From: an uncultured delta proteobacterium
GTDB taxonomy: Bacteria; Desulfobacterota; Binatia; UBA9968
Direction of reading: 5' to 3'
Assembly: GCA_963760795.1 (NCBI GenBank)
Contig: CAVXEP010000012.1
Location: forward strand, 256,001 to 320,000
DNA length: 64,000 nucleotides
Positions 1 through 64,000 of the stretch are shown here, one piece after another; position 1 is the first letter of the stretch; each line of letters begins with the position of its first letter. Below the pieces are notes generated by a model, which had not been told where the DNA came from, did no database searches, and worked only from the letters and a program-made list of their open reading frames with translations. Position numbers and translations under genes: made by a program.

Positions 1-22
1 ACCCCAGGGTCCAATTACACCA

Positions 23-958
23 ATGAAGGATGAATTTGTCATGGCGGCTCGATCCACCGATGATTCCCCAATCATCGGACGTTCAGCTTCGCGCGCATTA
101 AGCATCACGCGCACCAGCATCGCATTCGCGCTCAGCGACCGGCGTGCTATGGTCGGCGGGATTTTGCTCATCCTCTACATTCTTATCGCCCTTCTGGGAC
201 CCGGTATTTCTCGCCACGATTTAAATGCGCCCAATCTTGCAGTGCGGATGCACCCGCCGAGTTCGACCCACTGGCTGGGGACGGACCGCATCGGCAGGGA
301 CGTCCTGACCCGTATCATTGCCGGGTCTCAGGTCAGCTTGCAGGTGGCGGCGGGAGCAGTCATCTTGGCACTTTTCCTGGGCGCGCCGCTGGGTGCTTTG
401 GGCAGCTATTTCGGCGGGGCGCTCGATGCGCTGGTTCAACGCGTGATGGAGGGCATCATGGCCTTCCCCTCTCTGGTGCTGGCAATGGCTTTGGTGGCGT
501 TGGCCGGACCCAGCGTCATCATGCTGTGGTGCGCTATCGCATTCAGCTCCGTTCCCCGCTACGCGCGCCTGGTCAGAAGCGGCGTGCTGACGCAGAAGGA
601 GCGGGAATATGTCGACGCGGCTCGGGCCATGGGACAATCTCCCATGCGTATCCTACTTAGACAGATTCTGCCGAACATCATGGCACCCATCGCGGTACAA
701 TTTACGCTCGACCTGGCTCGGGCCATCAGTGTGGAAGCGGCCCTCAGCTATCTCGGCCTTGGACTGTCCGTGCCCTATATCAGCTGGGGCACGATGATCA
801 GGGACGCCCAGGACTTTTTAGAGGTGGCGCCATGGCTGGCGATTTTCCCCGGACTGGCCTTGGCGGGGTTCATCCTGGCATTCACCCTGGTCGGCGACGC
901 CTTGCGCGACCGCATGGACCCACGCATGCGCAGAAGCTTGAGCCGGCGGATGTTCTAG
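23..958 (+). CDS. Peptide/nickel ABC transporter permease (DppC/OppC-like)
   Basis: HWLGTDRIGRDVLTR motif, EAA loop (EYVDAARAMG), ILPN and PW motifs, several TM segments. Confidence 0.92.
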   Translation: MKDEFVMAARSTDDSPIIGRSASRALSITRTSIAFALSDRRAMVGGILLILYILIALLGPGISRHDLNAPNLAVRMHPPSSTHWLGTDRIGRDVLTRIIAGSQVSLQVAAGAVILALFLGAPLGALGSYFGGALDALVQRVMEGIMAFPSLVLAMALVALAGPSVIMLWCAIAFSSVPRYARLVRSGVLTQKEREYVDAARAMGQSPMRILLRQILPNIMAPIAVQFTLDLARAISVEAALSYLGLGLSVPYISWGTMIRDAQDFLEVAPWLAIFPGLALAGFILAFTLVGDALRDRMDPRMRRSLSRRMF

Positions 959-1017
959 ACATAACGATACATTTGGCAGCAACGTTCATTGGCAAGAATT
1001 TTCGACCAGGAGGGACC

Positions 1018-1437
1018 ATGGGCATCGAAGCAATCGATCACTGGGTACTGGTAGTCAAGGATCTGGAAGCAACCTTCGCTTTCTACCGCAAGCTCGGTCT
1101 GGAGGCGGGTTGGCAGGAGCGTCCGGGTGGGCGGGGAACTCGACCGATCATCCGCATCAGCGAGACGCAGAAGCTAAACCTTTACGTCGTCGATCGCTAT
1201 GAGATTGAGAGTCCGACCCACGCGCCGGGCTACGCCTTGGGATCGGCAGACTTCTGCTTAAAGTGGAAAGGCACCGTGCAGGAGGCCCAGGACTTTCTCA
1301 AACAGGCTGGAGTCCCGGTGCTCCACGATCCCGCCGCCCGTTCAGGCGCCCTCGGTCCAGGCACCAGTCTGTACGTGCGTGACCCCGATAACAATTTGAT
1401 CGAGCTGATAACCTACGGCGACCCCAAGTACCAATAG
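1018..1437 (+). CDS. VOC/glyoxalase family protein
   Basis: IDHWVLVVKDLEATFAFY and SLYVRDPDNNLIEL motifs; start moved to ATG 1018 after an AGGAGG RBS. Confidence 0.88.
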   Translation: MGIEAIDHWVLVVKDLEATFAFYRKLGLEAGWQERPGGRGTRPIIRISETQKLNLYVVDRYEIESPTHAPGYALGSADFCLKWKGTVQEAQDFLKQAGVPVLHDPAARSGALGPGTSLYVRDPDNNLIELITYGDPKYQ

Positions 1438-1465
1438 TTCGGACAACTAAAATTATCCGTTGGCG

Positions 1466-2680
1466 CTAAGCGCCAGGCTTCGCAGTTTCAGGCTGCGGGC
1501 CAACGGTGATCGGACCTGGCCGATATAGCGGCTGGTTGATTTGCGACTTATCGACATCGAGTTTGTAAAGCCCGATGGCGTTGTCCATCAAGATCTTCTT
1601 GCGGTCATCCACCGATACCACGTCCTGGATTGAGTGAGTCCGGCACCACACCGACTTGGGCCAGGTGGTCGTGCCGTGGGGGTAATCGGTGGAGTACATG
1701 ATCTTGTCGACGCCGATCTCATCGCGGCTTCTGATACCGTGGCGCTCATGCCAGAAAGTGCTCCACATGTTGGACCGAAACGCCTCACTGGGTTTCTTGG
1801 TGAGCGTGGTGTTTTTCGCTACCCTGCGCTCGTCAAACTCATGGTCCAGTTCTTCTAACAGATACGGCAGCCAACCCACGCCGCTCTCGACACTGATGGT
1901 CTTCAACTTGGGAAATTTTTCAAACACGCCCGAATAGAGAATGTTGGAGACGATCTCCATGTGGCTGACAAAGGTCATGGAAACCTGCAGAGCGGTCCTC
2001 GCGCCTCCCTGCAAGGATTCCCAGGCCGGCAAGGCCGGCAAGGCGGTGGAGTGCAAGCATAGGGGAACATCCAGGTCGCAGCACGCCTGGAAGACCGGGT
2101 ACCAATAGGGATCGTTGAAATATTTCAGCCCGAGGACGTGCGGCGCGCCGTGCCAGGCCAAAGCTTTGTGGCCGCGCTTCACGGCGCGATGGATCTCGGC
2201 AACGCACAAGTTCACGTCCCACATCGGGGTCACGCACTGGGCGATGAACCTGGGCGAATAGTCTTGCCACTCTTCGATGAGCCAGTCGTTGTAAGCGCGA
2301 ATACAGGCCAGACGGAACTCTTCACTGCCTTCTTTCTGAAAATTCTGATTGGTGATGCCGATGATGTTGGGGAACAGCACCGAAGCGTCCACTTCCTCTT
2401 GGTCAAGAATCTTCAGACGCTCGGCCGCGACGTAGGTGGAAGGGGGCACTTCGTCCCAGGTGCGCACCTTGGCTTTGACACCGGCGATGCGCGCCAGCCC
2501 GCCGAATCCTTGCGCGTTGCCGCCCAACGCCCAGGTTTGGCTGCCGTCTGGCAGCTCGACGATGTGCGGGATGTCATCGCCAAACTTGGCTTTGGACATC
2601 CGGTTGGTCCAAACATCGGGGGCTTCTTGGACGTGATCATCAGCGGAGACGACGCCATACTTCATCTTCAGGATTGCCAT
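1466..2680 (-). CDS. Amidohydrolase family protein (Amidohydro_2-like)
   Basis: SADDHVQE, LCLH, VESGVGW and YSTDYPH metal motifs; AGGAG RBS before ATG 2680. Confidence 0.88.
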   Translation of the reverse strand: MAILKMKYGVVSADDHVQEAPDVWTNRMSKAKFGDDIPHIVELPDGSQTWALGGNAQGFGGLARIAGVKAKVRTWDEVPPSTYVAAERLKILDQEEVDASVLFPNIIGITNQNFQKEGSEEFRLACIRAYNDWLIEEWQDYSPRFIAQCVTPMWDVNLCVAEIHRAVKRGHKALAWHGAPHVLGLKYFNDPYWYPVFQACCDLDVPLCLHSTALPALPAWESLQGGARTALQVSMTFVSHMEIVSNILYSGVFEKFPKLKTISVESGVGWLPYLLEELDHEFDERRVAKNTTLTKKPSEAFRSNMWSTFWHERHGIRSRDEIGVDKIMYSTDYPHGTTTWPKSVWCRTHSIQDVVSVDDRKKILMDNAIGLYKLDVDKSQINQPLYRPGPITVGPQPETAKPGA

Positions 2681-2951
2681 AGGAACTCCTTGCGCAATAG
2701 TTGCAGCCAATTTGTCAGGGAACCCCGTGTCAGTCGAAAGGGCCCCGTCGAACCCTGACGAGACGAGACTGCACTGTCATTGGCCGTCCCACTGCCAAAA
2801 CCGGACATTGCTATTTCAACCAGTGCCAACCCAGGCCGGCAAACGAAGCCGAATCTACGCTCGCCGGTAAATTTCTGTCAATTGTCAGCGGAGAAATTAG
2901 CAACTTGAACACTGCAGCGGCGGACGCGTGAAAGCGCAGGTTCTAAGCCCG

Positions 2952-3752
2952 CTAGGAACTTCCAATGGTTCCGCCGTTGACCACCAGCGTTTGCCCGGTG
3001 ATAAACCGCGCCATCTTTGAGGCGAGGAATAGAGCGGCCTGAGCAATATCCTCCGGCTCTCCCCTACTCCCCAACGGGTTAGAGCTGACTACCATTCGGC
3101 TTGCAGGAAGTTCATCTCGAGCTGCCGAGGTGGGACTTCCAGTGTTGATGCCACCCGGCGCTATGGCATTGATCCTGATCCCTAAAGGCCCGAGTTCAAA
3201 GGCCAGCACTCGTGTCAATTGAATAATCGCTGCCTTGGACGCGGCGTAGTGGACGCCTTGCCCGCGGCTGTAAAAAAGCCCGGCGTGAGACGCGATGTTG
3301 ATGATGCAGCCGGTTCGCTTTGCCATCATCATGCGGGCAGCCCGCTGAGAGCACATGAAGGTTCCCTTCAGGTTGACCGCAAGCACGCTGTCCCATTCGG
3401 AATCGGCGATCTCCAGGAAAGGCCGTCTAAACCAGATGCCGGTGTTGTTGACCAAAATATCTACGCCGGCGAATTTTTCTTGCACGGTGCCGAACAACCG
3501 GTCCACGTCCGCAGGCGAGGCAACGTCAGTCTTGACCGCCAACGCCTTTCTGCCGATCTGCTCCATCCTCTCGGCGATCTTGCGGGCGCTATCTTCGTTG
3601 ATGTCGGCGATGACAAGGTCAGCGCCGGCCCTGGCAAACGCTTCGGCGATAGCGGCGCCGATGCCGCGGCCGGCCCCGGTGACGATGGCCAGCTTACCGC
3701 TTAGATCGATGACTGCTTCTGACTTTGACTGCACGGATATTTCCTTGGGCAT
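2952..3752 (-). CDS. SDR family oxidoreductase (FabG-like)
   Basis: TGAGRGIG, NNTG, YAASK, ITGQTLVVNGG. Confidence 0.92.
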   Translation of the reverse strand: MPKEISVQSKSEAVIDLSGKLAIVTGAGRGIGAAIAEAFARAGADLVIADINEDSARKIAERMEQIGRKALAVKTDVASPADVDRLFGTVQEKFAGVDILVNNTGIWFRRPFLEIADSEWDSVLAVNLKGTFMCSQRAARMMMAKRTGCIINIASHAGLFYSRGQGVHYAASKAAIIQLTRVLAFELGPLGIRINAIAPGGINTGSPTSAARDELPASRMVVSSNPLGSRGEPEDIAQAALFLASKMARFITGQTLVVNGGTIGSS

Positions 3753-3950
3753 CGCACACGGGTCTTGTCACCCACGAGCGAGTCTTAGCAAATTCATGAT
3801 AAATCGCCAACTCGCGCGCAAGAGCTTTAGACGTACGGACCGCTATTATCGAACTTACAACAAATCAGTGAGAGATCAGGTTACGCCTACGGTAATTATT
3901 GATACCTAGCGTCACTCCAGTGAAGATTCTCCCGTTCAGAAGTTCAAGAG

Positions 3951-3973
3951 CCTGCCCTGAGTATGTCGAAAGG
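3951..3973. repeat. REP-like CCCTGAG-N-GTCGAAGG unit within GTTCAAG-type heptamers
   Basis: Same unit recurs at about 7694, 7760 and 48978. Confidence 0.5.
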
Positions 3974-4113
3974 TCCAAGGGCGCGGGAAAAAAAAGAACC
4001 CGTTTCCCCTCATGCTCACTAATGGTTGCCTCTTGGATGATTTGTCCGTGTCCATCTTGATCGGCAAACAGTTCCGCGTGTTCGACAATTGCCGAACGAT
4101 GCTTGCCCTTGAA

Positions 4114-5995
4114 TCAAGGCAGGCTGTTCGCGTGCTCCATCAGGATGCGCTTCACTTCCTGAATCGTCTCCGGGTTGCCCTGCATCGAATGCGCCGAATG
4201 GACGATCTTCTCCGATGCGACGCCGTCGATGTGCGCGCTCGAATATTTTACCACTCCGTCTCCTCCATCTGCCGGCGGGCCACCGCCTTCCACGCCGACG
4301 ATGGAATGGGCGATCACTCCATCGGCGATGGGGGTCGCCGATAAGGCCACGATGAAGCGATTGGTCGGGTTCATGTTATCGATGCTGGTTGGGATGCCGG
4401 TCATGGGGCCGACGTACAATCCCTTGCTCTTTAGCGTCACTAGGTCGACACTCATTTTGGTAAAACGGCCCGGCATAGTCACCAGCCAGGAGCCGATCCG
4501 TCCCAGCACGCCGAGAGCCTGATAACTGCCGCGATGCGGCGTCGCAATAAATATCACTCGGCGGACAAACGGAAGCGGCTTGAACAGTAGCGAATTGGCA
4601 AGCAGGTCACGCGTTTCAACGTCAATATCCAACTTCTCCGGCGGCACGGTGAAAGGCCACAGGTGCAGTGCCGCTATCGATCACCGTCATCTTGGTCAAC
4701 AATCCCCCTTGACTATGGCCCGCGACGACGAGCTGTCGGAGGCCTGGATCCTTTCCCTCCGGATCCAGCTCTTTCACGACACTAAGCAAATTATCGCGCA
4801 GGAGCATCGCCGAATAAGCGATCGGATTACCGGTGTTGTACATGAATAGCCAGATCTCATAATTTTCCCAAAACCTGGGGTCATTCTCTAATTCGTTGAT
4901 CAGCTCGGCCCAGCGCGCCGGGCTCGAGGCGGTGCCGTGCACGAGCACCACCGGGATACGGCCGACCTTATGCGGGTGAAGCATGAACAACCCTTGCCGC
5001 AAGTTTGCGCCACTGGGCGCGAAGTCGCCGGATCTGAATCCGGCAATTTCGAAGTCCCAAACCGGCGCGCCTTCCAGAGTGAAGGCCAGTGCGGAAGTGG
5101 TTTCGTATTCGATCGACACGTCCATGCCTGCGACCTTGAGCGTTCTGGCGGAATCCGGAGTGTAAAATTCCAGCTCGCCGCGCAGCTTTCCGGAAGCCAA
5201 TGCCGCGCGCGGATCGTCAAGCCGCAGAAATGCCGTGACCGGAATCCTCAGCCGCAGCGGAATACGCATGGTCTGTTTGACGGCTGCTCCTTCAATCGGC
5301 TCGAGCGACGCGGCGAGAGGCGCGCCGATACCCGGCGTGCGGTAGCGATTACGCAGACCACGCACTTCGACGTCGGCCGCGGGAACGAAATCCTTCATGC
5401 GGAAGCCGCCCCATAGGAGATCGCGTTCATTGAACGAGACTGTAAGCTCGCCGAAGGGCAGCTTGAAGGTGCCGCCCATGGGGATGGCGTAGGCGCCTTC
5501 GGCTGACTTGGCCGCTTGGGTCAGCGAGTGATTGTAGAGATCCGCCGCCCAGCGCACTCGCGGGTCGGTTGCCCGGGGCGGCGTGCCGTGCTGGCCGGGA
5601 AGAAGAAATGCGTAAGCATAGATGGCGGACGCGAGATAATAGGATCGCTCGCCGCTCTTCTGGGCGTGCAGAAAAGAAAGCTCGGCCAGCGCAAAAATCC
5701 GATCCTCATCGCCTTTTGGCGCCAAACTCGCATGCAGATCGGCCAGCGCCTTTTGCGGATTGTCTGCGAATTCCTGGTAAAGATTAGAATTGATCAGCTC
5801 CCGCGACGAAAACGAGCTTGCCCGCTCGGACGATATCGCGTTTGCCGTGAGCGACTGATAGGCGACACGGCGATCCACATAGTTTACGCCGATCGGCGTC
5901 GCGCAGCCGGCTAAAAACCCTGCAAGCAAGTAAAGCGCGGTGAATCTAACGATTATTCCCTGGCTCAATTGTATGAAGTTCTCGAACCGACTCAT
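4114..5995 (-). CDS. Lipoprotein alpha/beta hydrolase (lipase/esterase-like), one frameshift near 4660
   Basis: LAGC lipobox, VVLVHGTASS, GHSQGG nucleophile, ATPHRGS, DGVVKY and AHS; ORFs 4622-6220 and 4114-4647 join. Confidence 0.85.
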
Positions 5996-6075
5996 GTCAT
6001 CTCCCTTACCACGAAAAAGGTTTATTCTGCAGCCGCCAATTATCGACCCGAGCTTTTGTCTCGGAGAGCAGCGAA

Positions 6076-6402
6076 TCATTGTTTCTCCACCTCCGGCGCG
6101 CGCCCGGTCAGCGTGTGACGCATCGATGGATAGAGCGTCAATTGTCGGATGTTGCCCTCGATCTCCTTGCCGAACGAGATGGCCGCATCCCGAATCACGA
6201 CGCGGGGTCGGGGAAACCAAAAGAGATCGATCTTTTCGATCCGCGCCACGCCGTTGGTCCTATCAGCGACGAAAGCGCGAGCTTTTGCCTTGACGGCGTC
6301 GCCGTCGACGATCATTGGAATTAGCAGTATCAAGGCGAACGACGACAACAGAAAAAGTCCAGAGATGAGCGCAACCCATCTGACGACACGCGACTGGTTC
6401 AT
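6076..6402 (-). pseudogene. AsmA-like protein, N-terminal fragment
   Basis: N-terminal TM then IDLFWFPRPRVVIRD typical of AsmA N-termini; only about 100 aa. Confidence 0.55.
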
Positions 6403-6466
6403 TTATTGTATGAATACAGTAGAAGGCACTAGATTCCGCCAAACCGGCTACTCGCCCGTTGGTCAC

Positions 6467-7471
6467 TTACTTCTGCCGTGGCCCGGGCATCGGCAGTCCT
6501 TCGCGGATGCGCTGCGAAAACGCTGGGTCCTTTTCGGCGCCATGCGCGCGGGAGTTCACCAATGACAGCTTTTCGAGCTCGACGAAGGGACGCGAGGTGT
6601 CGATCCGGCCAAGATCGTAGAGATAATCCGGCACGTAGCCGCTCAGCAGGACTTTCCAAGACATGCGCGGCGCCCCCGGGTTCATGCGCGTGTGAAATAA
6701 AATACTCGTCGTGCAATTGGTCGTCAGCGTATTGTAATAACTCGGCCGCTCGCGCAAATCGTTTATCGACTTTATGTAGTCGAGAAAAATTCGCCGGACA
6801 TTTTCAATCGGCGCGTTGGTGCGGTAGACATAAACGTCCTCCTGGGGTTGGCGATAGGTCGTGCGCACGCCGATCACGTCGCGCTCGTCGGCAACGACGT
6901 AGTAAAGCTCATACTGTCTGAAAAAACCCGCCAGGGTCGAATAACTCTCGCCCTTCTCTTTGCGGGTTTCGATGGACACCGCGAGATAATCTTTGCCCGC
7001 GAAACCGAAGCTCACCATGACATGAGCGATGGCCTTGCCGGCCCAGTAGACCGCGATGACGTCCGCGGAATCCAGCTTGCTGAGATCGTAGGTGCGGGTG
7101 TCCCAGCGCGGATCGAAGTCGGTTTCCGTGCGATAGTCAAAATTTCTGATGTTGTGAATCGTAATCAGATCGCCGTTGATCGTCGCATAAGGCAAATTGG
7201 CTACTTCCGGCTGCCAATCGCGATCGTTCGACGCGGGGATGCGGAAAAACAATCCGACGAGCAAGGCAAACACGATGACCGCGACAATCGCGGTTCGTCC
7301 GCGCTGCGGCAAGAACAGAAAGGCGAGAACGGTGAGCAGGACTAAGGTTACCGCGGCCGGTGCGCGCCAAGCCTTGGGCAATAACGGCGCGTAGTACAAC
7401 GCGCCGGCACTCCATAGCAGCAAGCCCGCAAGCAAGATCCCGAGAATGATTTGACCGATTCGTCGTGCCAT
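6467..7471 (-). CDS. DUF4105 (Lnb N-terminal-like) membrane protein
   Basis: 3 N-terminal TMs, IHNIRNFDYR, AHVMVSFGF, SIETRKEKGESYS, YNTLTTNCTT. Confidence 0.88.
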   Translation of the reverse strand: MARRIGQIILGILLAGLLLWSAGALYYAPLLPKAWRAPAAVTLVLLTVLAFLFLPQRGRTAIVAVIVFALLVGLFFRIPASNDRDWQPEVANLPYATINGDLITIHNIRNFDYRTETDFDPRWDTRTYDLSKLDSADVIAVYWAGKAIAHVMVSFGFAGKDYLAVSIETRKEKGESYSTLAGFFRQYELYYVVADERDVIGVRTTYRQPQEDVYVYRTNAPIENVRRIFLDYIKSINDLRERPSYYNTLTTNCTTSILFHTRMNPGAPRMSWKVLLSGYVPDYLYDLGRIDTSRPFVELEKLSLVNSRAHGAEKDPAFSQRIREGLPMPGPRQK

Positions 7472-7639
7472 TACCGCTGCGCCGTGTTTCTGCTTGCCGG
7501 CCCCTTCGTCAGCGCGCCAGGGACCGCATCATGCCGCGCATGTCCTGCACGCGCATGAGATCCTGCTGGCGCTGGAGTGGTTTTTCATTGAACCCGTGGC
7601 GGTCCTGGATATTTGATAACACGGAGTTTGAATAGTTGC

Positions 7640-7661
7640 CTATTAGACCTTGGTCCAATAG
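7640..7661. promoter_or_regulatory. Palindromic box CTATTAGAC-CTTG-GTCCAATAG
   Basis: One of 8 related palindromes; about 170 bp upstream of the DUF4105 gene. Confidence 0.65.
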
Positions 7662-7842
7662 GCAGGCTGCTGAAAAAGACCCCTATGCCGATTGCCCTGA
7701 GCATTGTCGAAGGGTGCGCTCAATCGCCTCGCTGCGACGTATTGAGAGCACGCCCTTAGCCTATCCTGAGAAGTCGAAGGAAGCGAATTCGAAGGATCGA
7801 TTTTTCGCGCGCCTCGCCTCTGGATCTTTTTGAGCAGCCTGC
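7662..7842. mobile_element. MITE-like element with IS5/IS1182-like ends
   Basis: TIRs GCAGGCTGCTGAAAAAGA and TCTTTTTGAGCAGCCTGC; second copy inverted at 58878-59006. Confidence 0.75.
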
Positions 7843-7897
7843 TAGTCCATGACAGTTACTTACCGCGTAGCATTGCCTTGCCATGACTCGATAGGGG

Positions 7898-9337
7898 TCA
7901 CCTGGGCGGCGGCGGATCGAACCAGCCGCCGTCGGGCGCAATCGACGCGCTCGCCTGGGCCGGCCCCCATGTGCCCGGCTCGTACTCGTAAACGGGAGCC
8001 GCATCGCCCAAGATTGGATCCACTATCCGCCATGCTTCTTCGACATAGTCCTGGCGCGCAAAGCGACCGGAATTACCCCGCATCGCGTCATACAACAGTT
8101 CCTCGTAAGCGCCCATCTCGGCGGGATCGGATTGCTGGCTGATCACGAGTTCGACCTGTTGGCCTTCGAGCGGCTCGCCGGCTTTCTTCACCAAAGCGCC
8201 GACCGCAATCATCAGATCGGGTGTCACGCGGAAACGAAAATAGTTGGCCGGAAGGGGAATCTCCGAGAAGACCGCCGGAGGCTGGCGCAGCTTGACGATG
8301 ACCTCGGTTGCCGTCACGGCAAGGCTCTTGCCGGCGCGGATGTAGAACGGCACACCCTTCCAGCGCCACGAGTTGATCTCAAGCCGCAACGCCACAAAGG
8401 TTTCCGTCTGAGAGTCGGCCTTGACGCCTCGCTCGTCGCGATAACCGCGAAACTGACCGCGCACCACGTCTTGCGGCCGGAGCGGGCGAATTCCTTTGAG
8501 CACCTTGGCTTTTTCGTCCCGCAACATCTCGACATCCACGCCGGGCGGAGGTTCCATGGCAACGTTGGTCAGCACTTGCAGCAGATGGTTTTGCACGACG
8601 TCGCGGAGCACCCCCGTGCGATCGTAAAAATTGCCGCGACCGTCGACACCGAAGTTTTCCGCCATCGTGATCTGCACGCTTTCGACGCACTGGCGATTCC
8701 ATAGAGGCTCGAGAAAGGAATTGGCGAAGCGGAAGAAGAGCAGATTTTGCACCGCGTTTTTGCCCAGATAGTGGTCGATACGAAAAACCTTTGCTTCCTC
8801 GAAGACCTCGTGCACCACCCGGTTCAGAGACTTCGCTGTCGCAAGATCTTGTCCGAAAGGTTTCTCGATGACGATGCGCGCGCCCTGGGCGCAACCCGAT
8901 TCGCCGAGTTGATGAATTACCGTCTCGAACAGGATGGGCGGAATGGCCAGATAGTGCAGCGGCTGCTTCGCGTCGCCCAGTTTCCGGCGCAACTCCTGAA
9001 AAGTCGCCGCCTCGCTATAGTCGCCGTCTACGTAGTCCATGAGGCCGCTCAAGCGGCCAAATGCGTCCGGGTCAAAACCGCCGTACCGTTCGACGCTGTC
9101 CCGCGCGCGTGCTCGAAGTTGGTCGAGCGTCCAGCCGGCTTTGGCGACGCCGATAACCGGGATGTCGAGATTGCCGCGTTTGGCCAGCGCTTGCAGGGCG
9201 GGAAATATCTTCTTATGGGCGAGATCCCCGGTAGCGCCAAAGAAAACCAGCGCGTCGGAAGAGCCAGCGCTTGGGGCAATGCCTTCTTTCATAGTTTCGA
9301 ATATCGTGTTCATGTCACTCAGCGCTTTCGCTACCAC
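7898..9337 (-). CDS. zwf: Glucose-6-phosphate dehydrogenase
   Basis: [32 protein letters not shown]. Confidence 0.96.
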
Positions 9338-9413
9338 GCTTTTGTTTCATAAACCGCATGTCCTTCTTGCGAAAATTCGCATGTGTATGGGTGCTGTCAA
9401 TTTTTGCTTTGTC

Positions 9414-9452
9414 CGAATTGTCTCGAATTTCGAGCTTCGAGTTTCTAGTCTT
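9414..9452. repeat. Degenerate 7-bp tandem repeat (TTCGAAT-like)
   Basis: cgaattgtctcgaatttcgagcttcgagtttctagtctt. Confidence 0.4.
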
Positions 9453-9682
9453 GTCTGTGCTTCTCAGTCATTGGCGGCCCCTTCGACTTCGCTGCTACGT
9501 GGATGTCAAGGCACTAACAGACGAATGCTCTTAATTCTCCTATGACTTTACTTCCTCACCCACCCAAGAGAGACTCACTGCTATGCGTGACACGGCACAA
9601 AGCCGTCACACCTGTCGGCGAGCGTTGCCACGATTGATCACGCGGTAGCAGATCTCTCCAACGGATTCTCTCCCTGCCTGCT

Positions 9683-11233
9683 CTACAGCTGGTCTTCAAT
9701 CGGCAGCATGCCGATGAGGCCGATGGCGAACCGGTACATGAAACTTGTTTCCGGGTCTCTGTCGTACTGCACTTTTTCCGCGTTGTTTTCAGCGCTCCAG
9801 AGCAGATTCTCGTTGTTGTCGAGCGTGACGCGATAGGCGCTGCCGGGGGAGACCCCTTCATCCATCAACTCTCCCACCTGCCCGGCAATCTCCGGACTAT
9901 CGATGATCACACCGATCTCGGTGTTGAGGGCCGTCGATCGAGGGTCGAGATTGAAACTCCCGATGAACACGGACTTGCGGTCGAACACAAGGGACTTGGC
10001 ATGCAACGCAGCTTTCGATTGACCGGCCAAGGCCGACCAATCTCGTTTCATATTGCTATCCGGACGCAGCTCGTACAGCTCGACGCCGGCGTTGAGCAGT
10101 TTCTTGCGCGTATAGACATAGCCGGCCAGCGCCGGGAGCACGTCATGGGAGGCCGCGGAATTGGTCATCACACGCACCTTGACGCCTCGAGATGTGAGTT
10201 GTCGCACCCTCTCGATAGTCACGTCGCCCAATATGAAGTACGGCGACTCGATCAACAGTTCGCGCTCCACCTCACTGACCCGTTGGCGGAGTGCCAAAGC
10301 GATGATGTTGTCCGCATTGGCGTTGACCCTGGAGGGATGCTCGACGACAACTTTGCCGGGCGCCCAGATGAAATTGTCCCGGATCTTGACCAAGCGCGCG
10401 CGCAGATCGGCCAAATGTTCGTCGATCGGATAGGGATAGCCGGTGGCAGCGAGTTTTTCCGCTAGCCGTGTCCTAAATTTCGCCAATTCCCGTTCGGTGG
10501 CGTCCTCTTTCACGACCGCACCGACCGGTAGCGCCCACTCGCTGTTCCAGAACATATCGAAGCTCGTCGACAACTCGTTGACGATCGGACCGCTGTTCAT
10601 AACATCGAGATCGCGAAAGTTGTAATCCGCCTTTACGCCAAAATAGGTATCTGCGATGTTGCGCCCGCCGACAATTGCCACGGCATTGTCCATGACGAAC
10701 AGCTTGTTGTGCATCCGATGGTTGGCACGGCCAAACTCGGCCAAGAAGCTCATAACGCGCCAACGCCGGTTCCTGATCGGGTTGAAGAAACGAATCTCGA
10801 TGTTGGGATGGGCGTCGAGCGCGGCAATGTTGGCGTCTCTGGTTTCCGACATATAATGGTCGTCGATCAACAAGCGCACACGGACGCCGCGGTCCGCGGC
10901 ACGCAGCAGCCGGTCGGCTAAGATCAGCCCGGTGGTGTCGCTATCCCAGATGTAATATTGCCCGTCGAGCGTCTTTTCAGCTAAGTCGGCCATCCCCAAC
11001 CGAGCCATAAACGCCGTACTACCGTCGCGAATAAGAGAGAAGCCGGATAGTCCCGGATGTTTGTCGGCCGCTTCCTGAAACAACGCGCCGACGGTAGTGG
11101 TTTGCGGAGATGCGAAGGTATTCGACGGGGTGCGCGGATAATTCCAGTTGATCGCGGGAGCGCACGCGCTCACGAGCAAGGCAAATACGAGCATCGCCAA
11201 CATGCTTTTGTCCAACTGATATCTTGTCCTCAT
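9683..11233 (-). CDS. Phospholipase D family lipoprotein (ClsC-like cardiolipin synthase)
   Basis: Two HKD motifs (HNKLFVMD, HAKSLVFD), VSAC lipobox, GSFNLDPRS. Confidence 0.92.
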   Translation of the reverse strand: MRTRYQLDKSMLAMLVFALLVSACAPAINWNYPRTPSNTFASPQTTTVGALFQEAADKHPGLSGFSLIRDGSTAFMARLGMADLAEKTLDGQYYIWDSDTTGLILADRLLRAADRGVRVRLLIDDHYMSETRDANIAALDAHPNIEIRFFNPIRNRRWRVMSFLAEFGRANHRMHNKLFVMDNAVAIVGGRNIADTYFGVKADYNFRDLDVMNSGPIVNELSTSFDMFWNSEWALPVGAVVKEDATERELAKFRTRLAEKLAATGYPYPIDEHLADLRARLVKIRDNFIWAPGKVVVEHPSRVNANADNIIALALRQRVSEVERELLIESPYFILGDVTIERVRQLTSRGVKVRVMTNSAASHDVLPALAGYVYTRKKLLNAGVELYELRPDSNMKRDWSALAGQSKAALHAKSLVFDRKSVFIGSFNLDPRSTALNTEIGVIIDSPEIAGQVGELMDEGVSPGSAYRVTLDNNENLLWSAENNAEKVQYDRDPETSFMYRFAIGLIGMLPIEDQL

Positions 11234-11317
11234 GTTTCACCTCGTCTAGTTTACTAAGGCACGGCGCACGAGATCGCAGAGCGATCTTTATCGCCTGCCC
11301 CTTCCGTTTAGTTTTAT

Positions 11318-11499
11318 GATGGCGCCAGTTGGCGCCCGGAACATAAGTCCACCATTGGTAGCAGTCGTTGAGATTGACGTTGTTTGGGTTTTTGAAAAAC
11401 CACCGACGCAGGCACGAGCATTTCCGGTTTGGCGGTGGGATAATCGTTGGGATTCGGCGTGCGTTCGGCGTGCGTGACGTGCTTGGCCGCTTCGACGAA
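11318..11499 (-). pseudogene. Formylglycine-generating enzyme (SUMF1-like) internal remnant
   Basis: Manual translation FVEAAKHVTHAERTPNPNDYPTAKPEMLVPASVVFQKP then, after a shift, QWWTYVPGANWRH. Confidence 0.7.
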
Positions 11500-11619
11500 G
11501 GGCAGACGGAGCGTTTGGCGCAGATTCTGATATCGTGCTCATGTCAGTCATCGCTTTCCTTGCCTCCATACAACTTTCACTAAGCTGTTCCGGGTCGCTC
11601 TTTCACAAAGGCTTGATCA

Positions 11620-12701
11620 TTAACCGGCCGGGATCGTTATGACAGGTGCGCCTTGTCTATCACCCGAGTCGGTGAGCGTGAAGAGAAACATGATAAAAGA
11701 AAACAATCTCTTAGAGGCGAAGTCTTTGTCGTCGATCCAGTACCAGTCTTGACCATACGGCACGGCAGCAAAGGCGTCGTCGGGTTTTTGCGATGAGCTG
11801 AGAATCCGTATAAGTGCCGGCACGGGAGCACCGTTTACTATCTCCGGCGCAGGGGTGGGAAACGTGCGCTTTTGCTCCACCTTGGCGGCCGGTACATCAA
11901 TGTAAGAAGAGAGATCGGTAATGATTTCAAGCACGGAACGGGTCAGCAGGGCGATCTCTTTGTCATTGGCGGGCACCGAGCCGTAGACCACGTCAAACTC
12001 TTCGGTCCGCGGATCGACACCGAGGAGTTTGCGTACTTCATCGCGGTCCGTCGCTATCGCTGGGTCTAACTTCTTACTAAATACGATTGCCGTCGCCGAC
12101 TGGGCGCCGGTTTTTTTCACCCGCAGGCCGATTTGTCCGGATTGCTGAATGTTGCGCAGCTTCTCGACAAGCGGAAAAAACTCCGGATCGGCCTCGCGCG
12201 CCCGTGCACCATAGCCGTAGCGGCTATGAATGCCATTGATGGCATGCACGGTGAGCCGCAGCACCACATCGACCGGATAGCCGGCCTGGAGAAAATTTAG
12301 AATCGCCGCGGGCGGGATCGGCGTCATGAGACTGCGGGCGAACTTGTCCCCGCTAAGCGGCGAGTAAGTGACGGTCGGCCTTTCTCCAAAAGTCCCCGCG
12401 GCCGAAACACCGACGGATGAAGTAAAGGGAAGTTGCAAGAGATTTTGCCACCAGGAACCCGAAACTGCCGACGTGTGCCCTGGTAGCCGGTCTGGGTGAT
12501 CACCGAAGTGACATCGAGAAAGACCGGCGCATCCGCGTAGCGCAGTTTGACCACATTGAGCAGCATCTGTGCCTTCCAGGAATCGGAGATTGCCGAAATG
12601 TAATCAAAGCGATCTCGCGCCACGGTACGGGGTCCGATACTGCTGCAACCGCTCAGTCCAGCCAAAATTAGAACTACAACTGGGAACATTTTCCACCGCA
12701 T
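11620..12701 (-). CDS. Conserved hypothetical lipoprotein, frameshifted near 12450-12475
   Basis: LSGC lipobox, SIGPRTVARDRFDY, LLNVVKLRY, PTVTYSPLSG, WYWIDDKD; two ORFs join. Confidence 0.75.
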
Positions 12702-12716
12702 GTTTCTCTCCTCACG

Positions 12717-13773
12717 TCAGTTTTGCAACGACTGTCGCGTCCAGATGCGACCATCGAGCCAGTAGTGGCAGAAGAGACCGCCCGTTCCAAGCGGCGCCAG
12801 CCATGCAAGGTCAAACCAGCCGCCGGCGCAGGCTCCGACGAAACCGATAACAGGCCAAACAGCAAAAGTGGCCGCGTGTCTTAATTCGGTTTGAAAGCGG
12901 CGCCGCGTTTCAATTGACTGCACGCCGGACCTGTTTACCGCGGACTCCATGCCTGTCCGGCTTCTATCATAAAACCCGTCTGGGCGACTCATGGCGTACG
13001 TGAAATAGAGATATTGCACTTCGTGATGCACGGCGAGAACCAATAAAAATGAAACATTGGACGCGCCGAGCACGTAGCCGCTGCCGAAGGCGACGCCATG
13101 GGCGAGCACCACCCACCACTCGCCTGGATGGATGCCGATCTCAGTTTTGCCGGGCGTTAACGTCACTCTGTCGACGCGGCTCTCTCGCAGCGTCCAGACA
13201 AAATAGGCGATTACCCAGAGCAGCGCGCCCAGGCCTACGGTCCAAGCTATTTCTGCTCCGACGCTCAGGGCGACATAGGGTTGGCCTTCGTATTCTTCAG
13301 GCGCGAGATGCGTGTATGCGAGCACAGCCGCCAGCATGGGCAGATAGATGGCGCCGCGGAACAAAACTTCATGGGTCCGCGACACCGGCCCGCCCATGCC
13401 GCGCTGGTAAAAGCGCGCCACTCCCAGACTCTGGCGGCCGCGGTGCCAGACGGCAGCGTACATAGCGATCGATGTGAGTCAAGATCGTTTGCCCGCCCAG
13501 CGAAAGAGCGTAGGTCGTTAGCAGAATGATCAGAGGGATCAGAACGACATCAACTTGACGATGACGCCACAGCCGCCGCCGTAACACGGCATCGTAGGTT
13601 GCTCCCAGATGGAATTCCGATAAGACGAAGTCAATGGCATCGATTTCTCGGTCGCCGCGCAGAAATATCAGAAGCATCGCCGCCAGCAGCCCGATCGAAG
13701 CTCCGCCGCAGGCCAGCCAGAAATCCGCGCGGCGAGAAAAAAGCCAGAGGGACCGTTCGGATGTGGCTTTCAT
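12717..13773 (-). CDS. Hypothetical integral membrane protein with spaced His motifs, frameshifted near 13480
   Basis: Multiple TMs; EFHLGATY, WHRGRQ, HHEVQY, HYWLDGRIW. Confidence 0.65.
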
Positions 13774-14184
13774 GGTCTTGCGTTGTTCCTCGCTCACTTC
13801 ACCAAACGCTGGGGCGCGCGCTGTCACAGCTTTGGCTCTCTCTTCATCTCGGACCCTCACAAACAGTCTCACACCAGAGTTCGTCTGAGCGCTCGAAGCT
13901 GGCGGATAGAGCGGATCAGCGGCGCCTGCCGCCAGCGGTTCTGGGCATGTTCCAGACATGTTCCGGATAGAACCATGCCGCAGAGAAAGAAGGCGACGCT
14001 CGTGATCTTGACGGTGCCAGAAGCGTAGTGGGCTTTTCAATGCCCTTCGGCATCACCTTCGAGGCTGACAAATTGCGCCCATATCCAATCGCCCGTCTCG
14101 GTCAGGACGCGAAGACCGCTAACTCGCCGCGTTTCGGGAAGCTGCGCGCGCCGCCTGAAACTACCGCGCGCGCTGAAGCACCGT

Positions 14185-14206
14185 CTATTGGACTTTAGGG
14201 CAATAC
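14185..14206. promoter_or_regulatory. Palindromic box variant CTATTGGAC-TTTA-GGGCAATAC
   Basis: Matches the motif family; upstream of the 13773 gene. Confidence 0.5.
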
Positions 14207-14490
14207 GAAAAGTGGCAGTGTCTGTAGTAATCGGAGCATAGGGCGTTTTCAATCATAAGCGGTTTTGTTTGCAGACGATGAATCCCTACACCGCGCAGTT
14301 TCGTATCGGACTGTTCCCATTCACAGCGTTCTCGGCTCTAGTGCGGCGACAAGTTCCTTTGAACCTGCTCCCCACTGAGAGATCGACTTGATCGCCTGTG
14401 TAAAGGGAACATTCAGAGGATGCACCCGTTCCCGGCTAAGAATATAGACGGCGGTTCCGCCACCAGATCGAACACTCGCAACGGGCTTCG

Positions 14491-15793
14491 TCAGGATGGT
14501 TTCGTTCCAGCTTCGCTAACCTGCTGCGCAGTGGAAGATTCGCGCGGCTCGCTGCTCCAGCTCGCCGTGTCCGCGCCCATCTTTTCGCCAAGATCCGCGA
14601 GATTGTTCATGGTCTCTTTATGGAAAGGTGTCGGCGCGGGTGGAATCCAGTCTTCGGGAATTGACACGATACGCACCTCCACATCGGCTTTCCGCTTGAG
14701 CCGTGAGATCTCGGCCATCGCGAAGAGATGCCGCACCGCGGTCGCCGTAGCCGCGCGCGTGGATGTCTCCAGGCTGCGTTGAACGACTGCCGGCCAGTTA
14801 GGCGCCACCGGTTTAGGCACCGGACGGAACTGGTTGTTGAAAATCACCCAGAAGCGAAACTTAGGAGCGCGGTGGTTCGGATAAGCTTCCTGCCATAGGG
14901 CCGGCAGGTTGTCCTCTTCCGCTATTCTACCGCCGTAGATGATGTTTCCGGTCACCCCACCGTCGACGTAGAGCTCTCCGTCGATCATGCGGAACGGAAA
15001 CGCGCCGGGAATCCCCGCCGAGGCGAGGATAATGTTGTGAACGCGCTCAAGGTCTGCCGAATCGACAGCCCGCTGCGCTTCCGCCACCAGGTCGAACACC
15101 CGCGGCTGTCCTATGTCAAGCTGCGGTCGTGTTGACTAACAAAAGACGGCCGTCGGCGCCCGCTCTCGTGATCCGGCCAAGCATGTCCATGGTGATGTGC
15201 TGGCGTATCTCCCGCTCCAGTCCAGGTACCTCGGCGAACGAAATGTTGTCCGGCAAGAAATAAAGGTATCCGCGCTGCTTCACCCAGTCCTTCTTCGGGT
15301 TGCGATACATGTTTAGGATCTGCTCGATCGACTGTTCGTCGCCCAAAAATGCGAACGGAGCGATCAGCGTTCCCGTGCTTACGCCAGTCACGGCGTCGAA
15401 TTCCGGCTTGGCCAGCGGATGAGACACTGGCACCTTCTGCCAACCTTTGAGAAATCCCGCGCCGAAGGCTCCCCAGTCGCCCCCACCTGAGATCACCAGG
15501 ATGTCGACCGCCGGTGGTTCTTTCCGCCCGTCGGCGGCATAATGGTCGTACTTGGCCTTGATGCGTTTAACCAGGCGGCCAAGCAACTCGCGGGCTACTT
15601 CGGATTGCTCATCTGCCGTGGTGCGCCGTTTAAGGAGATCCGGCGCCGCAACTTGCGGGCGTTTTAGCCAGGCGCCATAGCCCCACAGTGGCCGTCCGCT
15701 GATTGCTCCCACCAATGAGAGCAAGCGCCGTGTGGCCACCGCTGCGCCAAGCACGACACCCGTGGCAAGGATTAAAGATGTTCTCACTCGCAT
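14491..15793 (-). CDS. Patatin-like phospholipase, frameshifted near 15115
   Basis: SGGGDWGAFGAG, GVSTG, ASAGIPGAFP, YVDGG. Confidence 0.88.
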
Positions 15794-16219
15794 AGGCTCC
15801 TCCGAGCAGGATAGATTAGCGCGCGCCGCAGAACCGTCTATACCAGATCTCACCGCCTGGAATTTTATCCCAGAACGCCTCGTCGACTTTCTTCCACGTC
15901 GGACTTTGCCGCACTCCCCGATAGCGGGCCAGCGCTCCGGCGAACAGTCGCAGAGTTTGTAGACGAAAGTAATACGGGCGTCAAGCACTCGCCTTCTTGT
16001 GCGGGCTTCGGATGGAACGCCTTGCAGTTCTATCTCGACGCCCCCGCTCTTGCGCGCTAACGTCGAATCTATCGCAGGTTGCGGAAAAACTCACGCACGC
16101 TTTACTTCTTGGTTATTTTGTATTCACGGCTGTCGAGAAAATTGAAAGTCTGAATAACCTGATTGGTCGGCTCATAACCGCGGTAAAGAAAATAGGTTTG
16201 AATGATGGAGCGCTTCCAT

Positions 16220-16430
16220 TTGGCGTGTCGGTCGCCAACCACTGGGATTTTGCTCGCTAGAGATTCTTCGCCGAGCCACAGGTAGGTCCATCCTGCGAGA
16301 AGGCACCGATGATTGGCGCCAGCCAAAAGAGCCAGAGTTGGGAAAGCGCCCAACCTCCGACAAAGATCGCTGGACCCGTGCTTCTGGCCGGATTGACCGA
16401 GGTGTTGGTTACGGGAATGCTGATCAAATG
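16220..16430 (-). pseudogene. aqpZ: aqpZ C-terminal duplicate fragment
   Basis: Aligns to 18240-18450 ([21 protein letters not shown]...[10 protein letters not shown]...GWTYLWL). Confidence 0.85.
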
Positions 16431-16434
16431 AGGG

Positions 16435-16765
16435 TCAAAATGAACTACCTGTATTTCGCCGAGCTCATTGTTGTTCCCCTATTCCGTTCTCGCGCCATGC
16501 GCGGCAAACTTCCGTAAGAGAGCAAAACTCCAGAGCTTTTTCGACAGTACCTAATCCGCCGAGGATCGATCTAGTGGATCTAAGGTCCAATAGATACAGC
16601 GCCATTAAGGAGTCGAAGCGGACCCTTAAAGCTAATGCAGTCCGATGTTGAAGCAGAAAAGAAGATATTCAGCAGGCGGGAAACAAGTCTTACAGGCCAT
16701 CCATGCGCGCATTGTTCGGGATCCCGTGATCGAGCACCCCGCGGCAACGGGCGAATCATGCAACT
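16435..16765. repeat. Diverged copy of aqpZ upstream region (about 19130-19465)
   Basis: Shared blocks such as cgccgagctcattgttgttcccctattcc and gtccgatgttgaagcagaaaagaagatattcagcaggc. Confidence 0.88.
16571..16593. promoter_or_regulatory. Palindromic box variant CTAGTGGATCTAAGGTCCAATAG
   Basis: Paralogous position of the 19266 box. Confidence 0.5.
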
Positions 16766-16930
16766 GTGCCGGTGGGCAAGCCTCATTGAGCCTGTTTTCC
16801 CGGTTCAGAGTTCAGTAGCTCTTTGAGTGCGCAGGCCCCGCGACTTATGGCAATGTGGTAATTGATGAACCCCTGCAATTTGCTGCAGCTATACCCTTTC
16901 ATTCCAGGTCAACGGCATTTGTCAGGTCCT

Positions 16931-16976
16931 GCAGGACGGCGAATCGCTCCTTAGTTCGGAGCGATCCGCCCCTGCA
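16931..16976 (-). terminator. Stem-loop downstream of the OmpA gene
   Basis: ggcgaatcgctcc-ttagttc-ggagcgatccgcc; no clear U-tract. Confidence 0.35.
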
Positions 16977-16981
16977 CCTCG

Positions 16982-17844
16982 CTACTTACTCGTACCCTTG
17001 TTGACCAGAACGCGGACGTCAACCCGGTTTTCCGCCTCTTTACCTGTTACCGTCGTCGCTCCGCCATAGCCCATAGGTATCGACATGCGACGTAGCGGAA
17101 TGTTGTGCTTCGTCGCTAGGTACTGCAGGACTGCCTCAGAGCGGTCCAGGCTCAGGTCGAGAACCTTTGAAGCCTGGTCACATCGGAGTAGCCTTTAACT
17201 TCTACCAGATAATTCTTCGCGCCCGGCGCCTTCGAAGCGAGATCATCCAGTTGCGCTTTCCCCTTATCCGAGAGCGTAGCGCTGTTCTCGGCGAAAGGCA
17301 CCGTCACAACCTTAACCAGCTCATATTGATCGATCGCATCAATTCGCTTGTTGGCGTCGACAACTTCCTTGCTCGTCTGGGCAAGTTTTTGTTCGGTCTC
17401 TGAGAGCTTCTTATTTATCGGAGCCGTTTGAGCGTACGCGGTTATCGCCTGCTTGAGGTCAGCTTCGGTGAACTCAATCTCCTCGGCCACCAGACGACCC
17501 CCAGCACCCTTGCCCTCGACCTCAAGGATTAGCCCGGGAATGAGCACGGTTGCATCCATTCGCTTGTCTCGTTTAAGTAGCCCCTTACGCTCAACCTTTA
17601 TTTCGCTTTTGTCGGTTATCGCAACCAGCGTATCGGTGCGCGCTATGTCGCGTAACACAAATAGCTCACCATCACGATTGAGGATAACGCCTTTAATTTC
17701 GAGCTTCTCGCCTTCCTTGATCTCGCGCTTCTTGCCCGGCTGGAATTGACTGTGGCCGCTGTCCGGAAGCAACACTCCCATAGTCATAATCAGACTCAAG
17801 CTGATCGCGAAAACCGTAATTCTCATTGCATCTCGATTTTGCAT
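16982..17844 (-). CDS. OmpA-family protein, frameshifted near 17170
   Basis: Signal peptide, VPFAENSATLS, VEVKGYSD; other frame continues LSLDRSEAVLQYL...MGYG...NRVDVRVLVNKG. Confidence 0.8.
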
Positions 17845-18234
17845 ACTTTGTCTCCTTATTTTTGGTTACAACCTGTTACACGTCTACACCAAGCGCATCG
17901 AGGCGGCCGGGTTTAGTCCTTTACATGTCATCACCTCCTCCAATCTTGCGTCGGCGCGGGAGCCCGTCATCAGCAGGAAATCCCATTACCGCCCGTCAAA
18001 GGCTTGCTCATTCGCTAGCTGCTTTGGAGTCCATAGCACGTCGAGCCGCCTTTTGGGGATCAGGAGTTTCCTGATTTTGCGCGTCGGAATCCCTTAGGTG
18101 CGATCTGAAGCCCCACGCATCGAACCGTGCTCCAGTCGGCGCCGTTTTATTTGGCGGGTTCACTTCGGCGATCTGTGTCATTGCCAATCAACAACTGGAT
18201 GTCACTTCTCGATAGACTCTGTTTCGCAGATGTC

Positions 18235-18975
18235 TTAACGCCGTGGTGGGTCGCCCTCTATTGGAACTCTCGTTGCGGGCTCTTCTTCGCTGAGCCACAG
18301 GTAAGTCCATCCGGCAATGACGGCACCGATTATTGGTGCGACCCAGAAGAGCCAAAGTTGCGAGAGCGCCCAACCCCCAACGAAAACTGCTGGACCCGTG
18401 CTTCTGGCTGGATTGACCGAGGTATTGGTTACCGGGATGCTGACCAAATGAATTAGGGTTAAGGCGAGGCCAATAGCGATACCAGCAAACTCCTCAGGCG
18501 CGCGTCCGTGCGTAGCACCCAAGATAACGATAAGAAACATGTAGGTCATCACAATCTCGCACACGAATGAGGCAACGAGAGAGTAGCCACCTGGCGAATG
18601 AGCTTCATAGCCATTCGCAGCAAATCCGCTTTGAACGACATCAAATCCCGCTTTGCCGGTCGCGATAATATAGAGCACAAACGCGCCGGCGATCGCGCCA
18701 AGCACTTGCGCTACGATGTAAGGAATTAAATCCGAAGCGGGAAAGCGTTTACCGGCCCACAAACCGAAGGAAACCGCCGGATTAAGATGACAACCCGAGA
18801 TGTGGCCGACAGCGTAGGCCATACTCAAAACGGTTAGACCGAACGCTAAAGAAACTCCGTAAAATCCGATCCCGAGATTAGGAAACGCCGCTGCCAATAC
18901 CGCGCTTCCACACCCTCCTAAAACCAGCCATAAGGTTCCAATAAACTCTGCAACCAGCCGCTTCGATAACTTCAT
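18235..18975 (-). CDS. aqpZ: Aquaporin Z
   Basis: [11 protein letters not shown] and [12 protein letters not shown] motifs, HSPGGYS loop. Confidence 0.97.
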
Positions 18976-19265
18976 GACTGACTCCTTTCGAAAAATTTCT
19001 CACAGGTTGAGGTTCTGCCTTCGCGTTAGGCGCACGATCCATGGCCCGGCGTATCTTGAAGTTGCGCTCTCGCGCTCTCGCTCGCGGTGTTTGAAGCAGG
19101 GGTCAGAAAAAGCCCGATACACCAACCGCAAAAATGAAGTACCGGTAGTTCGCCGAGCTCATTGTTGTTCCCCTATTCCCTTCTCGCGCCATGCCCGGCA
19201 AACTTCCGTAATAGAGCAAAACTCCAGAGATTTTTTCGACAATAGCTAAATCCCCCGAGGATCGT

Positions 19266-19287
19266 CTATTGGACCTTAGTCCAATAG
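19266..19287. promoter_or_regulatory. Perfect-armed palindrome CTATTGGAC-CTTA-GTCCAATAG
   Basis: 9-bp perfect arms; about 290 bp upstream of aqpZ. Confidence 0.7.
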
Positions 19288-19531
19288 ATACAGCACCGTT
19301 AAGGAGTCGAAGATCGCACCCTTAAAGCTAATGTAGTCCGATGTTGAAGCAGAAAAGAAGATATTCAGCAGGCAGGAAACCAGCCTTACAGGCTATCCGT
19401 GCTCGCAGCGCGCTCGGGGTTCGTGATCGAGCGCCATGAGGCTAGGGCCGGAATCATGCAATTGAGCCCTACATGCAGCATGGTCCGGACAATCATCTCA
19501 GGCCTTGAGGGTACCGGCTCAAGACGACAGA

Positions 19532-21016
19532 TCACGGCAGCTTTTGCAGCCTTAAGACGTGGTAACGCCAGGGAGCGAGATCGACATAGAGACCGCGCGC
19601 TTGCAGATCGTTACCGTCGCGATCGTAGTGCGTCATTTTCCAAGCACGATCCTGCAAACGCCATCGGCTGTTGGCAAATCGGCGAACGGCAGTCGGACAC
19701 AGCACTGGCTCTGGTTCGGCGCATAGTTGACCGTCACCAGCAGCCGCTCGCCGCCAGCAGCCCTGCCAGGCGAAAGCGACAAAACAATCCCACGTCCAGT
19801 TGCCGTCCCAGGCGGGAACGCATTCGAGCAGCTGCCAGTGACCGTTGCGTACGACGTCGTGGCGCAGCACGGCAAGCAACCGGTCATAGAATTTCTTCAC
19901 CCGCTCATCGACCGGCTCTTCCGGCCCTCGCACCAGATGCGGTGAAATCCGCTTCTTCCGAGCCTCGAATTGTCCCTGATGAAAGAATCGTAGCCCAGGC
20001 GACAGGAAAGTAATTACCGCCGCAGCTTCATGAACTGCCGGTGAGAAAGTCGCGGCCGCGCGCGGCTCGTCGTGGTTTTCCAGAAAGCGCGCGAGCTTGT
20101 TCTGGTAATCCAACCCCGCGTGAAAATGCTCGCGCACCGGCCGCGCATGACCCTCGCGCAGGCGGTCGTATAGCCGTTTGTCGTAAGCGTAATCGAACCC
20201 CTGTTGCAGCAGCGTCCATTCCCGATCCCAGTAGACCTCGGCCATGAACTGGAAGTTCGGATGCTTGCGCCGCGCGGACTCGGTTGCCTTGGGCCAGAAC
20301 AGCTCAGCCCGGATGCCCCAGGTGCTTTCGAATACGTCGGGCAAGAGCAGCATGGCCATGTCGCAGCGCACGCCGTCGCATTGCCCGGCGATTCTCTCCA
20401 GCTCGCCGATCATCGCCTGCTGCAAATCCGGGTTGCCGTAGTTGAGCTGCAGCGTGTCGGGCCAGCCGTCAAAGTACGGGTCGCGCCCGTAGGCGAGCAC
20501 CAGCGGGCCGTTTTTCGTTTGCACCCGGCAATAGTTCTGCGGCGCGCGAGCCAAATCACTCTCGCTGCCATGGACAAAGTAGTCCGGATGCTCGTCGACC
20601 CAGGGGTGATCCGGCGCCATATGGTTGGGGACAAAGTCGAGCATCAGTTTCAATCCGCGTTTTTTCAGCCGCTGTTGCAAACGGGCGAGCGCCGCATCCC
20701 CGCCGAGATCGCGATGCACGGTGTAGCTTTGGATGGCAAACCCGGAGCCGGCGATGTCTGCTTCTTTGAGATCCGGCAACGTTTCGTGAAATTCCTTGCG
20801 CCATCCGGCGTTGCTGCGTGACACCTGCTGCGCCGCCGGTCCGGTCTGCCAGACGCTCAGGAACCAGACCCAGTCAAAACCCAGCTGCGGCAAGTCGATC
20901 CAGCTCGGCGTCCGGAATATCGTCCAGAGTCGCTGCCCGACCAAGCTATGAGACATCGCTGTCAGCCAGACTCGGCTGTTGATTTGGTAAAGTGAAGGAG
21001 AGCGACGATCGGACAT
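19532..21016 (-). CDS. GH13 alpha-amylase family protein (compensating frameshifts near both ends)
   Basis: LDFVPNH, DGVRCDMA, AEVYW, FLENHDE; out-of-frame patches read TLDDIPDAELD and RLLVTVNYAPNQSQC in other frames. Confidence 0.9.
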   Translation of the reverse strand: MSDRRSPSLYQINSRVWLTAMSHSLVGQRLWTIFRTPSWIDLPQLGFDWVWFLSVWQTGPAAQQVSRSNAGWRKEFHETLPDLKEADIAGSGFAIQSYTVHRDLGGDAALARLQQRLKKRGLKLMLDFVPNHMAPDHPWVDEHPDYFVHGSESDLARAPQNYCRVQTKNGPLVLAYGRDPYFDGWPDTLQLNYGNPDLQQAMIGELERIAGQCDGVRCDMAMLLLPDVFESTWGIRAELFWPKATESARRKHPNFQFMAEVYWDREWTLLQQGFDYAYDKRLYDRLREGHARPVREHFHAGLDYQNKLARFLENHDEPRAAATFSPAVHEAAAVITFLSPGLRFFHQGQFEARKKRISPHLVRGPEEPVDERVKKFYDRLLAVLRHDVVRNGHWQLLECVPAWDGNWTWDCFVAFAWQGCWRRAAAGDGQLCAEPEPVLCPTAVRRFANSRWRLQDRAWKMTHYDRDGNDLQARGLYVDLAPWRYHVLRLQKLP

Positions 21017-21025
21017 ATTTACGCC

Positions 21026-23766
<2,741 letters not shown>

Positions 23767-23973
23767 GGTTCTCCTCCTATTGGTATTCTTCGCCTACTTC
23801 CCTTTCTCGATCTCCCAGCGCGTCAGTCTTGAACAGTAGGTCACAGAGGAAACGGAGTTACCTTGTTATTAATCTCCGTTCTGTCCGTTGGCTGCTGTTC
23901 AAATTCGTTATCACGTCGATCTTACCTCGTCACTAGACCCTCGACACTCATTCGCCTCAGCGGCCCACGGAGT

Positions 23974-24070
23974 TGCCAAGAACGAACGCAGCTCGGCCGC
24001 GTCGTCCTTGATCAGCTCGCCGCTCACCGGCTGGTCGCGCCGTGGAGAGTACCGGTGAACTTGAACGAAG
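23974..24070 (-). pseudogene. Arylsulfatase C-terminal remnant
   Basis: Manual translation FKFTGTLHGAT then VSGELIKDDAAELRSFLA resembles the tail of long AtsB/AtsD-type arylsulfatases. Confidence 0.55.
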
Positions 24071-24071
24071 G

Positions 24072-24092
24072 CTATTGGACCTGGTCCAATAG
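24072..24092. promoter_or_regulatory. Palindrome CTATTGGAC-CTG-GTCCAATAG
   Basis: Perfect arms with a 3-nt spacer (possibly one base lost); upstream of the glucosidase. Confidence 0.65.
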
Positions 24093-24147
24093 GCCCGGCC
24101 CGGCCAGCTCTGCCCCGCCGAATATTCGACGATACCGTCTGGGAAAG

Positions 24148-24169
24148 CTATTGGACTCAAGGGCAATAC
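24148..24169. promoter_or_regulatory. Palindromic box variant CTATTGGAC-TCAA-GGGCAATAC
   Basis: Same arms as the 14185 box; 76 bp from the 24072 box. Confidence 0.55.
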
Positions 24170-24244
24170 GGGAATGATAGGGTCATGATACTTTGATGGA
24201 CCCGGAGCGTACCAACTTGCAACGTCAGCGCTCCGCGTCTGCGC

Positions 24245-24706
24245 TCAATGCGGGTCTTTGCCCGAGTGGCTATTCTGCCACGCTTCAAATTGCACCTTGA
24301 TCAACTGCTGCAGGATCGCCATCAGGGCCGCGCCTGTCATGCCGAACATCAGTACCCCATTCGCAGCCTCGAGGGGACCCATCAGCTTCCATCGCGCGCT
24401 CATCACCACGTCACCGTAACCCAACGAGGTGAAGTTCACCGCCGAATGGTAGACCGCCTCATACAGCTCGCTGAATTCCCCCAGGCAGATGAACAAAACT
24501 CCCCAGATCATGATCTGGATAAAGTTGCCCAGCATCATGGCGATCATCCCGATCAGGAGCGGGCGGATTTGCGCGATCAGTCCGCTACCGGATGGCATTC
24601 GGCCTGATTGGCGCATGTAGAACCGGACGCTCCAGAAAGTGAAGGCTGCCTGCAACGTCAGGCATACCAGCATGATCGGCAGCCCAATCATCAGGATCAT
24701 CAGCAT
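24245..24706 (-). CDS. Potassium channel-like (Ion_trans_2) protein
   Basis: YHSAVNFTSLGYGDVV filter motif. Confidence 0.85.
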   Translation of the reverse strand: MLMILMIGLPIMLVCLTLQAAFTFWSVRFYMRQSGRMPSGSGLIAQIRPLLIGMIAMMLGNFIQIMIWGVLFICLGEFSELYEAVYHSAVNFTSLGYGDVVMSARWKLMGPLEAANGVLMFGMTGAALMAILQQLIKVQFEAWQNSHSGKDPH

Positions 24707-24722
24707 TGTGCGACTCCTTTGT

Positions 24723-25760
24723 TCAGGTGCGCCTGAAGACCAGCGCTCTGGATCTTGAGGCACGCCAGCGTTCAAGCGCCCACACCGTTGCCCACGCGTA
24801 GAGCGCCACCCCGACAAACAGGGTGACGCGGACGATGGAAGCGGCGTAGACGTCCTTGCCGTTGTCGGAATCCTCGATGGCGGGCCCCAGCAGGATCAGC
24901 ATCGTCACCAGAGCGTTAGCCCAGAACGAGGGTGCAAAAGCAGTCGGCCTAACTCCAAATAGTTTTGCGCCAGCCCATAGCGCTGCAGCCACCATCCATA
25001 ATATCAGCATCCATAAGTTCGGCCGCAGGGTAAGGCCGAACCAGACCAGTGCCGCCATCCATGCTCCCATCAGGGTGGACCCCACCAACTCGCGTCCGGC
25101 CGACTGCGCGTTGGTGGCTCCGGCCTGCTGGCCCAGTGTCACCGTTTTCATGATGGCTGCCAGATAGAAGGCCGGGTTGGTCAGCGCCAGGACGAAGACG
25201 GGCATGACGACCAGCGTGGCCTGCATAGCAGCCCAGCTTGCCGTTTCCGGACTGACGGCGGCGGGCGGCGCTGCGACTTGAGCTGGCGCGGGAGCATCCG
25301 GAAAAAAAGCGTGGGAAACGCCACTGACCAGAACTCCGGTGCCGAGCCCGACACCAACGGCCACGGCCAGACCGGTGGCCAAAGCCTGCTCGGCGACGCC
25401 GGCCACCGGAATAAACGTAATGGCAATCACCAGAAAGATCGTCAACGGATTTGCACTGCGCGCGCCAGCGAAGAACACTGCGTAGAGGAATGCGCCGGTC
25501 AGCAGGATGCCGGTGACAGCGTAGTTTTCCAGGATTGGAACCATCAGCACGCCCACCACCAACAATGCAGCGATGACCATGGCCATCACCGCGCCCTTCA
25601 GGAACGGGATCGGCGGCCCTGGCTTGCAGAGCAACAACACAGTCAACACGCAGACCACGAATGGCATCGGCAGCGCCAGTCCGTAGGCGATCAGCGCGGA
25701 CAGGCCCAGGCCTACGCCCAACCGCAGTATTGCTTTGTCAGCCCGGTCCATCTGCGGCAA
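24723..25760 (-). CDS. DUF2955 / FUSC-like inner membrane protein
   Basis: About 10 TMs, ILRLGVGLGL start, GRELVGSTLMG; lies downstream of HlyD. Confidence 0.75.
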   Translation of the reverse strand: MPQMDRADKAILRLGVGLGLSALIAYGLALPMPFVVCVLTVLLLCKPGPPIPFLKGAVMAMVIAALLVVGVLMVPILENYAVTGILLTGAFLYAVFFAGARSANPLTIFLVIAITFIPVAGVAEQALATGLAVAVGVGLGTGVLVSGVSHAFFPDAPAPAQVAAPPAAVSPETASWAAMQATLVVMPVFVLALTNPAFYLAAIMKTVTLGQQAGATNAQSAGRELVGSTLMGAWMAALVWFGLTLRPNLWMLILWMVAAALWAGAKLFGVRPTAFAPSFWANALVTMLILLGPAIEDSDNGKDVYAASIVRVTLFVGVALYAWATVWALERWRASRSRALVFRRT

Positions 25761-26953
25761 TCAATAGAGATACGAAAAGTAGCTCATCAATCTGATGAAG
25801 ACCCCGGCAAGCCAGTTCATCACGGGGTGGTCTCCCGTGTAGATCAGCACGTCGGCCTGGCCGCCCATTCGCACCCCACGCAGTCGCTCCCGTTCGGACG
25901 GGTCGAACTCCACGGCCACCGGGAAGCGCTGTGCCTGCCGCAGCCAGTCGCGGCTGTTCTCGACCGCAGGCAGGGTGCCGGGTTGAGGTTGCTTTCCGGG
26001 ACCGACGCCGGTACCTACGCTGCGTACGCGCCCCTTCAACACTTCGCCCGGCATCACGTCGAGCACGATCGCCACCTTATCGCCGGGTTTGACGTTGCCG
26101 AGGTTGTTCTCGGTCATGTCCGCGCTGATCCAGAGATCGTGCATGGCGATCAGAGTCATCGCCGGCGCGCCGGCCTGCGCAAATTGCCCGACGTCGGTGC
26201 GCAGGTCGGTGACCGAACCGCGGGCGGGCGCGACCACTTGAGTACGTTTGAGATCCAGCTCGGCCTTCTCGATCGCCGCGCGTGCACTCAACAGTTGCGC
26301 GTTCTTTTCACCGCTTTCGCCCGCTGTTTCCTGGGCCTGCGCAGATCCGCCTCGGCTTTCTTCTCCTGACTTTGGGCCGTGATCCGGCTGGCCTGTGCAC
26401 TCTGGACGCGGCGGACAGAGAGCGCGCCTGGATCTTCGGCATGGATCTCTTCCAGTCGCGTCGCATCCTGCCGTGCGTAGACATGATTTGCCACAGCCGC
26501 CTGCAGTGACGCCCTGGCCGCTTCCACCGCCGCCGTCGAGGCATTGACCGAAAGACGCACCGACTCGTAGTCTGAACGGCTGCGTTCAAGCGCGATCCGG
26601 TACTGGCTCGGATCGATATCGAACAGGCGCTGCCCGGGCTGCACCTCATCGTTGTTCTTGACGTACACCTTCAGTACTGTGCCCGATACCTCGGCCGCCA
26701 CCGGCACGACGAAGGCCTGAATCCTGGCCTGCGAGGTGTACGGGGTTAGCCGATCCGAAACGAAATACCAGGCCAGGCTCGCGACGATCAGTATCAGCAC
26801 GATGATCGCGCCCAGCCGGCTTCCCTTGCCAGGCGCGGACGGCGGCGATTTCTCTCCTATCGGAGCCGGGGACTCGTCCGGCTTGGACGGCGGCGACGTT
26901 GTCTCTCCAATCGGGGCTGGGGTCTCGTCCGGCTTCGTGGATTCTTGACTCAT
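25761..26953 (-). CDS. HlyD family membrane fusion protein, frameshifted about 26290-26335
   Basis: TPYTSQARIQAFVVPVAAEVSG, VVAPARGSV, RDWLRQAQRFPV. Confidence 0.88.
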
Positions 26954-28523
26954 GGTCTTGCCGTTCCGGGACGGCTTTGTGGAGCATCAGCGCCGGGCGC
27001 CGGTAGCGGGTCGTCCAGTATGCCTTTCCATTTACTGCGTTGGCCCATGGTTTCCCGCGTCGCATCGTCCAGCACGGGCCGGTGCGGCCCTGCTCCCAGC
27101 CGCCACCCATCGCCTTGTAAAGGGCAATCAGGTTCTGTGTCAGGTTGCCACGGTTGTTGACCAGAAGGTCCTGTTGGCTGAACAGCGTTCGCTGAGAGTC
27201 GAGCACGCGCTCGAAGTCGGTCAGCCCTTCCCGGTACTGGAGGGTGGCAATGTCCAGCGAGCGCTGCGCGGCCTTTACGGCGTCTGCGAGCAGCGCGATC
27301 TGCTCTCCGGTTTTGGCGAAGCCAACCGCCGCGTCGTCGACCTCGCGGGCCGCCCGCAACACCGAGTCCTGATACTGTTCATAGAACTGCTGGAATCGGG
27401 CGTCCTGGACCAGTACGGCGTTGGTGAGTCGGCCATAGTCGAACACGTTCCAGACCAGGCTCGGGCCGAAGCTCCCACTCAGCACCGACGGCGCCCCACT
27501 CAAAGTCGTGGCTGACAGGCTAACAAATCCCAACAGCGATATCGATGGATAGAGGTCCGCCACGCTCACGCCGATCAGGGCGGACTGAGCGGCCAACTGC
27601 ATTTCTGCCGCCCTGATGTCCGGGCGGCGGCTCAGCAAATCAGCCGGCATGTCTACGATGACGTCCAGTTCAGCCTGCGGGATCACGTCTTTGCCCGCGG
27701 CCATTTCAGGTAATGGGCCCGGAGCTCTGGCGAGCAATGTGCTCAGTGCATTTTCTGTCTGGCGTTGCGCGCCCTCCAGCTGAGGTATGGTGGCCAGCGT
27801 GCCAAGATACAAGGCCTTCGCCTGTTGCACATCCAATTCGGACTCGGTGCCACCCTTGAATAGCCGCTCGGTAATCTCCAAGCTGCGCTTTTGTAGGGCT
27901 GCATTTTCGCGAGCGATCACCAGCCTCGCTTCCACGGTACGGATCAAACAGTAGAAGCTGGCCACTTGGGCGGCCATCAGCACCTGCAGGTCATCGTACT
28001 GGGCGATGCTGGCAAAATAGCCGGCATCCGCGGCCTCGATGCTGCGCCTGAACTTGCCCCAAAAATCGAGCTCCCAGCCCATCTGCAGCCCGGCGTTGAA
28101 AAACACCGCGCTGATGTCACTAGCGCCTGCCCTTTTCTCTCCCGCCCAGAGCACCTCGCCGGTGGCCTGCTGAAACTGCGGGTAGCGCGTGCTGCCGGCA
28201 ATCCCGAGTTGGGCGCGCGCTTCCATGATGCGCAGACCGGCGGTGCGCACGTTTGGATTCACGCGTTGCGCCTCGGCAACGAGCTGCTCGAGGACGGGAT
28301 CATTGAAGGTGCGCCACCACTCCGGTATTTGCCCGCTGCGTGGACTTCGCGGCGCAATGCGCAGCGACTCGAGTGAACCGCCGGTCCAACCGGCCAGCCA
28401 GGAGGGCACTTGCGGTCGCGTGAAGTCAGGCCCCACCGTCGTGCAGGCGCTGAGCAACACGGCCACGGCCCCCGCCAGCCCCACCGCCCGCATTCGCAAC
28501 CTATTGACAGACCTGCCCCACAT
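26950..28523 (-). CDS. NodT/TolC outer membrane efflux lipoprotein, frameshift near 27080
   Basis: LSACTTVGPDF, WELDFWGK, RRPDIRAAE, LYKAMGGGW; corrected stop overlaps the HlyD ATG. Confidence 0.9.
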
Positions 28524-28529
28524 ATCAAC

Positions 28530-29654
28530 TCAGCTCGCAGCCTGAGATTTGTGCTCCGCCGCCGCCTTGTCAGGATTGTTAGCGACCCACCGCATGAAGA
28601 TCTGATAACCCAGGGTCAGCAGGGTTGCGCCGACGAACATCCCCACGACGCCGTGGGTTGCCAAGCCGCCCAACGCGCCCAGCAGAATTACGACCATCGG
28701 CGCATCGACACCTCGACCCAGCAGCAGCGGTTTCAGCACGTTGTCGAGCATGCCGGCAACTACCAGCAGCACGGTGTAAATAACGGCCGCCACGGTGCCG
28801 TAGTCGCCGCTCATCCAGATATAGACGATGACCGGCACAGTGACCAGCAGCGCCGGCACCTGCGCGATTCCCAGCACCAGCACGATCAATGCGAGTACGC
28901 CTGCAAATGGAACGCCGGCGATCATCAATAACAAGCCGACGACGATGGCCTGGATGAACGCCACGCCGAGGACACCTAATGCCACCGCGCGAATGGTCGC
29001 CGTGGACAGCTTTGCAAATTCTTCGCCCTGCCCTGTGCCGACGATGCGATCGAAAATGGACGCGGTGCTTCTGGCGCCCGCCTGGCCGAAGGCCATGATG
29101 ATTCCGGCAATGATGAAGGAGACCAGAAACAGCAGCAGCGCGCCGCCGATGCCGGCAACAATCCCCAGCGCGTGTTTAGCCAGGTCACCGAGCTTCGGCT
29201 GCAGGCTCTGAACGACTGCCGGCAAATCCGCATGAGCCCGCGACCAAAGACCATGGACCCTCTTGCCGACGATCGGCCACTCGGCAACCCCCGGCGACGG
29301 TGCGGGAATCTGCAGGGTGTTGTCGCGCACGCTGCCGATGAAATCATGAACTGAATCGCCGAGCGAGGCCAACAGCACAGCAGTAGGCACTCCGATCAGC
29401 ACGATGCCACCCAGCACCAGCAGGGTGGCCGCAAGCCCCTGTTTCTCTCCCATTCTGTGCGCCAGCTTTTGATGCGCCGGATAAAGCGTCACTGCCAGAA
29501 TCAGCGCCCACACCATCAGAGCAAGAAACGGCGAAAAGATCTGGTAGCATAACACCGCCATAGCGAAGACCAACCCGGCCCGGATGAGGACATCTAGCAG
29601 TCTTCCGGATAGACGCTTCTCGAGCTCCAGATCAGGCGTGGAGGGTGCATTCAT
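28530..29654 (-). CDS. AI-2E family transporter
   Basis: DNVLKPLLLGRG, GALGG, GMFVG motifs. Confidence 0.92.
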   Translation of the reverse strand: MNAPSTPDLELEKRLSGRLLDVLIRAGLVFAMAVLCYQIFSPFLALMVWALILAVTLYPAHQKLAHRMGEKQGLAATLLVLGGIVLIGVPTAVLLASLGDSVHDFIGSVRDNTLQIPAPSPGVAEWPIVGKRVHGLWSRAHADLPAVVQSLQPKLGDLAKHALGIVAGIGGALLLFLVSFIIAGIIMAFGQAGARSTASIFDRIVGTGQGEEFAKLSTATIRAVALGVLGVAFIQAIVVGLLLMIAGVPFAGVLALIVLVLGIAQVPALLVTVPVIVYIWMSGDYGTVAAVIYTVLLVVAGMLDNVLKPLLLGRGVDAPMVVILLGALGGLATHGVVGMFVGATLLTLGYQIFMRWVANNPDKAAAEHKSQAAS

Positions 29655-29733
29655 GGGATCAGCTCCTTCTTCTGCGTTAGTCGTTACCCAACTAATGCGG
29701 GTGCAAGACCCGCTATTAGCCGTGAGCTAAAAT

Positions 29734-30006
29734 CTAATCACTTTTCTTCTCCGGCAGAGGTGGGTTGTTTTTCGGCGACAATTGTTCGGATTTACCGCCG
29801 CGCAACTGGCGCAGAAACTCTTCTTTCGATTTAAACGTCCGGCCAACGAACGCCCCCTGGTGACAGTGATAACTGACTTTGTCCGGACCGTGATGACATC
29901 CATAGCCATCGACGATTCCGGAGTGCGCGGCCGCTGCGCTACTAAACCAAAACAAGATCCCAAGCGCCAGCGGAAACTGCCGAGGCAAGTCATAAAGTTT
30001 TGTCAT
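29734..30006 (-). CDS. Small secreted YHYH-like His/Cys protein
   Basis: Signal peptide then HSGIVDGYGCHHGPDKVSYHCH. Confidence 0.7.
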   Translation of the reverse strand: MTKLYDLPRQFPLALGILFWFSSAAAAHSGIVDGYGCHHGPDKVSYHCHQGAFVGRTFKSKEEFLRQLRGGKSEQLSPKNNPPLPEKKSD

Positions 30007-30233
30007 AGAGAATGTATTTCTGCTTCACAAATTTCATCTATCGGCCCTGGAAGCCTGGGGTTAAAATCAATTCCGATCCTGAGACCTGAACACTGAAACC
30101 GTCTTTGTACCATTCATCGATCGCGGATGACGGTTCTCCCCTTTCCACTCGCCCCTTGACGGCGCTCGGGACCAACACTCAATCAGCCGCGTTTTCTATT
30201 CATGACCACACCGCCGCTAAGACTGATGCTCGC

Positions 30234-32390
30234 TTAATCGACCCAATGCAGCAGGTTGCGGATCACCGACCAGCGGGGTTGCTTATCTGTGGCGAATTGT
30301 CCCAGGACCCAATAGTTATAAAGTTTTTTAAAGGTGCCGTCGCTCTTTTTAAGTTCCACCAAGGCGTTGACGTAATCGACCAGCTCCCGGTCACCGCGCG
30401 CCATCGCATAACTCACCGGTAGCGCGATCGGCGGTTGCGTCATCACAACCGCGTATTCCGGATAGAGCAGGCTCCAGGCCGATCCCGCCTCGGCGCTATA
30501 AACAAAGCCGTCGAAAGTTTTTTCCTTGGGTTGAAAAAACTCTTCGGCGGAATTCACGATCACCAACTCTGCTTTGGGCAGATGCTCGCGCACGAATGAG
30601 ATAAAATAGGGGACATTCAAAATGGCCAGCTTCGGCGCCTGGAGTTTTTGCCGGGCTTCACGGCTGCTGAATTCAGAGCGACGATAGTCTTGGACTACCA
30701 ATGCCATGGTGGCTTCCATGTAGGGCGTCGAGAGACTCGCGGCCTCGGCGCGTTCCGGAGTCACCACCATTCCCGACATGACGATGTCAAAGTAACCTTC
30801 GCTGAGCTGCTGAAACATCTTGCCGCGATCGACGGCCACGAACTCGAGGCCGACACCGAGAGAACGCGCCAGAATATGCGCCATTTCAACATCCAGGCCG
30901 ACAAGTTCTCCCTTGCCGTTAAAGAAACTAGCGGGACGATTATCCTCGAGATAGCCGACTCGGATCACACCCCGGGCACGGATTTTTTTCAGCCCCGATT
31001 GCGACGAATCCATCGGCAATGGCGGCGGCGCTGATTTGTCGAGCTTGGCAGGGCCGGTGGCGAATAACGGCTGCATTTGGCCGATGATCTTATCCCTGTC
31101 GTAGGCGTTCTGAACCGCAAATGAAAAATAGGCGCGCGCGCCAATTACCGCGCCCGCGAGCAAGCCCACCGTAAGCGCTGTCACGGGAACCAAGCGCTTC
31201 CACTGAAAACGCAGAGTCCCGGCCATGGCATAGCCGCCGAGCACCGCAAGGGTAAATAGGTGCATCGCCGAGGCCAAAGTGCCGAATTGCGCAACGAAAA
31301 TCCCCGAGGCGAGGTAAAGTTGCATCATGTCCGCGGGTAGGTGAAGCAGATCCAGCAAAAACGGCATGGCGGCAACCGGCTTGCCGAAAAAGCTTAACAG
31401 ACCGGACACTGTTAAATTGACATACCCCGCAAGGCTGATGGCGGTCTTGGTGAACCAAGCGGCAAACAGGATGAAAAGCAGCTGGAACAGCCTGCCGACG
31501 TTAGGGAAATTGAAGGAAATCGGCACGATCACGTCTACGCTATGCTCAGATTCGGCGCTGACGCTCGCGCCTGCTCCCTTTCGCAGCAGTTCCTTGGCAT
31601 GGTCAGTCAGCATCGGTATGACGATCAGCAAATTGTCGGTGGCGAACGCCATTAACAGCGCGTCTTTTGTGGCCCGGACGATTTCCCGGTAACCGAGCGG
31701 CGTCAGCACCATGATGAGCGCAGGGAGCACGCCAAAGGTCATCAACAGGGCGGCCAAAATATCGGCGATGATATAGACCTGCAAGCGGCTCAATTGCTCG
31801 ATATCCATGGTGCCGGCGGTGCTCGCGGCAATCGCGAAAATACCGAGCGGGGTGAGTCTGGAGACAAATTTCGTGACCCGCTTGAGTGCTTCTTCCATGA
31901 CATCAAAGGCGGCAATCAGTGGCGCCTTGCTCTCGATCCCCATCAGGGCAAGGCCCACCGCGATGCTGAAAAGCACCACCGCCGGCACGATGTTGTTAGC
32001 CATCGAATAGAAAGGGTTGCTGGGGATGAACTCAAGGAAATTGAATCGCTGCGGCGGCTCGATCAGCGTCGAGCTAAAGAACGAGGCGGATTGCCAATTG
32101 GGAAAACTGAGCGGAAAGATATACAAGACTGCGAAGGTCAACGCCCAGATCAGCACCAGCAGACTGCCGACGCGCAACGAAAGCCGGACAGCCTCTGCGT
32201 ATTTCAATTTACCGAGGCCCGACATCAGAGTAATCATGATGTAGGGGAGCACGGCCATCTGCAGCAACTGGACGTAGGCTGCGCCAACGGCCTTGAGCGG
32301 AGCCGTGATCTCGCCGAGGAAAATACCCGTCGCAATGCCCAGACCTAAGCCGAGAAATATTTTTGCCGATAAACTCATGAGCAGCCTCAA
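30234..32390 (-). CDS. Dicarboxylate/amino acid:cation symporter fused to a family 3 solute-binding domain
   Basis: N-terminal DAACS TMs (LLQMAVLPYI, PLGIFAI); C-terminal IRVGY...GLDVEMA...WSLLYP. Confidence 0.88.
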   Translation of the reverse strand: MRLLMSLSAKIFLGLGLGIATGIFLGEITAPLKAVGAAYVQLLQMAVLPYIMITLMSGLGKLKYAEAVRLSLRVGSLLVLIWALTFAVLYIFPLSFPNWQSASFFSSTLIEPPQRFNFLEFIPSNPFYSMANNIVPAVVLFSIAVGLALMGIESKAPLIAAFDVMEEALKRVTKFVSRLTPLGIFAIAASTAGTMDIEQLSRLQVYIIADILAALLMTFGVLPALIMVLTPLGYREIVRATKDALLMAFATDNLLIVIPMLTDHAKELLRKGAGASVSAESEHSVDVIVPISFNFPNVGRLFQLLFILFAAWFTKTAISLAGYVNLTVSGLLSFFGKPVAAMPFLLDLLHLPADMMQLYLASGIFVAQFGTLASAMHLFTLAVLGGYAMAGTLRFQWKRLVPVTALTVGLLAGAVIGARAYFSFAVQNAYDRDKIIGQMQPLFATGPAKLDKSAPPPLPMDSSQSGLKKIRARGVIRVGYLEDNRPASFFNGKGELVGLDVEMAHILARSLGVGLEFVAVDRGKMFQQLSEGYFDIVMSGMVVTPERAEAASLSTPYMEATMALVVQDYRRSEFSSREARQKLQAPKLAILNVPYFISFVREHLPKAELVIVNSAEEFFQPKEKTFDGFVYSAEAGSAWSLLYPEYAVVMTQPPIALPVSYAMARGDRELVDYVNALVELKKSDGTFKKLYNYWVLGQFATDKQPRWSVIRNLLHWVD

Positions 32391-32528
32391 TTAATCTTCA
32401 GTGCGGTTGACGTGACGCACCAGGCAACAGTCTTTACCTTAAAGCGACAATTAAAAAAACCTATAATTATAGTAGCAACACGATTCTGACAGGGGTTAAC
32501 GACAAGGTAATTATGACAGGGTGGAAGG

Positions 32529-32891
32529 ATGACCACTCTGACAATGAAAGACGAGAAACGACTAGAAGTAATACAACGGGTGGATCGCAAGGAACTGACC
32601 GTGGGACAAGCCGCACTGGTGATGGGACTCAGCGAACGGCAATGTTACCGGGTCAAAGCCCGGGTCATTAAGGCTGGAGCCAAGGGCGTGGTTCACGGCC
32701 ACCGAGGGCGGCCGTGTAAACGCAGGCTCAAAGACAGTACCGTATGGCGCGTCTTAGAATTAGCCCGAGGGAAATACCAAGGCTTCAACGACCACCCTCT
32801 GACCGAGAAGCTCAATGAACAAGAACAGATCTCAGTCGCCACCAACAAGGTGACAGGTGGATTGTTTACCCAGACCGAAAGCTCGTGGTGA
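32529..32891 (+). mobile_element. ISNCY-like transposase remnant (HTH plus a short DDE piece)
   Basis: LTVGQAALVMGLSERQCYRVK, HGHRGR, YQGFND, TEKL, joined to ATNKV...F...ES. Confidence 0.75.
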
Positions 32892-33284
32892 AAAAAAATG
32901 AAAAAAAAAAAATTGATTGCTCGTGAGGTGTTGAGGCTTCACAGACCGGAAGATCGCGGCTTGCCGCTCTAACAAGCGCCATCACACCATTGGCTTATAT
33001 CGATATATGACAATAGCATTGTTGTTGGTTATGGCACTTGTCGATAAGAAATATGCAGCTGAGCATCCCAGCGCAAGAAAGTTTTGATTGAATTGGTAGG
33101 TTAATGGATTGTGTTGGGAGTTAGAATTAATGAAGTGATTGTTATGGTGATTGTTGTGTTTATAGTTGTAAGAGACAGATATTGAGAGTAAAAGTGTGGC
33201 AGGTGAGAAATTGAGCTCTGCTCGTTAGTCCTAGTGGGAAATATGGACTGCAATAGCGCATGGGATGGACACTGAGTGTTATCG

Positions 33285-34500
33285 CCCCGCAAAAACCGGC
33301 GCACATCGTCGCGGAATCGGATTCCACTCCTGACAAGTGTCGACACGAAGCTTCACACTTGATAAGACCCGCGGCATCCCACGCCTCCGCGATCAGCTTG
33401 GTGCCTGCCAACAAGGGATCCGATTCGATATCCCAGAGGACCGGCGGATTCGGCATCGGAAGACCTGCTCTCGTCGCGCGACAGGATAGATGCGAGATCG
33501 AAGCGAAAACCGTCGACGTGCATCTGCGTCACCAATAGCGCAGGCTATCCTGAATCAACCGGCGCACATGGGCTGGTTGGCGTTGAGCGTGTTGCCGCAG
33601 CCGGTGTAATCGGCATAACGCGATTTGTCCTTTTCAAGGATGTAGTAGAAGTTGTTGGCGAAACCGCGATAGCTCAAGGTAGGTCATCACGCTGCCTTCG
33701 GTGGTGTGATTGAAGACCACATCGAGAATGACTTCGATTCCGGCGCTGTGCAGCGCCTTCACCATGTCGCGAAATTCATCGAGCACGTCGAGCGGTTCCT
33801 TGCGCGAACTGTAGGCATGATGCGGCGCGAAAAATGAAACGGCTGGTAACCAGTAGTTGACGCGGCCACCTGGTGCATCCTGAGGATCGAACTGAAAAAC
33901 CGGCAAAAGCTCGACGGCGGTGACGCCAAATCTTTGAGGTAGGGAATTTTTTCGATCAATCCGGCATAGAACCGCTATTCACCGATGCTATGCCTGAGCT
34001 GGGATGACGCGTGAAGCCGCGCACATGAAGCTCGTAGATCACCGTCTCGGCGAAGGGTCGCTTCAGCGGCAAGTCGCCTTCACAGTCGTAGCGAGCGGGA
34101 TCGGCGACGACGCTTTTCATCGCTACCGCGGCATTGTCGCCGGGCCGGCTCGCGGCTTCGCGGTTATAGCGTTCGGGGAACGCCACGGCCAAACCATAAG
34201 GGTCGAGGAGAACTTTCTCGCCATCGAAGCGAAAACCTCGTTCCGGCGCGAACGGCCATGGGCTCGGTAGCCATAAACCTGGCCTGGTTTAAGGTTGGGA
34301 ACAAAGACATGCCAGTAGTGATAGGTGCGGTGCCGGTGAGCATCGAGAGGTATGACCGTTGCCGTCTGCGCGGAGTTTTCGTCGTCGAATAACAACAGCT
34401 CGATCAACGCGGCGTTTTTCGAAAAAACGCTGAAGTTGACGCCACCGGGATAGTCACTGGCGCCGAGAGGAGAGCTCGCGGCTTGCGATTCTGAAAACAC
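33285..34500 (-). pseudogene. glgX: Glycogen debranching enzyme, multiply frameshifted and 3' truncated
   Basis: [45 protein letters not shown] spread across frames. Confidence 0.88.
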
Positions 34501-34506
34501 TGGCGT

Positions 34507-36825
34507 TCACTTGATCCTGTTGTTAACGGGCTATACGTTCCAGATATCGCGGCAATATTCCCGGATCGAGCGATCCGAAGAAAAGCGGCCAACCGAGCGC
34601 TGTTGAGGATCGACATGCGCGTCAGTTTTTCTGATCGCGGTACGCCTCACTCACTCGCTGTTGGCAGTCCACATAGGCCTGATAGTCGGCCAAGAGCATG
34701 TAGTCATCGCGGTTGAGCAGCGATTCCACGAGCGGGCGAAAAAGCTCGCAATCGCCGTTGGAGAAAAATCCCGAATCGATAAGGTCGATGGCCTCGCGCA
34801 GATCTGGGTTTGCTTCATAAGTGCTGCGCGGGTCGTAACCGTTCGCTTTTACGCTTTCCAACCTCCTCAGCCGTCAAGCCGAACAAAAAGAAATTTTCAT
34901 GGCCCACAGCGTCGCGGATCTCAATGTTGGCTCCGTCCAACGTGCCGATCGTCAGCGCACCGTTCATGGCGAATTTCATGTTGCCTGTGCCTGAGGCCTC
35001 TTTGCCTGCCGTGGAGATCTGTTCTGAAAGATCGGCGGCGGGGTAGACGCGCTGGCCGTTTTTGACGTTGAAGTCCGGCATGAAAACAACCTTGAGAACC
35101 TCAGAGACTTCTGGATCCTGATTGACGACCGCGGCGACGGAGTTGATCAGCTTGATGATCAGTTTAGCCATGCGGTATCCGGGAGCAGCTTTGCCGCCGA
35201 AGATCACAGTGCGCGGCGTTACTGCGGTCTCCGGAAACGCGCTTGAGCTGGTTATAAAGAGTGATGATGTAGAGCACGTTCAGGTGCTGCCGCTTGTATT
35301 CGTGCAGCCGCTTCACCTGAATGTCGAAGAGCGACTGCGGATCCACAGTGATGTCGGCGCGCTTATTGATGAAGGCGGCCAAGGCCGTTTGTTGTCGGAT
35401 TTGGTCGCTTGCCACTCGCGTTGAAAACCCGGATCGTCGACCACTGCTCGATGCGCTTCAAGCTCATCTTCGAGATCCGAAATCCATCGATCGCCGATTT
35501 TGTCGGTGATCAGCGCGCTCAGTTTTGGATTGCTGAGCGCTATCCAACGCCGCGGTGTCACGCCATTGGTGACGTTAAGGAATTTTTCCGGCGCCACGGC
35601 GTAGAAATCGCGGAGCACGGTTTGTTTGAGAAGCTCCGAATGGAGCGCCGCGACGCCGTTGATCGCGTGACTGCCTACGCTCGCAAGATGAGCCATGCGC
35701 ACATATTTTTCCCCGGCTTCATCGATCAGTGACAAGCGCCGAGAAGCTGATCATCGTCGGGATAGCGGGATCGCAATTCGTCGAGGAACCGGCGGTTGAT
35801 CTCGTAAATGATTTCGAGGTGACGCGGCAGAAGCTTGCCGAAAAGCGCCAGCGGCCATTTCTCAAGGGCCTCCGCAAGCAGCGTGTGATTGGTGTAGCCG
35901 CAAGTCCGCTGGGTAATTCTCCCAGGCCTGATCCCAATCCATCAAATGCTCGTCGACGAGAAGCCGCATTAATTCCGCAACGGCAATCGACGCATGGGTG
36001 TCGTTCTATTGCGCGGCCCAATAGGAATCGAACGCGTCGAGCTTTTTGCCCCGTATCAGATGCAAGCGGATCATGTCCTGCAGCGAGCAGGAGACGAAGA
36101 AATACTGCTGCGCCAGGCGCAGTCGCTTGCCAGCCTCAGGCTCGTCATTCGGATAGAGCACTTTCGAGATAGTTTCCGATATGATCTTCTCATCGACCGC
36201 GCCGTAGTAATCGCCAACGTTAAACGCTTCGAAATCGAACGATTCTGCGGCTTCCGCATTCCATAGTCGAAGGAGGTTTGTGGTAGGCACTCGGTAACCG
36301 GGCACAGGAGTGTCGTAGGCGACGCCTTTGACGACTTTTTCGGGAATCCAGCGGATGCGATAGCGGCCCTGCTCGTCGCAATAGCGTTCGGTGCGCCGCG
36401 AACTTATATCGAACGCTATTCGAGCGAACGATCTCGCAGGGGTTGCCGAAGCGCAGCCATTTGTCCGTGAGTTCCACTTGCCAGCCGTCGCGAATCGCCT
36501 GATCAAAAATTCCAAATTCGTAACGTATGCCGTAGCCAATCGCGGGCACGTTGAGCGTCGCGAGCGAATCCATGTAGCAAGCTGCCAAGCGGCCGAGTCC
36601 GCCGTTGCCCAGGCCCGGCTCTTCTTCCTGTTCCAGAAGATCAGCCAAGTTTTGTCCCACTTGGGCGACCGCCTTCTCTGTCGCCTGCCAGATACCGAGG
36701 TTGATCAGGCTGTTGCCCAGATGGGGTTACGTCAAAAATTCAGCTGAGAGATAAGCTACGGCCTTGATCGGTTTTTGCGCCTCGACGATTGCTTCCAGCG
36801 TCTCGCTATGGCGATCCAGAATTCG
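34507..36825 (-). pseudogene. glgP: Glycogen/maltodextrin phosphorylase, frameshifted with in-frame stops, 5' truncated
   Basis: [41 protein letters not shown]; stops at 36727 and 36006. Confidence 0.9.
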
Positions 36826-36923
36826 GTATGCTGACGACTCAACCCAATAGACCGACCTGACACAATCGCGTTGCTGTTAACAGTCATATTGACGTTGCTA
36901 CGACACAACCGACGCAGCTGGCA

Positions 36924-37205
36924 TCAGTCGAACTTCGCAACCGCATTTATCGGATCGATTTGGTAATCGACCCAACCATCGCGGATGCTCGGCATCCTGC
37001 CGATATGGCTGCGGACTTCGTCTTCAGATTCGCACTCCATAAGCATGTAAAAGCCCGGCACCGTGCCAACTTTAAATGCATGTTCGACGACGACACGTTT
37101 CCGAATCAACTCCCAAGATTCGTCAGCCGGTCCACCTTTGATCAAGGCTATGAATCCGTCACGGCTTTTGTCAGGACGTAAACCGCAGTTGACCATATAT
37201 TTCAT
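36924..37205 (-). CDS. Small muconolactone isomerase-like (dimeric alpha/beta barrel) protein
   Basis: 93 aa, GGAGA RBS, MLMECESEDEVRSHIGRMP pattern. Confidence 0.55.
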   Translation of the reverse strand: MKYMVNCGLRPDKSRDGFIALIKGGPADESWELIRKRVVVEHAFKVGTVPGFYMLMECESEDEVRSHIGRMPSIRDGWVDYQIDPINAVAKFD

Positions 37206-37583
37206 TTTGTCTCCTTTACCTCTGTATCAGTCGCAAGCTCGGCGAACGGGGCAAAAAACCAGCGACAGAAAAACGGCTAGATCGTTCGCCCCCGCGGGAT
37301 AAAAATAAAGCTTGAATTCAAGCTAGAGGTGATTTTAGCATTGCGCCATGGGAAACCAAGCCACGCGCGGCCAGCCAAAAAAGTTTCATCCAAACGTAAC
37401 ATTTCGCCGCGTGGAATAAATTTCCCCAACCATTCAGGCGTAGTGGTAGAGGCCGCCAAGCAAGAAAAAAGAATGGCATTCAACAGAAGCACAGAGCTCG
37501 CAGCCCTGAACCCTGTCATTCCATGTTAGACATAGGGTCCACAACAATGCCCTGGTTTTCGGCTTTCGCGCTCTAACCCTCGC

Positions 37584-37955
37584 TCATCGTCCCATCCGCC
37601 GGTCGTAGGCGCGTGAGATATCGCTGGCCAATTTCGCATCCCCGCCCTGAGGGCCGCGCGCTGAGATTTCCACGCGGACTCTTCCGTCCGCCTGGGTCAT
37701 GACCATGATCGCCACTTCGCGGCTATCGTTGGCGCCGGTGATAACTCCCCGCGCGCGATCTTCAGACAGGATGCGGATGCCGACATCTTGCGCCGCGCCT
37801 AGGGCAGCGTTCCACGACCGGTCAAAGCTGCTGGCTGCAGGGGCGTAAGCAGGAACCGGCTCGTAGACCACACAGCCCGTGACGATAATCGGCGCCGCTG
37901 CAACGGTTAGTGCAAAACGCGCCATCCCTATGATTATGAAAACTTTTTCTTTCAC
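37584..37955 (-). CDS. Hypothetical lipoprotein
   Basis: VTGC lipobox-like motif, FDRSWNAALGAAQD; start position uncertain. Confidence 0.6.
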   Translation of the reverse strand: MKEKVFIIIGMARFALTVAAAPIIVTGCVVYEPVPAYAPAASSFDRSWNAALGAAQDVGIRILSEDRARGVITGANDSREVAIMVMTQADGRVRVEISARGPQGGDAKLASDISRAYDRRMGR

Positions 37956-38221
37956 TATGTTGTTCTCCTTTGGTCGTCCGTATCGAAGCGAGACTGCAAA
38001 GAAACGTTGTATGACCCGTCCTATTTGCGCATTCAGCCACATGCGCGCTTCATTCAGACGTCAGGCCGGAAAAAATTCGCTGGCCATGGGACGAATCCCT
38101 TGACGGTAAAAGCCTTGATTCAGACCGTCATTCTCTGGCTCTGATCTCCCGAATTATTGTCATTTCGCTCTGGCGAAGTTTGTCCTTCGACCTGCCGTTA
38201 AGGATTGAGCAATGAGATCCA

Positions 38222-39650
38222 TCACCGCCACCGCAATGTCTGACGCGCGCGCCGCACGACCGCGAAACGCGAGTATATCCCTTCATTGCCATCGCTCGGG
38301 CTGATGCTCACCAGATCGTAAAGCCCGCCGAAGCGGCTATCGCCGCCAGCGAGAGCGCGCAAGCGATTGCCGGCCATGACTTGGTAGCCGTCCAAATGGG
38401 TCCAATGCGGCCATTTTCCGAAACCCCGCTCGCGGCCAAAGCGCGCATATAGATCATAGGGAATGCAAACCAGGCGAAACTCGACCGGGTCCAGACCGAG
38501 GTCGTTCTGGAGGATTTCGCTTCCGCGACGCATGAGCGTGGACTCGATCTCGATACGAGAGTGGCCAACTCGTTTAGCAAACCCCAATGCCGCCAAAAGC
38601 TTTGACGGCGCGTCGGCCGATTCATCTTCGGCGAAGTCTTCCAGCAGCACGGTTTCCGCAGTCGGCGGCGGCAGGTAGCGCGCTCCTCCTGAATTGACAA
38701 AGATCTGCTGAATGAACTGTCCCGCGAGCACCCGACTCTCTTCGGTGTCGAGTTCAGCGGGAATTCCCAGCTCAGCCAGGGCGCGCGAGCGCAGCACCCC
38801 CTCACGTTCCATATCCGGATTGGACGGCACCGGCTGGTCGACATGGGTGTAAATGGCTTCCCGAACCTTGGCCAATTCGGCCAATGGCGCCGTGCGCGCT
38901 TGCACCAGTCCGAGATCGCGAGCCCGCTCGATCACTTGAGGTGGAAACGGCACGGAAAGATCGATGGGACATTGGTAGCGGCTGAGCTCCACCGGGGCGC
39001 TCCCCGGGGCGGCCGCGGCGCCGCTCTCTTTCCAGTCCTGCAGCTCTTTCGCCAGCCGTTGCAGCGCGGCGGCGTCGCCGCGTTCCGCGGCTTCCATGGC
39101 CAGCTGCTCCACTTGAGCCCGATCGCGCTGCGAACCCTTTTGCGAAGTGGCTGCGCTTTTCAGTTCCAGCGCGGCAAAATAGCCGCGCCGCTTGTCATAG
39201 AATGCGCTGCTAGCGCTGTCCAGTTTCGCCAGCGATGCAAAGGCGTTAGTCAACTGAGTGCGAAGTTCCGCTTGCCCTGCCAGGGCCTCCGCTCCAAGGT
39301 GTTTACCGGGTGAGAAGGGTTCAAAAACAACCGCATCCGCGTCGTAGACATCCTTTCCCATGACGGCCAGGTTGCGCATCTTCGCCAGCCCATTGGCGCT
39401 GGCTTTCGATCCGCGCCGACAGCTCGGCCGCTTGCGTCCACTCGCGGTGCAACACCGCCGTGCGGCTGCGGCGCACGAGGTCGTCGATCTCCTCACCGGT
39501 AGATCCAATGGCGCGATAGGCGATTTCATCCAGGGTGGAACTCAAAAGTTCGCGCGCCCGGCGCAGATGGATATCGCGATAGACCGTATCCAACTTAGCG
39601 ACTTCCACCAACAAACCAACAATCTTGATATTGTTTGCATCCTTTGCCAT
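38222..39650 (-). CDS. Hypothetical protein of about 475 aa, frameshift near 39400
   Basis: AGGAGG RBS; ORFs 39321-39650 and 38222-39529 join; no family recognised. Confidence 0.65.
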
Positions 39651-39719
39651 TAACGTTTCCTCCTATCAAATTTACCAAAAAATTAGATCGATTAGCCCCG
39701 AACCAACATCCAGGATATG

Positions 39720-40958
39720 TCAACCGGTGGCCGTCTCCTCGCTAGCCTGAAACTCTGATGCCATGGAATTCAAAAACGAGAGTCTACTGACATAAAGCCC
39801 GATCGCCGGCAATGCGCTCAGCCCATGGGCAAAAATGCTGAGCAGCACGGTCGCCATGACCGCCAACCGGATTGTCGATTCACCCGGCAGGTTCGCTTGT
39901 CCCTCCAGATAAACCAAACCGAGAACGATGGACGCCAGCCCCCTAGGACCGAACCAGCCCATGAACAGCACAGTCCACCGACTCAGACCGGTGCCGGCGA
40001 GCGCCAGAGCCACCGGCACCATCCGCACCACTGTCAAGCTGAGGACCGCATACAGTACCAGGCTTGGGCTGAAATTTGTCCAGACCCGCCCGACGAACAA
40101 GCCGAATAAAAAGAAAACAAAGAAATTTAGCAACTGTCCCCAATCCTCGGCGAATTCCGTGGCCCGCTTGCCGGCGGGTGCAAAGCCCACCTGGACGGCC
40201 AGCCCGCCAACGTACGCCGCGATGAACATGCTCGCCTCGACGGCCTCGGACACCACCACGCAGAGCAGCGGAAGAGTGACCAGCCCGAGTGTCTGCCGCT
40301 CCGCCGCCATCCAGTTCCTGCGCTGAGCCAGACCCAGCAGCCAGCCGCCGCCCAGCCCGATGCCGAGGCCGACAAACGTACCGTAGGCGAGTTGCTCTTT
40401 GAAGAATCTCGTCAGCACCACGCCGGTGCCTTCGGTGGTACCCACGGCCAAGGCGATAAAGAACATCAGAAAAGGCACCGAGAGCCCATCGTTGACGCCG
40501 GCTTCGACGCTAAGAGACTGACGAATCCGCAGCGGCACCCGCGAGCTGTTGACGATCACCTGCCCAAGGCCGGCGTCGGTCGGCGCCAGGATCGCGGCGA
40601 GGATTCCCGCCTCCCAGACAGACAACCCATCAATGACCACCAAGGCGAAAACCGTTCCGAGTAGGATGGTAAGCAACATACCGGCACTCAGGAGGCGGAC
40701 CGGCAGATTGTAGTTGCCCTTGAGCACTTGCAGGTTGATATGGGCGGCGTCGGTGAAGAGCAGCATGACCAGGCCAAGCTCGGCAATGTGTAGCAACACC
40801 GTCCGCTCAAGCTCCAAGGTGGTCAGTTGCGGCGGCAGTAGGCAGATCAGCAGCCCAGCCGCGGTGAAAAGAATCGGCGCCGTAACGAGGGTTCGCTCCA
40901 ACCGGCGGGAGATCAGACTAAACAAAAGCACGATCAGGATGAAACCAGCGGTGATCAT
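39720..40958 (-). CDS. Cation:proton antiporter (NhaP/CPA1)
   Basis: LAPTDAGLG, VEAGVNDG, WFGPRGLAS. Confidence 0.92.
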   Translation of the reverse strand: MITAGFILIVLLFSLISRRLERTLVTAPILFTAAGLLICLLPPQLTTLELERTVLLHIAELGLVMLLFTDAAHINLQVLKGNYNLPVRLLSAGMLLTILLGTVFALVVIDGLSVWEAGILAAILAPTDAGLGQVIVNSSRVPLRIRQSLSVEAGVNDGLSVPFLMFFIALAVGTTEGTGVVLTRFFKEQLAYGTFVGLGIGLGGGWLLGLAQRRNWMAAERQTLGLVTLPLLCVVVSEAVEASMFIAAYVGGLAVQVGFAPAGKRATEFAEDWGQLLNFFVFFLFGLFVGRVWTNFSPSLVLYAVLSLTVVRMVPVALALAGTGLSRWTVLFMGWFGPRGLASIVLGLVYLEGQANLPGESTIRLAVMATVLLSIFAHGLSALPAIGLYVSRLSFLNSMASEFQASEETATG

Positions 40959-41147
40959 ATTAGTTCGACTGTCTGAGCAATCCGGCTCGCGTGGTCCATC
41001 TGCGCGCGGTTTCCCTGGGGCCGATCAACACGCAATTGACACTGATCCCGATGCGCACGCTCAGTGGTTATCTGCAGAGCCCGTTAGATCTCGCCAAGTA
41101 ATCATAAGCGTCGCTCTCACGATAATCTGCGCGCGGAACGCTTCTGA

Positions 41148-42827
41148 TCAGGACGTGCCGCCCGCCTTCGCCTGCAGCGCCTGGTAGCGTGCGATCGCCT
41201 CGCGGTCGTCGAACAGCATGCGCTCGCGCCCCAGTAGTTCATCATACCCCGAGGTTCGCACAACCTCGATCACGCCGGGGTTCAGACCCACTAGCCAACT
41301 CACGATGCCAAGTTCGATAGCGCGCTTCTCGCTTTCTATCAACATGCGCAGCGCCGAATATTCAAGATCGGGCACCCGGCTCATGTCAAACACCACCACG
41401 CGTGGCTTGTACTGTGCGATCAGTGCCAAGATCTGATCCGCGACATATTGCGCATTGACGAAGAACAGGCGCCCCTCAGGCCGCACGATCAGCAAGCCCT
41501 CGACTGTTTCATCGTCGGGGTTTTCGGACGACAGTGGTCGAAGCACGTCAGTACCACGCTTGCGGCCGATGACGGACACGCGCGGATATGCGGTCTGGCT
41601 CGCCAGCCCGATCAGCGACACGATAATGGCCACCACGATGCCCTTGAGCGTGCCGAACACCAGCACACCGGCACAGGCGATCAGCGCCCAGCGAAACTCC
41701 ATCGTGCGCACCTTGCGGATGGCAAGGAATTCCACTGGCTGGATCAGCCCGACCGAGTAGACGATGACCACCGCTGCCATCGTGGCGTTTGGCAGTAATC
41801 CCAACAAGGGTGCCAGCAGCAGCATGGTCGCCGCCGCGGCAGCCGCTGTCACCAGCGACGCCTTTTGCGACCGGGCTCCCGCGCCGCGCACGAGCGCAGT
41901 CTGCGAGGCGCCGCCGCCGCCCGGCATGGCACCGAACAGCGCGCCGCCGAGATTGGCAGCCCCGGTGGCGACCAGTTCGCGGTTGGCATTGATGGGGGGA
42001 TCTCCCGGGACGGTAAAGGCGCGACCCACCGCGATCGTTTCGGTGAAGCTCATCAGCGCCATCCCGAGCGCCCCCGGCACCAACTGCTCGATCAGCGCCA
42101 GATCCGGCAGCGTGAGCGATGGGAATCCTTGCGGAATCAGGCCGATCGTCGAGACTCCCAACGCCTGCAGGCCGAACAACCACGACGCGGCGATGCCGCC
42201 GCCAACCGCGACCAGTGACGCCGGGGAATGCGGCAGGAAACGCTCCATGCTGATCAGCACCAGGAACGTCGCGGCGGCAACCGCGAGCGTCAGCAGCGCG
42301 GTTTCTGGAATGTGCTGCGCGACGCTGACGACGTCGAAGAAGAAACCGCGCTTGGCGATGTGGATTCCCAGAAGTTTCGGCACCTGGTCCAGCACGATCA
42401 CCAAACCGATCCCCGCTTTGAAACCTGTCAGCACCGGCGCGGAAATGAAGTTGGCGACAAACCCCAGACGCATCAGCCTCGCCAGCAACAGCATCGCGCC
42501 GACCAGGGCGGTGAGCGTGGCGGTCGCCGTGACGAGCTTCGCCGGGTCGCCGTCCGGCACGGTCAGACCGAGCTGCGTGCCGGCCAGGATCGCCAGTGTG
42601 GTAGTGGAGCTGACGCTCAACACCCGCGACGAGCCGAGCAGCGCGTAGATCACCATCGGGATGAACGCGGTATACAGGCCGACCGCAACCGGCAAACCGG
42701 CAACCGTCGCGTAGGCCATGGCCTTCGGCAGAACCACCGCCGCGGCCGTCAGGCCGGCGATCACGTCGAAGCGCAATGCGGTGGTGCCGGACTGGCTTGC
42801 CTTTGCGTCTGTCGGATGCTGATTCAT
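41148..42827 (-). CDS. SulP family anion transporter with STAS domain
   Basis: DVIAGLTAAAVVLPKAMAYA, GLYTAF, NRELVATG, LFFVNA. Confidence 0.93.
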   Translation of the reverse strand: MNQHPTDAKASQSGTTALRFDVIAGLTAAAVVLPKAMAYATVAGLPVAVGLYTAFIPMVIYALLGSSRVLSVSSTTTLAILAGTQLGLTVPDGDPAKLVTATATLTALVGAMLLLARLMRLGFVANFISAPVLTGFKAGIGLVIVLDQVPKLLGIHIAKRGFFFDVVSVAQHIPETALLTLAVAAATFLVLISMERFLPHSPASLVAVGGGIAASWLFGLQALGVSTIGLIPQGFPSLTLPDLALIEQLVPGALGMALMSFTETIAVGRAFTVPGDPPINANRELVATGAANLGGALFGAMPGGGGASQTALVRGAGARSQKASLVTAAAAAATMLLLAPLLGLLPNATMAAVVIVYSVGLIQPVEFLAIRKVRTMEFRWALIACAGVLVFGTLKGIVVAIIVSLIGLASQTAYPRVSVIGRKRGTDVLRPLSSENPDDETVEGLLIVRPEGRLFFVNAQYVADQILALIAQYKPRVVVFDMSRVPDLEYSALRMLIESEKRAIELGIVSWLVGLNPGVIEVVRTSGYDELLGRERMLFDDREAIARYQALQAKAGGTS

Positions 42828-42883
42828 GCTGCCTATTCTCGGTTGCTGTGCAAGTTCATCCGGGGTCGATAATTCCTTGCCGC

Positions 42884-43783
42884 CTACAACGTCCGTTTTG
42901 CCGCCGCCAGCTCTTTCAACTTTGCTGCGCTGACTTTCGGATATTTCAGATCGAGCCCGGCCAGCGCATCGATGACCGCTGCGGCAACGATCACCCGCGT
43001 GAACCATTTATTGTCGGCCGGCACGACGTACCACGGCGCCGCTTTCGTCGCAGTATTGCGGATCATATCTTCATAGGCGCTCATGTAATCATCCCAGTGT
43101 TGGCGCTCCTTGGCGTCGTTGGCCGAGAACTTCCAGTTTTTCTCCGGTTGCTCGATGCGCTCGAGAAAACGCTTCTTCTGTTCCTTGTTGGAGACATGCA
43201 GGAAGAACTTGCGAACGGCGACGCCGTTGCGCGTCAGGTAGCGCTCGAAGCTGCGGATATCCTGAAAGCGGTCCTTCCAGATATCCTTTGTGATCAGGTC
43301 CGGCGGCAGCTTCTGCTTCTCTAAAAGCGGCCGATGCACCCGCACCACCAGGGTCTCCTCATAGTAACTGCGGTTGAAGATACCGATGCGGCCGCGCTCG
43401 GGCATACACTTGATACATCGCCAAAGGTAATCGTGGTCGAGGTCTTCGCTGGTCGGCGCCTTGAAGGAGAAAACCTGGCAGCCCTGCGGGTTGACGCCGG
43501 ACATGACATGCTTGATCGCGCCGTCTTTTCCGGCGGCGTCCATCGCTTGAAAGATCAGCAGCACGGCCCAGTTGTCCTGGGCATAAAGCATGTCCTGAAG
43601 CTCGGTCAACACATCGATGCCGATGGCCAGCGCTTCCTTGGCGCTCGGTTTGTCCTCGGAGGTCAGATCGAGGGTGTCGCCGGGGTCGATGTCCTTGAGG
43701 CGAAATTTTTCGTCGGTCACACGGAACGGCTTGGCGAACTTGCGCGCCTTCTTGATCAATTTATTCATGTCTTTGTTGTTCAC
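42884..43783 (-). CDS. ppk2: Polyphosphate kinase 2 family protein
   Basis: QAMDAAGKDG, FKAPT, FNRSYYEE, PADNKW. Confidence 0.94.
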   Translation of the reverse strand: MNNKDMNKLIKKARKFAKPFRVTDEKFRLKDIDPGDTLDLTSEDKPSAKEALAIGIDVLTELQDMLYAQDNWAVLLIFQAMDAAGKDGAIKHVMSGVNPQGCQVFSFKAPTSEDLDHDYLWRCIKCMPERGRIGIFNRSYYEETLVVRVHRPLLEKQKLPPDLITKDIWKDRFQDIRSFERYLTRNGVAVRKFFLHVSNKEQKKRFLERIEQPEKNWKFSANDAKERQHWDDYMSAYEDMIRNTATKAAPWYVVPADNKWFTRVIVAAAVIDALAGLDLKYPKVSAAKLKELAAAKRTL

Positions 43784-43801
43784 AGAGTTACCTCGTTCTT
43801 T

Positions 43802-43866
43802 CTTACCCCTGACCCCTTACCACTTACCCCTTACGTGAGGGGTGAGGCGTGAGGGGTTAGGGGTTG
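43802..43866. repeat. Back-to-back inverted 7-bp tandem arrays (CTTACCC)n/(GTGAGGG)n
   Basis: About 4-5 units each, centred near the CHAD stop codon. Confidence 0.75.
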
Positions 43867-44823
43867 GTTGCTCTCACTTTCCTTCTGATAATTCCCCGCA
43901 TGGTCGTTCGCGAGGCGAAATATCTTCTCGACTTCTTTCGCCTGCAAGCTGTGGCCCTTTTCCACATCCGCCAAAAGTATTCGCACCGCTGGCATCTCAT
44001 TCAGTAAAACCTCCGCCCGCGCCAGCGCTTCGGCAACCGCTCGGTGGAACACTTGACGGTCGTGCCAGACGCCAATGACATCCTGCAAAGCTGCCAGCGA
44101 ATTGAGCTGGGCCTTCAGCGGCCTGGCGCCGACCTCAAAAAGCAGTTCGGTGCGGTATCGCAAAACCTTAGTAGCGATGCGCAAGGCGTGCAAGTCAACC
44201 ACCGCGCAGGTTTCCTGTGCGCGCGCCAAGGCGGATTGCCAAGCGATCCACGCTGCTTGCACGCTGGCGCCGAGCCGCTGCATCAGAATGTCCGGACTTT
44301 CATCGCTGGCTTGTCGCAAAACTCTTTCGGCTCGGTCGGCGTAATCGCCAAGATCCTCGCGCAGCAGCCTTTTTCCCGCCCGGGCGACCTCCTTAGCGCG
44401 TTTCCGCAGCAGGTAGTCGCGGACAATCGTCCAGGCTTGCCGCTTGGCCTCGCTGCGCGTGCGCCGGTGCTGGCGCGCGACGATCTCGAGCAGGACATCG
44501 CAGTTGCGCCATTCACCGAGGACGCGCCGAATCCGCCGAGGCGTCCGGCGCAAGCGTCGCACCTTGGCCGGACGCGGCTTGGGAAACAAGGCATCGATCG
44601 CCTGTTGTAAACGCCGGCTCCAAACGCGCGTATCATGGATAATCTTCGGATTCCCATCCGCGCGCACTTGCGGCGCTAACGCGACAAATTTTTTCAACCG
44701 TTTTCGCACAAGACGCGATAACGATCGACGAGCGTCCAAAGCAACCGGCGTTTCGGCAAGCGCTTCCGGTGCTTGAGTGTTGGCCTCGGCCGATTCAAGC
44801 GGTGGTTCATTCTCCTGTTCCAC
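43831..44823 (-). CDS. CHAD domain protein
   Basis: IHDTRVWSRRL, LHALRIATKVLRYRTE, LQDVIGVWHD; adjacent to ppk2. Confidence 0.9.
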   Translation of the reverse strand: MEQENEPPLESAEANTQAPEALAETPVALDARRSLSRLVRKRLKKFVALAPQVRADGNPKIIHDTRVWSRRLQQAIDALFPKPRPAKVRRLRRTPRRIRRVLGEWRNCDVLLEIVARQHRRTRSEAKRQAWTIVRDYLLRKRAKEVARAGKRLLREDLGDYADRAERVLRQASDESPDILMQRLGASVQAAWIAWQSALARAQETCAVVDLHALRIATKVLRYRTELLFEVGARPLKAQLNSLAALQDVIGVWHDRQVFHRAVAEALARAEVLLNEMPAVRILLADVEKGHSLQAKEVEKIFRLANDHAGNYQKESESNQPLTPHASPLT

Positions 44824-45035
44824 GATTTTTTCTCAGACCGCGATGATCCCCAATAGCCGATCGATTCAATGCGCCATAAAACGTAATTGTTTGGGCGTCA
44901 AAGCCGATTGGAGAACCGCTCGTTCTTTTGGCGGAACACCGTCCACTTCGAGACCGCATAGCCCGCCCTTTTTTAGCCGAATCCCCGTCCCCGCCGTTGC
45001 CGCGCATGGCTCGTCCGCTTCGGCACCTACGTAGA

Positions 45036-45722
45036 CTAGTCGGATGTTGTCCCGCGCGCATACAGGCTCACCAACCGCGCAACCATCACCGCCAGGAAGA
45101 GTTGCCCTCCGACCCCTTCGACGATTGCCAGACCGCGCGCCACATCGCTGCGCGGCACGATGTCGCCGTAGCCGAGAGTGGCGATTGTGACGAAGCTAAA
45201 GTAGATCGCGCTCATGCGTGAGAAATCGCCGGTAACCGCGAAGGTGCCCGGCCAAATCTGTTGGAGAACCCAATAGAAGTTTCCGAAAAAGATCCCGGCG
45301 AGCAGGTAGGCGCTGAGGGCCGCGTACAGATGCTCGGCATCAACCACCGTGGCACGCATGGCGAAGCGCAAAGCAGCAGCCGCCGCAACCAGCCCAATCA
45401 GCGTCCACATCCCGAGTGTCATCGCCGAGAGTGCCGGATGATCAAACCACTCTGTCGCCGGACGTGCCAGCCACAACACGGTTATAATGATCAGTAGAAT
45501 GCGGCGATCTCTCCCCGCGCCGACAGGCATCACCGCGGCAAGCAGGTTGGCCGCGAGAAAAAACTCAATCAGAGATCCCTGCAACTCGAAAGCCGTGACA
45601 ACCGGAGCGGCCACTATCGTAAGCAGCAGCGTGTAGAAAAGAAACCCATAGCGTCGGCGCAAGTAAGCGCGCCCCAGCTCGCGCAAGCCGCCCGTTGCGA
45701 CAACACCGGTATCGTTCATCAC
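45036..45722 (-). CDS. Potassium channel family protein
   Basis: YFSFVTIATLGYGDIVP. Confidence 0.88.
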   Translation of the reverse strand: MMNDTGVVATGGLRELGRAYLRRRYGFLFYTLLLTIVAAPVVTAFELQGSLIEFFLAANLLAAVMPVGAGRDRRILLIIITVLWLARPATEWFDHPALSAMTLGMWTLIGLVAAAAALRFAMRATVVDAEHLYAALSAYLLAGIFFGNFYWVLQQIWPGTFAVTGDFSRMSAIYFSFVTIATLGYGDIVPRSDVARGLAIVEGVGGQLFLAVMVARLVSLYARGTTSD

Positions 45723-46795
45723 GGCTTCTCCGGCATGAAGTAAAATAAGAATGCCATGATGACGTAGACCGTGATCAGCTGCACGCCCTTATACCAGTTC
45801 GATCGCCCGTCCCCCGAAACCATCGCGCCGATCAATACGGCGAGCAACAGAGCGCCAATCTCGGCCCTGCCGAAGGCAAGCTCAAGCGGCTGGGGACCCA
45901 CCGCATAACTCAGGAGCACCAGAGCAGGGGCAATAAATAGCGCGATTTGGATACAACTGCCGAGGGCGATGCCCACGGTGAGATCCAGCTTGTTTTTCCG
46001 CGCCATGGCGATCGCCGAGCCACTCTCGGCGGCGCCGCCGACGATAGCCAGAAAGACGATGCCAATGAAGGTCTGCGTCATACCGAGTGCTTTGCCGGTC
46101 CCCTCGGCGGCGCCGACCAGGATCTCACTCATCCACGCCGCCAATACCGAGGCGACAATCAGGCTGCCGACCGCCCTTGGCATTCCCCAATGCTCGCCCT
46201 CGCCATGGTGTTCTTCCTGACCGCCTGCGGCTGCAAAGAATTCGGGATGAGTCTTGAGCATGAACAGGAGGTACAGCCCATAGGCGATCAAGAGGACGAA
46301 CGCCATGCCCAGGTTGAGAAGTTGCTCTTGGCGCATCGTCGCCTCCGACGAAAAGAAGCGGCTGAATGAACTCGGCACCACCAGGCTGATGACGGCGATG
46401 AGCATCATCGAGCTGTAGAGCCGAGTGGCGCCGGGGTTGTATTCCTGATTGTGGTAACGCAGTCCGCCGAGAAGGAAGGCGACTCCCTGAGCCAGCAGAA
46501 GATTCGCCAGGATCGCGCCGGCGATCGAAGCCCGCACCATGTCGAACAGCCCGGCTTTCAGGGCAACCGTCGCGATGATCAGCTCAGGGGCGTTGCCGAA
46601 GGTCGCGTTGAGCAGTCCGCCGACGGCGTCACCCGTCCGTGAAGCGATGTGCTCCGTCGCCTCGACGATGAGATGGGCAATGGGAATGATCGCCACACAG
46701 GCAGTGAAAAAAATCCATGTGTGCGCCTGCGGCCAAAAGTGCTCAAGCGCGACGGCGATCGGAATAAAGATAAGCAGCCAGTTGATTGTCACCAC
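45719..46795 (-). CDS. cax: Calcium/proton exchanger
   Basis: GGLLNATFGNAPELI, FMLKTH, LGSCIQIAL, GRSNWYKG. Confidence 0.92.
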   Translation of the reverse strand: MVTINWLLIFIPIAVALEHFWPQAHTWIFFTACVAIIPIAHLIVEATEHIASRTGDAVGGLLNATFGNAPELIIATVALKAGLFDMVRASIAGAILANLLLAQGVAFLLGGLRYHNQEYNPGATRLYSSMMLIAVISLVVPSSFSRFFSSEATMRQEQLLNLGMAFVLLIAYGLYLLFMLKTHPEFFAAAGGQEEHHGEGEHWGMPRAVGSLIVASVLAAWMSEILVGAAEGTGKALGMTQTFIGIVFLAIVGGAAESGSAIAMARKNKLDLTVGIALGSCIQIALFIAPALVLLSYAVGPQPLELAFGRAEIGALLLAVLIGAMVSGDGRSNWYKGVQLITVYVIMAFLFYFMPEKP

Positions 46796-46876
46796 AAGTT
46801 CCTATGAATTTCGTCGATTAATTTAGATCAGTGAGTGCGTCGATTACCATAGGCTTCTGCAATTCGTTTATGGCTT

Positions 46877-47010
46877 TCATAAAAATAGCGCGCACAGCGC
46901 CGTTATGACCAGGATGCCGGAAAGGTTCAGCCAGACGCCGGCCTTCATCATCTGTGAAATGCGCACCAGCCCGGTTCCGAACACGATTGCGTTCGGCGGC
47001 GTGCCCACCG
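46877..47010 (-). pseudogene. SLC13/SdcS-type DASS transporter C-terminal remnant
   Basis: VGTPPNAIVFGTGLVRISQMMKAGVWLN. Confidence 0.8.
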
Positions 47011-47324
47011 AAAGTTGGCAGGAAATTTTCGCATGGCGAGCAAGCCATGGAGCACGAACAGGAACGAAACCAGGGCGACGACCGCAGCTACGATGCCGGA
47101 ATAGGCTTTGCCGAGGATAAACTGTCCCTCGAACATCTTGGTCACCCACCACATGCATCGTTGCTGATCAGGATCGTCGACACGAAAGCCATGTGGCCCC
47201 ACATGAAAAGACCGAGGAACAATCCGCTCGCGCTCTGGACAAAATCCAGCCGCGCCGGCCAGTGACTCTTTCGCGCATTAAGGCCCAGACCGGTTCCGGC
47301 AATAACGTCGACTTGATGGTCCAT
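47011..47324 (-). pseudogene. frdC: frdC N-terminal duplicate, truncated and frameshifted
   Basis: Closely matches 56790-57105. Confidence 0.9.
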
Positions 47325-47467
47325 GGTATTAACCTCCCGAGAAAACGAGATCCTATGTCTCCCTCACCGAAACATCGCGCGCGTCGTCGTACGGACGAGA
47401 AACACCACCGACTACGTCCGCCGCTGCGAAAACTCTGAACAGTGCTTGCGAGGTCTGACAATCACAG

Positions 47468-48322
47468 TTATAAAACGATCTCTCCCGTAGCGGGCACGGC
47501 CAGCACCGGACACGGAGCGTCACGGACCACAAGTTCCGTCACCCTTCCACGCATGGCATCGACGATGCCATTCGTGCCTTCAGTCGCCATAACGATCAGA
47601 TCAGCGCTTTGGGCGCTGTTTAAGATCCTTGCCACCACGTCGCCCTCGCGGCGCAGCTCCTTCCAGACCCAGGCTTTGCCCTCCGGGCGATCGACGCGCG
47701 GAAACTCGTTGCCATTGACGTGAAGAAGGACGATTTCTACGCATTCATCGCCCAATGCTTCGGCGGCGCGGGTCGCCCGGATCACAGCTTCGCGCGAGTC
47801 CGGCATGTAGTCGATAGGCAAGAGAATCCGTCGCAAGTGAATGTCTCCGTCAAGCGAGACGATGCCGCGGCAACCGCGGGGCACGAAGAGCGTCATCGCA
47901 TTCGTCCGACGGGCGACTGCTTGGGCCACGGACGGTTTAAGCCAGAGCGGCAAGCCGCGCCGCCCGCCTGTGGCGAGGACCACTAGGTCCGGTTTTTGTT
48001 TCTCGATTTGACGCATGCTCGTCTTTATCGGGTCTCCTTGCGCGCTTACCTTAATGATACGCACACCGAGCTTTTTGAAAACCATGGACGAGGGCAGCCT
48101 CCCGCTTTCGATCACCTGCCAACGTGCGAGCGTCTTGCGGACCGCGGGGAACTGGGACCAATCTTCCGATTTGCCGCGGCGCGCATGCATAATGATCAAT
48201 TGGGTCTTCCTCAGTAGAGCGATGGCGAGGGCGTGGGCAAACGCCAATTCGCTCGCCTCGGAAAAATCCGAGGGATGAAAAATCGACTTAACAAAAGGGA
48301 TCGTCTGTGCTTGCGTGCTCAT
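47468..48322 (-). CDS. Universal stress protein (tandem USP)
   Basis: IFHPSDFS, DLVVLATGGR, ILLPIDY, DLIVMATEG, VRDAPCPVLAVP. Confidence 0.92.
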   Translation of the reverse strand: MSTQAQTIPFVKSIFHPSDFSEASELAFAHALAIALLRKTQLIIMHARRGKSEDWSQFPAVRKTLARWQVIESGRLPSSMVFKKLGVRIIKVSAQGDPIKTSMRQIEKQKPDLVVLATGGRRGLPLWLKPSVAQAVARRTNAMTLFVPRGCRGIVSLDGDIHLRRILLPIDYMPDSREAVIRATRAAEALGDECVEIVLLHVNGNEFPRVDRPEGKAWVWKELRREGDVVARILNSAQSADLIVMATEGTNGIVDAMRGRVTELVVRDAPCPVLAVPATGEIVL

Positions 48323-48617
48323 GGTCTCGCGCCCCGTGCAGTGCATTTAGCCGCGCCGGTAAAATTTTTGTACTGACGATGGCAGGTAAGGTGATTGGGT
48401 TTCGCCAAGTTACTCAAGGGAGCTCCTGGAAACTAGGTCACGTCGAGTCTTCTCGATCACCAGATATTTCGACCTTCCCTCCATCGCGTCACTCCTACCT
48501 AAATCACTCTAGACTTCACCTCATCTCCCACGCTGTAGGTGATCCCGTCGCCTTTGCGCTACAGAGCAACATTTCAGCGGCTCTACGATGACTTGTAACG
48601 AAGAGCGAAAAGCGCCG

Positions 48618-48637
48618 CTATTGGACCTTAGTCCAAC
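48618..48637. promoter_or_regulatory. Palindrome CTATTGGAC-CTTA-GTCCAAC
   Basis: 19 nt identical to the 19266 box; upstream of the USP gene. Confidence 0.65.
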
Positions 48638-48928
48638 CTGGTACCGGCAAGCAATCCGAGCTCGTGTGTTGGTAGGATCGACACAAGCAACGAGAGCTCC
48701 AAACCGGCATCGGTGAAGCCTTCAGTCAGCACAATGCCTATTTATTACCGAGATTCTGAATCAGCTTATTGCGAGCACCAAGGGCAGGCAAATCGCCGTC
48801 GAGACGGGCGAAGAAAATGATTCCAAAGACTGTGCACAATCGGCAGTAATGGGTCGACGCCAGAGCGCTTAGCGCTAATCCGCTAAGAAACAATGAGCTA
48901 GTGAACTGTAACGCTTGATGCGCGTAAA

Positions 48929-48996
48929 CCGTTCATGGTTCGACGTCTCACCACGAAAGGCACTCCTTTGCCGTTCGCCTGAGCTACGTCGAAGGG
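48929..48996. repeat. REP-like paired unit
   Basis: ccgttcatggttcgac...ctcaccacgaa / ccgttcgcctgagctacgtcgaaggg. Confidence 0.6.
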
Positions 48997-49034
48997 CTCC
49001 GAAGATTTGAACGCTAAGTTGATGTTACAGTCCA

Positions 49035-49260
49035 CTGGTCATGGAGATCGCCGCGCGACGATCCACATAAGATACGCCCCGCAACGCGGCTCGTGCGTGG
49101 ATCGTTGGGCTTCGAATCTTAAAGTACGGTGGAGTGCAAATCACCGACCGCCGCTGTGCGCAGTGTTGCAAGACGTGAAGGGCGTCAATAGGTATGCGTC
49201 GCCAAGGGTCAGCGTTCTTCGCGCCACCCTCGACTTCACGAGCACCAGCCCGATCCGACC
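49035..49260 (-). pseudogene. Degraded internal fragment of a CitT-type DASS gene
   Basis: RIGLVLVK..RRTLTLG..LTPFTSCNTAHSGG..DSKPNDP..GAYLMW parallels 51390-51625. Confidence 0.7.
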
Positions 49261-49378
49261 GTATTAGTCCGCTTATAGCATTGAAATCGTGCAGGGATGC
49301 ATGCGGAAGGGACACTTTATGCGCTCATTATGAGCTCAATGAGCTCGCTCACAACTCCACCGCACTATCCCGCTTGCA

Positions 49379-50035
49379 TCAATATTTGGATAGAGTGGCC
49401 AGTAAGTTCCGCGTGCCCGCAGGCGGCTGTACTCTGCCGCTAAGAATCTCTCCCGCTGTAACCGGCTTGCCGTAATAGCCGGCGTTGAAGTCATCTTTCG
49501 TACCCATGCTGGTGCCCTCGAGGGAAACGCCGGCAAATAGTCCCTGGCTCTGGCTGTAACTGTACATCGCTGCCTGCAAAGCTACGCCGCCCTCGGCCGT
49601 GCGTCCTAGAGGACCCGCCGCTATGCTGAGGTTCCCACCAAGCGTGACGTTGGCCTGTTTGGCAAATGCGTCAACAGCAGCCGGAGTGTTGAGGATAATA
49701 ACGAATTCGGTGATCTCGACCCCAGCTTGAAAACCGACGCCAAGTCCCCCCGTACCGATCGAGGAGGGGGCGCTCCAACCTTTTTCCGTCCGCGCAACGA
49801 CAACTCCAGTACCGCCCCTGGCACTACCAATAAACCCGGCCTTTGTGACGGTAAGAATCGCCACACCTCTGGCTGCGCGTAGGACGGCGGGCGGAATTCC
49901 TTTCTCCGGGATCGCCTCAAACCGTTGAATGATGGCCGCTGCTTGATCAACATCTGCCTGCATCGCATCGCGCGGAGAAACCGTAGCGCAGGCGCTGAAC
50001 AATGCTGCGGCGATCACACAAATAATTGCCTTCAT
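49379..50035 (-). CDS. YSC84/SYLF lipid-binding lipoprotein
   Basis: FSAC lipobox, KAGFIGSARGGTGV, GWSAPS, YSQSQGLFAGVSLEG. Confidence 0.9.
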   Translation of the reverse strand: MKAIICVIAAALFSACATVSPRDAMQADVDQAAAIIQRFEAIPEKGIPPAVLRAARGVAILTVTKAGFIGSARGGTGVVVARTEKGWSAPSSIGTGGLGVGFQAGVEITEFVIILNTPAAVDAFAKQANVTLGGNLSIAAGPLGRTAEGGVALQAAMYSYSQSQGLFAGVSLEGTSMGTKDDFNAGYYGKPVTAGEILSGRVQPPAGTRNLLATLSKY

Positions 50036-50344
50036 GACAAACTCCTTTTATCTGACATTGCATCGATTCGTTGGATTCTGTGGCTGAAACTGCGCTTTCT
50101 GCCTACTCGGCGCGGCAGTTGGAAATTTACTCGGACTATTAGTCAGCTCATACCATTGCAATCGTGAGAAGTCTATTGAAATCATGGGAGAGTTTTTGGA
50201 CAGCTTCACATCTCTTTTAGCATCCCGGAAATTTTCTCTGCCCCGGACCGGTCGAATATTGAAGAGGCAAAAGATAATAGCAGAACAGCCCTAGCAACGG
50301 ACCACCGAATAGGCCGATGGGTTTTATCATCGCGACAGTCATTC

Positions 50345-50428
50345 AGCGCCCACAGGCAACGCAACGAAGTTGGCGACTAGCCCCGGCATCATGAAACAAG
50401 TGGGGTTCACCACGTACCCATTGTAGTA
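50345..50428 (-). pseudogene. Possible DcuA/DcuB C-terminal remnant
   Basis: YVVN...FMMPGLVA resembles the Dcu tail GKYVxNHSFMxPGL. Confidence 0.4.
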
Positions 50429-50535
50429 GGCATCCGGGAACCTCGCGGTCTGCTAGGAAGTCATGCTCCATCCGGAATGGGTTCGATCGTCTCCACTCTC
50501 ACTCTGCGAGGCGCGCGCCGAGGCACCGGCGGCGG

Positions 50536-51984
50536 TCAGCGCAGCATTACCCAGGGCACGATGATCACCATATAAACGCCGAGGTAAATGAGCCCGAAGA
50601 TCGCGCCGAGACGCCACCAGTCAGCCGACGGTATGAAGCCGCTGCCGTAATACACCGGGCTCGGCCCTGTACCATAGGGCGTAATGATTCCCATGATGCC
50701 GAGTTGGAGACATAGCAATAGCGCCATCTTCTCGACCGGCATACCTGGAATCGACGCGCCCACCGCCAGCAGCACCGGCAACACGGCGGTCACATGCGCG
50801 GTCACGCTGGCGAACAGGTAATGGACAAAATGATTGACGAGCGCAAGCACGATGATCGCCATCACCGGAGTCATTCCGCCCAGTTGGGCTCCGACAGTTT
50901 CGGCGAACCACTTGATAAATCCAACCCGCGCCAGACCGTCGGCGAGCGCCACCAGCGTGGCAAACCACGCAAGCGTGTTCCAGGCGTCCTTGTACGAGGT
51001 CATGTCGCTCCACTTGATGACGCCCGTGATCAGCAGCAGGCCGATGACGACCAGCGCGACCGTGGTCGCATTCATCAAGTCGGCGCCAAAGACCCACAGC
51101 AGCAGTGCGGTCAGTACGAATACCAGCAGCAGGATTTCATTCCTTGTCAGGCCGCCCATCTTGGCCAGTTCACCCGCCGCCCATTTCGGTATTTCTTCTC
51201 CGGCCTTGATCTCGGGAGGATAGAGCCAGTACGCGAGCAGCGGCACCAGCGCGAGCAGGATGAGCCCGGCGGGAATGAATGCGAAAAACCAGGTGATCCA
51301 CTCAAACTCAATATTGACGGTCTTCTTGACTATTTCGATCGCCAGTACGTTTGGCGCGAGACCGGTCATGAACATCGAGCTGGTCACGCAAGTGGCGGCA
51401 ATGGCGACCCACATGAGATAGGAGCCGATCTTGCGCGCTGACGGGTCATTCGGCTTCGAGTCATACAACGGCGGCAAGTTGCTGATGACCGGGTAGATCG
51501 TGCCGCCGCTACGCGCGGTATTGGACGGCGTAAACGGGGCGAGGGCCAAGTCGGCGACCAAGACTGCGTAGCCCAGCGTTAAGGTTTTCCTGCCCATGGC
51601 CTGCACCAGAATCAGCGCGATACGCTTGCCGAGTCCGGTCTTGTCATAGCCGAGAGCAAACATGAACGCGCCGAAGATCAGCCACACCGTCGTGTTGGAG
51701 AAGCCGGAGAGCCCCCATGCGAGCGATGCATTGGCCGGATTGAAGCCAGGCTTAGCGAGCTGCTCCGGGCTGTAGAACGCGTATTCGGAGAGCAGAATGA
51801 CGATGGTTACACCGATCAACCCGATGGCGCCGCCGGGCAGTGGCTCAAGAATCAGGCCGACTATGACGCCGACAAAAATCGCGAAGTAATACCATGCATA
51901 CTGCGGCAGCCCCGGCGGGGCGGGGATGAGAGCGATAACGATCGCGACCGCAACGGGCGCAAAATGTTTCCAGGTGAGATTCAT
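50536..51984 (-). CDS. DASS family anion permease (CitT/TtdT-like)
   Basis: PFTPSNTARSGG, HYLFASVTAH, TPYGTGPSPVYYGSG. Confidence 0.93.
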   Translation of the reverse strand: MNLTWKHFAPVAVAIVIALIPAPPGLPQYAWYYFAIFVGVIVGLILEPLPGGAIGLIGVTIVILLSEYAFYSPEQLAKPGFNPANASLAWGLSGFSNTTVWLIFGAFMFALGYDKTGLGKRIALILVQAMGRKTLTLGYAVLVADLALAPFTPSNTARSGGTIYPVISNLPPLYDSKPNDPSARKIGSYLMWVAIAATCVTSSMFMTGLAPNVLAIEIVKKTVNIEFEWITWFFAFIPAGLILLALVPLLAYWLYPPEIKAGEEIPKWAAGELAKMGGLTRNEILLLVFVLTALLLWVFGADLMNATTVALVVIGLLLITGVIKWSDMTSYKDAWNTLAWFATLVALADGLARVGFIKWFAETVGAQLGGMTPVMAIIVLALVNHFVHYLFASVTAHVTAVLPVLLAVGASIPGMPVEKMALLLCLQLGIMGIITPYGTGPSPVYYGSGFIPSADWWRLGAIFGLIYLGVYMVIIVPWVMLR

Positions 51985-52008
51985 GTTGCCTCCTGATCGA
52001 ATCGCAGT

Positions 52009-52749
52009 CTATTTCCATCCCGCCGTGACCATTTTACGCCGCAGAAACGCGATCTGCGTCGCCAACGGCAGATTTTTCGGGCAAACGTCGTGGCAGGCGA
52101 GCAGCGACATGCAGCCGAACACGCCGTCGTCATCGCCGATCAATTCGTAATAGTCCGCATCGTCACGGCGGTCGCGCGGATCGATCCGAAAGCGGGCGAT
52201 CTTGTTGAGCCCCACCGCGCCGACAAAATCTTCCCGCATGCGCGCCGTGCCGCAACCCGCAACGCAGCAGCCGCACTCGATGCAGCGGTCGAGCTCGTAG
52301 ATCTTTTCCGCCAGCTCCGGCTCCATCCTTTCTTCGAGACGGCGCAGATCCGGCTCCTGCTCCTTCATGTGCAGCCAGCTCTCCAGTCGCTCGCTCATGC
52401 CGCGCATCCAGTTGCCCGTGTCCACCGACAAGTCCGCGATCAGTTCGAACACCGGCAGCGGCGCCAGCGAGATCTCAGCGCCGAGGTTTTTCGTCAGCGT
52501 GCGGCAGGCGAGGGTCGGGCTGCCGTTGATCAGCATGCCGCAACTGCCGCAGATGCCGGCGCGGCAGACAAAGTCGAACTGCAGGGACGGATCTTGCTTC
52601 TCGCGGATCTCGCTCAAGGCGATGAACAGCGTCATATTTTCAGCTTCTTCGAGCTCGTAAGTCTGCATGCGCGGCACGCTGCCGGACTCCTGCGGGTTGA
52701 AGCGTAGAATGCTGATCTTCAGCGCGCGCCGCGCGGCTTCATTTTTCAT
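52009..52749 (-). CDS. frdB: Fumarate reductase iron-sulfur subunit
   Basis: CRAGICGSC, CIECGCCVAGC, CMSLLACHDVCP. Confidence 0.95.
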   Translation of the reverse strand: MKNEAARRALKISILRFNPQESGSVPRMQTYELEEAENMTLFIALSEIREKQDPSLQFDFVCRAGICGSCGMLINGSPTLACRTLTKNLGAEISLAPLPVFELIADLSVDTGNWMRGMSERLESWLHMKEQEPDLRRLEERMEPELAEKIYELDRCIECGCCVAGCGTARMREDFVGAVGLNKIARFRIDPRDRRDDADYYELIGDDDGVFGCMSLLACHDVCPKNLPLATQIAFLRRKMVTAGWK

Positions 52750-52802
52750 CTCCGTCCTCCGATATGGTTTGCAAATTCCCTTGCTTCGAGACTGAACGTC
52801 AC

Positions 52803-54206
52803 TCACATTCCCGGAGTGATCATCTCTTCGGGCTTGATCCACTTGTCCATGTCCTCAGCCTTGACCAGGCCCAGCGCCAGCGCGGCTTCCTTGAGAGTAG
52901 TGCCCTCGGCGTGGGCCTTCTTGGCGATCTTGGCGGCGTTGTCGTAGCCAATGTGCGGATTGAGCGCGGTGACCAGCATCAGGCTTTTATTCATCAGCTC
53001 GTCGATGCGCGCAGTGTTAGGCCGGAGGCCCGCGATGCAATGGTGCGTGAAGCCCTCGACCCCCTTGGCCAAAAGCTTGGCCGAGTGAATGAAATTGTGG
53101 ATGATCAACGGCTTAAAAACGTTAAGCTCGAAGTTGCCGCTGGCGCCGCCGACATTGACAGCCACGTCGTTGCCCAAGACCTGGGCGCAGATCATGGTGA
53201 GAGCCTCGCTCTGGGTCGGATTGACCTTGCCGGGCATGATGGAGCTGCCGGGCTCGTTCTCCGGAATGCTGATTTCGCCCAGGCCGGCGCGGGGACCCGA
53301 GGCCAGCCAACGCACGTCGTTAGCGATCTTCATCAGGGAACAGGCCAGGGTCTTGAGTGCTCCATGAGCAAAAACCAATGCGTCATGGCCGGCCAAGGCT
53401 TCAAATTTGTTAGGGGCGCTGACGAAGGGCTGCCCGGTGAGCGCGGCGATCTTGGCTGCGCCCTTGGCGGCGAACTCGGGATGCGTGTTGAGGCCGGTGC
53501 CCACCGCCGTGCCGCCCAGCGCCAGCTCGTAAAGGTGGGGCAGGGTCATGGCGATGCGCTGTATTCCGTGGTCCACCATCTGCGCCCAGCCCGAAATCTC
53601 TTGACCGAGGCTCAGCGGCACCGCGTCCATCAGGTGGGTGCGGCCGATCTTGATCACCTTGTCGTAGGCGCTCGCCTTGTCGTCGAGGTTCTTCTTCAAA
53701 TCCTTCAACGCCTCGACCAGGCCGGCCAAAACCTCCACGGCGGCAATATGCATGGCGGTGGGAAAGGTGTCGTTGGAGCTTTGCGCTTTGTTGACGTCGT
53801 CGTTGGGGTGGATCGGTTTCTTGCTCCCCATCACGCCGCTGGAAATTTCGATTGCCCGGTTGCTGATGACCTCGTTGACATTCATATTGGTCTGGGTGCC
53901 CGAGCCGGTCTGCCAAATGACCAGCGGAAAATGGTCGTCAAGCCTTCCCGAGATAACTTCGTCGGCGACCTGCGTGATTAGGTCGCCCTTTTCATTGTCC
54001 AGAAGTTTCAGCTCGACATTGGCCATGGCTGCGGCCTTTTTCAGGATGCCGAAGGCCTTGATAAGCTCTCGCGGCATCGTGTCCCGCCCCGCCCCGGCCT
54101 GGAAATACTTCAGCGAACGCTCAGTCTGAGCCCCCCAATAACGGTCCGCCGCGACCGCAATTTCACCCATGGTATCTTTTTCGATGCGAGTGTCAGCCAT
54201 TGCCAT
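52803..54206 (-). CDS. fumC: Class II fumarate hydratase
   Basis: [36 protein letters not shown]. Confidence 0.97.
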
Positions 54207-54237
54207 GCTCCTTTCTTCTGCCGCTCCTTCCGGAGCG

Positions 54238-54266
54238 GTTCAAAGTTCAAGGTTCAAAGTTCAACG
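54238..54266. repeat. GTTCAAR heptamer x4
   Basis: gttcaaa gttcaag gttcaaa gttcaac between frdA and fumC. Confidence 0.75.
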
Positions 54267-54284
54267 TCAGACCCGGAACTAAAG

Positions 54285-56264
54285 CTAGAGTCTTTCGTCA
54301 ATCCGTTCATTCCTGCCGCGGAGAGGTTTGGGCAACAGATGTTCGTAGGACATCAGCTGCTCTTGCACCGCGAAACGGTCGGCGCCGTCGCGGCGCTGCT
54401 GAAGCGCTTCGATCTCGGCGAGACGCTTGGCCGTGTCGGGATGGTCGATGTGATCCTTGGCGCCGTAGCCGCGCCAGCCGGGCGGCAGCTCCATCTTCAT
54501 GATGTCGAGTTGTTCGTAGGCGAGGGACGGCAGGGTGTCGGTCTCTGATTTCCAAGTGGCTAGAGTGCGATTCAGCCATTGGGCGTCGTTGCGGCGCGGA
54601 AAGTCCTCGCGGAAGTGAGCGCCGCGGCTTTCGGTTCGCTGGAGCGCGCCATAGGCGACACACAGTGCCATCTTGAGCATCTTCTGCACCCGATAGGCCG
54701 TCACCAGTTCGGGATTAGCGCCGCGCGCCTTGTAGCGCAGGCCGATGTTGCGACTGCGCAACGAAAGCTGCTGCAGTTCGTGCACCGCCTCCTCCAACAC
54801 TGGGCCTCTGCGAAAGATGCCGACTTTATTAGTCATGATCGTCTGCATCTGGGCCATGACCGCAGCGGCGTTTTCCGTGCCGCGGCCGTCGACCAAGGCA
54901 TCGATTTTTGCTTGCTCGCGCTGCAGCGTTTCCTGAATGAGACCGGTAGGAATACTCGCGCCCGGGTCGGACCGCTCGCAAAAATCAGCGATGAACTCGC
55001 CGACGATCATGCCGGCCGCCACCGTCTCGGCCACCGAGTTGCCGCCCAAGCGGTTAAAGCCGTGCATGTCCCAGCAGGCCGCTTCGCCGGCCGAAAACAA
55101 TCCCTTCAAGGTCGGGCTTTCGCCGGTGTGGTTGGTGCGCACGCCGCCCATGGTGTAGTGCTGCGCCGGCCTGACCGGCACCCACTCCTTCACCGGATCG
55201 ACGCCGAGAAAATAGTGGCAGATTTCATAAACCTCGCGCAGGTTGTGTTTGATGTGGTGTTCGCCCAAGAGCGTGATGTCCAGCCAGAGATGATCGCCGA
55301 AGGGTGTTTTGACGCCCTTGCCTTTGGCGATGTGCTCTTCCATGCGGCGCGAGACCACGTCGCGCGAGGCAAGCTCTCTTTTCTCCGGCTCGTAATCCGG
55401 CATGAAGCGATGGCCGTCGACATCTTTCAATAACCCGCCGTCGCCGCGGGCGCCCTCGGTAAGCAGAATTCCGGGAGGAAAGGCCGGCGTCGGGTGAAAC
55501 TGCACCGCCTCCATGTTGCCCAGGGCAGCAACGCCGGTCTCCAGCGCGATGGCGGTCGGAATACCTTCGGAGATCACCGCATTCGTCGTCACACGATAGA
55601 GCCGCCCTGCTCCGCCGCCGGTAATCGCGGTGGCCTTGGCGACGTAAGCAGCCAGCTCCCCGGTAACAAGATTTCGCACCACGGCGCCGTAACAGCGACT
55701 GCCGTCGTGGATCAACGCGATTGCCTCGGCCCTTTCATGCACCGGTATTTTCTGGGCAATCGCCTGATCGCTCATCGTATTGAGCATGGCGTGGCCGGTG
55801 CCGTCCGAAACAAAACAGGTGCGCCACTTGTTGGTGCCGCCGAAGGCGCGCTGAGCGATCAGGCCATGGGCTTCGTCGCGCTCGGTGATGGTGACTTTTT
55901 GGCCGTTGATGATGACGTCGCGATCGCCCTTGGTCACCCGGCTCCAGGGCAGGCCCCAGGCCGCCAGCTCGCGCACCGCTTTGGGCGCGGTATTGACGAA
56001 CATCCGCACGACTTCCTGATCGGCGCCCCAGTCGCTACCGCGGACGGTGTCTTCGAAGTGAATGTCTTCGTTGTCGCCTTGACCCTTGATCACATTGGCA
56101 AGACTGGCCTGCATGCCGCCCTGCGCCGCGGCTGAATGCGAACGCTTGGGCGGCACCAATGAAAGAATAATCACGTCGTGGCCGCGCCGTTTGGCGCCGA
56201 TGCCGATGCGCAGTCCCGCCAGCCCGCCGCCGATGACCAAAACGTCTGTGTAAATTATTTTCAT
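54285..56264 (-). CDS. frdA: Fumarate reductase flavoprotein subunit
   Basis: [42 protein letters not shown]; Wolinella/Desulfovibrio-like. Confidence 0.96.
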
Positions 56265-56331
56265 GGCTTACTTCTTCCTTTTGAAATGTTCGTCAGAAGT
56301 ACTTCAAGAAATTCTCTCCTGCCAAGCAACC

Positions 56332-57105
56332 CTAGCGTTGCTGCGCCGGCGCGCCGTAGGACGGCACATAGCGCTCGCCAAGCCGATCGCGGCGCTCGTG
56401 GCCGAGCTTCATGTACGCCGCCAGGGTCAGCAGTCCGAGCGTCAAGAAAAATATCGTGATTGCCCACTTGAGCCGTTTGAGTATTGTGCGCGTCCGATTC
56501 GGATCTTCGCCTTCGAACCAGCCCCACTTTACCGCCAACCGGTAAAGTCCGACGCCGCCGTGCAGTTCGACGGCAAACAACAGGATCAGATACAGCGGCC
56601 ACCAGCGGCCGCTCCACACGCGCTCCGCCGATTCGTAAGGGCCGATGTCGCCGGGATGCATGAGCATCTGGTATAGATGAACCGAAGCCAGAAAGAACAG
56701 CGCAAAGCCGGTCCACGCCTGCACCCACCACAGCGTGGTGTCCTCATGGCGCAGCATTTGCCGGTGGCTGGCGAAACTTTTGTATTCTTGAAAGTTCGCA
56801 GGAAATTTTCGCATGGCGAGCAAGCCATGGAGCACGAACATAAACGAAACCAAGACGACGACTGCAGCCACGATGCCGGGATAGCTTTTGCCCAGGATAA
56901 ACTGTCCCTCGAACATCTTGGTCACCCACCACATGGCATCGTTGCTGATCAGGATCGTCGACACGAAAGCCATGTGACCCCACATAAAAAGCCCGAGGAA
57001 CAAACCGCTGGCACTCTGGATAAGATCCAAGCGCGCCGGCCAGTGACTTTTTCGCGTTTTCTGGTCCAGACCGGTTCCGGCAATGACATCGACTTGATGG
57101 TTCAT
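56332..57105 (-). CDS. frdC: Fumarate reductase dihaem cytochrome b subunit
   Basis: QSASGLFLGLFMWGHM, HGLLAMRKFP, VELHGGVGLYRLAVKWG. Confidence 0.94.
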   Translation of the reverse strand: MNHQVDVIAGTGLDQKTRKSHWPARLDLIQSASGLFLGLFMWGHMAFVSTILISNDAMWWVTKMFEGQFILGKSYPGIVAAVVVLVSFMFVLHGLLAMRKFPANFQEYKSFASHRQMLRHEDTTLWWVQAWTGFALFFLASVHLYQMLMHPGDIGPYESAERVWSGRWWPLYLILLFAVELHGGVGLYRLAVKWGWFEGEDPNRTRTILKRLKWAITIFFLTLGLLTLAAYMKLGHERRDRLGERYVPSYGAPAQQR

Positions 57106-57116
57106 GGTATTGCTCC

Positions 57117-57237
57117 TCGTCTAACAATTACACGCTGATTACTTTCAACGAGGTCGTCACTGGCGAGAAGCCCGACTGGGTATTCGGGCGCCAGCTGTGC
57201 ATGCACTGCGAACACCCAGCTTGCGCGTCGGCTTGTC
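57117..57237 (+). pseudogene. HybA/FdnH-like 4Fe-4S protein internal remnant
   Basis: Manual translation NYTLITFNEVVTGEKPDWVFGRQLCMHCEHPACASAC. Confidence 0.75.
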
Positions 57238-57299
57238 GATCTGCGCCGTGATGCCGGCGGGCGAAAGATCGCCTTGACCTTGTGCTACCGCATAACACA

Positions 57300-57317
57300 G
57301 TTGAATCTTGGTCCAAC
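57300..57317. promoter_or_regulatory. Degenerate box GTTGAAT-CTTG-GTCCAAC
   Basis: About 200 bp upstream of frdC; right arm and spacer match the motif family. Confidence 0.4.
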
Positions 57318-57385
57318 ATGAAAACACTGAACCTTAACCCAAAGTTCATACGATTGGCTCAACCTGCTGACGGTTCGATAACCGG

Positions 57386-58809
<1,424 letters not shown>

Positions 58810-58877
58810 AGATCCTCCTCAAACGATTCTGCCCGTGATTCTTTTCATCACTAACGGTTTACTGAAAAACCCGGATT

Positions 58878-59006
58878 GCAGGCTGCTCAAAAAGATCTCA
58901 GAGGCGAGGCGCGCGAAAAATCGACGAGCGGAGGCGTACATCGGCGGTACGTTGACACGAGGCGATTGAGCGCAACGAAGCATATGAGTCTTTTTCAGCG
59001 GCCTGC
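58878..59006. mobile_element. MITE-like element, second copy
   Basis: Inverted homolog of 7662-7842; abuts the nrfH TAG stop; an extra end-like piece at 58854-58870. Confidence 0.75.
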
Positions 59007-59461
59007 TAAAGATGTCCCACCGAGTCGTGGCAGCGCAGGCAAGCGAGTTGCCCGCCGGCCGGCGCCGGATGTGCCGGCTCGATGGCGCCGACAATCTCCC
59101 CGTGGCAGTTGCGACAGGCTTGCTCGGCGATCTCCCGGCTGTGCGGTTTGATTTGAATATTGTCTTCGTAGCCGCCGGTGGTGAAAAAGAACGAATGCCA
59201 GAAGCCGTTGGACGCCTTCGTCGCATACTTGCCGATGAAGTTCGCCGGCGTGTGGCAGCTGTTGCAGGTGGCAACGGCGCGGTGCGATGATTTGAGCCAG
59301 CCGTCGTACTGTTCGCTCATGACGTGGCAGTTGGCGCAGGCCGCCGGGTCATCGGTCAAATAGGACCAGCCCCGGGCATACGCGAAGGTGTAAGCGCCGA
59401 TACCGACAGCGATGCCGATAATCACCCCGAGCAGGATTCCTTGGATGGTGCGAGGTTTCAT
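59006..59461 (-). CDS. nrfH: Cytochrome c nitrite reductase small subunit
   Basis: TM anchor, CANCHVM, CNSCH, CRNCH, CLRCH. Confidence 0.94.
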   Translation of the reverse strand: MKPRTIQGILLGVIIGIAVGIGAYTFAYARGWSYLTDDPAACANCHVMSEQYDGWLKSSHRAVATCNSCHTPANFIGKYATKASNGFWHSFFFTTGGYEDNIQIKPHSREIAEQACRNCHGEIVGAIEPAHPAPAGGQLACLRCHDSVGHL

Positions 59462-59522
59462 CTTGTTGCCGGCCTCGGCCTGTGGAGTATTCGCCGCTAG
59501 GGATATCACTCGCGTTACGCCG

Positions 59523-59549
59523 TTGATATCAGGGATTCCCTGATTTCAA
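59523..59549. promoter_or_regulatory. 12-bp inverted repeat upstream of nrfH
   Basis: TTGATATCAGGG-ATT-CCCTGATTTCAA, one mismatch. Confidence 0.45.
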
Positions 59550-59755
59550 TTGCTAAATCCTGCGACGGCAAGCGCCGCGGCGAAGAACATCACCGGAGCG
59601 GGGAGGCGTCCAACGTTGCTCCACCGCGACCGCGATGGGCACTTGCCTGCGGGTTCGGGTTTCATGATCGCAATTCTGTCAGCAGTTGACCTTTCTTAAA
59701 GAAATCGACTGCCTGAACAATCTCCGCTCCTTGCAAATGTCAGTTATCGCCGGTG

Positions 59756-60541
59756 CTAGGTATCTTCAGATTGTCCCGCATACCACGTGACTGCCCGGCT
59801 CCGCCAATCAAAACGGATCGCCAGGAGGCGCAAGAGAAACGTTAGTCCAATTGCCAAGAAAGCCGCCCTTTCCACTTCCATGTGTGCCGCGGTCGCGAGA
59901 ACAACAAAACAGATACAACCGACAAGCGCGGTCAAGGCATAGAACTGGCCAGGCTTGAAAAGGAGAGGCACTTCGCGCGTCAGCACATCGCGCAGCAAGC
60001 CGCCGCCAACTGCGTTTATGGTCCCCACCAAAATAGCCGCGAGAACCGATAGGCCTGCATTCAAAGATTTCTGCGCCCCGACAACGGCGTAGATACCTAG
60101 ACCGAGAGCATCCACCAAAGACAACACGGTTGCGTACGTCCAAGTCAGCCGCCGTTCGAGACCGCTCAGTTGAAACGCCACTCGCGAGTTTCGCTGGGCG
60201 TCTGTCTCGTAGGGGACTTCGGCTCGCACAGCCGGCGCCGGAACGCCGCTCAGAATGCGCCGGACCGGCGGCACAAAGCGGCCGATGACAATCGTTCCTA
60301 AAACCGCCGCCATGATCACTGGCATATAGTAAAGCTCAGTCAGGACCGTCGGTGGACCCGCCTGAATGAAGATACCGTCACGGATTAGCCCGCCGCCCAC
60401 GGCCGTTGTAAATGCCAGGGCAAAGACACCGATGATATCGTAGCCACTGCGCATACCCGCCAGGGCACCGGTAATGGCGAACAAGGATGTCGCCACCAAG
60501 TCGAAGGCCAGCGGAAGTTGGAACTCGGCTGGCAGCATCAC
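59756..60541 (-). CDS. Trimeric intracellular cation channel (TRIC/UPF0126) protein
   Basis: FAITGAL, AVGGGLIRD, DALGLG, AVGGGLLRDVL. Confidence 0.9.
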   Translation of the reverse strand: MMLPAEFQLPLAFDLVATSLFAITGALAGMRSGYDIIGVFALAFTTAVGGGLIRDGIFIQAGPPTVLTELYYMPVIMAAVLGTIVIGRFVPPVRRILSGVPAPAVRAEVPYETDAQRNSRVAFQLSGLERRLTWTYATVLSLVDALGLGIYAVVGAQKSLNAGLSVLAAILVGTINAVGGGLLRDVLTREVPLLFKPGQFYALTALVGCICFVVLATAAHMEVERAAFLAIGLTFLLRLLAIRFDWRSRAVTWYAGQSEDT

Positions 60542-60565
60542 ATCTCCATGACCGGGCGGCTGCGT

Positions 60566-60750
60566 TCAGGACATGAGCCAGACAATAATGGTGCCCCAGG
60601 TGGTGAGCAGGATGTGGCCGAATGCCACCGAACCGGAATAACCGAGGACGGCTACGGGGCTACCGGACTTTTCTTGCACAGCGGCGAGCGCCGCCGTCAT
60701 CGTTTGCGCCCCCGCCAAACCGCCAGCAGCAGAGGATCGAGCTTCAGTAC
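60566..60750 (-). pseudogene. AspT/YidE/YbjL antiporter C-terminal remnant
   Basis: GRYVLKLDPLLL then GGLAGAQTMTAALAAVQEKSGSPVAVLGYSGSVAFGHILLTTWGTIIVWLMS*. Confidence 0.8.
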
Positions 60751-60818
60751 ATAGCGGCCCGTACTAGATTCTGGTGAGTTTCGAACGCCCGCCTCCATTG
60801 GCCGGACCGCGGTTATTT

Positions 60819-61256
60819 TTACTTGCGCGGCTTCGCCTTCTGCAGCTCGGCCCGGTAGGAGATACCGTCCTTCCCCTTGCCCTCGGCTTTCAGCATGGAT
60901 TGCTCCTTGGTCTTGTCGGTAAAAAGCTGGATCGTTAGGTTGCCCTTTTCTCCTTGAGCAACCGCTTTGCCGTCTTTGACGGTCAAATTGCCCTTGCCGC
61001 TGAACACGCCGACGGTCCGATAACTGACAAATTCGTAATCTCCGTTATCTTGGATGCTGACGTTCACCCAATCATCATTTGTCGCTTTCGGCGTTCGAAT
61101 CATGAGTCCTTCCCATTTTCCGGCGATACTCTTAATATCGGCAATCTGCGTGGGCGACCACTGGGTCTTTTCCGCCGAAAACGCAACACAAACGAGCGCT
61201 GCTTGGACTGCGACGACAAACCCGCTGACTCGGACAAAACCCATAATTCGTCTCAT
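60819..61256 (-). CDS. Hypothetical secreted protein
   Basis: GGGGAG RBS, signal peptide, SIAGKWEG beta-rich body. Confidence 0.65.
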   Translation of the reverse strand: MRRIMGFVRVSGFVVAVQAALVCVAFSAEKTQWSPTQIADIKSIAGKWEGLMIRTPKATNDDWVNVSIQDNGDYEFVSYRTVGVFSGKGNLTVKDGKAVAQGEKGNLTIQLFTDKTKEQSMLKAEGKGKDGISYRAELQKAKPRK

Positions 61257-61325
61257 AAAATCTCCCCTATGACTTGAATCTAATATTCCCCGCAGCTTGC
61301 TGCGGGCACAAAATTGCTGGGGTTT

Positions 61326-61381
61326 CCAAAGGGGGTTGAACATCCCCTTTGGTCGCGAGCGGGGTCATACCCCGATCGCGA
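61326..61381. other. Two adjacent GC-rich hairpins
   Basis: ccaaagggg...cccctttgg followed by tcgcgagcgggg...ccccgatcgcga. Confidence 0.45.
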
Positions 61382-61409
61382 AATGCCCGTTGATTGACTT
61401 GAACTTCAA

Positions 61410-62810
61410 TCACGGCTGCCACCCGCCGCCGAGAGCGCGGTAGAGTTGCACCACGGCGTTGATTTGATCGCCGCGAGCGCGCGCGAGCAACAGTTCCTGG
61501 TCGAAGAGCTGCTGGTCGGCGATCAAAATCTCCAGGTAGTTCGCCAGCCCAGTGTCATAGCGCAGGCGCGACAGGCGCGCGGCATTTGCCAGAGCCTGAA
61601 CGCTGATTTCCAACTCGAAGCGCACATCTTTGAGCTTTTCAATATTTACCAGCGAGTCGGCTACTTCGCGGAAACCGTTCTGCGCCGCCTTCTCGTATTG
61701 AGCCAGCGCCTGGTCAAAGCGCGCCTTGGTGCCTTCATAGTTCCAGAATATGCGCCAGCCCTGGAAGATCGGCTGGAATAGACCGCCAGAAACCGACCAA
61801 ATCGCCGTGCGCCTGTCAACGATGTTAGAGAGTTCGTGGCTGTTGCTGCCGAGCGCGGCGCTGAGCGAGAAGTTGGGAAAGAACAGCGCCTTTGCCGCGC
61901 CGATGTTGGCATTGGCGGCCACCAGCAATTGCTCCGCGCTTTGCACGTCGGGACGCCGTTCGAGCAACGCCGATGGCAAACCGGTGGGAATCGCCGGTGG
62001 CTGGTACTGGTCGGTTAAAACCGTCCCCCGCGGAATCGCGCCGGGATTACGCCCTTGCAGAAAGCTGATGAGATTTTCTTGAACGGCAATCCGGCGTTCC
62101 AGATCGGGAATAACCGACGCGGTGCGCGAGCGATTGGCGATCGCCTGGTCCAGCTCAAGCTGATTGGAAACGCCGCCGTCAAGCCGTCTCTGGTAGTATG
62201 CCACTGTCTCGTCATTGACTCTCAAGGTCCGCCGGCTGATCTCTAGCTCCAGGTCAAGCTCGCGCAACGAGAAATAAGACTGGGCGATATCGGCGATCAA
62301 GATGATCATTACACCACGCCGGTCCATTTCGCTGGCGAAGTAAACAGCGTTAGCCGCTTCCGCTTCACGCCGAACCCTGCCGAACACATCCATCTCCCAC
62401 ACCATACCGAAACCGGCGGCCCAATTTTGGTACGTGCGGCTGGCGCCGAATGACTGCGGTGGCTCGCTCAGCCGCGAGACCTGCTGCACGCTGCCGCCGC
62501 CGTTAAAACTGACTTGAGGATAAAGAAAGGAACGCGCGACTCCGATTTGGCTCCGCGCCTCCTCCACACGGGCGGCAGCGGTGCGCAAATCGTAGTTGTT
62601 GCGCAAAGCCTCACGGGTCAGTTCCTGGAGCACCGGATCCTTGAAGACTTCCCACCAGGCAACATCCGCAAGCGACTCCGGCGTTGGTGTTCCCTGCAGC
62701 CCCCGGTAGTTATCCGGGGTTGAGACTGGCGGACGACTATAGTCGGGGCCAACGGCGCATCCGGTGAAAAAGAGACAAACAACGACCGCGCTGAGAACAA
62801 CTCGCCTCAT
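61410..62810 (-). CDS. NodT family outer membrane efflux lipoprotein
   Basis: FTGCAVGPDY, WEMDVFGR, RRPDVQSAE, LYRALGGGW. Confidence 0.93.
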   Translation of the reverse strand: MRRVVLSAVVVCLFFTGCAVGPDYSRPPVSTPDNYRGLQGTPTPESLADVAWWEVFKDPVLQELTREALRNNYDLRTAAARVEEARSQIGVARSFLYPQVSFNGGGSVQQVSRLSEPPQSFGASRTYQNWAAGFGMVWEMDVFGRVRREAEAANAVYFASEMDRRGVMIILIADIAQSYFSLRELDLELEISRRTLRVNDETVAYYQRRLDGGVSNQLELDQAIANRSRTASVIPDLERRIAVQENLISFLQGRNPGAIPRGTVLTDQYQPPAIPTGLPSALLERRPDVQSAEQLLVAANANIGAAKALFFPNFSLSAALGSNSHELSNIVDRRTAIWSVSGGLFQPIFQGWRIFWNYEGTKARFDQALAQYEKAAQNGFREVADSLVNIEKLKDVRFELEISVQALANAARLSRLRYDTGLANYLEILIADQQLFDQELLLARARGDQINAVVQLYRALGGGWQP

Positions 62811-62811
62811 C

Positions 62812-64000
62812 TTAATGTGCCCCTTCATGAGTTGGCACCGCCGGAAGCGCATCCGCGGCTGATTTCTTTTTTCTCCCCAAGCCCTCGACGAAGGAGAAGT
62901 TGCCGGGTATCAGAAACACTCCCAGAAACGTAGCAACCAACATTCCCCAGAAGACCGCGGTACCCATGACGTTCTGCGCGCCGGCGCCGGCGCCGCTCGC
63001 GAGCATCAGGGGTACGACACCCAGGATGAAGGCAAACGCGGTCATGAGAATCGGCCGGAAGCGCAGCCGTGCGGATTCCAGGGCGGCTTCCTGAACCGGC
63101 ATGCCTTCATCGTGTTTCGCTTTGGCGAACTCGACGATCAGAATCGCGTTTTTAGCGGCAAGACCGATCAGCATGATATTGCCTACCTGGACGTAGACAT
63201 TATTGTCGTAGCCCATCAGCCAGACGCCGAAGAACGAGCCCAAAACAACCAGTGGCGAGCCCAGCAAGACCGCCCACGGCAGGCGCCAGCTTTCATACAT
63301 GGCGGCCAGCAGGAGAAACACGAAAACGATTGCGAGACCTAAGGTCGGTCCCGCCGGCGGCGCAACTTTTTCCTGATAGGAAAGACTTGAATAGGCAAAG
63401 CCCATCTCCTTTGGCATCGTCTGCTTAAAGACCTCCTCCAGTGCAGCCAGGGACTGGCCGGAGGTATAACCGCGGCCCGACACGCCGTTAATCTCGACCG
63501 AGCGAAACAGGTTGAAACGCAGCGTGATCTCGGTGCCGCCTTCAGAGGTAATGTTAATTAGGGTGGAAAGCGGGATCATCGTATTGGTGGTGCGGCTGCG
63601 CACATAAATATCACCGATATCTTTGGGCTTGCGGCGATAGTCGGCCTCGGACTGCACGTAGACACGGAACAGACGGCCGAAACGGTTAAAGTCGTTTACA
63701 TAGCTGCCGCCCATGCTGGCCGATAGCGCTTGAAATGCTTCGTTGATCGGCACCCCGAGCTTGCGCGCCTTCTCGCGGTCGAGATCCACCTTCACTTGAG
63801 GATAGCGGGGATCGAAGGAAGTGAAGAGATTGGCCAGCTCGGGCCGTTTTCGCGCTGCCTCGAGAAACTGCCGGGTATTATCGCCGAGCTGCTGCACGGT
63901 AAGCGCGCCACTGCGGTCCTGCAGCAAAAAATTAAACCCGGCCGACGCGCCAAAGCCGGAGATCGTCGGAATGTTGAAGGGAAAGATGATCGCCTCAGAA
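62812..64000 (-). CDS. RND efflux permease (HAE1, AcrB-like), partial at window edge
   Basis: YVNDFNRFGR, LAAMYESW, GLAAKNAILIVEFA, RFRPILMT. Confidence 0.95.
   Translation of the reverse strand, partial: SEAIIFPFNIPTISGFGASAGFNFLLQDRSGALTVQQLGDNTRQFLEAARKRPELANLFTSFDPRYPQVKVDLDREKARKLGVPINEAFQALSASMGGSYVNDFNRFGRLFRVYVQSEADYRRKPKDIGDIYVRSRTTNTMIPLSTLINITSEGGTEITLRFNLFRSVEINGVSGRGYTSGQSLAALEEVFKQTMPKEMGFAYSSLSYQEKVAPPAGPTLGLAIVFVFLLLAAMYESWRLPWAVLLGSPLVVLGSFFGVWLMGYDNNVYVQVGNIMLIGLAAKNAILIVEFAKAKHDEGMPVQEAALESARLRFRPILMTAFAFILGVVPLMLASGAGAGAQNVMGTAVFWGMLVATFLGVFLIPGNFSFVEGLGRKKKSAADALPAVPTHEGAH

Follow-up and report, generated by a model that had tools for sequence, protein, structure and literature searches.

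A repeated palindrome, ATTGGAC-YAAR-GTCCAAT in its refined consensus, is confirmed as a real element of this DNA. It is very probably the activator site of P0001, a FixJ/StyR-type response regulator encoded together with a membrane kinase at the head of a genomic island. Five features support this at the level of sequence: the box itself; its clustering; its fixed distance from a −10-like element; its genomic linkage to the regulator; and the domain composition of the proteins. In the model that we infer, the membrane kinase phosphorylates P0001, whose dimer would bind the dyad, centred near −43.5 where a −35 element would otherwise lie, and bring RNA polymerase to at least 11 promoters that share one orientation. 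An adjacent single receiver gene would be one of these targets, probably a feedback damper by analogy with FixT. A two-component activator acting at a dyad site is an ordinary design.

The window (the whole stretch analysed, 64,000 nucleotides) contains eight sites named in an earlier note. All were found to within one base, and all eight are intergenic, as the note had said. Quality varies, however: five are good, one has a 3-bp spacer (24072), and two are decayed (16571 and 57300). The pattern TATTGGAC-N4-GTCCAATA is matched with 0–2 mismatches by the five (7641, 14186, 19267, 24149, and 48619); shuffled sequence gave a mean of 0.04 matches, and five were reached in 0 of 100 shuffles. Each of the eight sites is separated by 146–584 bp from the earliest potential start of the minus-strand ORF that follows. 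All boxes and genes described below for the window are on the minus strand, and Pfam and NCBIfam upheld the proposed labels Lnb_N, aquaporin Z, GH63, alpha-amylase, patatin, USP, and frdC.

The box at 7641..7660 (TA at offset 23) precedes a hydrolase unit whose first gene encodes an Lnb_N-domain protein (6467..7471; PF13387, which we take to be the former DUF4105). The box at 14186..14205, with a variant distal arm and TANNNT at offset 23, precedes an unannotated membrane-protein operon; the His-motif membrane protein recognized previously has no family match in Pfam or NCBIfam. The perfect box at 19267..19286, also with TANNNT at offset 23, precedes aqpZ (18235..18975; NF003838 above cutoff) as its first gene. 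The decayed box at 16572..16592, which precedes the patatin gene and a fragment of aqpZ, has a 5-bp spacer and one changed arm. It lies within a partial copy of the aqpZ promoter (86% identity to the 19267 region across 341 bp), and contigs from two of four runs skip the segment 16284–16597.

Two boxes precede the GH63 glucosidase (three ORFs) and the GH13 amylase-family gene (together 19532..23766). The first, 24073..24091, combines perfect arms with a 3-bp spacer and has TACTCT at offset 22; it is the sole perfect N3 site in the genome, and the short spacer is retained in the one read-run contig with all gaps listed. A deletion scar had been proposed here, and BLAST searches with the flanks returned no non-self matches. 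The second, 24149..24168, is weaker and lacks a −10 at the usual offset. It does share the altered arm GGGCAATA with the 14186 box, as reported earlier, while the flanks are not shared. The box at 48619..48638 (TA at offset 22) precedes a unit headed by a tandem-domain universal stress protein (47468..48346; PF00582) and continuing with ChaA, an ion channel, CHAD, PPK2, SulP, and a Na/H exchanger. Finally, the decayed site at 57299..57318 sits between nrfA and frdC-frdA-fumC-frdB with a DASS transporter (50536..57105). It has no −10 at the usual offset and scores 12.6 bits, the level of background matches; nevertheless, it can be aligned with the intact boxes that precede frdC at three other loci. 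At the window's edge is the distal end of an RND efflux unit (60819..64000), whose own box lies outside, at position 323380 of contig C12.

The host is an uncultured soil bacterium. Genome-wide (6.58 Mb), 10 of the 11 sites with at most two mismatches fall inside one 97-kb island, which extends 40 kb beyond the window. The span of about 50 kb proposed earlier is therefore replaced by about 97 kb: matrix and pattern searches located six further sites outside the window, at C12 323380–360153. With leave-one-out matrices, 9 of 11 sites had no equal match on any other contig. Rfam gave no matches in 124 kb, and a tRNA search of five loci outside the window found none.

A LuxR-type response regulator encoded outside the window had been predicted, and one was found 40 kb beyond it, with a kinase. 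This far end of the island holds the single receiver gene (C12 359666–360061), the regulator P0001 (C12 360381–360992; Response_reg plus GerE), and the PAS kinase gene (C12 360986–364832), which is split in this assembly. The module boxes are at C12 359624 and 360153, so that the receiver gene has its own box. P0001 is the sole full-length FixJ-type protein in the genome; four other matches covering the helix-turn-helix are only 28–32% identical to it.

The promoter geometry has a direction. Across 177 boxes, a set that takes in related genomes and so does not consist of independent boxes, a −10-like TA lies 22–23 bp downstream, on the side predicted by the spacer. TANNNT occurs at offsets 21–23 downstream of 81 of the 177, against 10 upstream; at +23/+24 from the box, T reaches 62% and A 70%. 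By a crude ORF call, 34 of 41 boxes face the gene that follows. This layout, centred near −43.5, would be that of an activator. Between box and −10 there is no conserved −35 hexamer, as expected for activator-dependent promoters. An 18–20-bp site so placed does extend into the −35 region, where a bound regulator might instead block polymerase until a signal arrives, and EL222 can repress from a site positioned within the core of a promoter (PMC10521638). Such repression is nonetheless very improbable here: the −35 hexamer is missing, the spacing of box to −10 is tight to 1–2 bp, and the DosR box at hspX, likewise centred near −43.5, activates (PMC13486717).

The same one-sided geometry bears on the alternative raised in the earlier note, that the palindrome serves as a target for recombination or insertion, here one responsible for gene-block shuffling. 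A MITE-like element (7662..7845, with ends GCAGGCTGCT) does adjoin box 7641, on its promoter-distal side and outside the motif; gene order varies strongly among the host genome (G000) and genomes G018 and G019; and one box lies within a duplication that is missing from other strains. But the element adjoins only 1 of 14 boxes, junctions without boxes reshuffle too (for example OEP-ChaA-channel-nrfHA-G6PD-CHAD-PPK2 in G019), and none of 92 island ORFs scanned encodes a recombinase. Boxes do not recur at element ends or block junctions, and a fixed −10 on one side is hard to reconcile with an insertion target. We reject this reading, which is scarcely credible. An IS or MITE end as the identity of the box was likewise discarded: the six other places with the GCAGGCTGCT terminal motif have no adjoining box.

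Among 24 genomes of the same genus, 10 have 5–23 sites, 8 have one or two, and 6 have none; a reversed-pattern control gave two matches across 41 genomes. The regulator is present in 8 of the 10 motif-rich genomes and in none of the 6 motif-free ones. In relatives, regulators with the EKT helix (L017–L026) have a box 99–507 bp past the 3′ end in 10 of 10 cases, versus 0 of 4 paralogues with other helices (L029–L032); two further same-genus regulators, L027 and L028, have other helices yet 2-mismatch boxes. In a blind test, 80 regulator homologues were fetched by protein alone: a box lies near 21 of 28 with the helix EKT[VI]K.HR versus 3 of 52 others, leaving 7 of the 28 EKT regulators without a box in the locus, and the reversed-matrix control gave no matches. 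The association largely reflects a single clade (26 rows, 23 of them EK; SH-aLRT 97), and an independent-pairs test of helix against box is uninformative (median p 1). Homologues of the receiver gene have a box 88–101 bp upstream in 14 of 17 cases, part of them found by motif.

An exact 18-mer search of GTDB returned at least 126 loci, 80 with flanks, where about 140 chance matches would be expected at even base composition by our own arithmetic; several of the loci are inside genes, including pta, pfkB, and an ABC ATPase. Still, a full-length regulator lies within 3 kb of 14 of the 80 loci, among the matches listed, versus 0 of 1061 background tiles. These loci include Verrucomicrobiota, Bacillota, Gemmatimonadota, and Acidobacteria as well as alpha-, beta-, gamma-, and deltaproteobacteria. 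Across 300 other genomes of the phylum, exact sites were found once or twice in 5, equal to the control (5). The system is therefore patchy. Plasmid homologues in Microvirga and Sinorhizobium have other helices and no box.

Might some other factor bind the box, with the FixJ-type module a mere target? An AraC gene adjoins the kinase in G000, and another lies within the G018 island; a regulator outside the island is also conceivable. Moreover, two motif-rich genomes, G005 and G010 (430 and 680 contigs), lack a regulator match at E≤1e-40, and the module box lies downstream of the regulator gene, ahead of the receiver gene. Against this, the box tracks the helix type of the regulator both in the protein-first sample and across phyla, and EL222, whose helix is the same, has a measured consensus that the core of the box fits. 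AraC proteins, for their part, typically use asymmetric or direct-repeat sites. Binding by another factor is thus unlikely, and P0001 remains the preferred candidate.

The best solved relatives of P0001 are PDB 1yio (E 6e-58), presumably Pseudomonas StyR, and FixJ (5xso, E 3e-44). As in StyS/StyR and FixL/FixJ, the regulator joins a receiver to a LuxR helix-turn-helix in about 200 residues, but it falls under the NCBIfam FixJ cutoff (215.2 vs 255). Its helix reads EKTVKVHR, versus EVTVKVHR in 1yio and PRTIEVYR in FixJ, and so departs from StyR at the first base-reading position. No aromatic oxygenase, the kind of target controlled by StyS/StyR and TodS/TodT, is among the island ORFs scanned. 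The likeness to FixL/FixJ(-FixT) extends to the kinase, for which FixL is the best NCBIfam model and which has a haem-PAS-like domain, and to the adjacent receiver gene with its own box. The differences are substantial: the C-terminal ORF of the split kinase is below the FixL cutoff (379.6 vs 850), the kinase has in addition several PAS domains and a periplasmic domain of the PF04392 type, and many direct targets lie within one island. FixL/FixJ passes its output on via FixK and FNR-type boxes; such boxes number zero in the island (TTGAT-N4-ATCAA or relaxed sites), and no island ORF scanned matches the CRP/FNR family.

EvgS/EvgA of E. coli combines a periplasmic binding-protein-fold sensor, a LuxR-type regulator, an 18-bp inverted repeat, and acid-survival targets. 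The system here resembles it in sensor fold, regulator type, inverted repeat, and acid-survival targets, but P0001 is distant from EvgA (NF007419, 62.9 bits vs cutoff 251) and the EvgA box is a different one. EL222 is a light-sensing one-component protein, whereas P0001 has a receiver input and a separate kinase, with no LOV fusion. The two helices are close: SEKTVKMHRG in EL222, VEKTVKVHRA in P0001. EL222 binds RGNCYWWRGNCY (PMC10521638), which the 12-bp core GGACYWWRGTCC fits, YWWR spacer included, although the box here is longer and stricter (18–20 bp).

The earlier note had called the core DosR-like. The core GGAC-YWWR-GTCC does overlap the 20-bp DosR box, TTSGGGACTWWAGTCCCSAA (PMC2275270), sharing a 12-bp core, but membership in the DosR system did not stand, the regulator being of FixJ/StyR type. 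The outer arms are ATT/AAT rather than TTSG; the exact DosR core GGGAC-YWWR-GTCCC has no occurrence in G000; and DosR matches P0001 in the helix-turn-helix only (E 3e-6 to 9e-6). DosR reads GGGACT through K179, K182, and N183 (PMC13486717). In the register given by that residue list, K170 and K173 of P0001 would correspond to both lysines, and V174 to N183. A large stress regulon and a box centre near −43.5 are likenesses. The DosR regulon is induced by hypoxia, NO, or CO. The sensors differ, the kinase here carrying PAS domains, not the GAF domains of DosS/T. Nor is the regulon rich in universal stress proteins, as that of DosR is: the 92 island ORFs scanned include one, and its G018 orthologue has no box directly upstream.

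The kinase comprises a periplasmic PF04392-type (type-I binding) domain, a single transmembrane helix, several PAS domains, HisKA, and HATPase. One PAS domain (residues 485–605) looks haem-binding; its best matches are the haem-PAS domains of FG214, DosP, and FixL. The proximal haem histidine is kept in all six covered box-linked kinases of the same genus and missing in five more distant ones, two from Burkholderiaceae and three others; a methionine equivalent to FG214 M172 is kept in two of six genomes. The FG214 site differs (it is G-rich), so FG214 is informative on the PAS domain alone. Since the sole match of the periplasmic domain is an uncharacterised structure (3lft, E 0.002), we name no ligand.

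Judged by their predicted functions, the targets fit survival under low oxygen with an acid load. They include respiration of fumarate and nitrite; decarboxylases acting on aspartate and on Orn/Lys/Arg, together with AspT antiporters; cation/H+ exchange; an aquaporin; glucan turnover; PPK2; and lipid and envelope proteins. Hypoxia and acid stress would be the leading candidate signals. Oxygen or redox is a plausible main input, acid or a periplasmic metabolite each a more tentative one, and the kinase may integrate more than one.

Conservation upstream of orthologues is partial: several targets keep the box in G018, few in G019. Boxes in G018 precede frdC, patatin, the membrane operon, the RND unit, and one of two GH63 copies (two boxes, one facing a divergent PLD gene), but not USP, Lnb_N, SBP3, or DUF3300. 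In G019, only the RND unit and the receiver among these genes have one, and the membrane operon has none. The Lnb_N orthologues of both genomes lack an upstream box in 3 of 3 cases. The box–aqpZ arrangement recurs in a betaproteobacterial locus (L072, found by motif). In metagenomes, island genes neighbour 3 of 24 box loci and 4 of 56 loci without a box. The cargo of box loci is not fixed; elsewhere, the genes following a box are sulfatases, DUF2092, MarC, or desulfoferrodoxin plus a POR-family gene.

A search of open-access main texts found no description of the box motif or regulator subfamily (supplements, logos, and RegPrecise may hold one) and none that ties a FixJ-type regulator to an AspT/decarboxylase acid-resistance island. 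It gave nothing usable on StyR/TodT or Binatia, and a passage from the DUF2950/DUF3300 literature names no regulator. A broader picture is speculative: a widespread, unnamed FixJ/StyR-type subfamily (at least six phyla) with a DosR/EL222-type helix, one lysine setting the GGAC half-site; a reshuffled anoxia–acid island of 100–160 kb; and a kinase joining a periplasmic ligand to haem-sensed oxygen. If true, this would give Gram-negative bacteria an equivalent of the DosR dormancy programme, and many orphan families (DUF3300, DUF2950, DUF4410, DUF2092, DUF3313, and Ysc84-like) would gain an assigned condition. More immediately, a precise candidate operator now has a named protein and a candidate sensor attached to it, along with a promoter geometry, in a regulator subfamily common in soil and sediment bacteria. 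The box would read out the regulon in any genome, giving many genes of unknown function a shared condition. Cultured carriers allow direct study of binding and signal: a Paraburkholderia plasmid has regulator, kinase, and a perfect box.

The recurring palindrome, here called the box, is predicted from its sequence context to be a real operator of a conventional two-component regulon, one that is apparently undescribed. All eight sites listed in the earlier note are present where it placed them. Five depart from a 20-bp dyad at no more than two positions, where 0.04 such matches would be expected in the window, and the refined consensus is TATTGGAC-YWWR-GTCCAATA. The other three are atypical: box 24073 has perfect arms around a 3-bp spacer, with a -10 element at the usual offset; box 16572 is a decayed copy within a duplicated aqpZ promoter (86% identity), in a segment skipped by contigs from two of four runs; and box 57299 has a background-level matrix score and no -10 element. 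This last site aligns with intact frdC-upstream boxes in three other loci (two of which had been found via the motif), and shares a TATGCG flank with the same-genus genome G018.

The entire 6.58-Mb assembly has 11 N4 sites with two mismatches or fewer, and 10 of them fall within 263.6-360.2 kb of contig C12. The cluster thus reaches beyond the window, which covers C12 256001-320000, and the span of about 50 kb first proposed is too short. The 11 island sites rank top genome-wide under a matrix made from those same 11; with leave-one-out scoring, nine of them have no equal match on other contigs. Weaker matrix matches outside the island (15-21 bits; C1 144665, C5 49648, and C12 151211) may, by sequence, be remote regulon members.

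Past the window, the minus strand of the island encodes an RND pump, OprD and OprB porins, and two AspT antiporters. Further genes there include aspartate 4-decarboxylase, Orn/Lys/Arg decarboxylase, two DUF3300-DUF2950 pairs, PqiABC, and SulP, among others. (The passage of PMC4653623 on DUF2950/DUF3300 names no regulator.) The far terminus comprises a single receiver gene, P0001 (a REC-GerE regulator), and a kinase; two boxes lie there, at C12 360153 and 359624. P0001 is probably the regulator that had been supposed to lie outside the window, and the genome encodes no other full-length FixJ-type protein. The kinase is split into two ORFs here and is intact, at 1259 aa, in G018. Island proteins are 80-94% identical in records labelled Candidatus Binatia or uncultured delta proteobacterium, and the runs containing the island region are soil and sediment metagenomes.

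Which regulators accompany the box? Among relatives, a box follows every one of the 10 regulators whose recognition helix reads EKT[VI]KVHR, 99-507 bp beyond the 3' end and ahead of the receiver gene. No box accompanies four paralogues whose helices are of the EIT, ERT, or DRT kind, and two same-genus regulators with other helices have 2-mismatch boxes. A GTDB scan for exact matches to the 18-mer of the box returned at least 126 loci, 80 of which, with flanks, were compared with 1061 background tiles of this genome at a distance of 3 kb. A full-length regulator lies within that distance at 14 of the 80 loci listed versus none of the tiles. An island gene (at least 40% identity) does so at 28 versus seven, many of the 28 being from the same lineage as this genome and some loci being chance. 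The reverse test fetched metagenome loci by regulator protein alone. Among the best 80 of 601, a box is near 21 of 28 EKT-type regulators versus 3 of 52 others (Fisher p 1.6e-10), bearing out the co-occurrence of a FixJ-type regulator that had been put forward as a check; a reversed matrix gave no matches in the same 80.

In a tree of 84 regulators, built with the helix columns left out, one clade holds 23 of the 31 EK rows plus three others, and an independent-pairs test found too few pairs. The box is therefore linked to a subfamily. One hypothesis is that the helix lysine sets box recognition, a role backed by the precedent of EL222 and DosR. EL222, whose helix SEKTVKMHRG is also of the EKT type, is reported to bind RGNCYWWRGNCY (PMC10521638). 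DosR reads GGGACT through K179, K182, and N183 (PMC13486717); in a register taken from that residue list, these would correspond to K170, K173, and V174 of P0001. At locus L204, the stretch 11-75 bp past a regulator with the helix ERTVKAHR holds three variant boxes in tandem, spaced 22 bp apart and with TTGTAC/TTGCAC arms, which may represent a natural variant in specificity.

The box also appears to have a fixed place within promoters. The centre of the spacer is AA or TT in 190 of 201 boxes, although the search pattern admitted any WW. When 177 distinct boxes, related genomes included, were oriented by a YAAR spacer with genes ignored, T occurred at +23 in 62% and A at +24 in 70%; TANNNT at offsets 21-23 was found in 81 cases downstream versus 10 upstream. 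This orientation agrees with the direction of the next ORF, crudely called, in 34 of 41 cases, and five of the seven exceptions have a homologue-confirmed gene on the predicted strand. Taking the conserved T as -12 places the box centre at -43.5, which is also where the DosR box of hspX is reported to be centred (PMC13486717). No -35 consensus was seen in the aligned box promoters. This arrangement of box and -10 element suggests an activator-dependent promoter layout.

A fixed-distance, one-sided -10 element would be unexpected for a recombination site, the alternative raised earlier in part because a MITE-like element (7662-7845) abuts a box. Of the 14 boxes, that element adjoins a single one, and its terminal motif occurs at six further places, none of them next to a box. 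Gene blocks are also reshuffled at box-free junctions, and the recombination-target reading was rejected. The MITE-like family itself, also present on C12 at about 314.9k, 347.3k, and 423.2k, on C13 at 225k, and on C4 at 184k and 238k, has ends GCAGGCTGCT(G/C)AAAAA and variable palindromic interiors; it is plentiful in soil runs, with a summed depth above 1800 at 7822 in one run.

Consistent with an operator, the box travels with the regulator among relatives, incompletely. Site counts across 24 same-genus genomes are 5-23 in ten, one or two in eight, and zero in six; of 16 more distant genomes, a single one carries the box, once, and a reversed pattern gave two matches in 41 genomes. The regulator occurs in 12 of the 24: 8 of 10 motif-rich, 4 of 8 intermediate, and 0 of 6 motif-free genomes. 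Two motif-rich genomes (G005 and G010) gave no regulator match in the homologue search. In G018, 24 of 25 sites lie within 160 kb around the regulator. Conservation upstream of orthologues there holds for frdC, the membrane operon, patatin, one GH63 copy, the RND unit, and the receiver gene, and fails for USP, Lnb_N, SBP3, and DUF3300; fewer targets keep the box in the same-genus genome G019. Gene order differs by reshuffling among all three genomes. Retention at some targets and loss at others suggests that boxes head operons with varying first genes.

The system resembles DosR and EL222 in helix, core, and geometry, and FixL/FixJ/FixT in gene layout. It does not qualify as a member of DosR (consensus as given in PMC2275270), FixJ/FixL, or StyR. 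The motif was not found in a search of the main texts of open-access papers.

The kinase comprises a periplasmic PF04392-type domain, a membrane helix, several PAS domains, HisKA, and HATPase. PAS 485-605 best matches the haem-PAS sensors FG214, DosP, and FixL. The proximal ligand of FG214 is reported as H156 (bioRxiv 10.64898/2026.03.15.711900); by spacing, its counterpart is a His kept in all six box-linked same-genus kinases covered, two of which keep a Met matching M172. Five more distant kinases lack this His. The kinase of a cultured soil Paraburkholderia strain (locus L175) is without it, and the signal in that strain may be a different one. Genes for fumarate reductase, NrfAH, decarboxylase-antiporter sets, cation/H+ exchangers, carbonic anhydrases, DUF308, and phosphoketolase are among the predicted targets in this lineage; distant motif-found loci carry NhaA with a glutamate symporter, Orn/Lys/Arg decarboxylase, carbonic anhydrase, and patatin. 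For this island, the putative signal is best read as low oxygen combined with acid load. Island cargo is not enriched near metagenome box loci (3/24 versus 4/56), which counts against a fixed function; cargo there includes sulfatases, DUF2092, MarC, and redox enzymes.

In three Bacillota MAGs (L052, L060, and L063), a kinase-regulator-box-receiver module precedes desulfoferrodoxin and a POR-family oxidoreductase, redox-type cargo unlike that of the island. At L015:2-781 (minus strand), the genes on either side of a box encode a pentameric ligand-gated ion channel-like protein and an alpha carbonic anhydrase; a proton-gated channel would suit an acid signal. Just beyond the island (L003:15069-14695; C12 at about 375 kb), another haem-PAS-like domain, bearing His and Met, is part of a separate hybrid kinase.

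Frameshifts split genes for patatin, GH63, HlyD, glycogen phosphorylase, nrfA, and the kinase (window 14491-15988, 21026-23766, 25761-26953, 34123-36660, and 57459-58809; C12 363630-363946). Single-base indels separate short-read contigs from the assembly at or near four window ORF breaks, so many apparent pseudogenes of the window may be assembly errors; the comparison covered window breaks, the kinase break lying outside it. The glycogen phosphorylase region, with several breaks, may be a true pseudogene. At 16273-16770, a part-duplicate of the aqpZ promoter is fused to a 3' fragment of aqpZ, and 16284-16597 is absent from other strains. Conserved island proteins at 4114-6220, 11620-14040, 37584-39529, and 60819-61343 have no Pfam or NCBIfam match and are 55-90% identical in relatives. 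Finally, frdC (56332-57105) and frdA (54285-56264) lie about 70 bp apart, with fumC between frdA and frdB; the order frdC-frdA-fumC-frdB-DASS is the same in G018.
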